Source: Muribaculaceae bacterium (GTDB taxonomy: Bacteria > Bacteroidota > Bacteroidia > Bacteroidales > Muribaculaceae). From it: DNA of 47,515 bases. The notes under the pieces were generated by a model. The model searched no databases and was not told where the DNA came from. It saw nothing but the letters and a program-made list of their open reading frames with translations. Below are positions 1-47,515 of the stretch, one piece after another. Position numbers and translations under genes: made by a program. The stretch covers positions 1-47,515 of the forward strand of contig JAFXHY010000209.1 of NCBI GenBank assembly GCA_017536215.1, read 5' to 3'. How positions within the stretch are numbered: position 1 is the first letter of the stretch; the number at the start of each line of letters is the position of its first letter.

Positions 1-67
1 CTTCAAACTGCTGAGCACTTGCTGTAAGTGCTACCATAGCAGCTAAGGTTAGTACCAATTTTTTCAT
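1..67 (-). CDS. 5' part of a secreted protein (runs off the window)
   Basis: ATG at 67-65 gives MKKLVLTLAAMVALTASAQQFE, a typical Bacteroidetes signal peptide. Confidence 0.7.
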   Translation of the reverse strand, partial: MKKLVLTLAAMVALTASAQQFE

Positions 68-218
68 TTTTAATTAATTTATTTTTAATAGATTAAAATG
101 CATTTTCAAGGAAGTTGCAAAGATAGGTATTTATTATGATATAATATAGTTCGTTAACCTTTTTTTTAGCCTTTTTCTTGATTTATAATTTAAGATGCAA
201 TATATCGTCACAAAAAAA

Positions 219-247
219 AGTAGAGAATTACATTAATCCTCTACTTG
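219..247 (-). terminator. Intrinsic terminator after the TonB gene
   Basis: AAGTAGAG...CTCTACTT hairpin next to an A-run (U-run on the - strand). Confidence 0.6.
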
Positions 248-272
248 CAAATATTTTATACTTTTCGGTTAG

Positions 273-692
273 TTATAATCTAAACGGAATTGGTATCACA
301 CATCTCACATGCACATTTTTTCCTCCATGACGTCCTGCAGTCCAACGAGGCATCTCACGAATAATTCTCACCGCTTCATTATCAATGCTGGGTGAAACTG
401 ACTTCAACACCTCAATCATCTCAATCAATCCGTTTGGGCCAATCACCACCCCACACAACACACGACCTTGAATTCGTTGTTCTCGCGCATCGGCAGGATA
501 TTGGCGAGTTTTGTTAATGAAGTTTACTAATCCACAATCTCCACCGGGAAAAGATGGACACACATCAACATATCCATATTCATACACAGGAACTTCTCCG
601 GCTCGGCTTCCAATATTTACATATTGCATTTGTGCTTGTGCACTGCAGATGCTCATCATTAAAATTATCGAAAAAATTATTTTTCTGACCAT
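273..692 (-). CDS. Energy transducer TonB C-terminal domain protein
   Basis: Signal peptide, PSFPGG, YPADAREQRIQGRV, EAVRIIREMPRW, IPIPFRL. Confidence 0.85.
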   Translation of the reverse strand: MVRKIIFSIILMMSICSAQAQMQYVNIGSRAGEVPVYEYGYVDVCPSFPGGDCGLVNFINKTRQYPADAREQRIQGRVLCGVVIGPNGLIEMIEVLKSVSPSIDNEAVRIIREMPRWTAGRHGGKNVHVRCVIPIPFRL

Positions 693-935
693 TGAGATTT
701 ATATGATTGATTAATTTCCGATGCAAATATATACCCTTATTAATTATAAAACAACAAGAAGATACCGATTTTGAGAATGATTATTAATGTTTTAAGTTTA
801 TTTACAATGTATATAAATGTAAAAAAACGGCTCTTTTTTATAATAGAACGCCTATTTGTTACGTTATTATCATAGTCAAAAAATGCTCTTTTGTATTTTT
901 TACTTGTGTTTAAATTTCGTATTAATAAAAATTCG

Positions 936-1976
936 ATGCAAAATCATTTTATTTATAATATAAAAACTAAAATTGTAGCACTAATTCTCACAAGCGTTAT
1001 CTCACTGAGCATTAGCGCACAAGATGGATCGGTGGCTTATAATTTTCTGAATATCCCCTCGTCGTCACATATATATGGCCTTGGAGGAGTAAATATCTCA
1101 ACCGTAGAGGACAACCTCAACACCACCGATCAAAACCCGGCACTTTTAGGTCCCGAAATGGATATGCAATTAGGCATAAACTACATGAGATATGTGGGTG
1201 AAACGAATTTTGCAGGCTTAAAATTTGCTAAAAAAGCGTCTGATAGAAGCGCATTTGCTGTAGGAATCCAATACTTTGGATATGGTGAAATGAAATATGC
1301 CGATGAAAACGGCGATATATTTGGCACATTTTCACCCAAAGACATCGCTGCCAACGTGGCATACTCACACGACATCAACGACCGTTGGCGCGGTGGTATT
1401 AATTTGAAATTTATTCATAGCTCATATGACGAATATACTGCAATGGCTCTTGCAGCCGACCTCGGTGTAAATTATTACAATCCCGACAATGACTTTTCAA
1501 TGTCGCTCGTTGCTGCCAACCTTGGTGGGCAAATCAAACGTTTCAATGAATCATACGACCGTCTGCCCATTGATGTGAGATTAGGTTTCACTAAAGGATT
1601 AGGGGATCTTCCATTCCGTTTATCGGTAACGGCTTGGAACCTCACAAAATGGAATCTTCCATATTATGATGCCGGCGACGGCACATCATCTGATGCTCTT
1701 GAATTAAAAGATTCATTTGGTTCAAACTTGTTCCGCCACCTAATATTTGGAGCCGACTTTGTACCATCTGAGCGATTCCGCATATCATTAGGCTACAATT
1801 ACAAAACACGCACCGACATGAGCACTTACTCCCGTAATTTCTTATCGGGGTTCTCTTTGGGAGCCGGCATAAATGTCAAATCATTTGGCATAGATGTGGC
1901 ATTGGCTCAACCTCACACCGGAGCAACAACATTTATGGTTAACCTCACTGCCAACCTAAACGATTTTATTAAATAA
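936..1976 (+). CDS. porQ: Type IX secretion PorQ/PorV-family outer-membrane beta-barrel
   Basis: YNFLNIPSS, NPALL, DLGVNYY and LGGQIK motifs; lies directly upstream of cmk as in Bacteroidales; start uncertain. Confidence 0.75.
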   Translation: MQNHFIYNIKTKIVALILTSVISLSISAQDGSVAYNFLNIPSSSHIYGLGGVNISTVEDNLNTTDQNPALLGPEMDMQLGINYMRYVGETNFAGLKFAKKASDRSAFAVGIQYFGYGEMKYADENGDIFGTFSPKDIAANVAYSHDINDRWRGGINLKFIHSSYDEYTAMALAADLGVNYYNPDNDFSMSLVAANLGGQIKRFNESYDRLPIDVRLGFTKGLGDLPFRLSVTAWNLTKWNLPYYDAGDGTSSDALELKDSFGSNLFRHLIFGADFVPSERFRISLGYNYKTRTDMSTYSRNFLSGFSLGAGINVKSFGIDVALAQPHTGATTFMVNLTANLNDFIK

Positions 1977-1991
1977 TAACGTTACACATAT

Positions 1992-2690
1992 ATGAATAAT
2001 AATATATCACCCATAACTATTGCCATTGACGGCTACTCTTCTTCAGGTAAAAGTAGCATGGCAAAAGCTCTTGCAAAAAAAATAGGATACAGATATATCG
2101 ATTCAGGCGCAATGTATCGTGCCGTAACATTATATGCGATGCGCAATAATATGGTTTCGCCTCAACACGAAGTTGATAGCGAAAGGCTAATTGCCGCATT
2201 GCCCCAAATCAATATCGATTTCAAAGTGTGTGAAGATGGACAACACACGATGCTTAATGGTGAAGACGTGGAAAAAGAGATACGTCAACTCGATGTATCT
2301 AATAACGTGTCGCAAGTAGCAGTTATCCCCCAAATCCGCCATGCTTTGGTAGCTATGCAACAAGCTTTCGGCACAGAAAAAGGGATCGTTATGGACGGAC
2401 GTGATATCGGCACCACTGTATTTCCCGATGCCGAGCTCAAGATATTTGTTAATGCCTCGGCCGAAACTCGTGCCATGCGACGCCACAAAGAGCTCCTCGA
2501 CAAAGGTCAACAATCGACCTATGAAGATGTACTTGCCAACGTGATGACTCGCGACCATATCGATGAAAATCGCGAAGAAAGCCCCTTACGCAAGGCCGAA
2601 GACGCCATCTTGCTCGACAATTCAAATATGAGCATTGAAGAACAAGACAAATGGTTGATTGACCGATTCAACGAAGTCATTGCAAAATAA
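1992..2690 (+). CDS. cmk: Cytidylate kinase
   Basis: IAIDGYSSSGKS P-loop, DSGAMYRA, MDGRDIGTTVFP. Confidence 0.97.
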   Translation: MNNNISPITIAIDGYSSSGKSSMAKALAKKIGYRYIDSGAMYRAVTLYAMRNNMVSPQHEVDSERLIAALPQINIDFKVCEDGQHTMLNGEDVEKEIRQLDVSNNVSQVAVIPQIRHALVAMQQAFGTEKGIVMDGRDIGTTVFPDAELKIFVNASAETRAMRRHKELLDKGQQSTYEDVLANVMTRDHIDENREESPLRKAEDAILLDNSNMSIEEQDKWLIDRFNEVIAK

Positions 2691-2701
2691 TACACTTTTA
2701 A

Positions 2702-3577
2702 ATGGCATCAATCGAAATCGATAGCAAATCAGGGTTCTGCTTTGGAGTGGTTACTGCAATATGTAAAGCCGAAGAAGAACTTGAGAAGACGGGACGCCTC
2801 TATTGCTTAGGTGATATTGTTCACAATAGCGATGAGGTGGAACGATTGCGTCGTAAAGGGCTCATCACCATCACTCATGAAGAGATGCAACAGCTTCACA
2901 ATGTGAAAGTGCTTCTACGAGCCCATGGCGAACCCCCTGCCACATATGAATTAGCTAAGAAAAACAATATTGAAATAATCGATGCCACTTGTCCCGTAGT
3001 GCTACAATTACAACGTCGCATCAAAGAGTCATACACCTCAGCAAACCCACGCCCACAAATCGTAATTTATGGCAAAAACGGGCATGCCGAGGTAAATGGC
3101 CTTGTGGGACAAACCAATGGCGAAGCTATCGTAGTTGAAGATATTAGCCAACTTGATAACGTTGATTTAAATAATGATATAGCTCTATATTCTCAAACCA
3201 CAAAGTCGCTTCAAGGCTTTACTGAAATCATCAACGCCATATCATCTAAGAAATCTCCTCTATCAACATTTAAAAGCTACGACACAATATGTCGCCAAGT
3301 TGCCAATCGTGTAGACCACATACGCCAATTCGCATCTAACCACCAATTAGTATTATTTGTGAGTGGTAAAAAATCGAGCAATGGCAAAATATTATATAAT
3401 GAGTGTCTTTCGGTAAATCCAAACACTAAATTCATCTCAAATGAGAATGAAATTGACCCCGAATGGCTCAATAGCGCCGAAAGCATCGGCATTTGCGGAG
3501 CTACATCAACTCCCCGATGGCTCATGGAAAATGTAAAAACGCATGTGAAACGTTTAATCGATTGCAATAATGAATAA
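2702..3577 (+). CDS. ispH: 4-hydroxy-3-methylbut-2-enyl diphosphate reductase
   Basis: GFCFGV, IVHN, RAHG, DATCP, SQTT, DTIC, SSN, GATSTP. Confidence 0.97.
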   Translation: MASIEIDSKSGFCFGVVTAICKAEEELEKTGRLYCLGDIVHNSDEVERLRRKGLITITHEEMQQLHNVKVLLRAHGEPPATYELAKKNNIEIIDATCPVVLQLQRRIKESYTSANPRPQIVIYGKNGHAEVNGLVGQTNGEAIVVEDISQLDNVDLNNDIALYSQTTKSLQGFTEIINAISSKKSPLSTFKSYDTICRQVANRVDHIRQFASNHQLVLFVSGKKSSNGKILYNECLSVNPNTKFISNENEIDPEWLNSAESIGICGATSTPRWLMENVKTHVKRLIDCNNE

Positions 3578-4070
3578 TTTCGTAGCGATTGATGTTGAAA
3601 CAGCAAATCATCTCCCCACAAGCATATGTGCAATAGGAGCGGTGAAGGTTATTGACCAACGCATTGTTGATCGTTACTATCATCTTGTAAAGCCCGAACC
3701 CAATTGGTATATACGAAGATTTAGCGAAGAAATTCATGGCATATATCCCAAAGATACCGACTCTCAACCATGCTTTGACGAGGTGTGGAGCGAACTTAGT
3801 GAATTCATCGGCACTTTACCACTTGTTGCTCACAACAAATCATTTGATGAACGTTGCATTAGAGCGACTTGTCGCACATATCAAATTGACTTCCCCGAAA
3901 ACGGATTTTATTGCACTCTAAATAAAGCCCGCCGAGAAATTCCTCGTCAGCTATGCACATCGTATTCATTGCCCAATGTATGCGATTTTTTAGGAATCCC
4001 TTTTAGTAATCACCACAATGCTTTGGCCGATGCCGAGGCTTGTGCTAAAATAGCAATCTCACTATTATGA
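3570..4070 (+). CDS. DEDDh 3'-5' exonuclease (DnaQ-like)
   Basis: VAIDVET, LVAHNKSFD, HHNALADA. Confidence 0.92.
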   Translation: MNNFVAIDVETANHLPTSICAIGAVKVIDQRIVDRYYHLVKPEPNWYIRRFSEEIHGIYPKDTDSQPCFDEVWSELSEFIGTLPLVAHNKSFDERCIRATCRTYQIDFPENGFYCTLNKARREIPRQLCTSYSLPNVCDFLGIPFSNHHNALADAEACAKIAISLL

Positions 4071-4387
4071 AAATTTCAAAATTATTATCTTTACTCATTG
4101 CTTCATCAATTCTTTTCATCGCTTCGGCTTGTGAAAGAAATGTAACCATTAAAACAGTAAAACAGTTTCCTAAAATTGAAGAAGTAGCAAAAGAGCATGC
4201 TCAACAATTCATCAACCTTCCTACCGAAGGCATGAATACTCAACAAAAACTATTTGAAGTGCGTGCTCATGAACAAGATTTGCGCAAAGAAGGAATGAAT
4301 GAAGAAGCCGATTACTATATCAAAATGTTTGAAAAGCATCTTAATGACTGTAATCCGGAATTGGCTAAATTGATTATAAAAAAATAA
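4067..4387 (+). CDS. Hypothetical lipoprotein
   Basis: Hydrophobic N-terminus ending IASAC; overlaps the upstream stop (ATGA). Confidence 0.7.
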   Translation: MKISKLLSLLIASSILFIASACERNVTIKTVKQFPKIEEVAKEHAQQFINLPTEGMNTQQKLFEVRAHEQDLRKEGMNEEADYYIKMFEKHLNDCNPELAKLIIKK

Positions 4388-4401
4388 TTCATACAAAGAA
4401 T

Positions 4402-5223
4402 ATGGTTACTTTTCCCAATGCTAAAATCAATATTGGGCTCAACATCATCTCTCGACGCCCCGATGGCTACCATAATATTGAAACAGTAATGGTGCCAATC
4501 CCTTGGTGTGATATACTTGAGATTGTGCCTTCGCAAGGTAATGAAACGACATTGACCACCTACGGGCGTGAGGTGAATTGCGAAATGGAAAAGAACCTCG
4601 TCGTAAAGGCATATCGCGCAATGGAAAAGCGATATAACCTTCCAGCGGTTGACATATACTTAAACAAAATCATTCCCGATGGGGCCGGATTAGGTGGAGG
4701 AAGCGCCGACGCCGCATTCACTCTTACCTCTCTAAATGAATTATTTAATATAGGAGCTTCTAACGCCGAACTTGCGGAGATTGCTGCAACAATTGGCGCC
4801 GACTGCCCTTTCTTTATATACAACACCCCTACCCTTGCCACCGGTATTGGAACTGATTTCACTCCTATATCACTTGATTTAAAGGGGTATAAAATTGCGG
4901 TAGTAAAACCTCAAGTGAGTGTACCCACTGCCCAAGCATATTCGGGCGTGACTCCGACAATTCCACCCACCTCTCTTTGCGAACTTATTAACACCCCTAT
5001 TTCTCAATGGCAGAGCCATATTAAAAACGACTTTGAGGATAGCATATTCCCTCTACACCCCATTGTAAAAGAGATTAAGCAACAGCTCATTGAGATGGGA
5101 GCTATATATGCATCAATGTCGGGATCGGGATCGGCTGTATATGGGATTTTTGAAGGTGACAAATTGGCAGAGGAAGATTCCATTAAATTCGACCTATGTG
5201 ACATCTTTGTAGGAAATCTATAA
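4402..5223 (+). CDS. ispE: 4-(cytidine 5'-diphospho)-2-C-methyl-D-erythritol kinase
   Basis: AKINIGL, DGYHNIET, GAGLGGGSADAA, GADCPFF, MSGSGS. Confidence 0.97.
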   Translation: MVTFPNAKINIGLNIISRRPDGYHNIETVMVPIPWCDILEIVPSQGNETTLTTYGREVNCEMEKNLVVKAYRAMEKRYNLPAVDIYLNKIIPDGAGLGGGSADAAFTLTSLNELFNIGASNAELAEIAATIGADCPFFIYNTPTLATGIGTDFTPISLDLKGYKIAVVKPQVSVPTAQAYSGVTPTIPPTSLCELINTPISQWQSHIKNDFEDSIFPLHPIVKEIKQQLIEMGAIYASMSGSGSAVYGIFEGDKLAEEDSIKFDLCDIFVGNL

Positions 5224-5310
5224 TTTATTAACATATTTGAATTTTGGCAACCTTTTTGATATAAAGGTTGTTGAATTTATATTGAATAAAGAATAAAAAC
5301 TTCCATTATA

Positions 5311-5886
5311 ATGAGTAAAAAAGACGAACCTCAAGTTGAAGAGATTATAAATGAAGAAAAAGAAGTAGTTGCTGATATTGACAATGAAAATATCGACAAT
5401 GAAAATTCAGTATCAGAAGAGAATGAAGAAAACCTCTCTGAAACCGACCAATTAAAGCAACAACTCGAAGCATCAAAAAAAGAATATATGTTTTTGATGG
5501 CCGAATTTGATAATTTCCGCAAACGCACCATCAAAGAAAAAGCCGAAATAATTCGTAATGCTACCGAGAAAGCAATGAAAGATTTGCTTCCTGTGGTTGA
5601 CGATTTTGAACGTGGACTCTCAGCTATGGCTGAAACAACCGACGCCGCAGCGGTTAAAGACGGAATGGATTTGATTTATAACAAATTCATCAAATATCTC
5701 GAACAAAATGGGGTCAAAGCAATCGAAAGCACAGGTACTGATTTCGATACAGAACTTCATGAAGCTATTGCGATGGTTCCATCTCCCGACGAATCACAAA
5801 AAGGCAAAGTTATTGATACTGTAATGAAAGGTTACACTATCAACGACAAGGTAATACGCCATTCTAAAGTCGCTGTAGCACAATAA
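5311..5886 (+). CDS. grpE: Nucleotide exchange factor GrpE
   Basis: AEFDNFRKR, LLPVVDDFER, HEAI, KGYTINDKVIR. Confidence 0.96.
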   Translation: MSKKDEPQVEEIINEEKEVVADIDNENIDNENSVSEENEENLSETDQLKQQLEASKKEYMFLMAEFDNFRKRTIKEKAEIIRNATEKAMKDLLPVVDDFERGLSAMAETTDAAAVKDGMDLIYNKFIKYLEQNGVKAIESTGTDFDTELHEAIAMVPSPDESQKGKVIDTVMKGYTINDKVIRHSKVAVAQ

Positions 5887-5919
5887 TTCTACCTCATAAT
5901 TAACACTCTGACTTCAACT

Positions 5920-7059
5920 ATGAATAAAAGAGACTACTACGAAGTGCTTGGTGTGAGCAAAAGCGCCACAGCCGATGAAATAAAAAAGGCCTATCGCAAA
6001 CTCGCAATTAAATATCACCCCGACAAAAATCCCGATGACAAAGAGGCCGAAGAAAAATTTAAAGAAGCTGCCGAGGCTTATGATGTATTGAGTAATCCCG
6101 ATAAGCGTTCACGTTATGACCAATTTGGTCATGCAGGGGCTCAAGGCGCCGGAGGATTTGGTGGCTTTGGAGGATTCTCAATGGACGACATCTTCTCGCA
6201 ATTTGGCGACATTTTTGGTGGACACTTTGGTGGATTTGGAGGAGCTACCGGTGGACGTCGTCAACGTCAACGCCGTGGGAGCGACCTTCGCATTAAAGTA
6301 TCTCTAACGCTTGAAGAAATTGCAAAAGGGGTTACCAAGACTCTTAAAATACCCACAATGGTGAGTTGCGAGCATTGTAATGGCACCGGTGCTAAAAACG
6401 GGTCAGCTTATAGCACTTGTTCTACTTGTAACGGGTCAGGAGTGATTCGCCAACGCCAACAAACTATATTGGGAGTGATAGAATCAACTGTTCCTTGTCC
6501 TCACTGTGAAGGTAATGGTAAAACCATCACTGACAAATGTGACAAATGTCATGGCGAAGGTGTAGAACGCAAAGAACAAACTGTTTCCATTAATATTCCC
6601 GCAGGTATTGCCGATGGCATGAGCGTCAGAGTCAATGGTAAAGGAAATGCCGCTCGCCGTGGAGGTGCAAGTGGAGATTTGCTTGTTGTTGTTGAAGAAA
6701 TTCAACACCCCGAATTGATTCGCGATGATAATGATGTAATATATAATCTCATGCTCGACGTGGTTACTGCAACACTTGGTGGCTCGGTAGAAGTTCCAAC
6801 AATATCGGGTCGAGCAAGAGTAAAAATTGCCCCGGGAACTCAACCCGGCAAGATTCTTCGCCTACGAGGAAAAGGGTTACCATCAGTTAATGGATATGGC
6901 ACAGGTGATCAACTCATCAATATAATGGTATATATCCCTGAGCAACTCAACAGCGAAGAACGCAAAGCATTCGAATCACTCAAAGACGCTGAAAATATCA
7001 CTCCATCTGACGATACTAAAAACCGCATTTTCAGCAAATTAAACCATATGTTTGATTAA
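5920..7059 (+). CDS. dnaJ: Chaperone DnaJ
   Basis: J domain with HPD, G/F-rich region, four CxxCxGxG motifs. Confidence 0.98.
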
Positions 7060-7081
7060 TTGCAACAACATGATATTTCTA

Positions 7082-7107
7082 TAAAGGTGGCCAAATGGTC
7101 ACCTTTA
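7082..7107 (+). terminator. Terminator after dnaJ
   Basis: TAAAGGTGGCC-AAAT-GGTCACCTTTA hairpin. Confidence 0.65.
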
Positions 7108-7270
7108 TTATTATATGTGTATTAGATATACATCTATTCGTTTTGAGAAAAATTGACCAAAAATTGTTAGCAAAAGAACAATATAAATGCTAAAAATTTG
7201 TTAATTCACATAACATAATTTAATATTTATGCATACCTTTGTGCCGTTTTTGATTAATTAAATGTATTTT

Positions 7271-8662
7271 ATGAAAAAAATTATTTTTTCTACCCTCGCT
7301 TTTGCAGCATCGTTGACGATGATGGGCGAAGGTTATCAAGTAAACACTCTCAGTGTTAAACAAGAAGGTATGGGTCACACAGGTGTTTCCCAAAAATTAG
7401 GTTCTGAAAGTATGATATTCAACCCTGCAGGTATGGGGTTCATGGACAAAACAGTTGACCTTTCAGCAAGCGTAAGCCCCATTTTCTCTACAGCAACAGC
7501 TACTCTTGAAGATGGCAGCAAATACGAAACAAACAACGACGCAAGCACTCCATTCCAAATTAGTGGTGCTTTCTCGATCTACGACAATCTTAAAGCCGGT
7601 ATCACAATCAACACTCCTTATGGCAGTGGTATCGACTGGACCGACAATTGGCCCGGCGCAACATTCAACCAATCAACTAAACTTCAAGTATTTAACATTC
7701 AACCCACAGTTGCCTACAAGATACTCCCTAACCTATCGGTTGGTGCCGGATTGATGATTGCTTGGGGTAGCGTCGATTTAAACAAGGGATTACTAAATGC
7801 ATCATCTATTAATACAATTATCCCTGGAGTTGTTCAACAAAATTTAATTGCAAATGGCATACCTGCTGAAATGATTACTCCCGAGCTAATCAACAAATAT
7901 GCCGCAGAAATGTATTTAAATGAAGAAATCACTCCTGCATCTGTTAACCTTAAAGGAAATGCTGAAATTGCAGTTGGCTTCAACGTTGGTGCAATGTGGG
8001 ATATCAACGACAAAATAACCATTGGTGCAAGCTACAAATCTAAAATGGATATGAAAGTGAAAGCTGGTGATGCAAAAGTTTCTTACAACATCCCAAATGA
8101 AACAGTTGCAGGCGTTGTAAAATCACAACTCAACCTACTTAACAACACCAATTTTGCCGCTCAACTCCCAGCCGTATCTCAATTAACGTTTGGTGTATGC
8201 TACAAACCTATCAACCGCCTCAAATTGGCTTTTGATGCACAAATGAGTGGTTGGAGTGCATATGAGGAATTGGCAATTGACTTTGTTGGATTAGACGCTC
8301 CATTTGACCAAAAAATCGCTAAAAACTACAGTGACGCATGGGCATTCCGTTTTGGTGCGGAATTTGCAATGACAAATCGTCTTGATCTTCGAGCTGGTTT
8401 TATTGTTGACACAACTCCAGTTGATGAAAACAACTTCAACCCTGAAACTCCAGGTATGACACGCTATGAACCAACTATAGGTCTATCATTCCGTCCTATC
8501 AAAAACCTTTCAGTTGACCTTGCATTCACTTACATTGCAGGCGATGCACGTAAAGGGTCTATTGAATCTACCGATTTCTTAACTAATCAACCAAACAAAT
8601 TCTCTGCGGAATACGATCTCGAGGCATTGATTCCTGCTATCGGTCTTAGCTATTCATTCTAA
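7271..8662 (+). CDS. OmpP1/FadL-family outer-membrane transporter
   Basis: Signal peptide, FNPAGM, TPYGSGIDW, C-terminal GLSYSF. Confidence 0.88.
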   Translation: MKKIIFSTLAFAASLTMMGEGYQVNTLSVKQEGMGHTGVSQKLGSESMIFNPAGMGFMDKTVDLSASVSPIFSTATATLEDGSKYETNNDASTPFQISGAFSIYDNLKAGITINTPYGSGIDWTDNWPGATFNQSTKLQVFNIQPTVAYKILPNLSVGAGLMIAWGSVDLNKGLLNASSINTIIPGVVQQNLIANGIPAEMITPELINKYAAEMYLNEEITPASVNLKGNAEIAVGFNVGAMWDINDKITIGASYKSKMDMKVKAGDAKVSYNIPNETVAGVVKSQLNLLNNTNFAAQLPAVSQLTFGVCYKPINRLKLAFDAQMSGWSAYEELAIDFVGLDAPFDQKIAKNYSDAWAFRFGAEFAMTNRLDLRAGFIVDTTPVDENNFNPETPGMTRYEPTIGLSFRPIKNLSVDLAFTYIAGDARKGSIESTDFLTNQPNKFSAEYDLEALIPAIGLSYSF

Positions 8663-8696
8663 GAATCCCCTTTAATAGATTTTTCATATCATTAAC

Positions 8697-8732
8697 TAAG
8701 GAGTGGTGTTAATTCATCACTCCTTAATTTTT
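8697..8732 (+). terminator. Terminator after the FadL-like gene
   Basis: TAAGGAGTGGTG...CATCACTCCTTA followed by a T-run. Confidence 0.7.
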
Positions 8733-8793
8733 ATGTAATACGATATGTCATTATAGTGTTGCACAAACACGAGAGATTAATTAAATTTGCACG

Positions 8794-9099
8794 ATGGAAC
8801 AACAACAATCATCTTCAAGAACATCTACCCGTTTTCGACAACGAAAGCCACCTCTATATGATGTGGTTATACACAACGACGACTATACTACAATGGAATT
8901 TGTGGTGAAAATTCTTGTTGAGATATTTAATAAAAACATCAATGAAGCCACTCAACTAATGCTTTACGTTCATGAAAAAGGTGAAGCTACTGCCGGCACA
9001 TATATTTATGACATTGCTCACTCTAAGGCGAATAAAGCGATAACACTTGCCCGTGCCGAAGGCTTCCCATTACAACTCACCGTAACAACACATAAATAA
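8794..9099 (+). CDS. clpS: ATP-dependent Clp protease adaptor ClpS
   Basis: YDVVIHNDDYTTMEFVV, MLYVHEKG, FPL. Confidence 0.95.
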   Translation: MEQQQSSSRTSTRFRQRKPPLYDVVIHNDDYTTMEFVVKILVEIFNKNINEATQLMLYVHEKGEATAGTYIYDIAHSKANKAITLARAEGFPLQLTVTTHK

Positions 9100-9118
9100 T
9101 CATACAATCTAATAAACA

Positions 9119-11380
9119 ATGCCCAATAAAGATATAATACTATCGCCATTTGCAAGAGAGATACTCAACGATGCACGTTTGATTGCCACAACTATGTGTC
9201 ATGAATTTGTGATGCCCGAACATTTTATTATAGCAGTATGCCGACTTTGCATCGAAAATGATACAAACAACCCATTTCTCAACGATTTTAAATTTATCGC
9301 CGACCAAACACAAGAAATCGTATTAGAGCTTGTGCCAAGGAGTGAGGATTGTACCGAACCATCATTATCAATCCTTATGAACAAGGCGATTAAAGAGGCT
9401 ATTAAAATCGTTCAACACGAAGGTGATGTTCCCGTTCCTGCCACTGCTATTATTATCGCCATTATAAACACCCCCGACAATCTTTGTAACAGCGTCATTT
9501 CTAATAACATTTCCGACAAAAAATTAAGCGAAATGCTCACATATTTAATGAGCATAGACGGCCAGAGCCTTCGCGGATATGATGTTGAAAACAATATAAA
9601 TTGGGATAATACTTCTACCTATGATGCGTCATCTACTGAATGGATGAAATACATCACCGACCTCAATCCTCTACGTGGTAATAACGCAAAAGCAATCATT
9701 GGGCGAAACAACGAGATGAACCGCTTGGCTCAAGCATTGTGTCGTTGCAATAAAAACAATGCTCTCATTGTTGGAGAATCAGGTGTTGGGAAATCTGCTA
9801 TTGTAAAAGGATTTGTCGTCAAACTCGATAGTTTCCCCTCAAAAATCTCCCAACTTCCCGTTTATGAATTATCTATCCCATCAGTCCTCGCTAATGCCCA
9901 ATATCATGGAGAGATCGAACAGCGCATCACCTCGGTGATGAACGGCATCAAAGCCTTGGGTGGCGGCATTATAGTAATCGACGATATCCACTCACTTGTA
10001 GGGAGCAAAGGTGATGCAAATGGTTCAAGAGATTTAACCGGATTATTTATGCAGTATCTTGATGACGAGAACTTGCGTTTTATCGGAATCACCACATTTG
10101 AAGATATTACACGACATCTTGATAGCCACTCTCGTTTCTTGCGACGATTCCGACGAATTGATGTTGAAGAACCTACTCAACAAGAAACGATAGAGATTCT
10201 CACAGGAGTCAAGAATAAATACGAAAAGTATCACAACATTCGCATATCTCCCGGAGTGATTGATCGCATTGTAAAACTTAGCAAACGTTTTCTTTCAGGG
10301 AAAGCCCTTCCCGATAGCGCTATCGACATTCTTGATGAGGCCGGTGCTTATCGCGAATTAAACCCTATTCAAGGAAACAAAAAACAAACCATCAATAAAG
10401 ACCTCATCGACTCGATTGTAGCTCAATTAGGCAATGTAAAAACTAAGATTATCGACGATAACGACACTACCCCACTTCGCAACCTTGAAAAGAATATGCG
10501 CAATAGCATATTCGGTCAAGATGAAGCTATAAAGCAAGTCGTAGAAGCGGTTCTTACAGCCCGCGCCGGACTGACCGATGAGCACAAACCTCAATCATCA
10601 TTACTTTTTGTCGGCCCCACTGGTGTCGGAAAAACCGAGGTCGCAAGAGTCGTTTCAAATGAATTGGGCATACCTCTACACAAATTTGATATGAGCGAAT
10701 ATTCCGAACGCTATAGTGTGTCGAAACTTATTGGTTCATCTCCCGGATATGTTGGATATGAAGAAGGAGGTAGACTCACCGAGGCTGTTCGCAAGAATCC
10801 TCATTGCGTGTTACTCCTCGATGAAATAGAAAAAGCCCACGAGAAAGTTTTCGACACATTGCTTCAAGTGATGGACTATGCCTCGCTAACCGATAGCCGT
10901 GGCCGAAAGGTTGATTTTTCTCATGTTATTTTAATCATGACCTCTAATTCAGGCGCTCAATTTGCCAAACAGGCAGGAGTGGGATTTGGGTCAACTGTTA
11001 CTACCGGACAAGCTATGCTATCGGAAGTAAAAAAGACTTTTAAACCCGAATTTATCAATCGTCTATCAAGTATCGTTGTATTCAATGATATGAATCTCGA
11101 TATGGCTCGATTGATTCTCGACAAAAAGATCTCAGAGCTCAACTCTCGATTAAATGAACGCAACATTGAAATCACGCTCACTAATGATGCCCGGGAATGG
11201 CTCCTCAAAAACGGATTCTCGGCCAAATATGGAGCACGCGAAATTGAGAGAGTAATTACTCATAACCTCAAGCCTCTTCTTGTCAAGGAAATTCTTTTTG
11301 GCAAACTATCAAAGAAAAGTAAAGGCGTTGCCGAGATTTCAATTTCCAACGATCAACTATCGTTAACTCTAAAAAAATAG
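9119..11380 (+). CDS. clpA: ClpA-like AAA+ chaperone
   Basis: Two P-loops (GESGVGKS, GPTGVGKT), DMSEY, GYVGYEEGG, LLDEIEKAH; lies between clpS and aat. Confidence 0.9.
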   Translation: MPNKDIILSPFAREILNDARLIATTMCHEFVMPEHFIIAVCRLCIENDTNNPFLNDFKFIADQTQEIVLELVPRSEDCTEPSLSILMNKAIKEAIKIVQHEGDVPVPATAIIIAIINTPDNLCNSVISNNISDKKLSEMLTYLMSIDGQSLRGYDVENNINWDNTSTYDASSTEWMKYITDLNPLRGNNAKAIIGRNNEMNRLAQALCRCNKNNALIVGESGVGKSAIVKGFVVKLDSFPSKISQLPVYELSIPSVLANAQYHGEIEQRITSVMNGIKALGGGIIVIDDIHSLVGSKGDANGSRDLTGLFMQYLDDENLRFIGITTFEDITRHLDSHSRFLRRFRRIDVEEPTQQETIEILTGVKNKYEKYHNIRISPGVIDRIVKLSKRFLSGKALPDSAIDILDEAGAYRELNPIQGNKKQTINKDLIDSIVAQLGNVKTKIIDDNDTTPLRNLEKNMRNSIFGQDEAIKQVVEAVLTARAGLTDEHKPQSSLLFVGPTGVGKTEVARVVSNELGIPLHKFDMSEYSERYSVSKLIGSSPGYVGYEEGGRLTEAVRKNPHCVLLLDEIEKAHEKVFDTLLQVMDYASLTDSRGRKVDFSHVILIMTSNSGAQFAKQAGVGFGSTVTTGQAMLSEVKKTFKPEFINRLSSIVVFNDMNLDMARLILDKKISELNSRLNERNIEITLTNDAREWLLKNGFSAKYGAREIERVITHNLKPLLVKEILFGKLSKKSKGVAEISISNDQLSLTLKK

Positions 11381-11385
11381 TTGAT

Positions 11386-12069
11386 ATGATATTTCAACTA
11401 TGTGATGAATTAATATTTCCCGATCCATATCTTGGCGAGGAAGATGGGTTGCTTGCTGTAGGAGGCGATCTTTCTACCGAAAGATTACTATTAGCCTATT
11501 CTAATGGAATATTTCCATGGTCTGACTTCCGTCGCGACCAACGCTTGTGGTTTTGTCCTCTGCAACGTTTTGTAATATTTCCTAACGAGATTCACATCTC
11601 ACACTCTATGCGTTCTCTAATACGCAAACAACGCTATAACGTTACAATCAACAAAGATTTTGAAGGCGTTATAAGTGGGTGCTCCGAAAAACGCTACAAT
11701 GAGCCAGGAGCATGGTTGGGCGAAGAGATGATTGAAGCCTACACCCGCTTGCACCACGAAGGCTGGGCTGCAAGTGTCGAAGTGTGGGACGGCGATAAGC
11801 TTGTGGGTGGACTATATGGAGTATTAATGGGTAATTGTTTCATTGGCGAGAGTATGTTTTCACGAGTGCCAAGCGCTTCGAAACTTGCCCTTATAGCTCT
11901 CGCCCATTGGATGGAACTTAATGGAGGCACACTCATCGACTGCCAACTCGAAACGCCTCACCTCAAATCAATGGGAGGTCGATTTATCCCCTATGACGAA
12001 TATATGTCGTATCTGCAAGCCGATGATGATGGTGCTAAATATGAAGTCGATGATGATTATGAAGCTTAA
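11386..12069 (+). CDS. aat: Leucyl/phenylalanyl-tRNA--protein transferase
   Basis: GLLAVGGDL, AYSNGIFPW, LVGGLYG, GESMFS, ASKLA. Confidence 0.96.
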   Translation: MIFQLCDELIFPDPYLGEEDGLLAVGGDLSTERLLLAYSNGIFPWSDFRRDQRLWFCPLQRFVIFPNEIHISHSMRSLIRKQRYNVTINKDFEGVISGCSEKRYNEPGAWLGEEMIEAYTRLHHEGWAASVEVWDGDKLVGGLYGVLMGNCFIGESMFSRVPSASKLALIALAHWMELNGGTLIDCQLETPHLKSMGGRFIPYDEYMSYLQADDDGAKYEVDDDYEA

Positions 12070-12313
12070 TCAGGCATAAATCTTGAATATTTTCCACACA
12101 TCAATTCCATAATATCATTTACCTCTAATTTTTCACTCAAAAAAATAAAAAAAATTACAACCACCAACTATCTAACAATCAACTCATAGCAACTAAATTC
12201 ACAATTTTGCCGTAAAAAAACAACAAAAAAACATTCCGATAAATTTGCACATGTAAAAAAAAGTGTCTACCTTTGCATCGCATTTGAGGGAAAACCTTAG
12301 TGCAAATAAGGTA

Positions 12314-12386
12314 GATTCGCTAGCTCAGCAGGTAGAGCACATCCCTTTTAAGGATGGGGTCCTGGGTTCGAGCCCCAGGCGGATCA
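12314..12386 (+). tRNA. tRNA-Lys(UUU)
   Basis: Cloverleaf: GATTCGC acceptor, TAGCTCAG D-arm, CATCC-CTTTTAA-GGATG anticodon arm, GGTTCGAGCC T-loop; TACCTTTG promoter upstream. Confidence 0.97.
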
Positions 12387-12411
12387 CTTTAGGGTCACAA
12401 ATTTTGACCGC

Positions 12412-12439
12412 AAGAGCCACCCAATCGGGTGGCTCTTTT
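12412..12439 (+). terminator. Terminator after tRNA-Lys
   Basis: AAGAGCCACCC-AATC-GGGTGGCTCTTTT. Confidence 0.85.
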
Positions 12440-12600
12440 CGTATATATACCTTTGATTTCAAGCACTTAGCAATTTTAGCAATCGCCTATTGTTAAGAAA
12501 GTTAAATATTTCTGTGCTAAATTTTCTTGGTACTTTTTAGCATTTTGTAGGCTCGTTTTAGCACATTATCTTTGCATCAAAATCACGATGATTCTGCTTG

Positions 12601-12740
12601 GTGTACCGCAAAAGTGTACCGGATTAAGGCTGCTGCAAGTCCTCGTCTGTATCAGCCTTTTACGAGGAACCGATATATTTTGGTACACATTTCGGTACAC
12701 TCGTGGTACACTTCGGTACACTTTTACAGCTGTGTGTACC
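12601..12740. repeat. Seven GGTACAC repeats, probable integrase arm-type or accessory binding sites
   Basis: Direct copies at 12682, 12694, 12705 and 12715; inverted copies (GTGTACC) at 12601, 12614 and 12734. Confidence 0.75.
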
Positions 12741-12779
12741 TGCCAAAAAGAGATAATAACTTCAAAACACTTTTTAACA

Positions 12780-13913
12780 ATGGCGACAACACCTCAAGTC
12801 AGAATATTATTCGACCGCCGCAAACGCGCGACGGCGACCGTTAAGGGAACAGTAGAAATAGAAGTGGTATCTAACGGCGAGCGTCTGCGCCTCTCCACAG
12901 GTGTATGCGTACTGCGTCAGCAGTGGAAAGGCGGCTCCGTTATCAATCATCCCAAAGAAGCAGAACTCAACAAGAAAATCCGCGAGATGTACGACGACAT
13001 CTTCGCCCGGCTCTCCACTATGGTAAAGAGCGGCATCATCGACCTGCAACTGCTCAAAGGGAGCAAGGCACGTGTCGTGGAAGAAAAGGACGATTTTCTT
13101 GTATGGCTCGAACAGCGCATCATGATACGCGGAGTGACCGAGCCGACACGTCGACAGCATCTGGTAATGCACCGTTGCCTGAAAGAGTTCGGCATGATAC
13201 GCCGCTTCGAAGACCTCAATACGCGAAACATCAAGCTTTGGGACGACTTCATCCGTACCAAAGTGTCAGCTCAATCATCGATACACGGCTACCACAAGCG
13301 ACTGAAACCCTACGTTGTCGAGGCTATACAGCTCGGTCTGATAACTTCCAACCCATACGAGAATATGCGCATACCGCGCGGACATTCCGAGGGCATCAAG
13401 TTCCTGTCAGAAGAAGAACGCGACCGCATAGCCGACCTTGAATGTTACGGTCCCGTCGAGAAAGCCCGCGACCTGTTCATCTTCGCTTGCTACACCGGCC
13501 TGTCATACACAGACCTTGTGAAAATCCGCAAGGAAGACCTCATCAAAGAGGGTGACGACTACTGCATCAAGGACAAACGGCAGAAGACGAAAGTCCCCTA
13601 TACCATCGTCTTGCTTCCGCAAGCAATGGATATTCTGAAAAAGTACAACTTCTGCCTCAATATCATGTCTAACCAAAAGTGCAACGAGAACCTGAAGCTC
13701 ATCGCACAGATGGCAGACATACACATCAACCTCACCATGCACGTCGGACGGCATACATTCGCAACGTGGGCACTCAGCAAAGGCGTAGGCATCGAAACCG
13801 TAAGCAAGATGCTCGCTCACACCACAGTCACAATGACCGAGAACTATGCAAAGGTTCTCCAGTCCTCAGTCTATCAAGGTTACAATGTACTCAAATCGGC
13901 GGCAAACGGTTAA
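12780..13913 (+). CDS. Tyrosine recombinase/integrase (Bacteroidetes arm-binding, SAM-like and catalytic domains)
   Basis: FACYTGLSYTD, RQKT, HVGRHTFAT, KMLAH, TENYAK; likely start MATTPQ at 12780. Confidence 0.95.
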   Translation: MATTPQVRILFDRRKRATATVKGTVEIEVVSNGERLRLSTGVCVLRQQWKGGSVINHPKEAELNKKIREMYDDIFARLSTMVKSGIIDLQLLKGSKARVVEEKDDFLVWLEQRIMIRGVTEPTRRQHLVMHRCLKEFGMIRRFEDLNTRNIKLWDDFIRTKVSAQSSIHGYHKRLKPYVVEAIQLGLITSNPYENMRIPRGHSEGIKFLSEEERDRIADLECYGPVEKARDLFIFACYTGLSYTDLVKIRKEDLIKEGDDYCIKDKRQKTKVPYTIVLLPQAMDILKKYNFCLNIMSNQKCNENLKLIAQMADIHINLTMHVGRHTFATWALSKGVGIETVSKMLAHTTVTMTENYAKVLQSSVYQGYNVLKSAANG

Positions 13914-13935
13914 ACTGCGCCCAAATCAGCACGAC

Positions 13936-13973
13936 AACGCCCGATCGGACTCTCTGCTCCGACCGGGCGTTTT
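13936..13973. terminator. Terminator between the convergent integrase and repressor genes
   Basis: AACGCCCGATCGGA...TCCGACCGGGCGTTTT. Confidence 0.75.
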
Positions 13974-13980
13974 ACTTGTT

Positions 13981-14466
13981 CTATGCCTTCTCCAATTCTT
14001 TTATTTCAGAACGCAGTTTTTTCAACTCATCGCGTATCTGTCTGTTCTCAATCTCTATCTTCTGCAAGTAGTCCATGACAAAGTTTATTACATTTGTCTG
14101 CCCCTCAATAATTCTTACGAGGCTTTCATTATCGAGCGAAAACGGATTTGACTGCTCCGGCTCAACTGCGGAAGTGTCGCTGCTGTCATTCACAATCATT
14201 TCACCCTCGCCTCTCAGAAGCCAGTCAACATTGAGCTTCGGGCTTAGTGAGCAGAGCTTCCGCACAAATCTGTCTGAAATCTTGCCGTTTCCGCTCATTA
14301 TCGTGGAAACTACACATGGATTGTACTGCATCTTCTCGGCAGCATCCTTTTGAGATAGGATTATGCGCTCGTCCTTTAGCCAAGCGATAATCTTCTTTGC
14401 CCTGTTTCTTATTTCATCGTCCATAATAACGTAGCAATCATTTAGGTTTTCATTTGGCTTATACAT
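13981..14466 (-). CDS. XRE/CI-like HTH repressor
   Basis: LSQKDAAEKM..VVSTIMSG helix-turn-helix, LNVDWLLRGEGEM, coiled-coil C-terminus; divergent from the early genes. Confidence 0.85.
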   Translation of the reverse strand: MYKPNENLNDCYVIMDDEIRNRAKKIIAWLKDERIILSQKDAAEKMQYNPCVVSTIMSGNGKISDRFVRKLCSLSPKLNVDWLLRGEGEMIVNDSSDTSAVEPEQSNPFSLDNESLVRIIEGQTNVINFVMDYLQKIEIENRQIRDELKKLRSEIKELEKA

Positions 14467-14533
14467 TGCTTTCTTAAAACGGATTTAGACGCAAACGGTT
14501 TAGCACAAATTATTTGTAGCCATATTTTGATGC

Positions 14534-14610
14534 ACCTAAATTTGCCTAATAAAAGCTATCACAAAGTTAGTAATAAATTTATTTACAAAGAAATTTAGGT
14601 AAATTTAGTT
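14534..14610. promoter_or_regulatory. Lysis/lysogeny switch with facing promoters and operator-like repeats
   Basis: TAAATTTG (+, 14537), TAACTTTG (-, 14562-14569), ACCTAAATTT with inverted AAATTTAGGT (14591) and AAATTTAGTT (14601). Confidence 0.6.
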
Positions 14611-14626
14611 TCTTAAAACTCAAAAT

Positions 14627-14917
14627 ATGCCTGACGATAACCGCATAAACAACCGCCTCCGCAGAATAGAAAAGTCCATCGATGAAATACTGAACAAGAT
14701 GTCAGAGTTCATCGAAAGCTCAAAAATTCCCGACAGGCTGATAAGCACGGAAGAAGCAGCCGAATACCTCGGAGTAAGCATCGAATGTGTGCGAAAGGAA
14801 ATTCGAGCCGGAAACCTCCCGGCAGAGAAAGGACCCCGAAGTTACCGCATCTCGCTTCGTAGTGTATTGGAACGTGTTGGGATTGATGATCTCCGCACTT
14901 TTCAAAAAAAAAGCTGA
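14627..14917 (+). CDS. Excisionase-like HTH DNA-binding protein
   Basis: LISTEEAAEYLGVS..VRKEIRAGNLPAEK...YRI. Confidence 0.85.
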   Translation: MPDDNRINNRLRRIEKSIDEILNKMSEFIESSKIPDRLISTEEAAEYLGVSIECVRKEIRAGNLPAEKGPRSYRISLRSVLERVGIDDLRTFQKKS

Positions 14918-14949
14918 GTACATCAATCCTACAAATACCCGATTACAGA

Positions 14950-15192
14950 ATGAACACTTACGAAATCCGAGAAATCGAATCAAAACGCCTTCGGGAGTAT
15001 TTGGAAACGCTGTCTACAACAGAACACCGTTTCTTTGTCTCCGATGTCATCGAGAAGTGTGGCAGAGGCATGAGCAAAAAGACTTTCTACAACTGGAAGT
15101 ACGGTCTGTGCCGTATTCCTCTTTTTGCCAAGAAAATCATCGAAGAAACAGCCGGGCAGACAATCTTTATATGGTCGCCGGAATTTGAATAA
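14950..15192 (+). CDS. Hypothetical HTH-like protein, paralogue of 15454
   Basis: TFYNWKYGLCRIPLFAKKII. Confidence 0.7.
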   Translation: MNTYEIREIESKRLREYLETLSTTEHRFFVSDVIEKCGRGMSKKTFYNWKYGLCRIPLFAKKIIEETAGQTIFIWSPEFE

Positions 15193-15211
15193 CCCTTAAC
15201 TTCAGAACAAT

Positions 15212-15451
15212 ATGACAGTAAAAGAGGAATTAGAGGCGGCTATCCAGCGTATAGCCGAGGACTTCAAGACAGACCGTATAGCGGTGATAGTGTGCATCGA
15301 GGGTCAGCCTCAGTGGTGCTCGATGATGGGCTTCCGCCACCCGTTCAGCCCTATATGCACCATCGCAACCGTGATTTCCACCAAGGACGTAATCGAAGCT
15401 ATCATCGGTTACGCTTACGAAACGTCTAACAATGAAGCGAAAGGAGTATAG
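15212..15451 (+). CDS. Hypothetical protein
   Basis: Tightly packed ORF in the early operon. Confidence 0.6.
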   Translation: MTVKEELEAAIQRIAEDFKTDRIAVIVCIEGQPQWCSMMGFRHPFSPICTIATVISTKDVIEAIIGYAYETSNNEAKGV

Positions 15452-15453
15452 CC

Positions 15454-15699
15454 ATGCCGTTACCGATGGAAGACAACCACAACAACGAGATTAAGTATGA
15501 CGAGACCGGCGATTTCGTTTGCTATCTGCTCACACTCGATAGAGGGGAACACGCAGAGTTCATCAAGCGCGTTGCATATTCTTGCGGTGTGCCGCGCTCC
15601 GTAGTTTATTCGTGGAAATATATGTGCTGCCGCATCCCCACTTATGCCAAGGAGATAATCAACAAGATTGCCGGTGTCAAAGTATTTCGTGATGTATGA
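15454..15699 (+). CDS. Hypothetical HTH-like protein, paralogue of 14950
   Basis: VVYSWKYMCCRIPTYAKEII. Confidence 0.7.
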   Translation: MPLPMEDNHNNEIKYDETGDFVCYLLTLDRGEHAEFIKRVAYSCGVPRSVVYSWKYMCCRIPTYAKEIINKIAGVKVFRDV

Positions 15700-15908
15700 T
15701 AAGGAATAAACCGAACATCGACCCCGATAAGAAGTATAACGTGAAGGAGGCTTGCTTCGAGCTCGAAATTTGCGAGGACACCCTGCGCAAATATCGTGAC
15801 AGCGGTCTAATCACCTGCATACACATCACGAGCCGCGAAATATACTATCCCGGCTCTGAGCTGCTTTCTTTGTGGGAGTCAGTGCAAAAACGCAAGAAAC
15901 ATGATTGA
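15696..15908 (+). CDS. MerR/Xis-like HTH protein
   Basis: YNVKEAC.ELEI.EDTLRKYRDSGLI. Confidence 0.75.
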   Translation: MIRNKPNIDPDKKYNVKEACFELEICEDTLRKYRDSGLITCIHITSREIYYPGSELLSLWESVQKRKKHD

Positions 15909-18900
15909 CAAGACCACAATAGAAAGAGTGTTGCAGAGCGTTGACATCGTCGATGTTGTCTCAGAACACGTTACACTCCAAAGGAAAGGCTCTCTATATT
16001 GGGGCTGCTGTCCGTTCCATTCGGAGCGGACGCCCTCGTTTGCCGTCAGCAAGGCTCGCGGTACGTTCACTTGCTACGGCTGCGGAGCCCACGGTGATGC
16101 CGTGGAGTTCGTGCAGAAGCTCGATAACCTCACTTTCCCCGAGGCCATAGAGAGCCTTGCCAAGAAGTGCGGCATACAGGTGATGCACGAGCAACGCGAG
16201 CGCACCGACGAGGAAATCGAGGCGGCAAGACATCGTGAGAGTCTGTTGGTCGCTGTCACAGTGGCGCAGCAGTTCTTCATCGAACAACTGCAAGCTGAAA
16301 GTAAGGAAGCGGATGCCGCCCGGCAATACGCTTACGGTCGTTGGGGCGAGGAATACTGTAAGTCGGTCGGCATAGGCTATGCTCCCGATAGTTGGGATGC
16401 CTTGCCGGAATATTGCCACAGTCGCGGTGTGGACGAAGCCCACCTCAATGATGCCGGTCTCGTGAAGTTCACCGACAAATCCCGGAAGCATTATTCATTC
16501 TTCCGTGGTCGCATCACTATCCCAATCCGTGACCGCTATGGCAAAATTATATCCTATACCGCACGTTACTTCGGTGACGACCCCGAACAGCAGAAGTATC
16601 TCAACACCGCCAACACACCCATATTCGAGAAAGGCAATACCGTATTCGGACTGAATGAAGCAATCCGCCAAGCCGGACGAACAGGCCGCTTTATCATTGT
16701 CGAGGGTGCGCCCGATGTTCTCCGTATGCACTCCGATGATGTAGGACTGACGGAGACGGTCGCCACCCTCGGCACGGCATGGAGCGAAAAGCAGTTGAAA
16801 CAACTGCAACGCTACGCGCCGAGTCTTTGCTTCATTCCTGATGCCGACCCTCCGAAAGAGGACGAGCATTATGGCCCCGGTATAAAAGCCGTGATGAAGA
16901 ACGGTCTCGCCGCCATGCAGATAGGCTTCTCCGTATCAGTCAGGGAGATACCCGTCAGTGAGGACGGACACAAACAAGACCCGGACAGTTTCATTACCGG
17001 CTGTGACATCTTCAACTCGCTTGAAGATGTGCATTTTGCCGTATGGTACGGAAAGAAACTGCTCGGTGCTTGCGATACCGATACGGAGAAAGTACAGGCT
17101 CTTAACCGTATCTGCCGCGAGGTGCTTGTGCTCATCAAGGACGAGACACTGCTCAACTGCTGCATTGAATCACTATCAAAGATCTTCGGCAAGCTCAAAC
17201 TTTGGCGCGATGCCTTGCAGAACAGCCGCCAACAGATACGTCAGGAAGCCGCCCGTAAGGAGCGCGAAGCACTCAGCGAGGAACAGTCGGCTATGCGCGA
17301 ACTCGGTATCATCGTCCGCAACCGTTGCTATTGCTCCTATTCCAAGGAGGGTGAATTGGAAAGGTGGAGCAATTTCCTGATGGAACCGCTTTTCCATATC
17401 ATAGACGGCGACAATGCTATCCGCATCTTCCGCATCGTCAATGACAAGGGCGTGAAGCGCGAAATCGAGCTGAGACAGGATGAACTTGTCTCTTTGGCTC
17501 GTTTCCAACAACGTATCGAGAGTTTGGGCTACTTCATCTTCAAGGGTACTCTCGCCAATCTGCTCAACCTCAAGGAATATCTCTATTCCATCACCGACAG
17601 TGCGGTGCAGTTGAGCAAGATGGGCTGGAATACTGCAGAGGAGGTATATGCTTTCGGTGACGGCATATTCGCCGATAACGTGCTTTACGAGGTGAACGAC
17701 CTCGGTATCGTCAAGATTGGCGACCGCACGTTCTATCTCCCGGCATTTTCCAAAATGCACATCGAACAGAAAGACGCTTACCAGTTCGAGCGCAGCTTCT
17801 CATGCCGGCAGCATGGCGAAGTGTCGCTATACGACTATGTGCAGCGCATGGTTACGGTATTCGGTGACAATGCAAAGGTCGGCTTCGCCTTTTTGCTTGC
17901 CACTCTCTTTTTGGACGTTGTTAAACAAACATCCAAACGCCTCGCCCTGCTTAACATTTTCGGACGCAAGGGTTCGGGCAAGACGGAGTTAGGCACAGCT
18001 CTTATGTCGTTCTTCATACGGCAGAACGACCCGCCCTCGCTTGCCACTACCTCGATGGCTTCTCTTAATGAAATGCTGTCGTGTGCCGAGAATAATCTCG
18101 TGCATCTCGACGAGTATAAAAATGAAATCGACTTCCGCAAGATTGAGTTGCTCAAACAGATATGGGGCGGCAGCGGTCAGACCAAAAAGAATATGGACGG
18201 CGACAAAAAGGTGCAGCGCACTTTTGTACGTTCCGGCGTGATACTCACCGGTCAGGATGCACCGACACGTGACGATGCTCTTTTCTCTCGCGTCATTCAC
18301 CTATCCTACTCGCAGGTTACGTTCAGCAAGGAGGCCAAACGTAACTTCGAGGAGTTTCAGGCTATCAGCGCACGGGGTGTGTCACACCTTACCGTGCAGC
18401 TGCTGAAACTCCGCAAACTGTTTGAGACAGACTATGCCGCCCACTATGCCACCTGCAAGCGTGAGCTGATGGCGGTGCTTGCCGAGGACAGCATCGAAGA
18501 CCGACTGCTCAACAACTGGCTCGCTCCGCTTGCTGCGTTCCATACGGTGCAGACTTCACTCCGACTTCCCATTGATTATCTCGACCTGTTCAACATCTGC
18601 GTCGGCGGCATACGCCGTCAGAACGAGCAGTTGAAGAAGAACTCCGACATTGCGGTGTTCTGGTCGATGCTCGACTCCGGCCACATGCTGGGGCGCATTG
18701 TTGCCAAGAGCCATTTCGCAATCAAGGTGCAGTCCTCGTTTAAGCGCGTTGACGGCGATGTTATCGACTTTGGACGCAACAAGTCTGTTCTATACCTCAA
18801 TTATCAGAATGTTATCGCCACGTTGGGGCAGCGTGTCAACGGCTCAAACATCGTAGGCAAGCTCGACACCGTCTCGCTCGACTCTTATCTGCGGACGCAT

Positions 18901-19209
18901 CCGGCGTTCCTCGGCACGAAACAATACCGCTTCCGCGTTCTGCTGCCTAACGGTACGCCTGATTATACCTTTGAAACTCGCGATGGCCGTTCCATTCGTC
19001 GCGTTAAAGAGGTGCGCCCTATGGCTTTCGTTTTCGATTATGAATTGCTCAAAGAGAGTTACGAGATTAACCTCGAAACTCAGGAGCGCAACGAAAACGA
19101 TGCCTCGGACGATGATGTCGAGGACGAAACGCTCCCGGAACAGCCCGAAGAAACGGCATCTCCACAATCAACATTATTCGAGCAAGAGGAGTCCGAGGTG
19201 CCGTTTTGA
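15901..19209 (+). CDS. DnaG-type primase (CHC2 zinc finger, TOPRIM) fused to a P-loop NTPase/helicase
   Basis: CPFHSERTPSF..CYGC, KYLNT, IVEGAPDV, PDAD, KQDPD; C-terminal GRKGSGKT and HLDEY; acidic tail ending EVPF. Confidence 0.92.
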   Translation: MIDKTTIERVLQSVDIVDVVSEHVTLQRKGSLYWGCCPFHSERTPSFAVSKARGTFTCYGCGAHGDAVEFVQKLDNLTFPEAIESLAKKCGIQVMHEQRERTDEEIEAARHRESLLVAVTVAQQFFIEQLQAESKEADAARQYAYGRWGEEYCKSVGIGYAPDSWDALPEYCHSRGVDEAHLNDAGLVKFTDKSRKHYSFFRGRITIPIRDRYGKIISYTARYFGDDPEQQKYLNTANTPIFEKGNTVFGLNEAIRQAGRTGRFIIVEGAPDVLRMHSDDVGLTETVATLGTAWSEKQLKQLQRYAPSLCFIPDADPPKEDEHYGPGIKAVMKNGLAAMQIGFSVSVREIPVSEDGHKQDPDSFITGCDIFNSLEDVHFAVWYGKKLLGACDTDTEKVQALNRICREVLVLIKDETLLNCCIESLSKIFGKLKLWRDALQNSRQQIRQEAARKEREALSEEQSAMRELGIIVRNRCYCSYSKEGELERWSNFLMEPLFHIIDGDNAIRIFRIVNDKGVKREIELRQDELVSLARFQQRIESLGYFIFKGTLANLLNLKEYLYSITDSAVQLSKMGWNTAEEVYAFGDGIFADNVLYEVNDLGIVKIGDRTFYLPAFSKMHIEQKDAYQFERSFSCRQHGEVSLYDYVQRMVTVFGDNAKVGFAFLLATLFLDVVKQTSKRLALLNIFGRKGSGKTELGTALMSFFIRQNDPPSLATTSMASLNEMLSCAENNLVHLDEYKNEIDFRKIELLKQIWGGSGQTKKNMDGDKKVQRTFVRSGVILTGQDAPTRDDALFSRVIHLSYSQVTFSKEAKRNFEEFQAISARGVSHLTVQLLKLRKLFETDYAAHYATCKRELMAVLAEDSIEDRLLNNWLAPLAAFHTVQTSLRLPIDYLDLFNICVGGIRRQNEQLKKNSDIAVFWSMLDSGHMLGRIVAKSHFAIKVQSSFKRVDGDVIDFGRNKSVLYLNYQNVIATLGQRVNGSNIVGKLDTVSLDSYLRTHPAFLGTKQYRFRVLLPNGTPDYTFETRDGRSIRRVKEVRPMAFVFDYELLKESYEINLETQERNENDASDDDVEDETLPEQPEETASPQSTLFEQEESEVPF

Positions 19210-19620
19210 CGCAGTTCTCCCCATTACCTATTACTAACAAATGCCGTGAAAATTTGACCCCACGGCATTTTTTATGATGTTTTTTCAAAATATTTTTTTG
19301 CTTGCTTCGGAATTTCAGCGAGTCGAAATTTCGGCAAGACAATTCAGCCAACTTAGACAACGCAACATATCTGCAAGTTACAGCGATTTTTGCCGTGCCA
19401 AAGCCTTGACACGTTTAGACAAAATCGCAGAGCTTTCGGGTTCAATAGCCGAAAATAGACAACAAAAGCCACTATATAGATATATGATTTTTGACTGACA
19501 AAATTCTATATCTTTATATATGAGCGGCTTATCTTCGTTGCTTCTCTTTCGGCTATTTGTCTGATTTCGCTACCCCTACAATATCCTCGTATGTGCGCGA
19601 GGCATTTTCTCTCGCTCTCG
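19210..19620. other. Candidate replication origin
   Basis: Non-coding region after the primase with (T)AGACAA repeats at about 19337, 19354, 19416 and 19456, an inverted TTGTCT at about 19557, and A/T tracts. Confidence 0.4.
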
Positions 19621-19723
19621 TTATTCTGTCGCTCCACGTTCCCGACTTTCGGCAACGCAATAGCCTGATAAATAGGATAAATCGCTGATTATCGGTAATT
19701 TTGCATATAGAAAGTTACCGATT

Positions 19724-20215
19724 ATGAGCGAAATTTGCATCTACTTGCCACTTGAAGATTACCTCGCCCAATGGTTCATACATGAACAGGGGGGCGAGGT
19801 GCCGGTGCATCTTCTGCGTGGGTCGGTAGAGAGCAAGATTCTCGAAAACTATCTAATCGCCCGTCCGCAAGATGAATTGCCGGAGATCTGCCACTGCGGC
19901 AAACTCCCAATCGCAATTCCATACTTCCGCTACCGGCCACCGGCTACTTATAATTTTCTGCCTCGCCGTGCAATGGCTTCGCTCCTTAGCATCATTCGCA
20001 GTCGCTTTGATGTTGTGCTGTGGAGCGAGTTGCACCATTTCGGCAAGATAGACAAGCGTCAGGATAACCTGATTTATGCCTTCATGGAGAAGCACGGCAT
20101 CGAACAGACGGAGAAGAACTGGAACGCAATTGCCAAACGCTACCAACGGCAGCGCAACATCTATCTCCACCGTGAACGTGCTAAAAAACAATATTTGCGC
20201 AAAAAAAGTAATTGA
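19724..20215 (+). CDS. Hypothetical basic protein, possible transcriptional regulator
   Basis: Own TAATTTTG promoter at 19696; Arg/Lys-rich C-terminus; sits between replication and structural modules. Confidence 0.6.
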   Translation: MSEICIYLPLEDYLAQWFIHEQGGEVPVHLLRGSVESKILENYLIARPQDELPEICHCGKLPIAIPYFRYRPPATYNFLPRRAMASLLSIIRSRFDVVLWSELHHFGKIDKRQDNLIYAFMEKHGIEQTEKNWNAIAKRYQRQRNIYLHRERAKKQYLRKKSN

Positions 20216-20256
20216 TTTCAGCGCATCTAAAATTCAATTATGCTATTTCTGCTATA

Positions 20257-20700
20257 ATGAGAAAAAATACCCAGATATTGCCCGGCGTGAAGTCAATCGG
20301 TTGTGTCGATTGTCTGAAGCTCGTTGATAACGTCGCTTTGCGCGGCATCTGTCGGATGCCTGTGCCGGTTATGACCGATGTACAGATGGTCGAAGTATTC
20401 GACGAGGCGGAGTGTTCGTGCAAGACGGAGCGCGACAATCGGCAGAATACCGATACTGCCTCGCTGAAATTCCTTGCGCCCGAACTGCTGCCTATCCATC
20501 TGCACCTCGGTTTTGTCGTTACAGACGTGAACGACAAGCAATATCTGATTGGGGCTAAGGAGCCGCCTTATCCCCAAGTGAAAGTCGAACAGCGTTGTGG
20601 TCTGCCTTCCGGCGATGGCGCTGGGTTCTTCTACGAAATTACCCACATCGCCTTGAAGTCACTTGTTCCATGCACCGCAACGCTTTATCCTGAAACTTGA
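20257..20700 (+). CDS. Hypothetical phage protein
   Basis: Phage-like codon use; start MRKNTQILPGVKSI. Confidence 0.65.
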   Translation: MRKNTQILPGVKSIGCVDCLKLVDNVALRGICRMPVPVMTDVQMVEVFDEAECSCKTERDNRQNTDTASLKFLAPELLPIHLHLGFVVTDVNDKQYLIGAKEPPYPQVKVEQRCGLPSGDGAGFFYEITHIALKSLVPCTATLYPET

Positions 20701-20806
20701 TTTTACCGTTCCCAAATCGTCATACAGATTTTGAAGTTTGATTGCCGCCGGTCTGAGAAGATAGGCGGTAATTTTTTTTGCGGCGGAGAAAAAATTTTTA
20801 TTGGAA

Positions 20807-22290
20807 AGCGAGAGCCTCTCTTGCGAGCGACACCCTGCGTCGGGTCAGGAACCTCGGTCAGCGGTGGCGGAACACGGGTGCGCCTAAGTTGCAGCCCCAT
20901 AAACAGGACGGCAGCATAATCAAAGGGGAAGACCGCCCATTTTCGTAGCTTTTTTTCTTTGATGTAAGGCAAGTGTCCCGTTCTTCACAGTAGCCCTTCG
21001 GGTGTCGGAGTCTGTAACACTCCATAGCATCGAGTTTTCGGCTCGTGCTGAGCCTATCGCATCTTTCAGAGTTGAAATCATCCTCTATGAAGCCTTCGTT
21101 GATGCCGTTGAAAGCACAGCCCAAACCATCGGCTCTTTATCGGGTCTACCCATCTGCGTGAGCCTTGCAGATTATTGGTGTCGCGCATCGAGCCGCAACG
21201 GTCTATCCACGGACGGCACCGCCGCCATTGTACTTGCCAACATTGTAAGTACCGACATAGAGTGTCGCTGATTTGTCTGCGCCGCTCTTGTTACTCCGGC
21301 ATCCTCGGTCGGGGTCAGTCGTTCCGCCTGTACGTGGCGGCTTCGCCACTCTCCGTGAGTCTTATTCCCTGCTTTCCATCTTTCATCTCCGTTTCCATTC
21401 TCCGGGTATCACTCCAGGCTCATTGTCATTTTTCCTGCACAAAGTTAGTAAGGTCATTCACCGGCGAAAGGGCAAGTTTGCACTCCGTGTTCCTCCGTTT
21501 TTCGCTTCGTTGCAAAACGGCAATCACCCTTGCGCCCTCGGTTCACTTTCGACCTCACTTTGGTTTGTTTGTAAAAATTAAAACAATGAACCATACGTTA
21601 AACCCATCAATTTCAACTACAATGAGATTACAATTCGGAGAACTCAACATCACTCCAAGAGTCGTGAACCGACTCCACGAACTGGACTTCACTGTCCCAG
21701 AACTCGAAGATGCCATCGCTGACCACAAGAGCAGCTGCGACGGCGAACCCTCTGTCTACGTCGGTACTTACGGCAAGTACAACAACGGCTCGCTCTGCGG
21801 CCTGTGGATTGACCTCAGCAGCTTCGACGACTACGACGATTTTATCAATTTCTGCAAGGCTATCCACGCCGACGAGGAAGACCCGGAGCTGATGGCTCAG
21901 GACTTCGAGTGCTTCCCACGGCAGTGGTACAACGAGGGATTCATGGACGAGGACGACTTCAACCATATCCTCGAATACTCTCAGATGTGCGACAAGCATG
22001 GCACAGAGGCCGTCGATGACTATATGGAGTATTACGACGACTTCGACAGCTTCGATGAAGCCTACTGCGGAGAATGGGACAGCGAAGAGGACTTCGCCCG
22101 TAGCATCATCGATGAGTGCTACGACATTGAAAAGTCAATGGGCAATCTCGCCAATTACTTCGATTACGAAGCCTTCGCTCGCGACCTGTTTATGTGGGAC
22201 TACAACATGGGCGCACACAATCACGTGTTCCGCCGCCTCTGACCCCTGACCCGACGACTTCGGGAGTCACTCGCAAGAGTGGCTCTCGCT
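20807..22290. repeat. Giant imperfect inverted repeat A (mirror of ardA)
   Basis: Reverse complement of about 20807-21477 matches about 21529-22290 in ordered blocks: GTCGGTACTTAC, GGCAAGTACAA, TCTGCAAGGCT, CCTGTTTATG, CGTGTTCCGCC, CCTGACCCGACG, CTCGCAAGAG.GGCTCTCGCT. Confidence 0.93.
21586..22242 (+). CDS. ardA: Antirestriction protein ArdA (acidic DNA mimic)
   Basis: VYVGTYGKYNNGSLCGLWIDL, YCGEWDSEEDFA, YFDYEAFARDL; very acidic; alternative start at 21622. Confidence 0.93.
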   Translation: MNHTLNPSISTTMRLQFGELNITPRVVNRLHELDFTVPELEDAIADHKSSCDGEPSVYVGTYGKYNNGSLCGLWIDLSSFDDYDDFINFCKAIHADEEDPELMAQDFECFPRQWYNEGFMDEDDFNHILEYSQMCDKHGTEAVDDYMEYYDDFDSFDEAYCGEWDSEEDFARSIIDECYDIEKSMGNLANYFDYEAFARDLFMWDYNMGAHNHVFRRL

Positions 22291-22297
22291 GCGTTGT

Positions 22298-23473
22298 TTA
22301 TGCTTTTCGAGGAGCTTTCCCTATAATATATCGCTTCGTTAAGTATTCATTTATTGCTTGAAGCGAATAATTATTTAGAGGAAGTTCATTTAGATTTTTA
22401 TATGTTTCTTCCGCAAACATTTCAGCTCTAACTTGTGCTTTGTTTGCTAATTGAAAAAAAGATTCTTCTTCTGTTTCACAGAGCCCTCCAGTTCCGTTTG
22501 GGACAAGACTCCCATGTTGATATAATTTCAAAGCATCTTTCCAAACACTTTCTACCATAATACCTAAATCATGTTCTGTTCCAACTTGGTAAGCCGCAAT
22601 ATAATTCCCAAATGTTTGAACAACTGGATTTACTCCAAAATGAATCATAGCAAATGGCTGTTGATAATGATAATATAAATCCCCTCGCAATGCAAAATCA
22701 TTTATAATATTTGCCAAACAATTGGCATAGCCTTCTCCATAATTAGTGATGTACCAATTAGACACTGCTATGCTTCTGCTTAAATATAAGTCTACAAGAG
22801 CAAGCATATCATATGCAGCAATACCATTTTCTTTTTCTGATAATTCAAACATTCCAGATAAACCAAGTAAATGTTGAAGTTCATAAAGAGCATCTGAACA
22901 TGATTGAATCCCTATTGGACTATGCCAATACGGATTTGTCATAGTAAATACAGGCTGTAAAGCCTTTAGTAAAAAACAAATGCCCTCTTTGTAGATTTTG
23001 GCATTTAAAAACATTTGAGCCAATTGGCTATTTATGTAGGGATGTTTACAATCAGTATATTTCTTTATATATGGAGAAAAATCAATTTTTTCATACGCAA
23101 TTTTCTCCGTAATAGTTTTATAATGTTGAATTTCTGTTCGGCGAAATTCATATTGAGGTCTGCCGTTTTCTTTTACTTTTGAATTGTTGTAATCTTTAAT
23201 AAATTCATGCAGTTCATTATCATCATCTAAATTCATATACTCATTTATTTGAGCATAAGAATATACACTATTTTTAGCTCGACCAAGGATTTCCTTCATC
23301 AAGTTTATACGCAACCGCTCCTCTGAATTTAATTCGGAGTTGTTACTATTATTAGCAATCCACTCACGTAAAGCTTGCTTCTTATCCGTTGTAGATATTA
23401 TTAGTTCCTCCAACTCAGGAAAGGAGGAAACTAAAAAAGCCAATCGTTCTGCATTTTGTCTTACTTCGTCCAT
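22298..23473 (-). CDS. AT-rich hypothetical cargo protein, paralogue of 36929
   Basis: Long AT-rich ORF with its own TAATTTTG promoter (23478-23485, - strand); shares WHSP.G and YLSRSIA with 36929. Confidence 0.8.
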   Translation of the reverse strand: MDEVRQNAERLAFLVSSFPELEELIISTTDKKQALREWIANNSNNSELNSEERLRINLMKEILGRAKNSVYSYAQINEYMNLDDDNELHEFIKDYNNSKVKENGRPQYEFRRTEIQHYKTITEKIAYEKIDFSPYIKKYTDCKHPYINSQLAQMFLNAKIYKEGICFLLKALQPVFTMTNPYWHSPIGIQSCSDALYELQHLLGLSGMFELSEKENGIAAYDMLALVDLYLSRSIAVSNWYITNYGEGYANCLANIINDFALRGDLYYHYQQPFAMIHFGVNPVVQTFGNYIAAYQVGTEHDLGIMVESVWKDALKLYQHGSLVPNGTGGLCETEEESFFQLANKAQVRAEMFAEETYKNLNELPLNNYSLQAINEYLTKRYIIGKAPRKA

Positions 23474-23508
23474 TGTGCAAAATTAGCGATTTTCTGCGAA
23501 AATACCTT

Positions 23509-23543
23509 GTCTTTTAAGGGCTAATTATATAGCGGTAATTTTG
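23509..23543 (+). promoter_or_regulatory. Candidate phage late promoter, copy 1
   Basis: GTCTTTT-N20-TAATTTTG upstream of the head protease. Confidence 0.75.
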
Positions 23544-23564
23544 GCATAGCAAAATTGATTTTCT

Positions 23565-24542
23565 ATGTCTAAAACCGCATACAACATCTCGCTCAAAGGG
23601 TACGTCGGAGGCTCTGACTTCGACCGCAAGACCGTTGACACAACCCTTGCTCAAAACGAGGGTAAGCGCGTCAATGTACTTATCGACAGCCTTGGCGGTT
23701 CTCTCGCCACCGGCTTGTCTATCTCATCGGCGTTCCGCAACCACGGCAATGTTGCTGTCCACTTCGTGGGACTCAATGCCTCGGCTGCAACCATCGCTTC
23801 GCTCGGTGCAGCGCATATCTCGATGGATGCCGGGGCTATGTATCTCGTGCATAAATGCTCAATGGCATTTTTTGAGTGGGGTTCGCTCAACAGCGACCAG
23901 TTCGCTACGCTCATTGCCGACTGTGAGAAGATTAAAGCCGACCTCGATAAGCTCGACCTTAATTGCGCCCAACTCTATGCCTCTCGCTGCAAACGCAAAA
24001 CGCAAGACCTGCTCGCCCTGATGAAAGTCGGAGGCTGGCTCTCGGCAAAGGAAGCCCTCGAATGGGGCTTTGTCGATGAAATCACCGACCTTGCCGACGA
24101 ACCGGCTCCCAAACTCACCGATGCTCTCGCTTCTGCGATGGCCTCAGAGGGTGTGCCGATACCGAACATTCCTGTTTCCGAGGCTGAAAAGGATTCAGCA
24201 TTCGTAAAATTTATCTCCGCTATTGCTTCGATATTCCAATCTAAACCCCATATCGATATTAAACAAGACGAACAACCCACCAACGACCAGTCGGCACGCA
24301 TCGCCGACCTCGAAGCGCAGCTTGCCGACAAGGACAAGACCATTGCCGACAAAGACGCTCTCATCGCTGACCGCGATAAGACCATCGCCGACCTGCAAGC
24401 CAAGCTCGACAAGAAACCGGCTGAGGACACCACGGCAGTCGTAGACGATGCCAAGCCCTCAGGCAACACCGACCCCAAGAACGATGTCGAGCAGTTTGTA
24501 GATACCTACAACTCTGCTCGCGCTCTCTACAACGAAGTATAA
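23565..24542 (+). CDS. ClpP-like prohead protease with coiled-coil (scaffold-like) tail
   Basis: IDSLGGS, GLNASAAT, LVHK, WLSAKEALEWGFVDEI; heptad repeats ADKDKTI/ADKDALI/ADRDKTI. Confidence 0.9.
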   Translation: MSKTAYNISLKGYVGGSDFDRKTVDTTLAQNEGKRVNVLIDSLGGSLATGLSISSAFRNHGNVAVHFVGLNASAATIASLGAAHISMDAGAMYLVHKCSMAFFEWGSLNSDQFATLIADCEKIKADLDKLDLNCAQLYASRCKRKTQDLLALMKVGGWLSAKEALEWGFVDEITDLADEPAPKLTDALASAMASEGVPIPNIPVSEAEKDSAFVKFISAIASIFQSKPHIDIKQDEQPTNDQSARIADLEAQLADKDKTIADKDALIADRDKTIADLQAKLDKKPAEDTTAVVDDAKPSGNTDPKNDVEQFVDTYNSARALYNEV

Positions 24543-24563
24543 ACCATAAAACCCTATACCACA

Positions 24564-25523
24564 ATGGCAGGTAAATTCTCATTCACTCTCCAAGAGTATC
24601 AGGAGGCAGCGGTCAAATACCGCCCCGACCTCCTTATGCTCCCGATTATCGGCATCGGCGATACGCTCCAGTTTATGACCGGTCGCCCCGGCATCCGATA
24701 CAAGGAGCGCGTCGGCAACCTCACAGGTGATGCACAGTTCGCTCCATACAATCCCCAACGTGCCGTGGACTACAACCTCGGCATCGAGTTCCGCGACCTC
24801 GAAACCTACTTCGGCTCTGTTGTCGCCAACTTCGAGCCGAACAGCGCAATCTCTACATTACTCGGTACGGGCGCAACCAAAGGTGACGGTCAGATGACTA
24901 CACCCACCGCTCGCCACGTCCTCGCCAAGATTGCCAAGAACCTTTCCGAACATCTCAACGATGCCGTTTGGAACGGCAAGCGCAACGCCGCCGGTGATAC
25001 CACCGCCGACCTTTTCGACGGCTTCGACACGATTACCGAAAAGGAAATCGCCAATGGTGCTATCGCTGAAGCCGAGGGCAACTACATGAAGTTCACCGAC
25101 GCGATTACTCCGGCTAATGCCGTTGACATCGCCAAGGAAATTCTGTTCTCGCTCGACCCGCGCCTGAGAAGTCAGGACTTGTATCTCTATTGCTCACAGG
25201 ACTTCGTCGACAAGTACAACGAAGGCTACCTGCTCACTCACGGCGGCATACCGTACAACACGCAGTACGGACAGCAAGCCGTTGAAGGCTCTAACGGCAA
25301 GCTGAAATTCTGCCCCCTCTACAACAAGGCAGGCTCGAAGTTCATGCACGTTACCACCAAGGCAAATATGCTCGTCGGTTACGACCAGATGGGCGATGTG
25401 GAAAACGTGATGGTGAAAGAGTATGCTCCTTTCATCCTCTCGTACATCGCCACTATGTTCTTCGGTGTGCAGTTTGAAACGCTCGACAAACGCCGTTTCA
25501 AAACCATTGAAATCACGGTGTAA
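24564..25523 (+). CDS. Major capsid protein (probable HK97 fold)
   Basis: Follows the protease; 319 aa; AVWNG...DLFDGFDT motif typical of capsids. Confidence 0.75.
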   Translation: MAGKFSFTLQEYQEAAVKYRPDLLMLPIIGIGDTLQFMTGRPGIRYKERVGNLTGDAQFAPYNPQRAVDYNLGIEFRDLETYFGSVVANFEPNSAISTLLGTGATKGDGQMTTPTARHVLAKIAKNLSEHLNDAVWNGKRNAAGDTTADLFDGFDTITEKEIANGAIAEAEGNYMKFTDAITPANAVDIAKEILFSLDPRLRSQDLYLYCSQDFVDKYNEGYLLTHGGIPYNTQYGQQAVEGSNGKLKFCPLYNKAGSKFMHVTTKANMLVGYDQMGDVENVMVKEYAPFILSYIATMFFGVQFETLDKRRFKTIEITV

Positions 25524-25561
25524 TTTCTCTCACCTTTTACCCTTTACCTCATACCTAAGTT

Positions 25562-26149
25562 ATGGCTTCTAAATGTACCTCTATACAGAAATCGCTCGGT
25601 TGGTGCCAAGGCACCCCCGAGCTTCCCGGTGTCTAACGCCGCATCTACTACCTCGCCAAGAGCGAGATTGTGGCGTTTCCACAACTCCCTCGTGATGAAC
25701 TCGGTCGTGCCACTTCCGCTATCCTTGCCGGTGACTTCACACTTGCCGCTGATGCCAAGTGGAAGTATATCGACATCCTCCCAGACAAGTCGCAGTTGAC
25801 CTCCGAGGCTCAGGGCGAATTGCCCTCGCAGACGCAGCTCAACAAACTCACTGCCGTTCACCCCGGAGTCGGTGCTGATGCGTCAGCCGCTGCTGCCTAC
25901 ATCAACAACACCGACAACGTGTTTGTCGTGGAAGATATGAAAGGCAATCACCGTGTCCTCGGCAACGACAAGTGGAACACGAAAGCCACTGTCGCCCAGG
26001 ATTTGGGTCAGGGTGCCACCGGCACGACCTCGACCACAATCTCCGTCGAGGCTACCGACGAAGTGCCTGCGCCCTTCTATGTCGGCACTCTCGAAACCGA
26101 GGACGGCGATATTGACTGCTCCGCTACCGGCACAGTCAAGAAAGCGTAA
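25562..26149 (+). pseudogene. Probable virion structural protein (tail-tube-like) with an in-frame TAA at 25634-25636
   Basis: MASKCTSIQKSLGWCQGTPELPGV*RRIYYLAKSEIV continues in frame into the 25670-26149 ORF. Confidence 0.7.
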
Positions 26150-26172
26150 CCGCCAATTCTCTGCATAACCCT

Positions 26173-26844
26173 ATGGATAGAGCCGTCAGGAAAGGAGCAA
26201 TCGCGTTGGACGAGATGTTGAACGACATCGAAGTGCCTTCGCTCGACGTTCCCGACCTCGACGGCTCTTTTGTTCCGACCGGCGAAGCCAAAGACCTGTT
26301 CGCCGAGAAGAAGCGAGCGGCATGGAAAGATGTGCAACAGGCAGAAGCCCGTTGCGACTTCGCCCCCAATAAGGTGCGCATTTCCTACCGCAATCCGGCT
26401 TTCGGAATAATCTCGCTCTGGAAAAAATCTATTTATGGACGCACTCTCACAGAAATAAAATCTGATGAGAGTATGGTGGAGAAATTTGCCGAAGGCATGA
26501 ACACCCTTATCCGGCAAATTCTCGGTCACTCGCTCGCGTCAGGCGACTGGTGCATCGTAACCTCGCCCAAGCGCAGACACAAGACACAGAACTTTGCCTC
26601 GATGATCTCAGCGAAACTCGGAGAACTTCTCGGCATACCGTTCTATGAAGACCTTGCCGAGTGCCACTCCAAGCATCGTGTCGGGGCTGTCTTTACCTTT
26701 GGAAAAGAACCGCCCAAAGAAAGTAACATCATCGTCTTTGACGATTTCGTCACCACCGGCGCCACAATGATTTCAATGCGCGAGCTGCTAATGCCACTCG
26801 GCAAAAATCTTGTGTTTTTCACCGGAATAAACAACAAACTTTGA
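26173..26844 (+). CDS. Phosphoribosyltransferase-fold (ComF-like) protein
   Basis: PRPP-binding loop IIVFDDFVTTGATM. Confidence 0.75.
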   Translation: MDRAVRKGAIALDEMLNDIEVPSLDVPDLDGSFVPTGEAKDLFAEKKRAAWKDVQQAEARCDFAPNKVRISYRNPAFGIISLWKKSIYGRTLTEIKSDESMVEKFAEGMNTLIRQILGHSLASGDWCIVTSPKRRHKTQNFASMISAKLGELLGIPFYEDLAECHSKHRVGAVFTFGKEPPKESNIIVFDDFVTTGATMISMRELLMPLGKNLVFFTGINNKL

Positions 26845-26875
26845 CCCCTGCGACCAAAATAATTTTGACCCCTCT

Positions 26876-27493
26876 ATGGATAATAAATTCACTGAACTAA
26901 TCGGACAATGGCTGCAAACGCCCGAAGCGGAGCGCGACTACACCATAGGCGCACTCTATCTGCTGAAACTCTCCGGCAATCAAATCATGTATCGCAACAT
27001 TGTTGCTCAACTTGACCGCCGCCACGATGTCGTGGAGTATCAGCTTCAGAAATACTACAATTTCCGCGTTCAGGCTCTGACACACGCCCAAGTTGAGGAA
27101 ATGTCGGCACAAGTCGAACAGATTGTTGCCGACCATATTCCACTTGCCACCGAAGCCGACAAGCAACCGCAGAAAGGCAAGCGAGCCGACCACGACTCTT
27201 TGCCGGACGACATCAAGGCTCGCTACGTTGAGAACCTTTCGCTTCTACAACGTATGCGCGAGCTGCATCTGCGCCTCCGCTCGCTCTCGCTTGACAACGC
27301 TCCATGCCCGGATTCCGAGCGTTATCCGTTCTTGAAAGAACTTATATCGCTCGACAAGAAACTTCATGCCAACTGGGAGGCATACGACCACTATGTCGCA
27401 CCAAGCCCCGATGCCGTTCCCTCGCGTCCGGCTAAGACCGTCCGTTCCGCCGCAGGTGCTAAGAATACCACCAAGAAGTCTGCGAAGAAATGA
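26876..27493 (+). CDS. Hypothetical phage protein
   Basis: Helical ORF, translationally coupled to the next gene. Confidence 0.75.
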   Translation: MDNKFTELIGQWLQTPEAERDYTIGALYLLKLSGNQIMYRNIVAQLDRRHDVVEYQLQKYYNFRVQALTHAQVEEMSAQVEQIVADHIPLATEADKQPQKGKRADHDSLPDDIKARYVENLSLLQRMRELHLRLRSLSLDNAPCPDSERYPFLKELISLDKKLHANWEAYDHYVAPSPDAVPSRPAKTVRSAAGAKNTTKKSAKK

Positions 27494-28011
27494 AACGCAC
27501 TGCCAACATTGACCAAATCCTTCGTCCGTTGAAAGTAACGCCATATCAGGCTTATCTTTCAAATGCCGTGCAGGTTGCCGACATCCTCGAATGGATATTG
27601 GCACAAGTCGGCATTGCTGAAGTTTGGCAGACTTCTTTCTCTATCTCCGAGGAGTTTTTGCGACGGCTCTATTTTATCACCAAGGATAAAAAGGTCAGTC
27701 GCATCAACCTTGTTCTCGACCACAAGGCTACGAACAAGACACTCAAACTTTGGGCGTTCATCACCCAAGTTATTGAGCGTACCTATCTTGCAGATAACCA
27801 CAGCAAGATATTACTCGTCCAGTCCGAGCGAGGCGACACGGTAAGTGTTATCACCTCGCAAAACCTGACACGAGGCAACCGCCACGAGTCAGCTTTTATC
27901 TCCACCGACCCGGCGATCTTCGCGACGCTTAAAGCGCAGGTCGATGATTTAATCACCAATCATTCAGTGCCGCTCCATGACCTATTCCGACAACGACTTG
28001 ACGCAGATTGA
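27490..28011 (+). CDS. Phospholipase D-fold nuclease-like protein
   Basis: NHSKILLV...TSQNLT (HxK...S-x-N variant of the HKD motif). Confidence 0.65.
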   Translation: MKRTANIDQILRPLKVTPYQAYLSNAVQVADILEWILAQVGIAEVWQTSFSISEEFLRRLYFITKDKKVSRINLVLDHKATNKTLKLWAFITQVIERTYLADNHSKILLVQSERGDTVSVITSQNLTRGNRHESAFISTDPAIFATLKAQVDDLITNHSVPLHDLFRQRLDAD

Positions 28012-28252
28012 AAAATTCGCGTCCATATATTTGAAGATTTCTGACATCGCCGTAATACTCGATATTCCGGCTGATGTACTACGCAACGACATCGCGGACA
28101 GAAGCACCGAGGTATCGAAAGCCTACCGACGCGGCAAAGCCGCCTCGAAAGTCAAGCTACATTCTCAGGAAATGATGCTTGCGCAGGTAGGCTCGCCCCT
28201 CGCCATCGAAAACGCCCACCGCAACTTACTTGACATGGAAGACGATGAGTAA
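27977..28252 (+). CDS. Hypothetical small HTH-like protein
   Basis: KISDIAVILDIPADVL; overlaps both neighbours. Confidence 0.65.
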   Translation: MTYSDNDLTQIEKFASIYLKISDIAVILDIPADVLRNDIADRSTEVSKAYRRGKAASKVKLHSQEMMLAQVGSPLAIENAHRNLLDMEDDE

Positions 28253-28886
28253 CCCGTCCACGCTCGATATTTGCAAGCAATACCTTTTCTCCTCTGTCGA
28301 GGACATCAAGGCGCAGTTCAACAGCGATGCCGTTGTTGAGCGCGTTTTGCGTGTCCGTGACCTCTATATGTGGCGGCTCTCCAATCCCGACTCCTCCGAC
28401 CGAGATTTTATCTCCGAGTTCAAATCTCGCTATCCTATGGGCAAGAACGCAGCCCAAGAGTATCTGCGCATCGTCAACGCTCTGTTGCCGATGCTGTCGG
28501 AGAAGTCGCGTGAGTTCCACCGTTGGCGGTACAACGAGATGATTATGGAGACCTACCAAATGGCAAAGGCGCGTAAGGACACAAAGACTATGGAACGTGC
28601 CGCCACTTCCTACGGCAAGCTCAACAAGGTTGATGCCGAGGATGTTCAAGCTGTGCCGTTCCACCTGATTGTCGTGCAGCCGTTTGTCGCTACCGACGAC
28701 CCCTCTGTCCTCGGCATAAAGCCGATACCCGGCATCGAGGACAAAATCAAGGCTATGCTCGACAAGTATTCGGCTGAAACTCTCGACATCGAGGATGTGG
28801 AGTTTGAGGAAGCCGATTTGGAAGAAGACGAACTTTTTGCACCTTACACTGATGGAAACAGCGGAGAAGAAACGAATATACTTTAA
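28245..28886 (+). CDS. Putative terminase small subunit
   Basis: Immediately upstream of and overlapping terL; acidic C-terminus. Confidence 0.5.
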   Translation: MSNPSTLDICKQYLFSSVEDIKAQFNSDAVVERVLRVRDLYMWRLSNPDSSDRDFISEFKSRYPMGKNAAQEYLRIVNALLPMLSEKSREFHRWRYNEMIMETYQMAKARKDTKTMERAATSYGKLNKVDAEDVQAVPFHLIVVQPFVATDDPSVLGIKPIPGIEDKIKAMLDKYSAETLDIEDVEFEEADLEEDELFAPYTDGNSGEETNIL

Positions 28887-30504
28887 CAAGCCCCAACGCC
28901 TGACGCAGCTTATCGGCGCGAACACCACCGTTATTGTCGCAGGGCGACGCACCGGCAAAACGGACAGCATAGCTGCTCCGTTTGTTCTGCGCAATATGCA
29001 GCGTATGCCCGGCTCTACCGGCGGCATCGTCGTGCCGACTTTCAAACACGGTTTGACGAACACCATCCCCGGACTGCTCGCCGCTTGGAAACGCTGGGGC
29101 TACATCGAGGGTGTGCATTATGTGGTCGGTAAGAAACCGCTCAAATCCTTTGCGCGGCCAATTACCGAGCCTAACGACTACGAACACGTTATCTCTTTCT
29201 ATAATGGCTCTATCGCCATTATCATCTCGCAAGACCGCCCCGGCTCGTCCAACTCGCTGACCCTGTCGTGGCTTCTCGTCGACGAGGCGAAGTTCATCAA
29301 TTACGACAAGCTCAAAGATGAAACGCTCCCGGCCAACGGCGGCATCAAGTCGTACTTCGGCAAGCACTCCTTTAATCACTCTATAATGATACTGAGTGAT
29401 ATGCCGCAAACCAAGAAAGGCTCGTGGTTTCTCCACTACCGCGAGAAGATGGACTCCGACCTTATCGCTACAATAGAGGGAACGGTTTACGAGATATGGC
29501 GCATCAAAGACCGCATACGGCAGATGCGCTCCAAGGGTGAGCATATCCCCGATTACCTGAAAGGCAAACTGCGCAAGCTCGACCGGCAACTCAATCAGTT
29601 GCGGTCGGTCGCTGTCTACTATAAAGAATACAGCAGCATCGAGAACTTGCAACTTCTCGGAGAGAACTACATAAAGCAGATGAAGCGCGACCTCACGCCG
29701 CTTACGTTCCAAACCTCAATCCTTTGCCGACGCATAGGCATTGCCAAAGATGGTTTCTATTCCTCGATGCGTGAGGGTCACAAGTACGACGGCAACAACA
29801 ACGAATACCTCGAAAGTCTCGGTCTCGATGTTGCTCTACGTCACCCCGACATTGTGGAAACCATGTCGTCGCTCGCCGATGGCGATGTTGACCCCGACGC
29901 GCCTATCTGCATCGGCATGGACTACAATGCAAATATAAACTGGATTGTAGCCGGACAGCCTCGCGACCGTCGACTCAATGTGATTAAGTCATTCTACGTC
30001 AAGTTTGAGCGTAAGATACCGGCACTCATAGAGGACTTCTGCCGCTATTATGCCTCGCACCGCAACAAAACCGTTGTGTTTTATTACGATGCCACGGCTC
30101 TCGGCTCAAACTATGCCGTCAACGAACAGGATTTCCGTTGGGTGGTAGTCCACGAGTTCGAGCGGCAGGGATGGCGTTGCGAGGCAGTGTACCTCGGAAA
30201 CCCGATGCGACACGATGAAAAGTACCTGCTCATCAACCAAGGCTTCGCAGGTAAGCAACGCCTGATGCCATTTTTCAACCGCTCGAACAACGAGGACTTG
30301 ATTCTCGCTATCCAGTCCGCCGGTGTCAGCCGTGGACGCAACGGCTTCCGCAAAGACAAGTCCGGCGAAAAGCTTGCCGAAAGTGAGGAGGATTTATTGG
30401 AGCATCGCACAGATGGTACAGATGCTTTTGACACGCTGTATATAGGTTGCGAGAAGTTCCCTTATAGGGATACTTTCACATTGCCAACAGCGGGCATCAT
30501 ATAA
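28852..30504 (+). CDS. terL: Terminase large subunit
   Basis: Walker A AGRRTGKT, Walker B LLVDEAK, RNase H-like IGMDYN and DGTDAFD. Confidence 0.88.
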   Translation: METAEKKRIYFNKPQRLTQLIGANTTVIVAGRRTGKTDSIAAPFVLRNMQRMPGSTGGIVVPTFKHGLTNTIPGLLAAWKRWGYIEGVHYVVGKKPLKSFARPITEPNDYEHVISFYNGSIAIIISQDRPGSSNSLTLSWLLVDEAKFINYDKLKDETLPANGGIKSYFGKHSFNHSIMILSDMPQTKKGSWFLHYREKMDSDLIATIEGTVYEIWRIKDRIRQMRSKGEHIPDYLKGKLRKLDRQLNQLRSVAVYYKEYSSIENLQLLGENYIKQMKRDLTPLTFQTSILCRRIGIAKDGFYSSMREGHKYDGNNNEYLESLGLDVALRHPDIVETMSSLADGDVDPDAPICIGMDYNANINWIVAGQPRDRRLNVIKSFYVKFERKIPALIEDFCRYYASHRNKTVVFYYDATALGSNYAVNEQDFRWVVVHEFERQGWRCEAVYLGNPMRHDEKYLLINQGFAGKQRLMPFFNRSNNEDLILAIQSAGVSRGRNGFRKDKSGEKLAESEEDLLEHRTDGTDAFDTLYIGCEKFPYRDTFTLPTAGII

Positions 30505-30554
30505 ATCCTCTGAGTCCGAAGTTATCGGCTTGCCGCTTTGCTCCGCAAAGAACA

Positions 30555-30665
30555 CTCCTCGAACACCGCACCGACGGCACCGATGCCTTCGATACTCTCT
30601 ACATCGGTTGCGAGAAATTCCCATACCACGATTCTTTTTCGCTGTCTACGAGCGGAGTTTTATAG
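30555..30665 (+). pseudogene. Orphan second copy of the terL 3' end (37 codons)
   Basis: Reads LLEHRTDGTDAFDTLYIGCEKFPYHDSFSLSTSGVL* versus LLEHRTDGTDAFDTLYIGCEKFPYRDTFTLPTAGII* at 30394-30504. Confidence 0.92.
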
Positions 30666-30717
30666 TTTGGCTATCACAATATTATTTTGTAATTTTGTGA
30701 TTATCAAACTTCAGTTT

Positions 30718-31356
30718 ATGAAATCTAAGATTACTTTTACGGCTATCATATCCTTATGCTTCATGTTTTTCTCTTGCTCCACAAAGCAAGAAAAAGGTCT
30801 TTCTGATGAGTTTCTTATAGCCAACGACGGCACAATGACCGACCACGATAAGCAGAATGTTAATCACTATAATTATTTTGTCGAGATGGCAGACTCGCTC
30901 ATCGTTTATCACAGAAACTACGATTTGCGACACATGGGACAATGCATAGTCGCCATGAATCGTTCTCGTGACAAAATATCTTGGTTTAGCCATCCTAATG
31001 ACAAACTTAAAAAAAAGACCTCCGAGAACATCTCGAAAATTCAGTCTAAACTTGACAGCCTCGGTGTTCCACAAGAGGTAACTTATCCAATAAATGTCGG
31101 GGAAATCTATCTTTATCCCAAAAACGGAGTTATTGAAATTAACACTGCATCTCCCTCAAATAATTTCAAATTATACAATGCTTCAATAGACTCCGAGGGC
31201 AATTTGGTTAGAACCGTCCATCGCCGCCATATTTTATATGAAGCGACGCAATCTCCTATTGAAGGAGTCTATACTATTAAAGACCTTACCTCTACATACA
31301 CATTAAAAGTTCAAAACGGATTTAAAGCCAGTCCCAAAATAGATTTCCATGATTGA
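30718..31356 (+). CDS. Hypothetical lipoprotein (cargo)
   Basis: MKSKITFTAIISLCFMFFSC lipobox; TAATTTTG promoter at about 30690. Confidence 0.75.
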   Translation: MKSKITFTAIISLCFMFFSCSTKQEKGLSDEFLIANDGTMTDHDKQNVNHYNYFVEMADSLIVYHRNYDLRHMGQCIVAMNRSRDKISWFSHPNDKLKKKTSENISKIQSKLDSLGVPQEVTYPINVGEIYLYPKNGVIEINTASPSNNFKLYNASIDSEGNLVRTVHRRHILYEATQSPIEGVYTIKDLTSTYTLKVQNGFKASPKIDFHD

Positions 31357-31918
31357 TATTAAAAACAACGCCCTCGGCGCTGTGGGCGAACATCAAACTC
31401 TTTCATGATTGCTACTGCTTGGCTATCAAGCTGCAATTACCAATCTATCCGTGAAGAACGATGAATCGACCGACATTTTATGCCGAGATACAAAAGGCCG
31501 ATTTGTTGCCATTCAAGTTAAGGCTACCAAAGGAGACAACATAACTGTAGGCTTTACTCATAAAGAGTTTTATGATGCCAACGGCAACTTGGATTTGGCT
31601 AAGGGCAAAGCATTTCTTGACAAGAAAATAGTCGGACCGTGGGTGCTTGTTCAAGTCTGCGGATCTACCGTTCTCCCCACTTTCAAGTTCTTCATACTTT
31701 CTCCCTCTCAAATACGAGAACTCATCTATGACTCTGAAAAATGGTATCTGACCGGCCACCATCGAGCTAAACTTCCTGATGCCTCAGGACGTATCGGTAT
31801 CCCCGTTCCTTGGTTAAACGGGCAAGGTGTTCCTGCAAATTCTAATCATGTTGAATGGATTAACCCATTCGCTTCTGAGAAGTTTGAGGACGCTTGGCAT
31901 AACTTATTGATTGATTAG
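31349..31918 (+). pseudogene. PD-(D/E)xK nuclease-like gene with an in-frame TGA at 31406-31408
   Basis: MIDIKNNALGAVGEHQTLS*LLLLGYQA...STDIL...IQVKAT. Confidence 0.7.
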
Positions 31919-31919
31919 G

Positions 31920-31992
31920 GCGTTGCGACACCGTCGCCGGGCTATTGTAAACGGAGCCTCGGTCTCCTCCATTCGGCATCTATCCCTAACGC
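31920..31992 (+). repeat. 73-nt structured repeat, copy 1
   Basis: GCGTTGCG...CCCTAACGC with inner GGAGCC-TC-GGTCTCC; homologous to 38106-38178. Confidence 0.75.
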
Positions 31993-32197
31993 TTGTCGAT
32001 AACTTCTTTGATTTTGCTGTTGGTTGGCTCACAAATTATTAGTAACTTTGCAATTACTTAACAGCAAAATCTGTAAATGACCCATTGACATCGAAAATAT
32101 AACGGCGCGAGCCGACAATTTTTTGAAACTCCCAAGTAGTTGTTACAGGCTTTGGTCGGCCTTCAGATGCTACAAGGGAGTTTTGCTTTTGCTATCT

Positions 32198-33943
32198 ATG
32201 GATCGAATAGATATGATACATACTGTTGGGCGAGAGTTCTTGGTCTCAAATATTGAGAACAATGAATTCAGCTATCAACAAGTAATAGACCGTTCATTGA
32301 GCGGCCATTATAAACTTGATATTCGTTTCTTTGATGAAAGTTCTGAAACAGCAGTTTTAATCGAAACCAAACGTAGGTTTACCAATACAGATAAAGAACA
32401 ATTGTTTGCATATGTTTCGTTGGAACAAGAACTGAATCCAGAAACTAATATTATAGCCATACTCGCTAATACTGACAATGATCAGATTAAAGTTTGGAAA
32501 TTCTCTAATAATGAAGCAGCAGGTTTGGAATTGAGCGATTCCAAATTAAAGAGTTTTGAGGAGTATAAAATGTGCTTTATCCCTCAAAATGTAAACGATA
32601 GAAATGCCGTTTTAGAGAATACTTCCAAACTTAATAAAATACTTCATGACAATGGTATTCCTGAAAAGTTAAGGAGCCAATTTGTTGGTACTTGCCTTCT
32701 TGCATTAAAAGAACGTTTGAAATTTAAAGGACTTTCCACATTTCAAATAAATGCAGGAATAAAAGAGATATTGGCATCTATGCTCCATGACAGCCTTGAT
32801 AGGGCCAAGAAACTCGTCGTATTACAAAATAACATTCTTGAAAGTCAAAGCGTTTCTTCTTTACGCTCAGAGGAATATCAAAAGATACTTCTTTTTATAA
32901 AAAAGAATATTTTACCGTACATAAATGAGTATACAACAGAGGGACACGACATACTTAGCTACTTCTTCACCACTTTCAATAAGTACGTAGCACGAGAAGA
33001 CAAAAATCAAGCGTTTACGCCAAATCACATCGCTCACTTCATGTGTAAGGTTGCAGGTATTCACCGCAATATCCGTGTTCTCGACCCAACTTGCGGTTCC
33101 GGAACTTTCTTGGTTCAATCTATGTCACAAATTCTTAAAGAATGTGAGACAGCAAGCGAGAAAAAGCATGTAAAAGAACATCAAATATATGGAATAGAAT
33201 TTGACGAGAATGTATATGGATTAGCAACCACCAATATGTTAATTCATGGTGATGGCAACTCTAACATTCAAGCAGGTTCTTGTTTTGACAAAAAGCAATG
33301 GATTGAATCATCTAATATAAATTTAGTTTTGATGAACCCACCTTATAATGCTTCAAAAAATCAAGTACCGTCTAAATATGCTCGTCTATTTGGGTCTAAA
33401 TCTACGGACCCGACAAAAGGATTAGGTTTTGTACAATATATTGCAGACACTGTAAATCAAGGTAAGCTTTTGACATTATTGCCAATGGCTTGTGCGCTTA
33501 CATCCAGTTCTGTCATCACTGATTTTAAGGAAAAAATGCTTCAAAAACACACCTTGGATGCTGTTTTTTCTTTACCTCCTGATATGTTCTATCCAGGAGC
33601 AAGTGCCGTGGCTATATGTATGGTTTTTAATTTAGGGCAACCACATCCATCTGATTTCGAAACTTTCTTCGGTTATTTTCGAGAAGATGGTTTTGAGAAA
33701 CGGAAAGGTGTTGGTCGCGTCGATATAAATGAAGTATGGGATAGCATAGAATCTGAATGGCTATCTTTATATCGCCACCGCTCTGAAATGCCGGGTAAAA
33801 GTGTTAATAGGGTTATTACTTCAAAAGATGAATGGTGCGCTGAAGCTTATATGGAAACAGATTACTCAGTTTTATCTGACAATAATTTCATTTCCGTGAT
33901 GAAATCTTATGCTGCATATTTAACAGAAAATGAATCCATTTAG
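32198..33943 (+). CDS. BcgI-like (type IIB/IIG) fused endonuclease-N6-adenine methyltransferase
   Basis: N-terminal D...LIETK nuclease motif, FTPNHI, LDPTCGSGTF (motif I), MNPPY (motif IV). Confidence 0.88.
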   Translation: MDRIDMIHTVGREFLVSNIENNEFSYQQVIDRSLSGHYKLDIRFFDESSETAVLIETKRRFTNTDKEQLFAYVSLEQELNPETNIIAILANTDNDQIKVWKFSNNEAAGLELSDSKLKSFEEYKMCFIPQNVNDRNAVLENTSKLNKILHDNGIPEKLRSQFVGTCLLALKERLKFKGLSTFQINAGIKEILASMLHDSLDRAKKLVVLQNNILESQSVSSLRSEEYQKILLFIKKNILPYINEYTTEGHDILSYFFTTFNKYVAREDKNQAFTPNHIAHFMCKVAGIHRNIRVLDPTCGSGTFLVQSMSQILKECETASEKKHVKEHQIYGIEFDENVYGLATTNMLIHGDGNSNIQAGSCFDKKQWIESSNINLVLMNPPYNASKNQVPSKYARLFGSKSTDPTKGLGFVQYIADTVNQGKLLTLLPMACALTSSSVITDFKEKMLQKHTLDAVFSLPPDMFYPGASAVAICMVFNLGQPHPSDFETFFGYFREDGFEKRKGVGRVDINEVWDSIESEWLSLYRHRSEMPGKSVNRVITSKDEWCAEAYMETDYSVLSDNNFISVMKSYAAYLTENESI

Positions 33944-34964
33944 TAATACTAAACTTTTCTCAGTAAAGGAATTATTCCCTTTACTTGTAAACGGAAAAGG
34001 TAATAATAACTTATTATCTGATGGTGATTCTGTACCATATCTTGGTGCAAAAAAGGATGATAATGGAGTGATGCGATATTGTGCCTACGATAGCGCACTA
34101 ATTATGAAAGGAAATTGTATCTGTTTCATCTGTAATGGAGCGGGGTCAGTGGGTTATACCCTTTATATGGATAGACCATTTATAGCTACATCAGATATTG
34201 TTGCTGGCTATAATGAAAAACTTAATCCATATATAGCAATGTACCTTATTTCTCTCTTTGATTTAGAGCGTCCACGTTTTTCATACGGGCGAAAATGGAA
34301 AAAAACGCTTAAGGACACAACGATCCCACTTCCTCAAACAGAAAACGGCACAGTTGATTGGGCGGCAGTAGATTCTTATATTAAAAATTCTATATTGCCG
34401 TTGCTTCCTACCCGTGCGAAGACAATTTGGAATCGTGGACCCATTAATAAACCGATATTTCAGAAAAAGATAAATCTTAATGATAAAATATGGCGTTATT
34501 TCCATATTGCAACATTGTTTAACTCATTTGAAAAATGCAAATGTTCAAGCGCTTCAGAATTATTGGAAGATGGCAATGAAATAGCATATATCGGGGCGAA
34601 AAAAAGTGACAATGGTGTCATGAAATATGTAAAAAGAGAAGAATCCTTAGTTACTAAAGGGAACTGTATTGTTTTTATTGGTGATGGGCAGGGATCAGTA
34701 GGTTATTGTTTGTATCAACCGAATGATTTTATTGGCTCTACAACTCTTGTTGCCGGATATATAGATAACTTGAATCAATATATAGCTCAATTCTTAGTCA
34801 CAGTTCTTGATATGGAAAGATATAGGTATTCTTTCGGGCGTAAATACAATAAGAGTGCTATTATTAATAGTAAAATTAAGCTACCAATAGACGATAAAGG
34901 TAAACCAGATTGGCAGTTTATGGAGAACTATATAAAGAGTCTACCTTTCAGTTCAAATATCTAA
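33930..34964 (+). CDS. HsdS-like specificity subunit (two TRD repeats)
   Basis: Internal duplication YLGAKKDDNGV/YIGAKKSDNGV, FSYGRK/YSFGRK, and PDWQFMENYIK. Confidence 0.88.
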   Translation: MNPFSNTKLFSVKELFPLLVNGKGNNNLLSDGDSVPYLGAKKDDNGVMRYCAYDSALIMKGNCICFICNGAGSVGYTLYMDRPFIATSDIVAGYNEKLNPYIAMYLISLFDLERPRFSYGRKWKKTLKDTTIPLPQTENGTVDWAAVDSYIKNSILPLLPTRAKTIWNRGPINKPIFQKKINLNDKIWRYFHIATLFNSFEKCKCSSASELLEDGNEIAYIGAKKSDNGVMKYVKREESLVTKGNCIVFIGDGQGSVGYCLYQPNDFIGSTTLVAGYIDNLNQYIAQFLVTVLDMERYRYSFGRKYNKSAIINSKIKLPIDDKGKPDWQFMENYIKSLPFSSNI

Positions 34965-34991
34965 GTTAACAATACTTTTTATAATATTTAA

Positions 34992-35909
34992 ATGGAACTC
35001 GATACTCTTAAACAAGAAACCAATCTTCGTAAGGCTTGGCCTAACGAAGCCAAAGACTTTACTCCGTGGCTTGCCGAACATTTAAGTTATGTTGGCGACA
35101 TTCTCGACATGGAATTGGAACTCGTTGAGAAAGAATCAAAGGTAGGAGGCTATTCCGCTGACATTTTAGCGAAAGAAGCTAATACCGACAATTATGTCGT
35201 TATCGAAAATCAGTTGGAAGATTCCAACCATACTCATCTCGGACAACTTTTAACATACGCTTCGGGCAAACAAGCCAAAGCAATAGTTTGGGTCGTTAAA
35301 AAAGCACGTGACGAACATAGAGAGGCTATTGAATGGCTCAATGACAATACTGTCCCTCAAATTGCTTTTTACTTGTTAGAAATTGAACTTTGGCAAATCG
35401 GCTCATCCAAATTAGCTCCCAAATTTAATATTGTGGAACGACCTAATGAATGGGCAAAGACGATAAAACCAAATACTGACGCTTCCGACACTCAGGTATT
35501 GCAACTTGAATTTTGGCAAGCATTTAATGACCATGCCGGGACTACGACATTCATCAAGTCGTTCAGACTCCGTACTGCTAAATCTCAAAATTGGTATGAC
35601 CTTGCTGTTGGAGATAGTCGTTTTCATATTTGCTTAGAAGCTAAAAAACAGAAAGGTGAAGCCACGGTCGGAATATACATTCCGGACGACAAACAGCTAT
35701 ATAATGGTTTCCTTAAGCACAAAACCGAAATAGCAACAGCACTCGGTGTTGCAGAAAATGACATCGAATGGAAAGATGCCTCAAAAGCCACCCGCTTTTA
35801 TCTAAAGAAAAATTTCGATATGGCCGATACCGGTCAATGGATAATCGTTTTCAAATGGTATATTGAAAACTGTTTGGCAATTAAAAAACTAATTCCATCA
35901 ATTATTTGA
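34992..35909 (+). CDS. NucS-like PD-(D/E)xK nuclease with a DUF4268-like C-terminus
   Basis: EAKDFTPWL, ADIL, VVIENQL...HLGQLLTYASG, EFWQAF. Confidence 0.8.
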   Translation: MELDTLKQETNLRKAWPNEAKDFTPWLAEHLSYVGDILDMELELVEKESKVGGYSADILAKEANTDNYVVIENQLEDSNHTHLGQLLTYASGKQAKAIVWVVKKARDEHREAIEWLNDNTVPQIAFYLLEIELWQIGSSKLAPKFNIVERPNEWAKTIKPNTDASDTQVLQLEFWQAFNDHAGTTTFIKSFRLRTAKSQNWYDLAVGDSRFHICLEAKKQKGEATVGIYIPDDKQLYNGFLKHKTEIATALGVAENDIEWKDASKATRFYLKKNFDMADTGQWIIVFKWYIENCLAIKKLIPSII

Positions 35910-36012
35910 AACCGTCAGAATTTCAAATATCGTGAAAATTCAAAACGTTAGTTGCTTTGAAATCCGCAGATAGCTACTTCTCAACCTCAAAACAACTTTT
36001 CAATATATAGCC

Positions 36013-36267
36013 ATGACAAAATTAGGAAAAGTCAAATCGTGGTACATAGACCCCGAAGACAATAAACTGACATACTCTCAACATAATATTCTGTTCGTAG
36101 AAGTAATTGACGGACAGAAGTATTACACCGCTCGTCATGATTCCGTTGAGTCTGACGATTACGATGCAGCAGTAGAAACCGGTGCATTTGAACTCTGCGG
36201 ACAGACCTACAACGCACGTTTCGCTGACATCTATGGTCGAGAGAACTACACCAACGTGACAATATAA
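36013..36267 (+). CDS. Hypothetical protein (cargo)
   Basis: Short ORF with an AT-rich leader, followed by a partial repeat. Confidence 0.6.
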   Translation: MTKLGKVKSWYIDPEDNKLTYSQHNILFVEVIDGQKYYTARHDSVESDDYDAAVETGAFELCGQTYNARFADIYGRENYTNVTI

Positions 36268-36277
36268 TGAGTTTCAA

Positions 36278-36307
36278 GAGTTGCGGCCACGCCGCCGCGC
36301 TTTCGTA
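36278..36307 (+). repeat. Truncated copy of the 73-nt repeat
   Basis: GAGTTGCGGCCACGCCGCCGCGCTTTCGTA matches the 5' half of 38106. Confidence 0.7.
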
Positions 36308-36342
36308 TAAAATATTACTTACAATCAACACATAAAGTAATT

Positions 36343-36924
36343 ATGGTAGATTTATCTCCTTTATTTCCCGAAGCGCAAACAAATATGCGCAACTGGAAAA
36401 ACCGCTACGATGCTGACGAGTTCCCCTATAAGGTCTCGCTCAACATCTTCTATCGCCGCTACACTATGATGTATATGTGGCAAGACATTATGGCTTATGC
36501 CAACGGTCTTAAAGGCCGTAAAGATTTCCAAACCGCTTACCGCGAATTGGAAATGTTATACGCTCAAACTTCAGGTAAGACTCGTATGGTTCTCGAAGAC
36601 AACCTGAGAAACAAGCCAAACGAAAATGTTGGTGGCAGCACTTTCGCTCACTATAACGAGCTTATAAGAAAGACTCGTCAAGGTGACAGGCAGGCTAAGG
36701 AAGAAATAGAGTTCTCCTATTTCTACTATTTCCTTGCTGACAAGGCGACCCTTCTTTGGGCAGCAATCTGTGCAACCGGAGTATCAAAGATTGATGCCGT
36801 CGCTCAGTTGACTGGCTTCCAAATTCAGCCAATGCCTCTCGAAGACTATGCAACCGTTAGCAACGGCTTAGGTCAGCTCGCTGCAGCACCTTTCTTGAAT
36901 AAGCATTATTCGCCTATGCCTTAA
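36343..36924 (+). CDS. Hypothetical protein (cargo)
   Basis: 193-aa ORF ending 4 nt before the next gene. Confidence 0.75.
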   Translation: MVDLSPLFPEAQTNMRNWKNRYDADEFPYKVSLNIFYRRYTMMYMWQDIMAYANGLKGRKDFQTAYRELEMLYAQTSGKTRMVLEDNLRNKPNENVGGSTFAHYNELIRKTRQGDRQAKEEIEFSYFYYFLADKATLLWAAICATGVSKIDAVAQLTGFQIQPMPLEDYATVSNGLGQLAAAPFLNKHYSPMP

Positions 36925-36928
36925 TCTT

Positions 36929-38095
36929 ATGGACGAAGAATATCAAGCAGTCATAAATAGACTTCTCGGAATAAAAGGTTTTGCTAAATTTATGCAAACC
37001 TTTCGTCAAACTGACAATGGAGAGAAACCAATTGTACAGATGATTAACGGATTCAAAGAATATCGTAATTCTTCTGAACCCTTAACTCAGCCTGAAATTT
37101 GGCTACTTGATACCATACAAGATAAGTTGTTTGAGTTATGCCATCGACATCACTCAAACAACTTATTTTACCTCAATGAACACGAAACTATTGGTGATGA
37201 AATCCTTAACGAATTTCGTAAAGATTGGGATGCTTCAAGCAGCGGCAGATGCGCCTATGTAGATCGCGAAAGCAAGATTTACAAAACATTTCGTGAAACA
37301 ACTATCTATGATGAACACCAAGACAATGGTATCATATTAAAATATGATAATGCTAATCATCCTTTAATTTATTCTACTATTGGTAAGGCTCTCTTGAATG
37401 GGGGATTTTTTACCCATGGCTTCCCATTTATTTCCAAGGGTTTCGCTTATGCCAACAAAGCTCATAACATTTTTTGGCATAGTCCATATGGCGTTTTCGG
37501 TTGTACAGAATGTATTTGGGAATTTATCAGGCTGCTTTCAATTGATACGCTGAAGAATAAATATGCCGATTATTACAAGCCGTTAATAAAACTGCTGTTA
37601 GTCTATCTTTCTCGTTCAATTGCATTGTGTCACATTACTAAATTGCCTCAGGCAATAGATTTTTATAAAAATCGAGCATTTTTACTGAAAGACCACTATC
37701 CTATATTTATGGCAATTTTCGCTGATTACGGATTTTTTGCTACAAATATGGAAGTTCAATTTGTTTCAGATAACTTTTTGGGTTATCAATTTGCTGCCGA
37801 ACTTGGCGCACCTGCCCTTGGTGCGGAAATGCTTAATGACTCAAAAAAGATGTATTCATACGGCAGCTTAAATTATTTTAATGAGGATAATGGTCTAAAG
37901 GATATTGAGGATGCTACATGGTTTGAATTGGTCGAAAGAGGAAAATTTAGAATGAATAAAGTTGCTGAAGAAATTATTAAAGAATTGGAACGAGGAGAGT
38001 TAATGATTGATAATATCGTATACAAAAAAATGTTGGAGGATATTTACACTTCAAACAGCAACTCTCATAAACGTTTTGACTGGAAAGAATCATGA
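36929..38095 (+). CDS. AT-rich hypothetical cargo protein, paralogue of 22298-23473
   Basis: HPLIYS, FWHSPYG, YLSRSIA, YSYGSL..GL.DIE.ATWFEL. Confidence 0.8.
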   Translation: MDEEYQAVINRLLGIKGFAKFMQTFRQTDNGEKPIVQMINGFKEYRNSSEPLTQPEIWLLDTIQDKLFELCHRHHSNNLFYLNEHETIGDEILNEFRKDWDASSSGRCAYVDRESKIYKTFRETTIYDEHQDNGIILKYDNANHPLIYSTIGKALLNGGFFTHGFPFISKGFAYANKAHNIFWHSPYGVFGCTECIWEFIRLLSIDTLKNKYADYYKPLIKLLLVYLSRSIALCHITKLPQAIDFYKNRAFLLKDHYPIFMAIFADYGFFATNMEVQFVSDNFLGYQFAAELGAPALGAEMLNDSKKMYSYGSLNYFNEDNGLKDIEDATWFELVERGKFRMNKVAEEIIKELERGELMIDNIVYKKMLEDIYTSNSNSHKRFDWKES

Positions 38096-38105
38096 TACAA
38101 TGTGG

Positions 38106-38178
38106 GAGTTGCGGCATCGCCGCCGCGCTTTCGTAAATCGAGCCTTGGTCTCGACCGTAAGGCTTCAATCGCTAACTC
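38106..38178 (+). repeat. 73-nt structured repeat, copy 2
   Basis: GAGTTGCG...CGCTAACTC with inner TCGAGCC-TT-GGTCTCGA. Confidence 0.75.
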
Positions 38179-38182
38179 ATAC

Positions 38183-38218
38183 GCGAGCTTCGACACCGTC
38201 GGGCTCGCTTTTCTTTTT
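38183..38218 (+). terminator. Terminator closing the cargo block
   Basis: GCGAGCTTCGAC-ACC-GTCGGGCTCGC followed by TTTTCTTTTT. Confidence 0.75.
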
Positions 38219-38236
38219 ATATGGATGTCGCCCCGA

Positions 38237-39056
38237 GGCGATGAATTTTGAGCATAGAGAGGAATTTGACCGTGCTTTGATGCCCTTTGAGGGAGGGATT
38301 TATCAGTAATTACCCCGAACTTTATGTTTCGTCGACTCGTACATTGAGCGATTTTGTTCTCCTGTTCTTCATCGGTTGGGCTTCGTTATTCCGTCTACGT
38401 TACGCTTTGGCCGTCGGTGATTACACGGTGTTGATGTTCCGTATTCGCTTGGGCTGTCGGCCGTTCACAGCCAAATATGCCTTGCAGGTTACGTGAGCCA
38501 TTATTTTGACAAGACGTTTCATAGGGCATACTTGTATGACGCGCTCGGAGCAGCATTGTATTTACATCGCGAAGTTAGCGTCTTTATCTACGCTCGAAAA
38601 GGGCAGGTAAATTCGCTCAAAAAATCTTCCTTTTTTACTGCTTAAAAAAGAGTATTCAAGGGGCAAGCCCTTTTGGACGAACCCTTGTCGGCTAACGTGC
38701 CGGGAGGCACTGATTGGGTCAGACGCATATTCTGCGGTGTAAAACAAACGCGCCCCGGCGCACAAGTAAAACCCAATAAAACTTCAAAACAATGACCCAC
38801 GTAATGAACATATTCGACAGCTCTCTCAACTCCGACAGCTCAATCAAATACTACTCAGTAGAAGTAATCACTTTCGATGGCGAAAGCTACACAGAAGAAA
38901 TCGAAGCCCGCGACGCCGACGAAGCCCAGGAAATCGCAGCTTCAATGTACGACGATGTCGACTACACAATGGTTCAGGGTTGCTTCGCATACTGATAAAT
39001 CAATTCTCCCTCAAAGGGGCTGCTTCGGCAGCCTTCTTTTTTGCTCATTCATCGCC
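38237..39056. repeat. Giant imperfect inverted repeat B (mirror of the 38792 gene)
   Basis: Ordered matches CACGTAA, CCGACAGC, GTAATCAC, CGAAGCCC, TCAATGTACGA, TACTGATAAATC, CTCCCTCAAAGGG, TTCATCGCC. Confidence 0.92.
38792..38995 (+). CDS. Small acidic protein (candidate anti-defence factor)
   Basis: 67 aa with 15 D/E and 2 K/R; A-rich leader; terminator at 39018-39042. Confidence 0.8.
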   Translation: MTHVMNIFDSSLNSDSSIKYYSVEVITFDGESYTEEIEARDADEAQEIAASMYDDVDYTMVQGCFAY

Positions 39057-39909
39057 AACGGCAGCTCCGTTGATTTCCACTGCGTTAATGCTGTCGCGGT
39101 CAGACTCTTTAGCCGTGAGGGCTATCGGGCAGGTGCCTGTCGGCCATCCGAGCTGTCCGCTCCGTTCAATTTGCCGATTTCCATTGTTTCAGGTCGGGTG
39201 ATACTTCGTTTGTTGTCGGAGGATTGAGAGCTATTCTCGCACCGTTGAACTCGACCTTTGCCCTCGCTGACGCACCAACCGCAGGGCTATGGCTCATCTC
39301 GTCCGCTGCCTCTTTTACCTTTTACCATTTACCTTTTGCCTATCAGATGTGTACATCATTGTGAAGCGGTCAGACTTTCGGGCGCGACGGACACCGCCGC
39401 CGCTTGCCTCGATTGAATGCGTTCGATGTGTTCTTGCTACGCAAGCGGCAAGCCGGTGAGGCGTCGCTCCATATCAAGCGCAAGACCATACAGCAGCACT
39501 CTTTAGCCGCATCCTCAGCCTACGCCATGGGTAAACCTTGAACGACATACCGCTGAACTTGCTGCCACGATTGAGTGCGGAGTTGTGTGCCGGTCTCTCA
39601 GGCGGGGCAGTTTGAACCTCTTTTCTGCGTTCAGTTTTCCTTTTGCCAATCTCGTATTCGGGGAGTGAACCGAGGTCTATTTTTCCTGTACAAAGTTAGG
39701 TCGCCAACTCAACTTCCCTCCGGCTCTCTAAAACCGGCTGCGCCTATTTCTGCGACAATTTTACGAAAAATGGTACAAGCCTCATTTTTAGACGCCCGGC
39801 TTAAAATTCTCTGTAAATTTTTGTTCGGTCTCAAACAGCTTCCCACTTGATTGTACCGTAAAAATTAAGAGCCTCGGCTCACATTTCAAACCCCAAATAC
39901 TTCAAAACT

Positions 39910-40200
39910 ATGGCAAAGAAAACTAAAAAATCCGCAGAGAACATCACAGCTCAAACAGCAGTTCCAGCCGTCGAGACTACTCCGGCTACATCAACTCCCA
40001 AGCTCATCGTGGCTCAACGCAAGTTCAACCGCTGGTATGTCTACTTCAAGGGCGTTGCCCCCAAGGACAATGTAGGCTGCGGATGCAAGACAGCCAAGAG
40101 TGCTATGCGCTATATGCACTTGCTCAGAGCTCGCTACGGAGCAACGATTTCACAAAACATCTATGAACGCCTCCAGTTCGAGGCCGCGAGAGAGGCGTAA
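39910..40200 (+). CDS. Small basic hypothetical protein
   Basis: A-rich leader; first gene of module C. Confidence 0.8.
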   Translation: MAKKTKKSAENITAQTAVPAVETTPATSTPKLIVAQRKFNRWYVYFKGVAPKDNVGCGCKTAKSAMRYMHLLRARYGATISQNIYERLQFEAAREA

Positions 40201-40248
40201 GCCTCCCTCGCTTTTAGCCCGAAAGTTAAACCGCTAATTCTCACAATC

Positions 40249-40452
40249 ATGTACGAATACATCTGCTACACAAAACAAGGAAAATGGAAGTTCAATGCTG
40301 ACAGCGATATGGACGCGATGCGCACAGCCCTTTATTACTGTTGGCGCGACGGCGAGGACTTTATCAAGGTCGAGTTCGTCAAAGGTTGCGAGAATTACAC
40401 GCTCTCAATCCTACATATCGACAACAATTCACGCGAAGTATTCACCCTCTAA
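40249..40452 (+). CDS. Small hypothetical protein
   Basis: Second gene of module C. Confidence 0.75.
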   Translation: MYEYICYTKQGKWKFNADSDMDAMRTALYYCWRDGEDFIKVEFVKGCENYTLSILHIDNNSREVFTL

Positions 40453-40463
40453 AACCCGAAACA

Positions 40464-40718
40464 ATGGAAATCAATTACGGCAAATTCACCGAACAAGAGC
40501 TGCAAGTAATCCTCGATGCAGCGCGTACTATCAACTACGCCTTTGGCACTCAATTTCCGAGCCACAGCGAGCAGATAGCTCTCCTGATTGAAGACCTGCA
40601 CTTCCGCATCATCAATCAAATAGTCATTCAGAGCTACAATGCACTTCGCAAGAAGTACATCGAGCGTGGCATCGACCCCGACGCTCCCGATTTCGTTCCC
40701 GACCATTTGGAGAAATAA
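40464..40718 (+). CDS. Small hypothetical protein
   Basis: Start MEINYGKF after AAACCCGAAACA; followed by a terminator. Confidence 0.75.
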   Translation: MEINYGKFTEQELQVILDAARTINYAFGTQFPSHSEQIALLIEDLHFRIINQIVIQSYNALRKKYIERGIDPDAPDFVPDHLEK

Positions 40719-40739
40719 CTTCTCCAAACCGTCCGCATC

Positions 40740-40772
40740 GCGGCTGCTCCCATAAGGGGAGTGGCCGCTTTT
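40740..40772 (+). terminator. Terminator of the module C operon
   Basis: GCGGCTGCTCCC-ATAAG-GGGAGTGGCCGC-TTTT. Confidence 0.8.
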
Positions 40773-40785
40773 GCTGTCTATCGGT

Positions 40786-40820
40786 GTCTTTTCGGCTGCA
40801 TCAACTGCAAACTACATTTG
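40786..40820 (+). promoter_or_regulatory. Candidate phage late promoter, copy 2
   Basis: GTCTTTT-N20-TACATTTG. Confidence 0.75.
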
Positions 40821-40824
40821 CAGT

Positions 40825-41925
40825 ATGATACGAATAGGATATTATTCATCGGGCATTATCTTCTCCGCAGACTTGCCCGATATTCAGGTTTTCACCGACC
40901 ACAGCTTCGCTGATGTTCGCTTGCTATATGGCGGCATCGAACTGCTGTCAGGACGTTACTATGCCAATAACGGCACAGTGACCGTCCACGACATCGCGCC
41001 GCTTATCGAGCAAGCTCTTTCGGGCGATACGGAGTTCAACACCGCCGAGTTCACCATCGAGGCTTGCAACGATGATGAAGATGCCGAGTCGGTCAGTTTT
41101 ACCGCCATGTTCTGCAACCGCGAGACTGGGTTGTATGACACTGCGCCGTGGTTGACCGAGAATTTTCTGACTACCGTCCGCACTCGTCGCATCGCCCCCA
41201 ACGGTTGGGCGCATCTGTCGTGGTACACAACCGAGCGCGAGGGCATCGTCCTTTTCGTGCTGATAACATACCTCGATGATAACGGCAACCGCCAAACGTA
41301 TCGTTGGCTGCACTCCGGCAACGGTCAGATTGCCCATATCAACGGAGTGCTGCACGTCTATTTCTCGCTCGATGATTTGCGCAATACGCTCCGAGAGAAA
41401 CGCAAGGTCAACAATCCGACCCTGCTTTCATTTACGGTGCAACGCGGCAACCGTATGGCTACCTATTTCGTTGACCCGGCACTCTCCGATGTGCCTGTGT
41501 TCCACTTCGCCAACTGCTTCAATATGCTTGAACAGTTGCCGGTGCAGGGTGTTACCACCTCGAAAATCAAGGCTGACCGCTCCATTGCCTCGCTCGGCAA
41601 GGACTCGCAATTCTATGATGTCACGGTCAGCAAGGAGTATGAAACGCAGACCGCACCGCTCACCTCGGAGGAGTGCGAGCTGATGGAACAGATGCTTACC
41701 TCTAATGATGTGCGCATACCATACGGCGAGGGCGCGGAATACGAAAATGACTTCTACGCCATGAAGTCGATAATGATTACCGACTTCACCTCGGAGATAC
41801 AGGACGGCGATGAAAAACTTAACTCCGTCAAGTTTACGTGGCGTTTCGTCCACAACTTGCCGAGTATCGCGCTGCCTGATACTCCCGGCATCTTCAATGA
41901 CAAGTTCAACCCGATTTACTCGTAA
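40825..41925 (+). CDS. Hypothetical phage (probably structural) protein
   Basis: Beta-rich ORF behind the late-promoter motif; C-terminus IFNDKFNPIYS. Confidence 0.7.
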   Translation: MIRIGYYSSGIIFSADLPDIQVFTDHSFADVRLLYGGIELLSGRYYANNGTVTVHDIAPLIEQALSGDTEFNTAEFTIEACNDDEDAESVSFTAMFCNRETGLYDTAPWLTENFLTTVRTRRIAPNGWAHLSWYTTEREGIVLFVLITYLDDNGNRQTYRWLHSGNGQIAHINGVLHVYFSLDDLRNTLREKRKVNNPTLLSFTVQRGNRMATYFVDPALSDVPVFHFANCFNMLEQLPVQGVTTSKIKADRSIASLGKDSQFYDVTVSKEYETQTAPLTSEECELMEQMLTSNDVRIPYGEGAEYENDFYAMKSIMITDFTSEIQDGDEKLNSVKFTWRFVHNLPSIALPDTPGIFNDKFNPIYS

Positions 41926-41928
41926 CCA

Positions 41929-42162
41929 ATGGCAAGGTCTATCCACATATCCACCGCTCGCGCGATGCTCAACTCCGGCGACCCTGTCGATATTTCCGTA
42001 TGGAAATCCGACGGCTCAATTCTTCACCTGCAAAATTGCATCTCGCTCCGATATGATTTTTACGGCGGTTGGCGCAACGTGAAGTTGCTGACCTCAGGCG
42101 AATGTCGCCGCGTCCGCGACTGCTGCATCTTCCGCGTCAACGACTTGGAAGTATTTCTTTGA
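41929..42162 (+). CDS. Hypothetical phage protein
   Basis: Starts 3 nt after the upstream stop; located near the portal gene. Confidence 0.75.
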   Translation: MARSIHISTARAMLNSGDPVDISVWKSDGSILHLQNCISLRYDFYGGWRNVKLLTSGECRRVRDCCIFRVNDLEVFL

Positions 42163-42247
42163 TATTCTCAATAATAAAGGTCAATCTTTGGTAATCAGAG
42201 AATTTTGTGCTAATTTTGCACATAGCAAACTTCAAAATTTTCTGCAT

Positions 42248-42619
42248 ATGAACTATAATGGTATACAAATGGCGGCAGTAATTAAAGCTGCAAATGCTAT
42301 GATAGCTGCCGATGGTCGTATAGACCAAGCCGAGACTCAACTGCTCTCTCGCGAACTTATCAACTTTGGTGTAGAGCCGCAACAGCTTCCGCAGCTTCTT
42401 GAACTCAGCAAAGTAATGGAACCCACTACTATGCTTGCAACTCTTGCTGCAATGAATGAGTCGCAAAAGAAATACGTTTCAGGATTCCTCGCTACAATTA
42501 TGATTAGTGATGGAGACATCGATGACTCGGAGATGAAGCTTTGGCAACTGACATCAACTCTGATGGGATGCCCAACTATGACTCTACAAGAGGCCCTCGA
42601 ATATTGGGGTAATAATTAA
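42248..42619 (+). CDS. TerB-family (tellurite-resistance-like) protein, moron
   Basis: IAADGRIDQAE and MISDGDIDDSE paired motifs; own TAATTTTG promoter; AT-rich. Confidence 0.8.
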   Translation: MNYNGIQMAAVIKAANAMIAADGRIDQAETQLLSRELINFGVEPQQLPQLLELSKVMEPTTMLATLAAMNESQKKYVSGFLATIMISDGDIDDSEMKLWQLTSTLMGCPTMTLQEALEYWGNN

Positions 42620-42634
42620 GACGCCTAAATAAGC

Positions 42635-42669
42635 GTCTTTTCGCATCCAACATACCGTCCATAACTTTG
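42635..42669 (+). promoter_or_regulatory. Candidate phage late promoter, copy 3
   Basis: GTCTTTT-N20-TAACTTTG. Confidence 0.75.
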
Positions 42670-42688
42670 CTGAAAATCTCAGCAAGTT

Positions 42689-44029
42689 ATGGACGCTTCT
42701 TTTTCTCTAAACTACAACTCCGTTGAGAACGTGCCGGGCTATGAAGCCCGTGCAGCGTTCATTGTCAACTCCGCATCCGTATTCAAGGAGGATGTGGATA
42801 TTGTGCCGACTATCGTAGACGATAGTCTGAGTTATATTCCGTGGGGCGGCGACAATCAGATGCCGTTCAATATTCTTGACCTTATCGAGAAAGACGAAAC
42901 ACTCGCCACCTGCCAGTGTTTCAACGCCGAGGTCTGTTATGGCGCAGGGCTCAGGTATGATACCTGCATCGCTTCCGCAGCGGTCAAGAGTGCCGTCGAG
43001 GACTTCACTCTTGACAACGACCTCGCCTCATACTTTCTCGGAGTGTCGCAGGACTTTAAGCACTTCGGCTTTGCCGTGTCGGTGCTTATTCTCAACGAGG
43101 ACGGCTCGCGCATCGTCCGTCTGTTGAGAAAGGAAGCCTGTTATTGCCGCTTCACACCGGCTGACAAACACGGTCGCATTTCCAAAATCCTTTACGCCAA
43201 TTGGCGCAAACCTCTCTCGTCGCGCAGCGACATCGAGGAAATAGACCTGCTCGACCCGGCTTCTCCGTGGCGAGATCTGCAAGACAAACTCGCCCAAAAA
43301 ACACACTGCCGCAAGTTCGCCATCGTCAGCCGTATTCCTACGGTTGACTCTACCTATTATCCTATTCCTTATTATGGTGCGTTGTTCCGAGGCAAGTGGT
43401 ACAACATCAAACAGCTTATCGGCATTGCTAAGGAAGCGAAGCTGAAAAATTCAGCGCCGATTAAGTACCACATCGAGATAGGCAAGACATACTGGGAGTC
43501 CATATTCCGTGCCGAGGGCATCACCGACCGCCGCAAGCAACAGGAGCGCATTGTGCGCGAGAAGCAGCAAATCCTCGATTTCCTGACAGGCGCGGAGAAC
43601 TCCGGGAAAGCCTGGTTCTCCACTTTCTACATCTCGCCCGACGGCAAAGAGCAGCACGATGTCGTAATCAACAAGATTGACGACTCGAAAGAGGGCGGCG
43701 ATTGGGAAACCGACATTCAAGAAGCAATCAATATGATATGCTTTACTATGCGTGTGCATAGTAACCTTGTCGGCTCAGTCCCCGGCAAAGCCCAGTCCAA
43801 CAACTCCGGCTCGGACAAGCGCGAACTTTACACAATCGCCCAAGCCCTTCAGAAACCGTATCACGACCTGCTCTTTACCGTCCATCGCATCATCATCCGC
43901 TTTAACAAGTGGGATAACGTCACCGTAGGTGTGCCGTTTATCCAACTTACGACTCTGGACGAACATCAAGACGCAAAGCAGGTTAAACTTCCAAACTCCA
44001 ACTCAGACAATGAAACTGATAACGACTGA
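42689..44029 (+). CDS. Portal protein
   Basis: 446 aa; YIPWGGDNQMP, YYPIPYY, LTGAENSGK, VHSNLVG, SGSDKRE pattern of Bacteroidetes phage portals. Confidence 0.8.
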   Translation: MDASFSLNYNSVENVPGYEARAAFIVNSASVFKEDVDIVPTIVDDSLSYIPWGGDNQMPFNILDLIEKDETLATCQCFNAEVCYGAGLRYDTCIASAAVKSAVEDFTLDNDLASYFLGVSQDFKHFGFAVSVLILNEDGSRIVRLLRKEACYCRFTPADKHGRISKILYANWRKPLSSRSDIEEIDLLDPASPWRDLQDKLAQKTHCRKFAIVSRIPTVDSTYYPIPYYGALFRGKWYNIKQLIGIAKEAKLKNSAPIKYHIEIGKTYWESIFRAEGITDRRKQQERIVREKQQILDFLTGAENSGKAWFSTFYISPDGKEQHDVVINKIDDSKEGGDWETDIQEAINMICFTMRVHSNLVGSVPGKAQSNNSGSDKRELYTIAQALQKPYHDLLFTVHRIIIRFNKWDNVTVGVPFIQLTTLDEHQDAKQVKLPNSNSDNETDND

Positions 44030-44846
44030 GGTGCAGTTACGCGCCCATATCCCCAACATCATCGCCACGGTCAAGGGCGAGATGCCCTATATCGAAAGGC
44101 TTGCGCACTTTCTCGACCTTGCCGAAGACTGGGTAAAAACGACTTTCACTTCGGAAAGTACGTTCAACACTATCTGCGGTTATACCGACAGCAACAATAT
44201 CAAGATATTGTGCAGCCGTTTGGTCGTTGCCGACGCTCTGCGCCGTGCAATTCCCTCGCTCGACATCGTGCTTACTCCAAATGGCTTTGGAGTTGTCAGC
44301 ACTCAGAATCTCGCGCCGGCATCCAAGCCACGTGTCGACAGGCTCGTCGGCTCGATGCTCGCTCACCGCGACGACTGCATCGCTGCACTTCTACCCGAAC
44401 TCGTCGGGGCATCGAAGTGGCTCACATCCAAGCAAGCCGACTTCTTCGGCGCAACACTTTTCCCTGACCTCGCTATCGTTGACAGCATCGGTAACGTGCA
44501 GGGATGCCGTTGGGAAAAGTATCTCGAACTCCGCTCAAAGGTCATAGACCTTGAAGCCTCGTTAGCCGAAGAATGGTTCTCTCGTGAGCTGATGGAAAGC
44601 CTCAGATATAGCAACCTTATCAAGCAGATAAGTTTCCAGAAAGCGTTAGTCGTGAATCAAATTCAATCCCAAATCGTGGGCTATCTTACAGTCGGGAGTT
44701 TCAATTCACGTCGCCTTGCCGACATAGTGAACTATATCCGTCAGGACGAGGACGAATTTCACGAATGGCATACATCGGAAACCGCGAAGCTGTTCTCGCC
44801 GCCGGTATTCCGCAACGAAAAGAAAGCGCGTGGCTATTTCTTCTGA
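44010..44846 (+). CDS. Putative head-completion/adaptor protein (DUF6712-like)
   Basis: Overlaps the portal stop; AIPSLDIVLTPNGFGVVS, APASKPRV. Confidence 0.6.
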   Translation: MKLITTEVQLRAHIPNIIATVKGEMPYIERLAHFLDLAEDWVKTTFTSESTFNTICGYTDSNNIKILCSRLVVADALRRAIPSLDIVLTPNGFGVVSTQNLAPASKPRVDRLVGSMLAHRDDCIAALLPELVGASKWLTSKQADFFGATLFPDLAIVDSIGNVQGCRWEKYLELRSKVIDLEASLAEEWFSRELMESLRYSNLIKQISFQKALVVNQIQSQIVGYLTVGSFNSRRLADIVNYIRQDEDEFHEWHTSETAKLFSPPVFRNEKKARGYFF

Positions 44847-45364
44847 GGCATACAGCAGTCGGTGAGCCACGAAGTCGCGGATGTTCCTTTGCTGATATGA
44901 TGAAACTGAGGGTCATGGCACGGGACACTGATTTTCCGAGGCGAAGTTAGAATATCCGCTCACTTGTCAAGGACACCGCAAGTTGTCTGCCATTCTCATA
45001 CTTCCGAAGCGCATCCAATCCTTGACATCTCCGTTCGCTACGGATATTCAATTACTTGCCCGTAAAATCTGAAGTGCCTCGGCACATAACCCCAAAAACA
45101 GTTTCATCATGATTACATCAGCAAATCACATCAAACAAGACGACTTCGTCAACCTCACCGACTATTCGGCTGTATGCCCCAAAGGCAAACGCACTTTCTT
45201 CACTTTCGTTCACTTCTTGGACTACTCGACGGCTCACTGGAGCAACATCTTCGCTCTCAACCGCAAGGATGCCATGACGCAAGTCCTCGCCAAGTTCTCG
45301 GACTGCATTGAGCATATCCGCGAAATCGCCCTCTATGAGAAAGACGTGGATTGAAACTCCCGAC
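44691..45364. repeat. Imperfect inverted repeat D (mirror of the 45109 gene, overlapping the 44010 CDS)
   Basis: GTCGGGAGTTTCAATTCACGTC (44691-44712) versus GACGTGGATTGAAACTCCCGAC (45343-45364), 21/22 complementary; also CAGTTTCATCAT, CGACTTCGT, CTCACCGACT, GCTGTATGCC, CGGATATTC, TCCTTGACA. Confidence 0.92.
45109..45354 (+). CDS. Small hypothetical protein (module D)
   Basis: Leader like those of modules B and C; hairpin at 45374-45402 downstream. Confidence 0.75.
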   Translation: MITSANHIKQDDFVNLTDYSAVCPKGKRTFFTFVHFLDYSTAHWSNIFALNRKDAMTQVLAKFSDCIEHIREIALYEKDVD

Positions 45365-45405
45365 CACGACTCTGCGACGGCTCCCCATTCGGGAGCCGTT
45401 GCCAT

Positions 45406-45440
45406 GTCTTTTCGGCAACCGGCTTTCCACCGTACTTTCG
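45406..45440 (+). promoter_or_regulatory. Candidate phage late promoter, copy 4
   Basis: GTCTTTT-N20-TACTTTCG. Confidence 0.7.
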
Positions 45441-45462
45441 CATAGTCAAATTACATTCAACT

Positions 45463-46209
45463 ATGCAGACAATTTCCATTAACTTCATCTTGCCGGATGA
45501 CTGGCAAGAATTGGGCGACAAACGACTTCGCTATGTCTACGAACTCATCGCCGCAGAACATACAACTGACGAGATAAAGACCATTTGCTTGCTTCGTTGG
45601 AGCGGCACAAAGGTTATCGGTCGTAAAGACAGCGGCTCGTATCTGCTTAAAAAAGGTAAACTTCTTTTTGAGGTTACGTCCGTGACCCTCGCAGAGCTAC
45701 TGCCGCATCTCGCATGGCTCGGCTCACTACCGACCGTTCCTGTCCGGCTCTCGAAAATCAACCGTCAGCAAGCACTTCCGGCTGACTTCGAGGGTGTGCC
45801 GTTTGAAACCTACATCATCTGCGATAACCTCTATCAAGGTTATCTGTCAACGCAGAATGATGCGCTTCTCGACCAACTCGGCGCTACGCTCTACGGCAAG
45901 TCAATGTCTTTCAAGCCGGCTGAGCGCATCAATATCTTCTACTGGTTCGCCGCGTTGAAAGAAACGCTGTCAAAGAAATACTCCGACTTCTTTCAGCCGT
46001 TGGCAGGTGTCGACGACGGCAACCTGCTCGGCTCGTCTACCTCGGTAGAGGATGCGATGAACGCACAAATTCGTGCGCTCACCAAAGGGGATATTACCAA
46101 AGAAGCCGAAGTCCTCGCCCTCGATACGCACCGTGCTTTAACGGAGTTAAACGCACAAGCGCGTGAATACAAGGAACTCAATGCCAAAATCAGCACCAAT
46201 GGGAAATAA
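45463..46209 (+). CDS. Hypothetical phage morphogenesis protein
   Basis: Long ORF in the structural module. Confidence 0.7.
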   Translation: MQTISINFILPDDWQELGDKRLRYVYELIAAEHTTDEIKTICLLRWSGTKVIGRKDSGSYLLKKGKLLFEVTSVTLAELLPHLAWLGSLPTVPVRLSKINRQQALPADFEGVPFETYIICDNLYQGYLSTQNDALLDQLGATLYGKSMSFKPAERINIFYWFAALKETLSKKYSDFFQPLAGVDDGNLLGSSTSVEDAMNAQIRALTKGDITKEAEVLALDTHRALTELNAQAREYKELNAKISTNGK

Positions 46210-46711
46210 CTCATCAACTCATTTACTCGGTCGTTGGGACGCATCGCTTTTCTTTGAAAATCTGTGCTTGACCAATGGACTTGCCAACGCTGAACACTTC
46301 GTGTTTTGTCGCGTCAGCGGTTTGGAGGGCTTCGAGGAAGCACTCGCGCAGATGCAGACCGCCACCGCGTTCTGCTGTGTCTCGGATATTGCCGACGGAT
46401 ATACAGAATTAAACAACACTCCGAGGACGCGGCGAGTAAAGACCGTTTTCCTCGCCATGCGCCACGCCGCCGAAGATATGGCGGCTCGCTCGGAGTGTAT
46501 GGAAATTATGCGCGAATTGTTCCGACAATTTATGTCGAAACTGATACTGGAGAAAACTCGGCTCGAAGAAAATTGCATTTACATCGACCCCCGAATATCG
46601 TTCAACGAGATTGACCGATACTTTTTCTCCGGCTGTGCTTGCGCATATTTCCAAATCGCTGTCGATGTCTACACCGATTTAAGATACAACGAAGATGAGT
46701 GGAACGGATGA
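46181..46711 (+). CDS. Hypothetical phage protein (possible tail completion)
   Basis: Overlaps both neighbours; start uncertain (46181 or 46199). Confidence 0.65.
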   Translation: MPKSAPMGNNSSTHLLGRWDASLFFENLCLTNGLANAEHFVFCRVSGLEGFEEALAQMQTATAFCCVSDIADGYTELNNTPRTRRVKTVFLAMRHAAEDMAARSECMEIMRELFRQFMSKLILEKTRLEENCIYIDPRISFNEIDRYFFSGCACAYFQIAVDVYTDLRYNEDEWNG

Positions 46712-47123
46712 ACAGCTTGAAGCCCGGCGTAAATACGTCCGTGCCTTCAACGCCACTATGGTAAAGATATGGCGCGAACAAATCGCACTGCTCGGAGCGG
46801 TAGACACAGGAGCGTTGTACCGCTCAACGGTCGGCATCTCCATAACTGCCGACGGAAAATTTATTGACATCACCCTCTCGCAAGCCTTTAATACATACGG
46901 ATTGTTTGTGGATTACGGTACGGGACGCAATACTCCGCGAGGCAACCCCGGCGACATTGGCAAAGCCAATGGTCGCAAACGCAAGCGTTGGTTCTCTCGC
47001 AAGTATTATGCCTCCGTGATGAACATTCAGGAATTTTATGCCGACAGCCTCGGACAAGAATTTTGTCGGGCAGTTTCCAACGCCCTCAATCCCGACATCA
47101 TGCGTCGGTCAGTGACACTCTGA
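46695..47123 (+). CDS. Putative neck/virion morphogenesis protein
   Basis: AVDTGALYRS, YGLFVDYGTG and RKRWF motifs of HK97 gp10-like proteins. Confidence 0.65.
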   Translation: MSGTDEQLEARRKYVRAFNATMVKIWREQIALLGAVDTGALYRSTVGISITADGKFIDITLSQAFNTYGLFVDYGTGRNTPRGNPGDIGKANGRKRKRWFSRKYYASVMNIQEFYADSLGQEFCRAVSNALNPDIMRRSVTL

Positions 47124-47136
47124 CCTCGCTTTACGT

Positions 47137-47171
47137 GTCTTTTCGTCTGTATAGTGATAGCCATAACTTTG
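47137..47171 (+). promoter_or_regulatory. Candidate phage late promoter, copy 5
   Basis: GTCTTTT-N20-TAACTTTG. Confidence 0.75.
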
Positions 47172-47192
47172 CTGCATCTAATCAGCATCGTT

Positions 47193-47515
47193 ATGGCTAT
47201 CGACACAAAATCAATAACCCAACTCATTACTGAGTTTCGCGCCATGCAAAGCAAGGACGCTGTCTCGCCCGAATCGCTTGGCTATATTCTGCAACGTCTT
47301 GCAGACCTTATAGCCACAGCCGGTACGGCTGAAACGCAGAAAATCATCAACGACTGGTACAACTCTTTGTCAAAGGTTGACCATATCGCTGTCTGCAAGT
47401 TGCAGCAAGGCTCGCCCGACCGTAACTTCGTTAGGCTCTCGAACACGTTCATTGACCTATTGACAGGTCAGCAAATGACTAACGAGAACGCAACCATCAT
47501 CAATATGGCGACCAC
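47193..47515 (+). CDS. 5' part of a phage protein, possibly tail fibre (runs off the window)
   Basis: MAIDTKSITQLITEFRAMQSKDAVSPESLGYILQ..., open to the window end. Confidence 0.7.
   Translation, partial: MAIDTKSITQLITEFRAMQSKDAVSPESLGYILQRLADLIATAGTAETQKIINDWYNSLSKVDHIAVCKLQQGSPDRNFVRLSNTFIDLLTGQQMTNENATIINMAT

Follow-up and report, generated by a model that had tools for sequence, protein, structure and literature searches.

Gene-length inverted mirrors in a Bacteroidota prophage: candidate single-strand expression cassettes

The window analysed here, i.e. a whole 47,515-nucleotide stretch of DNA from a Muribaculaceae bacterium, raises the question of why four unrelated genes or gene groups of a prophage should each be preceded by a degenerate, inverted copy of themselves. 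The initial annotation described four such loci with one layout and one orientation, and proposed that one strand folds to give both a promoter and a double-stranded template for early anti-defence genes. The layout was confirmed by local alignment of the reverse-complemented left arm against the right arm, with 200 dinucleotide shuffles in each case. The scores were 373 for module A (arms 20807-21455 / 21551-22290; shuffle maximum 82, z 40), 196 for module B (38237-38564 / 38740-39056; 66, z 23), 381 for module C (39116-39693 / 39851-40552; 74, z 40) and 157 for module D (44691-44947 / 45054-45364; 65, z 19). In a window-wide sliding scan the four modules were the top peaks (169–200; next peak 83), and a box-anchored background scan of 701 kb of the host genome gave one match, with a score of 99, against 171–334 for the modules. 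The four mirrors are real. The features are as follows:

12588..47515, plus strand: prophage element, beside a tRNA (12314-12386) and extending past the contig end
20807..21455, minus strand: module A mirror arm, a non-coding degenerate copy of ardA, leader and terminator (alignment); predicted non-template strand of the fold-back
21440..21447, minus strand: module A -7 box TAACTTTG
21448..21570, unstranded: module A promoter duplex and branched loop (DNA fold)
21571..21576, plus strand: module A GTAAAA leader and predicted transcription start (from the -7 spacing)
21586..22242, plus strand: ardA anti-restriction gene, 218 aa (PF07275, E 4e-34; phrog_2059)
22255..22290, plus strand: module A terminator-like hairpin region, pairing with the outer end of the mirror
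38237..38564, minus strand: module B mirror arm (alignment), kept in 33/34 relatives
38570..38577, minus strand: module B -7 box TAACTTCG
38739..39056, plus strand: module B leader (GTAAAA at 38739), 67-aa acidic gene (38792-38995; weak PF14207 match, under the cut-off) and 3' hairpin
39116..39693, minus strand: module C mirror arm (alignment), kept in 35/35 relatives
39691..39698, minus strand: module C -7 box TAACTTTG
39858..40718, plus strand: module C leader (GTAAAA at 39858) and genes 39910-40200, 40249-40452 and 40464-40718, with pairing as far as 40552
44691..44947, minus strand: module D mirror arm, of which 44691-44846 doubles as the coding 3' end of a DUF6712 gene
44942..44949, minus strand: module D -7 box TAACTTCG
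45062..45364, plus strand: module D leader (GTAAAA at 45062) and 81-aa gene (45109-45354)

All four modules have the same orientation, with the box TAACTT(T/C)G on the minus strand and GTAAAA on the plus strand of each. Pairing proved to be more finely broken than the blocks of 6–20 nt claimed at first, since perfect blocks have a median of 2–3 nt, the longest being 12–15 nt. A structured loop of 50–140 nt had also been described; its structure was borne out, the middles being mostly folded into a promoter duplex, whereas its size was not (unaligned middles of 95–175 nt). The loops are not alignable to one another across all modules. Pairing over the genes held in general, except for the third gene of module C, which is mirrored for its first ~90 nt only, and the mirror of module A does reach the terminator. 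The mirror arms were rejected as genes, as many gaps break the frame; an assembly artefact is ruled out by divergent relatives; and a diversity-generating retroelement was dismissed, the repeat being inverted and indel-rich and the window containing no reverse transcriptase. In Rfam searches, the tRNA was the sole match above threshold in the window, and three further loci (L086, L104, L102) gave no match.

The mirrors are widely retained among relatives. The ardA mirror was present at 73/79 loci of 66–100% identity and at 12/16 loci of 50–66% identity; below 50% identity 1/27 loci passed, and some such phage relatives carry weak mirrors only, which counts against the proposal. The mirror of module D was found in 5/5 relatives. 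In a set of 58 modules the mirrors diverge faster than their genes (median nucleotide identity of 56% vs 80%), and a mirror scored higher on its own gene in 95–100% of pairs of <90% identity. The co-variation of arms and genes that the initial annotation had set as a check was found in 27 disjoint pairs, each taken in both directions for the compensation count: a gene change was accompanied by a mirror change in 43.5% of cases (25–31% in slid controls), and 241 of 400 double changes (60%) restored pairing (24–28%). Genes without mirrors and decay without compensation had been named as refuting outcomes; neither was the pattern in the core clade. Compensation was almost nil in pairs of >95% identity, which counts against the proposal. 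In a few cases mirror and gene are far more alike, with perfect runs of up to 50 nt, so re-copying happens. Five defence islands (L108, L109, L120, L133, L134) begin with a mirror-ardA module, and no integrase or relaxase was detected in them as far as the contig ends.

Module D is informative about the origin of a mirror. Its mirror overlaps the final 156 nt of a coding gene (44013-44846, DUF6712), whose end pairs with gene D (score 74, shuffle maximum 43). In two relatives without gene D, the DUF6712 protein is conserved and the end of its gene scores 24 and 26, with no pairing. To judge from this comparison, the end of a protein-coding gene has been turned into a mirror, which a decaying duplicate cannot explain.

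Which strand folds is indicated by the mismatches. G.T wobbles in the window number 86 on the minus strand vs 36 on the plus strand, exceeding the 1.26:1 expected from composition (p 0.001), and the mismatches favoured folding of the template strand in 21/23 independent A modules (<90% identical). The same bias towards the minus strand was seen in 35/35 C, 32/33 B and 5/5 D modules. It could derive partly from deamination of an exposed strand rather than from selection. RNA folds are likewise more stable on the minus strand. The Bacteroidota -7 box consensus was taken from the accessible text of PMC7366714. The A modules carry TAnnTTTG on the minus strand in 23/23 cases and on the plus strand in 0/23, and no plus-strand box of the TAnnTTTG type was found within 120 nt of the start at 74 B, C and D loci. 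Across 103 distinct minus-strand DNA folds (predicted), the TTTG was paired in 85–98%, and the invariant A of the -7 box was paired in 15% and unpaired in 85%; host boxes, by comparison, were 12–28% paired (120/160 sampled). The paired region continues past the start in the upstream direction and takes in the -7 box, apart from the open A; in the predicted folds the template strand forms a stem that rebuilds the host promoter boxes, as in Frpo. The -33 spacing is mixed (17–20 nt in 67/117 TTG matches) and counts against the proposal. When four metatranscriptome assemblies were compared with two regions, the matching contigs came from related strains, carried no strand information and were scattered over modules and structural genes alike, so that they told nothing about expression of the modules.

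A separate observation concerns the box itself: in double-stranded DNA it forms a complete leftward promoter into the mirror, and the proposal does not account for the product, which counts against it.

The idea that one strand folds back into a promoter and a duplex template is thus supported by four independent sequence tests, i.e. conservation, compensatory change, strand-biased G.T wobble and promoter geometry; the accompanying single-stranded stage of the element is a part that we infer. We know of no such stage in tailed phages. The template (minus) strand would enter a new cell alone and fold back, the mirror would supply the absent partner strand from promoter through terminator, allowing ArdA and the small proteins to be produced by host RNA polymerase ahead of second-strand synthesis. 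Folding in vivo, transcription from the fold and shut-off in double-stranded DNA are, in our assessment, quite probable. What a gene-length mirror adds to a short Frpo is likely to be a partner strand that peels the mRNA off the template and permits normal termination, and the many gaps probably prevent the repeat from behaving like a perfect palindrome when the DNA is double-stranded. The modules are, with somewhat better than even probability, single-strand expression cassettes whose strand would be delivered by conjugation driven by a putative helper element.

The element that carries these modules has the appearance of an ordinary phage. The prophage genes in the window comprise an integrase, a primase-helicase (the primase being fused to a P-loop domain), a ClpP protease, a putative capsid (called from gene position only), a terminase, type I M and S genes and a portal, and complete relatives of the prophage contain tail, lysin and tape measure genes. 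Window and complete relatives together thus supply a terminase, portal, head protease, tape measure, lysin and integrase, and by this gene content the element is a temperate siphovirus-type phage. No close cultured isolate was found among 50,697 phage records. The search of the remaining element for a relaxase, also suggested in the initial annotation, yielded none: neither in the window by Pfam, PHROGs or NCBIfam, nor in five complete phage relatives (unmatched genes also searched in 2/5). PF03432 relaxases were likewise not detected in the host genome (69% complete). The 163-aa gene after the primase was rejected as a relaxase candidate (model pLDDT 86, no PDB match), and Atlas searches in this hunt returned unnamed clusters only. 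An integrase with no relaxase found is the combination typical of relaxase-less IMEs.

Complete relatives of the phage and a group of satellites share a hairpin motif, which in the former lies between the lysis and tape-measure genes, beyond the end of this contig. In the satellites the same modules are found immediately 3' of this motif, and all 24 of 24 modules near it are on its strand and 3' of it. The 30 genome loci of the motif fall into 16 tape-measure-bearing phages, 7 capsid-less primase satellites and 7 loci without a class; it was absent from 401 order-level genomes. The satellites have an AEP-type primase beside the motif, unrelated to the phage primase. No relaxase or tra gene was detected beside the motif at 77 distinct metagenome loci or at the 30 genome loci, which counts against conjugation, and its profile gave no match of E <0.5 in 63 + 9 relaxase or ICE loci, where the relaxases covered were those of PF03432 and PF01076; kinship with the oriT of a helper conjugative element was therefore not found in these 77 and 72 loci. 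Its likeness to listed MOB-V nick sites is 5 nt at most. Three further resemblances to an oriT were set aside as within chance: a 12-nt word that also occurs in three MOB-V loci, a similar hairpin preceding the L531 relaxase (score 28 vs shuffle maximum 30), and 25-nt matches to small Acinetobacter plasmids and microviruses (E 0.1–6). Neither mirrors nor motif occur in three distant phages with the same build, among them the cultured BT-TP2, and both are therefore added traits.

At 4/5 ardA loci of conjugative transposons that have tra genes, a template-strand TACCTTTG and a long leader stem precede the gene, and ardA was co-oriented with the relaxase in 3/3 cases where one contig held both. 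The fifth ardA locus, ICE-like L329, has a full-length mirror (z 22), but it shows the opposite wobble bias (14 vs 22) and has the box CACCTTTG, which counts against the proposal, as does the pairing of the invariant A in 4/4 ICE folds. We arrived at the conjugation reading because conjugative transposons share the promoter design, ardA and relaxase are co-oriented and the modules lie 3' of the motif. If the rest holds, there is a slightly better than even chance that transfer proceeds 5'-first from the shared motif, with the modules as the leading region; this part is more weakly founded.

The same cassette might instead be served by the virion, the motif being a packaging or genome-end signal and the DNA entering the cytoplasm as one strand, either stripped at entry, as in gene transfer agents, or packaged single-stranded. 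This is possible, but rather unlikely. The confinement of the motif to tape-measure phages and capsid-less satellites is what a helper-satellite packaging signal would show, and uptake of BaGTA DNA requires comEC and comF, according to the accessible part of PMC5496983. The host genome has a ComEC-family gene, a conserved PLD-like nuclease gene adjoins the phage terminase, and phage gene 26173-26844 has a PRTase fold with a weak ComF match (E 4e-4, motif only; low-confidence model), on which grounds it was rejected as ComF. However, the genes for head and tail are of the kind usual in double-stranded phages, mirrors are missing from distant relatives, conjugative transposons have the same promoter design, and the position of the modules 3' of the motif on the template strand is in keeping with entry 5'-first. 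Competence uptake proceeds 3'-first wherever its direction is known. Conjugation by a helper is thus slightly favoured over virion-linked entry as the strand source, and it is doubtful, if conceivable, that a widespread gut clade of tailed phages and satellites delivers a single-strand genome by the virion route from a hairpin signal, with gene-length cassettes for making anti-defence proteins from that strand.

Other readings dispense with entry altogether. The mirrors may act in RNA, through folding of minus-strand read-through, a leftward sense-like decoy or a plus transcript that hides the ribosome site. G.U wobble would yield the same minus bias, the box is valid as a leftward promoter in double-stranded DNA, a convergent minus-strand gene (22298-23473) comes after ardA, and RNA folds are stabler on the minus strand. 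This is improbable, as a transcript begun at the box contains the mirror alone and so has no gene copy to fold onto, pairing that takes in the -7 box but leaves the A open makes sense for a DNA promoter only, and the wobble direction disfavours the plus-strand form. Equally improbable is folding on single strands laid bare when the phage itself replicates or is induced, by strand displacement with the primase-helicase: the P-loop fusion of the phage primase and the satellite primase beside the motif are consistent with it, but the two primases are unrelated, yet accompany a common motif and modules, and an anti-restriction protein is useful on entry into a new host and less so in a resident one. 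Finally, neutral decay of inverted duplications, or of template-switching products, could draw on the evidence for re-copying and on the scarce compensation in close pairs. It is nevertheless made very improbable by the almost universal presence of mirrors at four unrelated genes, the constant position of the promoter, the bias between strands and the 60% compensation, and the recruitment of a pre-existing coding sequence in module D largely refutes it.

The description of the module genes as early anti-defence genes holds, by family (PF07275), for the putative anti-restriction gene ardA only; searches assigned no function to the five other small genes, and no solved relatives of genes B, C1 and D were found. 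The mirror would be a mark by which early anti-defence genes can readily be searched for, flagging five uncharacterised small proteins here. On the cassette reading, single-stranded entry would also be a regular stage for a complete temperate phage, which would either hitch-hike on conjugation, as a prophage with two travel modes, or use an unknown virion route, in which case such a stage would exist in a terminase-packaging phage.

Among tailed phages, coliphage N4 transcribes its early genes from hairpin-bearing single-stranded templates, using a virion RNA polymerase and short hairpins; the prophage differs in having host-type boxes, and searches revealed no polymerase gene in it. Its gene order (primase, two small genes, ClpP, capsid, terminase, portal, tape measure, integrase) is shared by Bacteroides phage BT-TP2 (PQ571279) and temperate siphoviruses related to it, with a terminase 27% identical, but BT-TP2 lacks mirror modules, an ardA match and the shared motif. 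Relaxase-less IMEs (iOriT; SXT-mobilised MGIs; PMC5704250, PMC11389934, bioRxiv 10.64898/2026.01.13.699239) are alike in having an integrase, a cis site and no conjugation genes, and the satellites share their leading-region geometry; in contrast, the element described here has a full virion module, and its candidate site matches no tested relaxase-linked origin. BaGTA offers the parallel of DNA from a tailed particle that arrives single-stranded in the cytoplasm via ComEC, whereas GTAs carry host fragments for recombination and, in the accessible part of PMC5496983, no self-expression cassettes are described. The available text of the Hodor megaplasmid preprint (PMC12934698), which concerns Bacillota, mentions no single-strand feature.

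In its sequence layout, the design is a Frpo-like single-strand promoter stretched over a whole gene. The Frpo / ssi single-stranded DNA promoters were reportedly described by Masai and Arai in 1997. They are found in the leading regions of F and ColIb-P9 and, in the portions of PMC9849209 and PMC11541004 available, resemble the modules in that a folded template strand rebuilds promoter boxes and drives ardA-type establishment genes, with expression predicted to be off after second-strand synthesis. Frpo elements were sought there in regulatory regions of 50–350 bp, whereas the mirror arms span 260–650 nt, covering the whole gene and terminator. The modules further differ in their Bacteroidota -7 box and their location in a tailed prophage in which no relaxase was found, and the likeness drawn here is one of design. 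As far as literature searches could find, this is the first candidate Frpo-like design for Bacteroidota, and it would carry the notion of a single-strand promoter beyond a short hairpin, to an entire transcription unit with compensatory upkeep over hundreds of bases.

The four mirror modules reported in the initial annotation, i.e. gene units with a degenerate inverted copy (mirror) on their left, were recovered in place by gapped local alignment of the reverse complement of the left arm with the right arm:

Module A, 20807-22290, ardA; mirror score 373, shuffle maximum 82
Module B, 38237-39056; score 196, maximum 66
Module C, 39116-40718; score 381, maximum 74
Module D, 44691-45364; score 157, maximum 65

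In this self-comparison all four modules scored far above the maxima of 200 dinucleotide shuffles, and they were the four highest peaks in a sliding scan across the window. When the 216 contigs of the host genome (G000) were all compared with themselves under permissive settings, only the window contig and one weak 290-nt match were returned. Most mirrors are shorter than their gene, with the gaps of A, C and D lying chiefly on the mirror side; runs of perfect pairing are brief (median 2-3 nt, longest 12-15).

The modules reside in a prophage element that adjoins a tRNA at its start and is cut by the contig end. Its genes include those for an integrase, a primase with a fused P-loop domain, a head protease of ClpP type, the terminase, the M and S subunits of a type I system and a portal; an amidase and a tape-measure protein are further present in five complete relatives (44-47 kb). 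Most records that hold close relatives of ardA bear the title Muribaculaceae, Prevotella, Porphyromonadaceae or Bacteroidales. Among the module genes a family could be assigned for that of A only (ArdA). G000 holds two distinct tape-measure loci of the phage family, on contigs C35 and C179, and therefore the host genome carries more than one related prophage.

Several further features of the element were recorded:

19444-19557 and 19682-19731, inverted repeats flanking an AT-rich tract right after the primase-helicase gene, likely a replication origin
19724-20215, conserved protein of 163 aa, modelled with confidence and unmatched in PDB; BT-TP2 has a weak relative at the same position
26173-28011, highly conserved PRTase-fold gene, coiled-coil gene and PLD-like nuclease, between a tail-tube-like gene and terminase
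30400-30637, 77-nt direct repeat (74%) copying the terminase gene 3' end, likely a scar left when cargo was inserted; short repeats related to it (31920, 36278 and 38106) bracket RM and cargo genes
32123-35909, type I M and S genes, low in GC and with no R gene; ardA is carried by the same prophage

The mirrors are conserved among relatives. The ardA sample comprised 131 loci, including the window and some records found twice, and 122 were usable, having 600 nt or more of upstream sequence and only one mapped gene. A mirror accompanied 73 of the 79 genes with 66-100% ardA identity (the six exceptions being partial ardA matches), 12/16 at 50-66% and 1/27 below 50%. After removal of identical copies, and with one contig-edge C locus excluded, mirrors were present in 35/35 relatives of C, 33/34 of B and 5/5 of D.

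Among 58 distinct full-length A modules, the median likeness was 56% for mirrors and 80% for genes. In pairs under 90% identity a mirror scored better with its own gene than with the other's in 95-100% of cases, a preference that fell to 51% above 95% identity. Co-variation of mirror and gene, proposed in the annotation as a test, was found in 27 disjoint pairs whose mirror-mirror and gene-gene alignments were made independently of pairing: the partner base had also changed at 43.5% of gene changes, versus 25-31% with partners slid by 1-3 nt. Of 400 double changes (both directions counted), 241 brought the pairing back, compared with 24-28% in the slid controls. Compensation was almost absent in very close pairs, and the repair is therefore slow and stepwise. 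Module D is the strongest case, in that an already existing coding sequence now serves as mirror: gene D finds its partner in the final 156 nt of the DUF6712 coding sequence (score 74, shuffle maximum 43). The orthologous ends in two relatives lacking D are unpaired with this gene (24 and 26), the score is 19 in a third relative, whose D mirror is short, and intermediate in two more (45 and 49). All six loci compared conserve the protein end, and this use of the DUF6712 end as mirror points to selection for pairing.

The Bacteroides promoter consensus is described as TAnnTTTG at -7 with TTTG near -33 (PMC7366714). The claimed minus-strand -7 box was present at the mirror base in 23/23 representative A modules, and on the plus strand in 0/23; the -33 spacing is less regular. 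In double-stranded DNA this box is directed left, into the mirror. Across 103 distinct DNA folds of the minus strand, TTTG is predicted to pair with the far arm in 85-98% and the invariant A in 15%; 120 ordinary host boxes were paired in 12-28%. Next to be paired is the G(T/G)AAAA of the mirror, opposite the template of the GTAAAA leader, where transcription is predicted to start. Sigma-70 promoters have a -11 A, and by analogy we read the unpaired A as a pre-melted start.

G.T mismatches in the window numbered 86 on the minus strand, which is the template strand of the module genes, versus 36 on the plus strand (1.26:1 expected from composition, p 0.001). A minus-strand excess was also seen in 21/23 A modules under 90% identical, 35/35 C, 32/33 B and 5/5 D. 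Deamination of an exposed minus strand would yield a bias of the same sign; the wobble bias therefore identifies the special strand with more certainty than the cause. Taken on sequence grounds, the mirrors are a real, selected and strand-specific fold-back system, and the modules are probably single-stranded DNA expression cassettes. Conservation, compensation, wobble and the -7 box uphold this part of the original proposal; the relaxase search suggested with it detected none by profile in the window and in the unmatched genes tested from two of the five complete relatives.

The system is present in a complete temperate phage and in its satellites, as well as in at least one ICE-like element. 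Mirror modules also occur in capsid-less integrase-primase islands, which share with the phages a promoter-poor non-coding region of 1.2-2 kb (flanked in the phages by lysis and tape-measure genes; past the contig end in the window), recorded at four loci:

L086:7090-8690
L090:7250-9390
L104:8170-9400, island
L102:3500-5400, island

This region, which had no match in Rfam, contains one to three repeat units of about 450 nt and a conserved branched hairpin core with compensatory variants (the motif), and is a candidate transfer, packaging or second-strand origin. The motif was present in 27/301 family genomes (two candidates scored per genome); of its 30 loci, 16 adjoin phage genes and 7 a satellite primase, and 7 are unassigned. 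Metagenomes yielded 77 distinct loci out of 86: 48 with phage genes (several also with satellite primase), 15 with satellite genes only and 14 short or without assignment, and 0/77 had a relaxase or tra match. All 24 mirror modules near the motif in these loci lie on its strand and 3' side, which is how a leading region would be placed if entry began at the motif with the 5' end first.

Undescribed satellite-like islands (L102, L104, L437, L467, L471, L486, L497, L501) show the order integrase, DUF3987, BT4734-like/PriCT-2 primase, motif, and then clustered modules A-D with defence-like cargo. In L108, L109, L120, L133 and L134, large islands of defence genes (BREX-like, type I RM, McrBC, reverse transcriptase), whose far ends are missing from the assemblies, have at their edge (near 8700-10700) a single mirror-ardA module, which follows a shared sequence of 160-190 nt.

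Five ardA loci of conjugative type from other families were also compared:

L326:9100-10190, L328:9400-10500, L327 and L330, Bacteroidales conjugative transposons; long template-strand stem with TACCTTTG box before ardA
L329:9900-11300, ICE-like locus; full gene-length ardA mirror (z 22)

The first four lie beside tra genes, carry TACCTTTG on the template strand only, with the long stem over the leader, and have a weak or absent mirror over ardA. The L329 module has a degenerate box and reversed wobble bias; its neighbours are RteC, a topoisomerase and, 10 kb away, a relaxase, with no TraM on the contig.

As the source of the single strand we tentatively favour conjugative hitch-hiking, because of the position of modules 3' of the motif, the ardA stems and mirror of conjugative elements, and the absence of both mirror and motif from three distant phages of similar build, one of them cultured. 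Against this reading, the motif matches none of the relaxase-linked origins tested, and its restriction to the phage and its satellites is as expected of a packaging signal. DNA of GTA particles is described as able to enter as a single strand via ComEC (PMC5496983). Among the candidate entry routes, conjugation is ranked first.

A full-text literature search, covering few subscription papers or bioRxiv supplements, returned no gene-length mirrors or tailed-phage single-strand promoters in titles and abstract openings. The Frpo elements of F and ColIb-P9 are described as stem-loops with -10 and -35 boxes from which leading genes are expressed until the second strand is made (PMC9849209, PMC11541004). 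The leader stems of L326-L330 are candidate Bacteroidota equivalents of Frpo. The fold-back system of the window would work similarly, but differs from Frpo in that it covers whole genes.

Follow-up and report, generated by a model that had tools for sequence, protein, structure and literature searches.

Promoters of the Frpo/ssi type have been described from F, ColIb-P9 and pESBL, where a stem-loop on the incoming strand rebuilds the promoter boxes and synthesis of the second strand silences them, according to the accessible parts of these reports (PMC9849209, PMC11541004, bioRxiv 10.64898/2026.01.09.698686). On pESBL, hairpin promoters in single-stranded DNA (ssDNA) drive ardA, as stated in the accessible part of PMC12672017. 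The same parts of this literature place the stems between genes (regulatory regions of 50-350 bp or windows of 300 nt were searched), with sigma-70 -35/-10 boxes and on conjugative plasmids. In F, a further short intergenic stem, the ssp2 roadblock, has been tested experimentally, and the available text reports that its stable hairpin prolongs the single-stranded state (bioRxiv 10.64898/2026.01.09.698686); the long stems presented here could do the same but are known from sequence. For the Bacteroidota, the part of PMC6847099 at hand gives the -33/-7 consensus as TTTG/TANNTTTG, with transcription starting 4-5 nt after the box. A description of whole-gene hairpins or of Bacteroidota ssDNA promoters was not found in the literature searched, most subscription journals lying outside it, and a study of ICEs in Porphyromonas, in its accessible part, refers to ArdA but makes no reference to hairpins.

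The window, a stretch of 47,515 nt from a Muribaculaceae bacterium (contig JAFXHY010000209.1), holds modules of a gene and its mirror that are Frpo-like but distinct in location, size and promoter type. As in Frpo/ssi, a stem-loop on the template strand would rebuild boxes 5' of ardA, ssb and establishment genes and is predicted to be silent in double-stranded DNA. The box is absent from the gene strand and an anti-defence gene is present (ardA, or ssb together with ardA at locus L104). In contrast to Frpo/ssi, the modules have a Bacteroidota -7 box and a stem of 0.7-1.5 kb over the whole coding region plus terminator, this stem can overlie another gene, and the modules reside mainly in tailed temperate phage. 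The location here is a tailed prophage with no relaxase or T4SS match and no identified oriT; conjugative genes flank loci L078 and L104.

ardA and its mirror arm in a tailed prophage

Judged by gene content, the element in the window is a tailed temperate prophage (Caudoviricetes-like). Its left end lies at a tRNA on the plus strand (12314-12386), the only Rfam match in the window and the likely attachment site; phage contigs of runs X6, X8 and X11 begin at 12332-12359. All further genes of this part are on the plus strand as well: a tyrosine integrase (12588-13913; PF00589, phrog_1), a DnaG-type primase with a long C-terminal part (15901-19209; profile matches), a head cluster (23565-30504) and a portal protein (42689-44029; phrog_11226, E 3.4e-07). 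The head cluster comprises a ClpP-like head protease (23565-24542), a capsid-like protein (24564-25523) that was recognised by Atlas features only and had no match in the phage collection, a PRTase-fold protein (26173-26844) and the large terminase (28795-30504). Tape measure and amidase were found past the window end in relatives G001 and G004. No relaxase or T4SS match appeared in the whole records of relatives; the ORF scan covered G001 and G004 and left out G002, G003 and G005. Bacteroides phage BT-TP2 and distant terminase relatives have a similar gene order (primase, a pair of small genes, ClpP protease, terminase, portal, tape measure and integrase), but a long hairpin was found in none of the three distant relatives BT-TP2, MT835542 and Mea-Yong924-1, whose terminase identity is only 27-35%. 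Because the named relatives, among the matches listed, are mostly Muribaculaceae and other Bacteroidales, we infer a Bacteroidales host.

Several other features of the prophage deserve mention. The gene of the PRTase-fold protein is conserved within the head cluster and has a weak ComF match (TMq 0.48 for ComF vs 0.49 for ShosT, APRTs coming first by E-value); a role in the handling of ssDNA is only a lead. An imperfect, shorter inverted repeat in the non-coding stretch 3' of the primase gene (19444-19557) is possibly a replication origin. Variable cargo occupies two slots (30538-38095 and 22298-23473). Here it includes a type IIG/type I-like methyltransferase with a specificity subunit and a PDC-S11 match, the window having a defence island, and relatives carry type III RM-like, PglZ/DUF6079 (BREX-like) or AAA genes in the same slots. 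A single 614-aa gene lies between tape measure and integrase (L107:6857-8701). No tail-fibre gene of the phage was recognised; the variable gene at 40771-41925 is a candidate for this function. Matches of a 205-aa protein are limited to two uncharacterised Siphoviridae proteins. A second, partial ardA-like match (residues 170-212, 56%) is located at a contig end (G000:C67:142-270).

The gene at the centre of module A (21586-22242, plus strand) encodes a protein of 218 aa with 50 D+E that matches the PF07275 profile with 118.7 bits (E 4.8e-34; cut-off 27 bits) and is, by its sequence, an ArdA family member and putative acidic DNA mimic. The first-pass annotation had placed ardA in a hairpin with its own scrambled antisense copy, the minus strand of 20807-21430 tracking ardA in order, with its reading frame destroyed and the pairing retained. 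Local alignment of the reverse complement of 20700-21500 with 21500-22400 yielded a score of 302; 300 shuffles averaged 28 (sd 3, max 40), and the same segments in direct orientation scored 24. The aligned span reaches from 20807 to 21472 on the mirror side and from 21527 to 22290 on the gene side, with 482 of 634 columns identical (76%). The antisense copy was thus confirmed, all four matches quoted as examples lying within the alignments, and so was the loss of its frame, with stops in all three frames and net deletions. The word scrambled was mistaken: the mirror pairs collinearly with leader, ardA and the hairpin after the stop. It also reaches as far as 21472 and takes in the promoter region, on which its meaning hinges.

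Mirror arm A (20807-21472, minus strand), the predicted non-template strand of the ssDNA hairpin, is accordingly a bulged copy of ardA, leader and terminator, separated from the gene side by a loop (21473-21526). A hairpin with a GCAA loop (22264-22285, plus strand; by eye, within an inverted repeat) is the likely terminator and is mirrored too. A second hairpin followed by a T-run 5' of the mirror (20742-20775, plus strand), seen by eye and absent from the terminator-scan list, is likely the end of the upstream operon. As ssDNA, module A folds into one long hairpin in silico, with -339.8 kcal/mol for the plus and -359.0 kcal/mol for the minus strand. An assembly artefact at the locus was ruled out: a contig of run X4 covers 19860-23118 with 1 difference, and the region is present in 4/4 DNA runs. 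RNA runs, two of them probably DNA, yielded assembled contigs with partial cover.

On mirror A, a consensus -7 box, TAACTTTG, lies at 21440-21447 (minus strand) and is predicted to fold with an unpaired 5' end; upstream on ardA's own strand, no TAnnTT[T/C]G box was found. In the folded minus strand, this box stands opposite 21557-21568 and is followed by a paired A-run into the ATG. The -33 element is only suggestive: once the template strand is folded, a -33-like stretch, CCCTTTCG (21465-21472, minus strand), is paired to the partner of CCCTTGCG (21527-21534). A sigma-70 scan gave 2 hits vs 1.5 expected, which is chance level. In a census of 237 modules (score of 100 or more, 500 nt or more), a TAnnTT[T/C]G box near the loop occurred on a single side in 226 and on neither side in 11, and no module had it on both, at a background of 8%; four of the 11 are transposon modules that carry CACCTTTG on the mirror. 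In annotated modules, among them 7 with genes in the opposite orientation, it is the mirror that bears the box. This placement of the -7 box supports the link of ardA to an ssDNA promoter at which the first-pass annotation had hinted; the tailed prophage, the mirror box and the total of four modules are additions to that annotation.

We therefore propose, with a probability of roughly 70%, that module A is an ssDNA-activated transcription unit that works in a Frpo-like manner. Since the -7 box is on the mirror and absent from the ardA strand, the promoter would exist only once the minus (template) strand is single-stranded and folds on itself. In the folded strand, the mirror would serve as non-template strand and the real gene as template, and RNA polymerase, starting near 21573, would yield normal ardA mRNA as soon as the strand has entered a new cell. 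By analogy with Frpo/ssi, synthesis of the complementary strand would shut ardA off. Without a non-template strand, a transcript tends to stay hybridised to its ssDNA template. The mirror would for this reason displace the mRNA, the whole-gene stem likely substituting for the non-template strand by re-annealing in the wake of the polymerase, with release of the transcript. The long stem perhaps also slows second-strand synthesis as ssp2 does, and the imperfect pairing likely lets the duplex escape type II restriction while the double-stranded form stays stable.

Modules in phages, transposons and islands

The gene-plus-mirror modules are a real, conserved, multi-copy system. Among ardA loci from IMG/VR, the mirror was found in 24/24 (scores 280-438; downstream controls 21-37), and the mirror is thus not unique to one strain. 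A wider ardA survey comprised at least 104 loci, 99 of them with at least 600 nt upstream. Among the matches listed, 52/56 ardA genes in phage context scored 100 or more, compared with 9/43 in other contexts, where 4 more reached 70-99; for gene B1 of module B, again among the matches listed, a mirror accompanied 69 of the 71 loci with enough flank (80 fetched). These conservation counts include many closely related loci. The four misses in phage context are two broken ardA genes (L051, L058) and two short stems (L062, L066), and in the close ardA homologues without mirror (L051, L058, L059) all three genes are broken. Among strains in culture, Duncaniella muris DSM 103720 has the ardA module in phage context (L035).

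Within the window, a hairpin scan identified four modules, A, C (38237-39056), B (39163-40491) and D (44667-45394), dispersed over about 25 kb of the genome; five relatives, read whole or across the prophage, have three to five modules each. In module C, the mirror arm (38237-38583, minus strand; box TAACTTCG at 38570-38577) faces a gene for an acidic protein of 67 aa (38792-38995, plus strand; 15 D+E, 2 K+R). The mirror arm of module B (39163-39698, minus strand; box TAACTTTG at 39691-39698) is followed on the plus strand by three genes (39910-40200, 40249-40452 and 40464-40718, together 39910-40718), and the mirror reaches up to 40491, taking in two complete genes and the beginning of the third. 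Module D combines a mirror arm (44667-44973, minus strand; box TAACTTCG at 44942-44949) with a gene of 81 aa (45109-45354, plus strand). Variation in genes B1, B2, C and D is of the kind expected for coding sequences: third positions are the most variable, and the 75, 60, 48 and 28 distinct matches, respectively, contain no internal stop. The products of genes B, C and D are candidate anti-defence proteins, that of C being strongly acidic.

The design recurs outside phages, among others in elements of the conjugative-transposon type, for which entry as ssDNA is to be expected. Whole-gene mirrors are found at ardA genes beside a topoisomerase and mostly also RteC (L077, L078, L079, L081), with coupling protein and relaxase adjoining in L078. 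At L104, a short stem precedes an operon with ssb and ardA that adjoins tra genes (L104:7182-7554); L096 and L100 also have a short stem and resemble L104 by ORF pattern. Eleven more Bacteroidales ardA genes combine a short stem with a box on the opposite strand (L066, L067, L073, L076, L080, L125-L127, L129, L130, L132). Judged by these sequences, the stems form a graded series from Frpo-sized to whole-gene, and the short-stem version with the box on the opposite strand is likely the general form of a Bacteroidota ssDNA promoter.

The same modules are also borne by nine islands that have neither capsid nor relaxase (L028, L170, L173, L176, L199, L200, L207, L209, L231) and contain an integrase, HTH_17, DUF3987, a PriCT-2 primase and variable defence cargo. 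There the modules stand in tandem. In addition, we observed mirrored ardA genes outside any recognisable phage near restriction or defence genes (L039, L030, L056), at L039 directly 5' of a type I RM cluster, and three tandem modules on a Lepagella contig (L038:157-4933) with a class A beta-lactamase-like gene between two of them.

This distribution bears on the possibility of a genuine hairpin promoter that acts in the induced lysogen, on displaced replication strands or after extrusion by supercoiling, and not when a new cell is entered. A phage with a DnaG primase and without relaxase would suit such a process, as would modules spread along the genome instead of forming one leading cluster. 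However, an arm of 72-85% identity loses to the perfect duplex unless the strands are fully separated, ArdA and the avoidance of restriction sites matter most in a foreign host, and the same cassettes occur in tandem in capsid-less islands and also in conjugative transposons. We regard firing in the lysogen as unlikely and prefer activation of the unit on entry of a single strand.

Selection on pairing in a probable DNA duplex

The bulges, perfect runs and palindromes of the stems point to a DNA duplex. Lengths of gene-side bulges of 1, 2, 3, 4, 5 and 6 nt were counted 290, 209, 154, 275, 203 and 123 times, respectively, with a peak at 4-5 nt, whereas simulated lengths fall monotonically. The longest perfect run averages 13.5 vs 17.7 in realigned simulations and is shorter in 40/46 modules. 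Palindromic 4-mers of the gene, which we take to be common restriction sites, are fully paired in 166/1391 cases (0.12) vs about 0.23, a rate that is lower in 43/46 modules, the 46 being kin within a few gene families; simulation yields no effect (0.313 vs 0.311). Pairing is as rare as 1/119 for AGCT and 1/37 for GATC. The effect is strong in close and distant ardA genes and in module B, modest in C and small here (6/32 = 0.19 vs 0.24) and in transposon ardA genes (0.15 vs 0.19). Pairing is reduced for palindromes of the arm as well (0.174 vs 0.269), and most breaks are bulges or mismatches other than C-to-T changes; for these two reasons, general avoidance or decay of methylated cytosine is not a full account.

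A preference for the template strand itself is weakly shown by the sequences. Purine-purine mismatches are biased toward the template strand in 37, 40 and 39 of 46 modules, and the G-T wobble asymmetry is weak (27/46). The template strand has the fold-energy advantage in 46/46 modules, but 6/6 control coding windows behave alike and the measure is confounded by composition.

These statistics also bear on a role at the level of RNA, which we consider improbable. The mirror could yield a leftward, non-coding, sense-like RNA acting as decoy or in an R-loop, or read-through could produce a 1.5-kb hairpin of the plus strand that silences ardA. The mirror box fits the consensus for double-stranded DNA and could fire leftwards in this form, and such an RNA from module D would run antisense to a structural gene. 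Still, avoidance of paired palindromes, AGCT and GATC above all, suits a DNA duplex and not RNA, G-U wobble is not clearly favoured on either strand, and the genes would be left without a promoter of their own. A terminator-like hairpin, seen by eye, lies 5' of the arm, and Rfam gave no match. A DNA hairpin that serves as template of an ssDNA-activated unit agrees better with these observations.

That selection acts on pairing rather than coding, as the first-pass annotation had suggested, is supported by sequence comparison. In 46 dereplicated modules, the identity of arm and gene stays within a narrow band of 72-85%. Arms score their own ardA above the best foreign ardA in 26/27 cases, even where the best foreign one is near background. 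Covariation with two or more matched types was found in 80 columns, compared with a mean of 52 and a maximum of 64 after label shuffling and with 36-45 columns after sliding; arms and genes were aligned separately, the voting of column pairs from their own alignments introducing a mild bias. A site-by-site test aligned to foreign genes found own about equal to foreign, this test being biased toward foreign. Since arms resemble one another more than they resemble foreign genes in 150/210 pairs, they appear to be inherited and adjusted, not freshly copied.

Two cases concern mirrors that lie in another gene. In the strongest one, seen in L049, L050, L053, L055 and L057, probably one clade, the ardA mirror is inside an intact gene homologous to window 20212-20700, and this host gene of the mirror reaches scores of 74, 61, 80, 67 and 46, the 7 controls giving 22-33. 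The outer arm of module D (44667-44846) is the conserved coding 3' end of a DUF6712 gene with its stop at 44846, and the DUF6712 C-terminus recurs in phages that lack gene D as well as in distant homologues. Gene D may be derived from the DUF6712 antisense strand. As a single example, L053:9256-9681 is a mirror arm that doubles as coding sequence, homologous to window 20212-20700.

Because mirrors lie in these older coding genes, a decayed duplicate cannot explain these arms, and we find it very improbable that the arms in general are functionless pseudogenes, inverted duplicates whose similarity is maintained by gene conversion or template switching. The arm's broken frames and its net deletions would agree with such an origin, and quasi-palindrome correction could help to maintain the match of arm and gene. 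But the identity band across 46 modules, the non-monotonic bulge lengths and the box on the mirror are at odds with it, the arm is an intact coding gene in one clade and an old C-terminus in module D, and the close ardA homologues without mirror are all broken. Unconstrained decay, lack of covariation and sporadic presence, as would be typical of pseudogenes, were not observed. Least probable is an invertible promoter, a form of phase variation in which the box would be moved to the gene side when the arms recombine: the box does point away from the gene and invertible promoters are common in Bacteroidales, but only one orientation was seen, with the gene-side box absent from annotated modules and both sides boxed in 0/237, contigs of 4/4 DNA runs, which drop rare forms, held no inverted (strand-change) joint at module A, and a crossover within the arms would break the gene. 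Activation of module A in ssDNA is the reading we pursue below.

Possible entry as a single strand

A single-stranded stage is not expected for a phage with terminase, portal and tape measure but without relaxase or T4SS match. A possible starting point is a conserved non-coding site of ~230 bp that adjoins the primase gene of the islands, at which their tandem modules point, and that contains two inverted repeats and a G-run (L028:8990-9220, L107:2202-2431). Phages have it in the same orientation directly before the tape-measure gene, and in phages and islands alike it is preceded by about 0.8-1 kb of common repeated units. It lies beyond the end of the window and of the G000 contig. The site was present in 19/20 loci, always in an island or phage setting, the twentieth being an unrelated stretch. 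It was found beside none of 58 relaxase loci of the host family, had no match in plasmid or phage collections, and its pattern occurred in 0/401 genomes of the order. These site searches identified no oriT, although a sequence that mimics oriT may be short. Other phages have related primase modules.

Two classes of hitchers are known, islands with only an oriT (bioRxiv 10.64898/2026.01.13.699239) and phage satellites (PMC11389934), and judged by the accessible parts of these reports the islands without capsid and relaxase fit either (iOriT or satellite). They differ from the established examples, as far as these parts describe them, in that their site is shared with a complete prophage and absent beside the 58 relaxase loci. 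It is possible that they are satellites of this phage family. The shared site may serve helper and satellite alike as a signal for packaging or entry, or it may be an oriT that is used in trans. Should the minus strand begin there, the modules would be leading-region genes in both kinds of element.

Taken further, the DNA delivered by virions of tailed, terminase-portal phages and their satellites would reach the cytoplasm as one defined single strand, either packaged as such or stripped of its partner on entry, with the shared site as the start of the strand. These elements would have evolved self-duplexing genes, with a rebuilt promoter, a restriction-proof duplex as template and neighbouring structural genes rewritten into the mirror. 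Alternatively, the prophage would spread by conjugation with its own hitch-hiking oriT; spread of prophages on conjugative megaplasmids has been proposed (PMC12934698, available part). This wider proposal is tentative, and we give it less than even odds.

The proposed activation in ssDNA predicts that a common family of tailed gut prophages is single-stranded when it enters a cell, whether through the virion or through conjugation, and the conjugation route, a prophage with a hitch-hiking oriT, would be new as well. In the modules, the short stem of the Frpo idea is extended to a mirror that spans whole genes and co-evolves with them. They also reveal measurable selection against paired restriction-type words in gene mirrors and two unrelated protein genes evolving into approximate reverse complements. 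The module signature could nominate new anti-defence proteins such as the products of genes B, C and D. Finally, a predicted ssDNA promoter of the Bacteroidota with a clear sequence signature would map establishment genes in mobile elements of the gut.

What the first reader, a model, noticed from the sequence alone, without database searches (positions are those of the whole stretch)
20974..39018. Mismatch bias points to the bottom strand as the one that folds
Seen (counted by eye in aligned blocks of module A): about 23 transitions have mirror T/G facing gene C/A, which are G-T wobble pairs only in a bottom-strand fold. About 6 go the other way. Module B shows the same trend, e.g. CAAAATAATGGCTCACGTAA vs CAAAACAATGACCCACGTAA. 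Inference: the selected structure forms on the template (minus) strand, not on the sense mRNA. This favours an ssDNA role over mRNA self-silencing and predicts which strand is exposed.
Basis: partly seen in the sequence, partly recalled or inferred. Interest (0 to 1): 0.8.

Follow-up and report, generated by a model that had tools for sequence, protein, structure and literature searches.

The report
Gene-length single-strand promoters in a phage
In a gut-bacterium prophage, four small genes (one anti-restriction) each have a non-coding mirror copy carrying the promoter they lack, so they would likely switch on only when the bottom DNA strand is single-stranded and folds back, a trick known from conjugative plasmids and unexpected in a tailed phage.

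Summary
Four imperfect gene-length inverted repeats lie in a Muribaculaceae-type prophage. The window's G·T bias is 63:30 in robust columns (p=0.03 after composition). Module A gives 27:15, not 23:6; module B gives 15:10, not significant. Across 33 homolog clusters the bias is real but modest (738:371; 1.3–2.4 times expectation).

The decisive feature is different. Each mirror carries the Bacteroidota -7 promoter box (TAnnTT[T/C]G) on the bottom strand near the hairpin centre: 90 of 90 hairpins, against 0 of 90 on the gene side. The partner strand mismatches the box's A, a built-in bubble. Folding of the bottom strand would make a promoter that reads the gene. The same design, shorter, precedes ardA in conjugative transposons.

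Satellite-like elements carry the modules beside a 1.4-kb non-coding region shared with the phage. A ComF-like protein co-occurs with the hairpins. No relaxase or known oriT was found. Verdict: a new variant of Frpo-type single-strand promoters. How a tailed phage exposes that strand is open; nothing was tested experimentally.

The parts
20807..21497 (-). Module A mirror arm: non-coding degenerate inverted copy of ardA and its leader, with frequent 1-6 nt deletions
   Evidence: frame-breaking gap lengths
21440..21447 (-). Module A -7 promoter box TAACTTTG, on the strand that would be non-template in a bottom-strand hairpin; aligned to TTGGTTTG on the gene side
21586..22242 (+). ardA anti-restriction gene (218 aa, with an N-terminal extension); no -7 box in the 140 nt upstream
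   Evidence: Pfam PF07275 E 4.9e-34; PDB 2w82 E 5e-5
22245..22292 (+). Outer end of the module A gene arm, with a weak terminator-like stem
26173..26844 (+). ComF-like phosphoribosyltransferase-fold gene in the head/tail operon; co-occurs with the hairpin modules (link inferred)
   Evidence: VIA-align Z 14.0, rmsd 3.8, 169 aligned to H. pylori ComF 7p0h, next hit Z 9.6; co-occurrence
38237..38643 (-). Module B mirror arm
38570..38577 (-). Module B -7 box TAACTTCG
38792..38995 (+). Module B gene, 67 aa acidic protein; weak DpnD/PcfM-like hit below cut-off
   Evidence: PF14207 E 0.0043
39016..39035 (+). Terminator-like stem after gene B
39165..39760 (-). Module C mirror arm
39691..39698 (-). Module C -7 box TAACTTTG
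39910..40718 (+). Module C operon of three small unknown genes (39910-40200, 40249-40452, 40464-40718); the arm covers the first two and the start of the third
   Evidence: no Pfam or PHROG family; 50 unnamed relatives of C1
40740..40768 (+). Terminator-like stem after module C
44691..44995 (-). Module D mirror arm, overlapping the 3' end of the DUF6712 gene
44942..44949 (-). Module D -7 box TAACTTCG
45109..45354 (+). Module D gene, 81 aa, unknown
45374..45402 (+). Terminator-like stem after gene D
12314..47515 (+). Host element: temperate tailed prophage inserted at tRNA-Lys (integrase, repressor, primase, Clp-type head protease, capsid, terminase, portal); runs off the contig end
   Evidence: complete ~45 kb relatives with tape measure and amidase

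Best explanation
Each module is likely a single-stranded-DNA promoter: when the bottom strand is single-stranded it would fold so that the mirror arm supplies the non-template strand with the Bacteroidota -7 box and the gene's own template strand supplies the partner, letting host RNA polymerase transcribe ardA and the small genes. Shown: the arms, the promoter box on the mirror only, the mismatch at its A, the lack of a sense promoter before these genes, the co-evolution of mirror and gene, and the same design in conjugative transposons. Inferred: folding in vivo; transcription from the hairpin; shut-off once the second strand is made; an anti-defence role for genes B, C and D; and that bulges about every 19 nt keep the duplex from being a clean substrate for restriction, recombination or hairpin nucleases. 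Also inferred, and least certain, is how the strand gets exposed. I favour exposure on entry into a new host through the phage's own particle-linked route (about 0.35 absolute), starting at the conserved 1.4-kb non-coding region that satellites share and helped by the ComF-like protein. Hitch-hiking on a conjugation system (about 0.25) and strand-displacement replication (about 0.15) follow.
For: (1) The -7 box lies 40-110 nt from the centre on the mirror's bottom strand in 90 of 90 hairpins; gene top 0, gene bottom 0, mirror top 1; chance 0.023 per hairpin. (2) The motif is the host promoter: 305 of 919 ORFs have it upstream against 50 of 919 inside coding DNA. Six ordinary phage genes have a sense copy; the four hairpin genes have none. 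(3) The A of the box is matched in only 24% of 34 representatives, the lowest of 65 positions, while positions +4 to +8 and +15 to +22 match at 0.8-1.0. (4) Pairing extends upstream of the box, outside any leftward transcript: own partner beats other partners in 24 of 34, p=5e-4; folds. (5) The mirror follows its own gene: at columns where the gene departs from the family majority, the mirror follows it 155 times, keeps the majority base 37 times, other 29; own gene is the best match in 15 of 16. (6) Positive control: ardA in four CTn-type conjugative elements (two sequence types) has a ~290-nt upstream hairpin with TACCTTTG on the mirror arm 61-64 nt from the centre, and G·T ratios 16:2, 18:2, 14:2, 14:2. 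ardA lies on the same strand as the relaxase in 3 of 3 elements where both were located. (7) Satellite-like elements keep the polarity in 21 of 21 hairpins. (8) 36 of 36 hairpin-bearing terminase loci have the ComF-like gene; the 3 loci without it have no hairpin in the slots covered. The two such records read in full also lack ardA and the non-coding region. (9) Residual G·T bias above composition.
Against: No transcript or ssDNA was observed; RNA runs were contigs of relatives, probably DNA, and uninformative. In double-stranded DNA the mirror box is a perfect leftward promoter and could simply make a mirror RNA. The upstream-pairing signal is modest (median z 1.4; 15 of 34 above 2). At gene-invariant ArdA columns only the G/A class is enriched (p=0.04); T/C is not. 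A·A versus T·T is also skewed, so part of the bias may be purine drift of the mirror strand. Two gene-length hairpins outside the 90 have variant boxes (CACCTTTG in L332, GACCTTTG in L333), and L332 has a reversed ratio, 24:35. No relaxase, HUH motif or known oriT was found in the phage, and single-stranded delivery by an HK97-type phage is not something I can cite. Two fragments (L067, L068) have the ComF-like gene but no hairpin in the one slot covered. The motif was defined after seeing the four window modules.
Confidence: 0.75

Rival explanations
1. Same promoter mechanism, but the strand is exposed by conjugation: the excised prophage and the small elements are mobilised in trans from an unrecognised oriT in the shared non-coding region. 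(A variant of the best explanation; the confidence is for this route.)
For: The same promoter design occurs in conjugative transposons. All modules lie on one side of the non-coding region with the polarity of a leading region. In the small elements that region follows a DUF3987/primase block, where a related element has oriT and Mob. Relaxase-less islands with only an oriT are described (passages of PMC5704250 and bioRxiv 10.64898/2026.01.13.699239).
Against: Profiles of CTn-type and MOBV-type oriT regions, which found their positive controls, gave no significant hit in the phage or satellite sequences. The non-coding-region profile did not hit relaxase-flanking loci, and there was no PLSDB match. 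It does not explain why a late-operon ComF-like gene co-occurs with the hairpins.
Confidence: 0.25
2. Same promoter mechanism, but the bottom strand is exposed during the element's own replication (strand displacement or lagging template moving leftwards), so expression is replication-coupled. (Variant; the confidence is for this route.)
For: Both element types encode primase-type replication proteins, and in satellites the non-coding region lies directly downstream of them.
Against: Phage and satellites have unrelated replication proteins yet share the region. Anti-restriction is most useful on entry, before replication. Distant cultured relatives with similar organisation lack the hairpins.
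Confidence: 0.15
3. The box is an ordinary double-stranded promoter firing leftwards. The mirror RNA pairs with the gene's template DNA (R-loop) or with an antisense RNA, or silences the genes to its left.
For: The box is a perfect consensus in dsDNA. RNA-DNA or RNA-RNA pairing of bottom-strand sequences would give the same G·T/G·U bias; RNA parameters give even larger strand differences.
Against: It leaves the four genes with no promoter at all. Pairing extends upstream of the start site. It does not explain the bubble placed at the box's A, or the CTn controls. Purine-purine classes are as skewed as G·T, unlike what G·U-driven RNA selection would give.
Confidence: 0.17
4. The strand bias is a by-product of codon composition and gene conversion between inverted duplicates, with no selected structure.
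For: Composition explains much of the raw bias; control windows also fold better on the bottom strand; gene conversion can make a mirror track its gene.
Against: It cannot produce a 90:0 promoter asymmetry, four unrelated genes with one design, recurrence in satellites and CTns, or one-sided deletions (1151 gaps in mirrors versus 324 in gene arms).
Confidence: 0.05

Closest known systems
Frpo / ssi single-stranded DNA promoters of F, ColIb-P9 and pESBL leading regions (Masai and Arai 1997, as described in passages of PMC9849209, PMC11541004, PMC12672017)
   Same: Imperfect inverted repeat that rebuilds a housekeeping promoter when one strand folds; on the template strand of the gene; drives ardA and small unknown genes.
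   Different: Uses the Bacteroidota -7/-33 promoter type, not -10/-35. The mirror spans the whole gene or operon (hairpins of 0.7-1.5 kb) rather than an intergenic stretch (the Nature study searched 50-350 bp regions). It lies in a tailed prophage and relaxase-less satellites, with no known oriT found.
Upstream hairpins of ardA in Bacteroidales CTn-type conjugative transposons (seen here; I found no description in my searches)
   Same: Same box on the mirror arm at the same distance from the centre, mismatched gene side, same G·T polarity.
   Different: Usually about 290 nt and ending before the start codon (4 of 5 seen); the elements have a relaxase, tra genes and a recognisable oriT-like core.
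Phage-inducible chromosomal islands / phage satellites that copy the helper's packaging site (recalled)
   Same: About 14-kb integrated elements with integrase, excisionase-like HTH, primase-type genes, no capsid genes found, and a non-coding region shared with a ~45-kb phage.
   Different: Known satellites are packaged and delivered as dsDNA (recalled); these carry strand-specific hairpin promoters. Dependence on the phage is untested.
ComF(C) of natural transformation (PMC9005727, abstract)
   Same: Closest solved fold of the 26173-26844 protein (Z 14.0); ComFC binds and handles incoming ssDNA.
   Different: 11% identity, far below the NCBIfam cut-off, only a PRPP-motif hit by sequence; phage-encoded; ssDNA binding untested. 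PRTase folds also occur in defence toxins (8zvb, Z 8.6).
Diversity-generating retroelement template/variable repeats (recalled)
   Same: Non-coding degenerate copy of a gene.
   Different: Inverted and adjacent, full of deletions, mismatches not confined to adenines; no reverse transcriptase among the window's Pfam hits.

Membership tests
Frpo-type ssDNA promoter | Imperfect inverted repeat able to form a long stem-loop on one strand | tested here: met
Frpo-type ssDNA promoter | Housekeeping promoter elements rebuilt in the stem, pointing at the gene | tested here: met
   -7 box in 90 of 90 mirrors, 0 gene side; TT[T/G]G-like signal about 22-19 nt upstream; motif validated as host promoter
Frpo-type ssDNA promoter | Controlled gene lacks a normal dsDNA promoter | tested here: met
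   0 of 4 window genes; 0 of 80 ArdA loci within 90 nt upstream; by motif only
Frpo-type ssDNA promoter | Drives anti-defence or establishment genes | tested here: inconclusive
   met for ardA; B, C and D genes unknown
Frpo-type ssDNA promoter | Sequence homology to Frpo/ssi1-3 | not tested
   no Frpo sequence was fetched; a different promoter type makes homology unlikely
Frpo-type ssDNA promoter | Located on the transferred strand, in the leading region next to an oriT | tested here: inconclusive
   polarity fits in 3 of 3 CTn controls; no known oriT found in phage or satellites
Frpo-type ssDNA promoter | RNA polymerase transcribes from ssDNA but not from dsDNA | not testable with these tools
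   needs in vitro transcription; RNA contigs uninformative
Integrative mobilisable element (oriT-bearing) | oriT of a known relaxase family, or an own relaxase | tested here: not met
   CTn-type and MOBV-type profiles negative with working positive controls; no relaxase-like HUH motif in 26 window proteins; other oriT families not excluded
Phage satellite (PICI-like), for the small elements | Integrase, excisionase-like and primase genes, no structural genes, about one third of helper size | tested here: met
   sizes read from gene spans, att sites not mapped
Phage satellite (PICI-like), for the small elements | Carries the helper's packaging site and is packaged in its particles | not testable with these tools
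   shared 1.4-kb region shown; its function unknown
ComF family, for 26173-26844 | ComF-type PRTase fold | tested here: met
   Z 14.0 versus 9.6 for the next PRTase; model pLDDT 65, N-terminal 90 residues poorly predicted; Foldseek ranks ComF 17th by E-value but highest by query TM-score, 0.48
ComF family, for 26173-26844 | Score above the TIGR00201 cut-off | tested here: not met
   20 bits versus 233
Diversity-generating retroelement | Adenine-specific mismatches and a reverse transcriptase | tested here: not met

The most novel reading that the evidence does not exclude
This family of HK97-type tailed temperate phages of Muribaculaceae delivers (or at once converts) its genome so that one defined strand is single-stranded in the newly infected cell. 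It uses gene-length fold-back promoters to express anti-defence proteins before second-strand synthesis and a ComF-like protein to handle the ssDNA, and it is parasitised by satellites that copied both the 1.4-kb origin/packaging region and the hairpin cassettes.
Probability: 0.3. Interest if true: 0.95.

Novelty: new variant of a known kind. Interest (0 to 1): 0.8.

Why it matters
It gives a sequence rule for single-strand promoters in Bacteroidota (a mirror arm with the -7 box, a bubble at its A), which also picks out such promoters in gut conjugative transposons. It marks three further small phage operons as candidate early anti-defence genes. Above all, it says that an abundant tailed phage family and its satellites pass through a strand-specific ssDNA state. 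Either prophages travel by conjugation or a dsDNA-type virion delivers single-stranded DNA; both are unexpected, and both can be tested simply with cultured lysogens. A whole gene made transcribable by a built-in non-coding complement is also a usable design for expression from ssDNA.

Tried and rejected
Folding energy as proof of strand: rejected as weak, because control windows show the same sign. A genome-wide keto skew as the cause: four-fold sites in the phage are C>G but T>A, within the host range, and predict a ratio of only about 1.1. DGR reading: rejected.

oriT identity of the shared non-coding region: a by-eye resemblance to the sequence upstream of a Mob gene was not borne out. The region as a long-range mirror of a distant gene: no alignment above local hairpins. 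As a known RNA family: no Rfam hit. Both its strands fold about equally beyond shuffles. Short matches there to rolling-circle nick motifs (recalled) occur in only 7 or 11 of 14 sequences and were not used.

RNA evidence: four RNA-labelled runs gave contigs of relatives, three probably DNA, with no strand information. A 265-nt repeat in cultured phage MZ447863 proved to be short tandem motifs without the box. Module B protein was not found in 300 phylum-wide genomes with this query. A single-sequence model of the 19724 protein was too poor to use. No solved relative was found for the primase C-terminal part. The scan's earlier findings returned nothing. One search repeated and added nothing. 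A search for the promoter consensus in print found no paper, so the consensus is recalled and checked only against this genome.

Rows dropped before the family count: 4 of 94 candidate hairpins (L030 weak, L095 fragment, L081 duplicate of module A, L091 gene side unclear at the time; L091 later showed a variant box).
Full report
Setting. Host genes fill the first 12 kb. From tRNA-Lys (12314-12387) to the contig end lies a temperate prophage: integrase, repressor, DnaG-type primase fusion, ArdA, Clp-type head protease, capsid protein, terminase, portal. Relatives sit in genomes of the same family (16 of 60), and named records carrying the family's conserved region are mostly Muribaculaceae and other Bacteroidales. 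Complete relatives are about 45 kb, with tape measure and amidase genes. A near-identical phage occurs in two runs that lack this host's flanking DNA, so it has moved between hosts recently. Cultured relatives are distant (terminase at most 35%), and the three examined have no gene-length hairpin.

Observation. Four long imperfect inverted repeats stand out (A 20807-22290, B 38237-39056, C about 39165-40472, D 44691-45364). Each has a gene on the right arm and a non-coding mirror on the left. Transition counts, bottom-G·T to top-G·T, are 46:26, 22:20, 31:14 and 13:7 over all aligned columns and 27:15, 15:10, 16:3 and 5:2 in columns robust to six scoring schemes. After allowing for the A+C richness of the gene arms, the pooled window p is 0.03-0.08. 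I then collected 94 candidate hairpins from the window and 105 related loci, dropped 4 (L030, L095, L081, L091) and clustered the rest. In 33 clusters the count is 738:371 against an expected fraction of 0.57; 29 of 33 clusters exceed expectation, by odds of 1.30 (ArdA), 1.47 (B, D, other) and 2.39 (C). These clusters are kin, so the p-values overstate. In ArdA modules the excess by codon position is 0.77 vs 0.64, 2.65 vs 1.30 and 3.18 vs 2.34, and at gene-invariant columns only the G/A class is enriched. Purine-purine classes are skewed too. The bottom strand folds better in 33 of 33 representatives, but also in ordinary phage windows. So the bias is real, modest and partly compositional.

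What fixes the strand. Each mirror, read on the bottom strand, has TAACTT(T/C)G close to the hairpin centre (21440-21447, 38570-38577, 39691-39698, 44942-44949). TAnnTTTG is the Bacteroidota -7 promoter box (recalled; a search found no paper holding the string). In this genome the motif precedes 305 of 919 ORFs and occurs in 50 of 919 coding stretches; six ordinary phage genes have a sense copy and the four hairpin genes none. Across the family it is on the mirror's bottom strand in 90 of 90 hairpins and on neither strand of the gene arm, with a chance of 0.023 each. Among 80 ArdA loci from metagenomes, 72 have it in the mirror and 0 on the gene side; 6 of the 8 misses are cut by contig ends. 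The geometry is what a fold-back promoter needs. In a bottom-strand hairpin the mirror runs 5' to 3' away from the loop as non-template strand, and the gene's template strand runs 3' to 5' beside it. The gene side keeps the TTG but not the TA: the A is matched in 24% of 34 representatives, the lowest of 65 positions. Pairing continues upstream through a TT(T/G)G-like stretch about 20 nt before the box. The test of this is positive but modest.

The mirror is maintained. It follows its own gene's changes 155 times against 37, and matches its own gene best in 15 of 16; selection or gene conversion could do this. Gaps fall mostly in the mirror (1151 versus 324), many of 4-5 nt. Bulges of 3 nt or more are spaced at a median of 19 nt, and only 7 of 3484 perfect runs reach 15 bp against about 32 expected. 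I infer that the duplex is kept imperfect on purpose.

Positive control. Other Bacteroidales ardA genes lie in CTn-type conjugative elements. Four of them (two sequence types) have a 290-nt upstream hairpin with TACCTTTG on the mirror arm 61-64 nt from the centre, a mismatched gene side, and G·T ratios of 16:2, 18:2, 14:2 and 14:2. A fifth has a gene-length hairpin with a variant box and a reversed ratio of 24:35. In 3 of 3 elements where the relaxase was located, ardA is on the same strand. By the rule that relaxase genes enter last (established knowledge, recalled), that makes the promoter strand the transferred strand. This matches Frpo-type promoters, which fold from ssDNA, drive ardA and other leading genes, and are turned off by second-strand synthesis (passages of PMC9849209, PMC12672017, PMC11541004).

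How could a phage expose that strand? Complete relatives have a conserved non-coding region of about 1.4 kb between the lysis and tape measure genes; the window ends before it. The same region occurs in small integrated elements of about 14 kb (integrase, AlbA-type regulator, HTH, DUF3987, BT4734/PriCT primase; no capsid or relaxase gene seen). These carry modules B, C, A and D packed next to it in the phage's polarity; 21 of 21 of their hairpins have the box on the same strand. So the modules and the region travel together. The region did not match CTn-type or MOBV-type oriT profiles that found their controls, relaxase-flanking loci, plasmids or Rfam. Related primase backbones are found with tape measure genes, which leans towards satellites; another related element has oriT and Mob, which leans towards conjugation. 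Natural losses add a clue. All 36 hairpin-bearing terminase loci have the gene at 26173-26844, and the 3 loci without it, at separate places in a quick tree, have no hairpin in the slots covered. The two read in full also lack ardA and the non-coding region (fragments, 63-67% complete). Two fragments have the gene but no hairpin in the one slot seen. The protein's closest solved fold is H. pylori ComF (Z 14.0, rmsd 3.8, 169 residues; next Z 9.6; model pLDDT 65), which handles incoming ssDNA in natural transformation (abstract of PMC9005727). A shared fold shows no function, but an ssDNA-handling homolog in the structural operon points to the particle route.

Verdict. The modules work like Frpo promoters (0.75). 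Membership is met on anatomy, inconclusive on oriT linkage, and untested on activity. The route is open: particle-linked about 0.35, conjugative hitch-hiking 0.25, replication 0.15. Ten literature searches listed no paper on gene-length fold-back promoters, on ssDNA promoters in Bacteroidota, or on such promoters in tailed phages. The library lacks most subscription papers, and I did not open supplements (the Frpo candidate tables of PMC11541004 may hold Bacteroidota cases). Papers seen: passages of PMC11541004, PMC12672017, PMC9849209, PMC5704250, PMC3105389, PMC5729914, PMC7641763 and bioRxiv 10.64898/2026.01.13.699239; the abstract of PMC9005727. Masai and Arai 1997 was seen only as cited in these.

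Noticed in passing
L110:14990-16560 (relative G104; absent from the window): Conserved, structured 1.4-kb non-coding region between lysis and tape measure genes, shared by phages and about 14-kb satellite-like elements; candidate packaging or transfer origin.
   Followed up: partly
L314, L315, L316, L283, L245, L242, L243, L240: Small integrated elements that condense hairpin modules B, C, A and D beside the shared region, with no capsid or relaxase gene seen; possibly an undescribed satellite family of Muribaculaceae.
   Followed up: partly
L328-L332 (CTn-type elements): Fold-back promoter hairpins before ardA in Bacteroidales conjugative transposons, and a conserved oriT-like core upstream of mobA in 7 relaxase loci.
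   Followed up: partly
window 25563-26149: The gene after the capsid gene has an early in-frame stop (relatives are 191-196 aa, the window ORF 159 aa); this copy may be defective or mis-assembled.
   Followed up: no
window 32123-34964: Cargo N6-methyltransferase plus specificity subunit (type I-like R-M) in a phage that also encodes the type I inhibitor ArdA; ssDNA-only expression of ardA would avoid self-inhibition in the lysogen (inference).
   Followed up: no
window 31920-31949, 36278-36307, 38106-38135: A 30-nt repeat follows successive cargo genes between terminase and module B, as in a cassette array.
   Followed up: no
window 30400-30476 and 30561-30637: Duplicated 3' end of the terminase gene (74% identical), a likely scar of cargo exchange; relatives' contigs skip it.
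   Followed up: no
window 19444-19557 and 19682-19731: Short AT-rich palindromes downstream of the primase gene; candidate replication origin.
   Followed up: no
L254, L263, L265, L318, L239: ArdA with an intact mirror but no phage genes (a terminase fragment in L239) and no shared region nearby; next to tRNA-Leu in L254, L265 and L318, beside defence-like genes.
   Followed up: no
L434, L437: DUF3987/BT4734-primase backbones followed by tape measure genes, without hairpins or the shared region.
   Followed up: partly
G000 contigs C179, C35, C182, C67: Further tape-measure-like stretches and a degenerate ArdA-like piece suggest more related elements in this genome.
   Followed up: no
window 27490-28011: Phospholipase-D-type nuclease-like gene beside the terminase genes; missing in 2 of the 3 loci that lack the ComF-like gene.
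   Followed up: partly

Follow-up and report, generated by a model that had tools for sequence, protein, structure and literature searches.

Whole-gene inverted duplications with putative single-stranded DNA promoters in a Muribaculaceae prophage

Results

The prophage and its four mirrored modules

The stretch of Muribaculaceae DNA analysed here (47,515 nt, hereafter the window; Table 1) contains a prophage that encodes, besides the proteins listed in the table, a DUF6712 protein. TerL was recognized by its ATPase and acidic nuclease motifs in a by-eye reading, and the best matches of the low-confidence capsid model (pLDDT 50) were HK97-type capsids and encapsulins (E 6e-4). No solved relative of the C-terminus of the DnaG primase was found. 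Related prophages continue downstream with an amidase gene, a long gene named tape-measure-like by its appearance, and a final 600-aa gene. The presence of an HK97 capsid, terminase, portal and, in the relatives, a tape measure points to a temperate tailed dsDNA phage of Caudoviricetes-like type. Some TerL match was found in 141 of the 401 host-family genomes. A homologue of gene B occurs in the named species Duncaniella muris, and the gene order ardA-primase-ClpP recurs in named Muribaculaceae assemblies, which makes a host from this family likely.

Further features of the prophage were recorded on the way. Genes for a type I-like methyltransferase, a specificity subunit and a DUF4268 protein (32123-35909) lie in the same prophage as ardA. 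The conserved 173-aa gene in front of the terminase (27490-28011) gave a weak match to tyrosyl-DNA phosphodiesterase (E 2e-4) and possibly encodes a nuclease. The 3′ end of terL (30400-30476) is repeated directly, in degenerate form, at 30561-30637 (74% over 77 nt), which suggests insertion of a moron via recombination at the end of terL. The host genome holds two further prophages of the same family (G000:C52 and G000:C67; TerL 86% and 78%), and these contigs gave no cassette calls.

Four modules of the prophage, A (ardA), B, C and D, are whole-gene inverted duplications in which promoter, gene and terminator are all mirrored. For each centre, the left half was reverse-complemented and aligned to the right half; we call the left, degenerate and non-coding arm the shadow. 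The shadow is an indel-rich, backwards copy of 0.3-0.7 kb with 59-64% identity to the gene arm. The arm-versus-arm alignments of the four modules scored 141-302, whereas shuffled sequences reached at most 35-37 and the remaining centres of the window at most 46. In the 1.8-Mb host assembly (216 contigs), calls at a score of at least 80 comprised these four modules only. Rfam covariance models matched nothing in the window except the tRNA, and nothing in three related loci (L083, L091, L127) at E≤0.1. Module A carries ardA, and B, C and D carry small proteins without a known family; with the relatives included, the cargo comprises ArdA, RadC and a PRTase-like protein. An anti-defence role also appears plausible for the B, C and D proteins.

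Table 1. Coordinates of the prophage genes and of the elements of modules A to D in the window
Feature	Position	Strand	Remarks
Source stretch (window)	1-47,515	forward	47,515 nt; Muribaculaceae bacterium, GCA_017536215.1, contig JAFXHY010000209.1
Prophage context	12314..47515	+	Adjoins tRNA gene; truncated by contig end
Integrase	12588-13913		Prophage gene
DnaG primase	15901-19209		Prophage gene; Walker A motif
Module A shadow arm	20807..21472	-	Arm alignment; box TAACTTTG at 21440-21447
Module A gene arm	21527..22290	+	Arm alignment; anti-restriction gene ardA 21586-22242
ClpP	23565-24542		Prophage gene
HK97-like capsid	24564-25523		Prophage gene
TerL	28795-30504		Prophage gene
Module B shadow arm	38237..38583	-	Arm alignment, score 173, 64% identity
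B -7 box TAACTTCG	38570..38577	-	Non-template strand in predicted hairpin
B inner stem and loop with side hairpins	38584..38720		Holds plus-strand TAAATTCG at 38608-38615
B -33-like T-rich element	38594..38602	-	19-20 nt upstream of box; predicted pairing with ~38682-38690
Module B gene arm	38721..39056	+	Broken box 38726-38734, 5′UTR, gene, terminator
Gene B	38792..38995	+	67-aa acidic beta-beta-alpha-beta protein; 443 homologues
Terminator-like hairpin and T-run after gene B	39016..39045	+	
Module C shadow arm	39163..39698	-	Arm alignment 39163-39693; box TAACTTTG at 39691-39698
Module C gene arm	39851..40491	+	Two-ORF unit, 39910-40200 and 40249-40452
Portal	42689-44029		Prophage gene
Module D shadow arm	44667..44973	-	Box TAACTTCG at 44942-44949; TCCTTGACA -33 stem
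Module D gene arm	45019..45394	+	81-aa ORF 45109-45354

The initial annotation had described module B as a split promoter whose -7 box exists only on the mirror arm and faces a mismatched bubble. The arm sequences it quoted are exact: on the minus strand, the left arm (38561-38583) reads AGACGC-TAACTTC-GCGATGTAAA and the right arm (38721-38743) AGACGC-ATATTCT-GCGGTGTAAA. The boxes of all four modules likewise lie where it had placed them, each on the minus strand. The inverted arms are thus real, but their extent had been taken too small, as they reach over the whole gene and its terminator. The boxes of B and D deviate by one letter from TAnnTTTG, the -7 element of Bacteroidetes. By analogy with a Bacteroides thetaiotaomicron transcript that starts 6 nt after TACCTTTG (PMC7366714, supplement file 3), the +1 of gene B is predicted at ~38739-38741. 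The B protein matched no Pfam, PHROG or NCBIfam family, and Foldseek returned nothing significant (best E 0.29). Its model shows a non-significant likeness to uracil-DNA glycosylase (UDG) inhibitors of the phi29 p56 type (E 0.44), which we note as a lead only.

Position and geometry of the promoter box

Scans of 113 viral loci yielded 83 non-redundant cassettes of this build, the four of the window included; since cassettes within a family are related, they represent about 5-6 independent units. In 82 of the 83 cassettes, the motif TAnnTT[T/C]G lies on the minus strand of the shadow; none has it on the gene arm. The chance of finding it is ~10-14% per 170-nt tile (19/202 and 28/202 background tiles). 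A set of 34 calls from near-whole prophages, overlapping partly with the 83, gave a similar picture, with a strict box on the shadow in 32 and on the gene arm in a single case that has a shadow box as well. The two calls without a strict box carry degenerate boxes in the same orientation, and one of the 34 calls (L149) lies in host DNA. Near-whole prophages down to ~50% TerL identity contain both short, promoter-only and long, whole-gene forms. No cassette was called in the fetched stretches of G470, G466, G513, G352, G371, G428, G469 and G000:C67.

Promoters of B. thetaiotaomicron consist of TAnnTTTG and TTTG, separated by an AT-rich spacer (PMC7366714). The 8-mer of the gene arm that lies opposite the box starts with TA in none of the 82 cassettes. 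Of the 82 shadows, 60 have a -33-like word 17-21 nt upstream of the box, compared to 17 of the 82 gene arms. When the minus strands of the 82 cassettes were folded in silico, the invariant A of the box was the least paired position (P 0.18), and the mismatch was centred on the TA of the box. The proposed bubble is, however, only partial: the TTTG half of the box is mostly paired (P 0.67-0.94), and pairing of TTTG and the region downstream amounts to 0.5-0.97. According to these predictions, folding of the template strand would restore both promoter elements, at a working spacing, within a stem. The spacer of the shadow boxes has a GC content of 0.62, compared to 0.27 for 244 host boxes; a leftward start from the shadow box in the lysogen may therefore be weak.

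The initial annotation had also stated that the genes have no matching promoter in dsDNA. The lack of a box on all 83 gene arms agrees with this statement, which nevertheless does not hold absolutely for B, whose loop contains the plus-strand motif TAAATTCG. Motif look-ups in the transcription start sites of B. thetaiotaomicron (PMC7366714, file 3) returned ordinary promoters only and, within the entries consulted, no start site in a hairpin. As a separate observation, the same types of promoter hairpin stand before the different genes A, B, C and D (e.g., L008, L022, L092, L093), which suggests that hairpin cores have been swapped between cassettes.

Pairing between the arms and strand bias

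The shadows co-vary with the genes that they mirror. A shadow scored its own coding sequence above that of a relative in 130 of 136 pairs for A, 220 of 231 for B and 201 of 210 for C; for D, the co-variation is weak, with 61 of 105 pairs for and 36 against. The shadow extends to the stop codon in 73 of 75 cases, and the shadow-versus-gene comparison revealed no codon-position periodicity. Among the unpaired stretches (bulges) of the gene arm, lengths of 4-5 nt are the most common (20% and 17%, versus 11% and 7% in a neutral simulation), and perfect-match runs do not exceed 15 nt in 76 of the 83 cassettes.

G·T wobble pairs, counted from isolated mismatches between the arms, are more frequent on the template strand (10.5-12.9%) than on the coding strand (6.1-9.1%) in all five groups, and 77 of the 83 cassettes favour the template strand. 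The template:coding ratio rises from 1.4 in loosely paired contexts to 2.3-2.7 where pairing is good. The bias is reversed in L110 (5:14), L297 (2:20) and L296 (22:34), which counts against a template-strand rule. The same applies to module B of the window, which shows no strand preference: its G·T ratio is 17:15, and both strands fold about equally well (z-score of -3.3 on either). Mutation of a transcribed shadow (C>T and A>G) could account for part of the bias. A B-type subfamily with the box TAACTTAG and a coding-strand wobble bias was seen at L110:2074-2770 and L297:8650-9210 (oriented).

A hairpin of the same build upstream of ardA in conjugative transposons

In Bacteroidales conjugative transposons with MobABC and TraG/M, ardA lies behind a hairpin of the same build, with TACCTTTG on the distal arm only, opposite a broken copy, and with a paired -33 region. 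Among the ardA loci retrieved with a conjugative-transposon query, 62 of 80 have an upstream hairpin. Thirteen non-redundant ardA hairpins, a few of them phage-type, carry the box on the distal arm in 12 cases and on the proximal arm in none, at a G·T ratio of 180:61. The gene traN was present in 53 of the 80 loci, always antisense to ardA; these loci stem mostly from one transposon family. A search for plasmid-borne ArdA matched mainly Enterobacterales.

Three transposons that could be read through (G194, G252, G135:C4) carry ardA in the sense of mobABC. Provided that the relaxase gene enters last (PMC11541004), this orientation would make the ardA template strand the transferred strand in all three. 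We found no literature on the transferred strand of CTnDOT. In four ardA loci, the upstream mob gene has the opposite sense and probably belongs to a neighbouring element.

Two side observations concern the extent of the hairpin. In the loci L177-L251 (ardA at ~10001), a short hairpin lies ~215 nt before ardA, with a template-strand G·T bias that often reaches 13:1. A whole-gene shadow over ardA occurs in a conjugative-transposon context in L125:1450-2730, and a similar one in the short contig L245.

Discussion

A promoter that would work on single-stranded DNA

We consider it likely that the cassettes are Frpo-like ssDNA promoters for a Bacteroidetes sigma factor, stretched until the whole gene becomes duplex. 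When single-stranded, the template (minus) strand would fold back, with the shadow serving as the non-template strand. In this fold, the -33-like element would be paired and normally spaced, with the TA of the -7 box open, i.e., pre-melted; the host RNA polymerase would then transcribe the gene for as long as the second strand is missing. The remainder of the shadow would offer the polymerase a gapped duplex along the gene and terminator; the long arm may help RNA release or delay second-strand synthesis like ssp2. In dsDNA, the TA is missing from the gene arm, where the -33 spacing is usually wrong as well, and the box of the shadow aims away from the gene behind a GC-rich spacer. The gene would then be off, and second-strand synthesis would act as the off switch. 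The on/off switch set by strandedness that the initial annotation had proposed is supported, on the level of sequence, by the confinement of the box to the shadow arm, by the co-variation of the arms, by the wobble pairs of the template strand and by the same layout before transposon ardA. From these features we infer that the cassettes probably fold in vivo and are transcribed in this state.

Class 1 ssDNA promoters (Frpo/ssi) and those of classes 2-3, described for F, ColIb-P9 and pESBL, likewise rebuild their boxes by a stem-loop of the template strand (PMC9849209, PMC11541004, PMC12672017, 10.64898/2026.01.09.698686). As presented in these reports, Frpo/ssi are off in dsDNA and drive anti-restriction genes including ardA, the same logic as proposed here, and second-strand synthesis switches the Frpo-driven gene off (PMC9849209, PMC12672017). 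Their boxes are of the -35/-10 type, whereas the cassettes have Bacteroidetes -33/-7 boxes; the likeness described here is one of architecture. The Frpo/ssi promoters presented there are intergenic stem-loops, whereas the cassettes fold back along the whole coding sequence and its terminator, with which the shadow co-varies. Moreover, a leading region of the Frpo type contains an oriT and a relaxase gene. Searches of the prophage for mobB, mobC and traG homologues and for matches to three transposon oriT regions found no such arrangement, whereas the transposon copies lie on MobABC elements. The phage cassettes are therefore best treated as a variant, not a member, of the Frpo-type class.

EGeRS1 of the pLS20-family plasmids resembles the cassettes in placing long structured regions without a dsDNA promoter before establishment genes (ardC). 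In EGeRS1, however, it is the non-template strand that is transferred, no promoter box was found, and there is no copy of the gene (PMC8708921). Distant relatives by TerL (27-35% identity) are the cultured phages Bacteroides BT-TP2, Flavobacterium 6H (Duneviridae) and Mea-Yong924-1 and the uncultured MT835542. We detected no cassettes in these four; the best scores in 6H were 56-68, and the other three gave nothing. Our searches of the open-licence PMC and bioRxiv literature turned up no account of ssDNA promoters in Bacteroidetes or in phages, nor of whole-gene fold-backs.

Alternative explanations

The main rival reading places the effect in the RNA: a read-through transcript of shadow and gene would fold into a long duplex and hide the start codon, and expression would be possible only from a start within the loop. 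This reading does not require an ssDNA stage, and it fits the plus strand, which also folds stably (-173 versus -182 kcal/mol for B). Besides the TAAATTCG motif in the B loop, a plus-strand box occurs in the left half of 8 of 22 B cassettes, and a few cassettes have a plus-strand wobble bias. The predominant bias, however, lies on the template strand, and no plus-strand box lies within 170 nt of the centre in A, C or D (0/54). Furthermore, the conserved minus-strand box opposite a TA-less partner is left unexplained. We thus regard RNA silencing as an unlikely sole explanation; it could act as a secondary lock alongside the ssDNA promoter.

The identity of ~60%, the many indels and the absence of an ORF in the shadow would also suit decayed, non-functional inverted duplications, or copies renewed by gene conversion, and conversion or repeated duplication could produce co-variation. 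Yet a similar identity is kept across divergent phages and genes, the box is fixed to one arm, and the peak in bulge length differs from the neutral simulation. The short perfect runs are unlike recent conversion tracts. This explanation is accordingly very unlikely. We assign slightly less credence still to an ordinary dsDNA or alternative-sigma promoter in the loop, for which the hairpin would be merely an insulator or replication roadblock. Structured non-promoter elements before the pLS20 establishment genes (PMC8708921) and ssp2, described as a roadblock (10.64898/2026.01.09.698686), provide precedents, but such a promoter leaves the conserved box, spacing and bubble geometry of 82 cassettes unexplained.

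The position of TAnnTTTG within inverted repeats, aimed away from the gene, is shared with the invertible promoters of Bacteroidales, and the cassettes might represent the OFF state of a phase-variable promoter. Unlike in those systems, the arms are gene-length and degenerate, at ~60% identity, and the modules have no recombinase site in common. No flipped cassette was seen among the 83 cassettes and the 34 calls. Of 17 joints, the 15 listed for four runs were all skips without a strand change, which is weak evidence as it comes from contigs only. We therefore judge inversion to be highly improbable. Phage N4 uses a cruciform promoter that is extruded by supercoiling. Such a mechanism would again not require an ssDNA stage, but with long loops, imperfect arms and an extrusion cost of ~700-1450 kcal/mol per cassette (nearest-neighbour estimate), it is the least credible of the readings considered here.

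Possible sources of single-stranded phage DNA

The dsDNA packaging genes of the prophage (HK97-like capsid, TerL, portal, tape measure) count against the ssDNA-promoter reading. No homologues of mobB, mobC or traG and no relaxase were found in the prophages examined, and four-fold-site composition, with T>A on the coding strand, gave no sign across the genome of a minus strand that is single-stranded. If the ssDNA-promoter model holds, mobilisation in trans by conjugation, starting at a cis site, is a quite conceivable source of the single strand, although short of probable. The displaced strand during replication is conceivable too, if a little more doubtful. Single-stranded DNA in the virion or at entry appears rather unlikely, and any other source still more so.

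Relatives of the prophage contain a conserved, hairpin-rich non-coding region of 1.5-2.5 kb before the tape-measure gene, a part that lies beyond the contig analysed here. This element was present in 29 of 401 family genomes, and its minus strand folds better in 13 of 14 cases (raw values, uncorrected for composition). Its core also occurs after the primase gene of integrase-HTH-DUF3987-BT4734/PriCT-2 elements (L329:2331-15436, L331:234-15270, L327, L330, L332). Both L329 and L331 have three cassettes immediately next to the element, with phage-like polarity, which corresponds to the geometry of a leading region; the two loci extend to the ends of their contigs and are possibly chimeras that include phage DNA. 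The primase-integrase elements are possibly satellites or relaxase-less mobilisable elements. For the region before the tape-measure gene, candidate roles are those of an oriT acting in trans, of a single-strand origin and of a packaging site. This region matched no plasmid and no Rfam family, and comparison with three transposon oriT regions gave no match. A strict pattern of the element was found in none of 401 order-wide genomes, and a common contig end was not seen. Prophages of G617, G161 and G686 have a cassette but no match to the element. Internal direct repeats were noted in the element at L083:12900-14500, L091:14160-16500, L146 and L152.

Implications

The cassettes provide putative sequence rules for ssDNA promoters of Bacteroidetes, predicted start sites included, and these rules extend to the ardA hairpins of many conjugative transposons from the gut. 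The architecture, a non-coding mirror copy kept matched to a whole gene, is absent from the literature searched. The Frpo-like trick is known from conjugative plasmids and is unexpected in a tailed phage; it would imply a strand-specific single-stranded stage in a common family of tailed phages. The cassettes also offer a means of picking candidate early anti-defence genes, such as B, C, D and others. In its widest form, which we put forward tentatively and hold to be possible rather than probable, the finding would mean that a widespread family of temperate tailed gut phages enters new cells as ssDNA, whether the virion contains or releases the DNA in this form or conjugation carries it along via a shared cis site, and that self-templating whole-gene hairpins allow anti-defence genes to be expressed ahead of second-strand synthesis.

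Follow-up and report, generated by a model that had tools for sequence, protein, structure and literature searches.

The locus studied here raises the question of why the coding tail of a phage structural gene should be complementary to the small gene that follows it. The window is a whole contig of 47,515 nt from a Muribaculaceae bacterium, with chromosomal genes up to a tRNA-Lys (12314-12387) and then a prophage (12314-47515, plus strand) that runs from this tRNA and an integrase to the contig end. The prophage also encodes a repressor, a primase with a DUF927-like helicase part, a ClpP-type head protease, a terminase and a portal related to that of phage Leef_1; its gene set is that of a double-stranded tailed phage. 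In relatives, lysis, tape-measure and tail genes follow, and a complete one of about 43 kb (G020:C1) goes on with amidase, tape measure and tail genes. Directly 3' of the portal lies the head-tail adaptor gene (44010-44846, plus strand; 278 aa), a DUF6712 member (Pfam PF20459, E 3e-21). Its predicted model (pLDDT 88.5) has a helical adaptor fold which, with the position after the portal, is of the HK97 gp6, Mu gp36 and SPP1 gp15 type. The top rows of a structural search were mostly phage neck, adaptor and tail chains (best Z 8.0; HK97 gp6, 5.7; Mu neck, 6.0), and the first half of the protein (residues 1-147) gave middling scores against neck and adaptor chains (Z 5.5-8.0) in a list that such chains dominate. 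Foldseek returned nothing at E<=0.001. The gene after the homologous portal of Leef_1 is annotated as an adaptor, and its direct profile match to ours is weak (E 0.048).

The outer 156 nt of the inverted repeat, or mirror, were held in the preliminary description of this DNA to be the end of the adaptor gene, and they are: 44691-44846 are the final 51 codons plus stop of the ORF 44010-44846. The left arm (44691-44973) and the reverse-complemented right arm (45019-45364, plus strand) share 222 matches, and their alignment places the loop region at 44974-45018. The right arm consists of a leader, the small gene D1 (45109-45354, plus strand) and 10 nt past its stop; we call the whole module D. 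The local alignment score of the arms is 109.5 against a shuffle mean of 25, and the fold has a z of -11.5 as RNA and -10.5 as DNA (0 of 20 shuffles equally low). The 21/22 pairing of the outermost 22-mer and the GAGAACAGCTTCGC block were also recovered. The proposal that two coding sequences pair with each other stands for 44765-44831 with 45189-45275 (56 matches), but the best block, the 22-mer, is half non-coding: 10 of the 22 bases on its right-hand side (45355-45364) lie 3' of the stop of D1. In the adaptor-coding part as a whole, 108 of 140 paired columns match, and a check fixed in advance placed complementarity beyond the 22-mer as well, as this part scores 32 without it, a value reached by 1 of 1000 shuffles. 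An assembly artefact is ruled out because both arms recur, with 0-2 differences, in contigs that stem from other runs; two of these, X8 and X12, each span nearly all or all of the mirror. A scan of 6159 positions of the source genome gave scores of at least 60 only at four mirrors of this prophage and at one marginal site. The module D region had no Rfam match at E<=0.5.

The three sister mirrors share this layout. Mirror A (20807-22290) lies over ardA (21586-22242; PF07275, E 1.8e-33), mirror B (38237-39056) over a gene of 67 aa (38792-38995), and mirror C (39163-40491) over 39910-40200, 40249-40452 and the start of 40470-40718; the -7 boxes discussed below are on the minus strand at 21447, 38577 and 39698, respectively. 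In all four mirrors, one to three small genes lie with their leader and coding sequence in the right arm, of which the left arm is a shorter, gapped reverse complement. The arms measure 280-760 nt, their length tracking that of the genes, and the mirrors are scattered over 25 kb, unlike a clustered leading region. Among the related elements that were scanned whole or largely, nine have mirrors and five have neither mirrors nor the covered genes, with the limit that weak D mirrors of G011, G020 and G111 escaped the coarse scan, which may also have overlooked weak ones in these five. The source genome has a second prophage (G000:C67; L119, L120) with the same core gene order, no mirrors and no small genes. 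Another locus (L116:254-3896, from G047:C28) carries three mirrors back to back, of which the second and third cover C and D genes, with about 20 adaptor codons remaining before D, and then the lysis-tape-measure spacer described below; it is a reduced element that retains just the hairpin modules. Elsewhere in the window, two genes between capsid and terminase (26173-26844 and 27490-28011) have weak ComF/PRTase-like and phospholipase-D (Tyr-DNA phosphodiesterase)-like matches, and genes like them occur in some mirror-less relatives too. A cargo block (30538-38095) contains type I-like methylase and specificity genes and DUF4268, and a 30-nt direct repeat (36278-36307 and 38106-38135) flanks two unknown genes.

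Either strand of mirror D could in principle be the one that folds. The minus strand, the template for D1, forms a stable, rod-like stem-loop as DNA (-166 kcal/mol), and the plus strand folds strongly as RNA too. The advantage of the minus over the plus strand (-13 kcal/mol, vs -9 +/- 5 in control segments) does not exceed the controls, nor does a preference read from mismatch types (A.C 501 vs G.T 322 on the plus strand; 37 of 39 loci), because the plus strand is C-rich throughout. The choice of strand thus comes from the promoter box. Each of the four left arms has TAACTT(T/C)G on its minus strand, at the inner end, and faces a decayed word there; the -7 consensus of the primary sigma factor of Bacteroidota is TAnnTTYG (PMC7366714). 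The consensus-like box of mirror D, TAACTTCG (44942-44949, minus strand), has a -33-like CCTTG 18 nt before it (44968-44972, minus strand), which pairs with the identical word at 45021-45025, and it faces the decayed box of the right arm (45050-45059, plus strand). Across the scanned stretch of module D relatives, 53 of 61 rows (which include duplicates and one row unscorable at a contig edge) carry the -7 box on the left arm's minus strand and one carries it on the strand of the gene itself. For the A of this box, the mean predicted pairing probability is 0.20 over 42 distinct D loci, with paired flanks; the letters of the box were fixed by the search pattern, its pairing was not. In the source copy the value is 0.57 and the bubble only partial. 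A scan for sigma-70 boxes found none. The predicted transcription start is near GTAAAATC (45062-45069, plus strand), ahead of a mini-hairpin (45074-45085, plus strand) of four pairs; in 28 of 35 loci its loop reads TTCG. Since a C(UUCG)G loop is typical of an RNA 5' end, this hairpin suggests that transcription starts within the right arm, at a place that lacks a -7 box in double-stranded DNA.

We consider it probable, from the arrangement of boxes and arms, that the mirrors are single-strand promoters of the Frpo kind extended to gene length. Because the minus-strand box of the left arm faces a decayed one, the minus strand, once single-stranded and folded, would rebuild the promoter of the gene: the left arm, as non-template strand, would contribute the -33 and -7 boxes, and the mRNA of the small gene would be copied from the right arm as template. 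RNA polymerase would start near 45062 at a bubble that is already open, the gene-length partner strand would displace the RNA, with the single strand behaving as a duplex, and second-strand synthesis would abolish the promoter, leaving a short burst of anti-defence proteins in the new host. Frpo/ssi promoters are known from F, ColIb-P9 and pESBL (PMC11541004 and PMC12672017, and Masai and Arai 1997 as cited). The mirrors share with them an imperfect stem-loop on the template strand before anti-defence genes including ardA, boxes that are rebuilt in the stem and missing from the gene's own upstream strand (here Bacteroidota boxes), and a predicted silence after second-strand synthesis. An anti-defence product is assigned for mirror A (ArdA); D1 is without an assigned function. 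Similarity in sequence to known Frpo/ssi would not be expected across phyla. Frpo/ssi are described in these reports as intergenic (the searches covered regions of 50-350 bp or windows of 300 nt), with sigma-70 boxes and in plasmid leading regions, whereas the mirrors have Bacteroidota -33/-7 boxes and arms of 280-760 nt that cover whole genes; in mirror D, moreover, one arm is the coding tail of a structural gene and the carrier a tailed prophage with no detected relaxase. EGeRS1 of the Bacillus plasmid pLS20 likewise places long structured regions before establishment genes, and differs in being branched and upstream only, with no promoter found in the fold and the transferred strand as non-template (PMC8708921).

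Single-strand promoters are generally viewed as a conjugation device. Gene-length hairpins that selection maintains at four places in a temperate phage would imply that phage DNA is single-stranded when it meets host defences, and would single out four groups of uncharacterised small genes as candidates for anti-defence. They would also offer a first testable design for a single-strand promoter of Bacteroidota, and codons of a structural gene would carry a second, DNA-structural code. The early genes of the tailed phage N4 use single-strand hairpin promoters, which are short and read by a virion-borne polymerase; our prophage is likewise tailed but has gene-length hairpins, host-type boxes and no such polymerase that we could see. 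A search of the literature, limited to the main text of papers outside subscription, did not turn up gene-length hairpin promoters described for phages.

Conjugative elements have this design in front of ardA, too. In IncI1 plasmids, ardA is a gene driven by a single-stranded DNA promoter (PMC12672017), and plasmid ardA and its neighbours are transcribed from hairpins right after transfer, not from double-stranded DNA (PMC12672017, PMC11541004). We collected 29 ardA loci from the family of the source genome, of which three have no upstream DNA: a mirror scoring at least 50 is present in 25 of the 26 scorable ones, with the box on the left arm in 22/26 and on the right arm in 1/26, and the arms extend past the ardA stop in 10/26. 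Among seven loci from other Bacteroidales families, five have a hairpin above 60 and one a hairpin of 50.5; the seventh, at a truncated gene, has none. Two carriers, G384:C1 and G328:C4, are elements with a relaxase, a coupling protein and TraG, in which the hairpin precedes an ardA co-oriented with the relaxase gene; ardA is co-oriented in G440 too. The hairpins of the conjugative elements (G384:C1, G328:C4, G440:C1 and G298:C5) have the same one-sided TAnnTTTG design at the same kind of gene, with mostly 110-140-nt arms that end before the gene, unlike the prophage mirrors, and the first two carriers, those that were checked, have relaxase and transfer genes, unlike this prophage, in which no relaxase was detected. 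In 6/6 hairpins of such elements the A of the box is paired, so that the bubble is not seen, and the box of the best-covered one (L146), CACCTTTG, is one off the consensus. In one of the elements (L150:6963-8079; G328:C4:56962-58078), the arms reach about 500-570 nt and lie over most of ardA. No description of ardA hairpins in Bacteroidales conjugative elements was found in the literature searched.

The arms might instead act in RNA: a read-through late mRNA (portal-adaptor-D1) would fold them and hide the start of D1, and an antisense RNA from the leftward promoter would free it by pairing with the left arm. The plus-strand RNA does fold strongly, and the stretch from adaptor to D1 showed no terminator-like site, so a late mRNA would hold both arms; the EGeRS1 regions of pLS20 block read-through (PMC8708921). 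This scheme nevertheless gives the gene no promoter of its own, does not explain why a decayed box is paired in register with a good one, and has no place for the UUCG hairpin just behind the box or for the shared ardA design of conjugative elements. A GC-rich stem with a T run before mirror A (20745-20780), seen by eye and not called by a simple scan, also speaks against it. As an explanation of the mirrors we judge it unlikely, and an RNA-level switch may be a side function in module D.

A comparison of adaptor loci bears on how the adaptor's tail became an arm. Three of 41 loci have no downstream DNA; of the 38 scorable ones, 15 have the small gene and all are mirrored (49.5-146), and 23 have neither (25-37). 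In 11 of the 15 the local mirror alignment enters the adaptor coding sequence, by 63-301 nt. The next structural gene of module-less alleles begins about 19 nt past the adaptor stop. The cassette comes with a terminator and with a fresh promoter-like site that would serve this gene: in the window, a hairpin resembling an intrinsic terminator (45374-45402, plus strand) closes module D, and a double-strand promoter-like site, TGTCTTTTCG-N18-TACTTTCGC (45405-45441, plus strand), would restart transcription of the structural gene 45463-46209. The pattern of this site recurs before 42689 and 47193. More broadly, (T/C)GTCTTTTCG-N18-TAnnTT(T/C)GC recurs before structural genes (42630-42670, 45405-45441, 47137-47172 and 40785-40821), possibly as a site for a phage late activator. 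Module-bearing adaptors have 82% of their tail nucleotides in common (other pairs, 61-64%), also where their N-terminal parts are just 50-75% alike. As these tails are alike despite diverged N-terminal parts, cassette and tail appear to move together, and module D is, on this comparison, an optional cassette that travels by recombination with the adaptor's tail. It can be lost again, since one locus (L010:1621-1650) has a module-type tail and a left-arm remnant with the small gene absent.

The source copy seems to record such an exchange. Its adaptor clusters with module-less alleles (sister to L001, 100/97) and turns module-type near 44770. The right arm appears to have adapted to the coding sequence at the 22-mer, because the module-less L001 has an identical 22-mer; at its end, the right arm of the source copy departs from that of other D modules in a way that fits this 22-mer. 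The G-S-F/G-S-I motif of the adaptor occurs with three codon sets, each of which is met by a complementary word at the stop of the small gene. In the scheme we favour, module D would have been inserted right behind the adaptor stop, where no other sequence was available, so that the adaptor tail lengthened the left arm; synonymous adaptor codons and the 3' end of the small gene would then have co-adapted, and the cassette would now recombine together with the last 25-60 adaptor codons. In the source copy, a crossover near 44770 would have been followed by re-matching of the right arm's end to the new allele, likely by templated copying.

The idea in the preliminary description that adaptor codons had been shaped to pair with D1 survives in part. 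Synonymous recoding of the adaptor tail lowers pairing from 37.7 to 21.6, close to the 21.3 of module-less adaptors (p<=0.05 at 33 of 41 loci); the 22-mer, on the other hand, already exists in a module-less allele. Recoding the small gene lowers pairing less, to 32.1 (15 of 41 loci significant), partly because non-coding bases past its stop contribute. In four helices of the adaptor coding sequence, 11 of 45 pairs have changed in both partners (a count reached in 3 of 500 shuffles), a statistic inflated by the choice of the structure on the same alignment, and 75% of cells are paired, vs 35-46% when slid. RNAalifold recovers the inner stem but not these helices, and arms often pair with their own partner no better than with that of a relative. 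Bulged bases over 39 D loci number 2250 on right arms vs 472 on left arms. A shift of amino acids in the adaptor C-terminus, also sought by a check fixed beforehand, was not clear, and the K of TAKLF is found in module-less adaptors too. The results partly support pairing that rests on codon choice and the 3' end of the small gene, with compensatory changes, given that module tails are also alike through shared ancestry, which leaves constraint and homogenisation incompletely separated.

These patterns bear on two further readings. The -7 box could be an ordinary leftward antisense promoter that damps the late operon in the lysogen, with the mirror a by-product of an ancient inverted duplication and without a folding role. 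The left-arm boxes could indeed double as a leftward promoter in double-stranded DNA, both being on one strand at near-normal spacing. The arms, however, keep pairing by compensatory changes among relatives that are 40-56% alike in D1, arm length tracks gene length in mirrors A-D, and the outer end was re-matched after recombination, all of which makes this reading very improbable. The same slim chance goes to the hairpins being relics of a conjugative ancestor or serving DNA-only functions, such as priming or stalling second-strand synthesis, not expression. Frpo/ssp hairpins prime or stall conversion too (bioRxiv 10.64898/2026.01.09.698686), and five related prophages do without mirrors and covered genes; against this, each hairpin aims at an intact small gene, and the mirrors are kept across genera and were recently re-adapted.

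The product of D1 has 81 aa and a modelled beta-beta-alpha-beta fold (pLDDT 82) with weak fold matches only; to judge from this model, it is of a common small alpha/beta type found in many uncharacterised phage proteins. The gene is conserved, as a further check set in advance had asked, being 40-56% identical to 8 aligned relatives, and the homologue search gave up to 49 clusters at 50% identity, the weakest of them partly spurious, with 32 at E<=1e-10. In most of the rows that had context, D1 follows an adaptor or a fragment of one, and it is also located behind distant adaptors (L029, L030 and L066) whose mirror stays outside the coding sequence. Named records with D1 are mostly Muribaculaceae or unassigned Bacteroidales, and a record of the commensal Duncaniella muris contains module D. 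A sample of the family has adaptor homologues in 53 of 200 genomes and D1 in 11 of 200; 400 genomes sampled across the order yielded a single weak hit and no D1 outside the phage group. No Pfam, PHROG or NCBIfam family matched, a word search returned D1 itself only, and an atlas search returned unnamed clusters only. The best structural matches (PurS and a ribosomal protein, Z 5.9) allowed no assignment, and comparisons with T7 Gp2, AcrIE2, AcrIC9, p56 and Dmd (Z 4.3-4.9) stayed at the level of the common fold. Paralogy with the small proteins of mirrors B and C was rejected, the profile comparisons not being significant. D1 is likely an early host-takeover or anti-defence protein, a role suggested solely by its company with ardA. 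Its birth by inverted duplication of the antisense strand of the adaptor, which the preliminary description had offered from the complementarity along the 3' half of D1 while missing the apparent promoter role, is largely refuted and hardly credible, as no antisense frame resembles D1 (best 27, shuffled mean 24), many bulges break the frame, the D1 family is older and wider than the overlap, and there are D1 genes whose mirror ends at the adaptor stop codon.

Single-strand promoters require a single strand, and its source is the least certain step of the reading we prefer: most likely, it would come from hitch-hiking on resident conjugative elements. No match to a MobP relaxase, Mob_Pre or Rep_trans was found inside five near-complete phage records; the single hit belongs to a separate element beside the phage in G600. 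A PF03432 search of the source genome, which is 69% complete, found none. The tailed-phage gene set and the scatter of the mirrors over 25 kb also count against the promoter reading. Rather unlikely is a phage lineage that delivers its genome as one strand (packaged so, or with a strand removed on entry), in which early genes were rebuilt as gene-length fold-back duplexes for the host polymerase and anti-restriction proteins would be made before there is restrictable double-stranded DNA. Skew at four-fold sites was discarded as a trace of single-strandedness, since mirror-bearing and mirror-less phages overlap and the host is also skewed.

Beyond the window, the complete relative has an ORF-poor, hairpin-rich and C-skewed spacer of about 1.9 kb between lysis and tape-measure genes (L046:16381-18300; G020:C1, minus strand). 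It is 70-80% conserved in more than 20 relatives, contains a 228-bp internal repeat and has no Rfam match. In mirror-bearing phages the spacer is 1.0-2.2 kb long, with a GC content of 53-60% and a C skew of 0.12-0.17, and four mirror-less ones are unskewed. It is a candidate transfer origin, single-strand origin or large RNA. An oriT search of the spacer, the palindrome and related loci identified no transfer origin: a nic-like word in the spacer, which we take to resemble the RP4 nick site, is absent from several relatives, and a 50-nt palindrome in common with a mobilisable element is scattered in its placement and absent from the window. The spacer had no plasmid match, and most of 28 spacer loci lie at phage lysis or tape-measure genes, a few being without assignable context. 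A REP-like palindrome of about 55 nt (L161:3460-3520 and other loci), which the window lacks, is scattered in these phages and also occurs beside a Mob_Pre gene.
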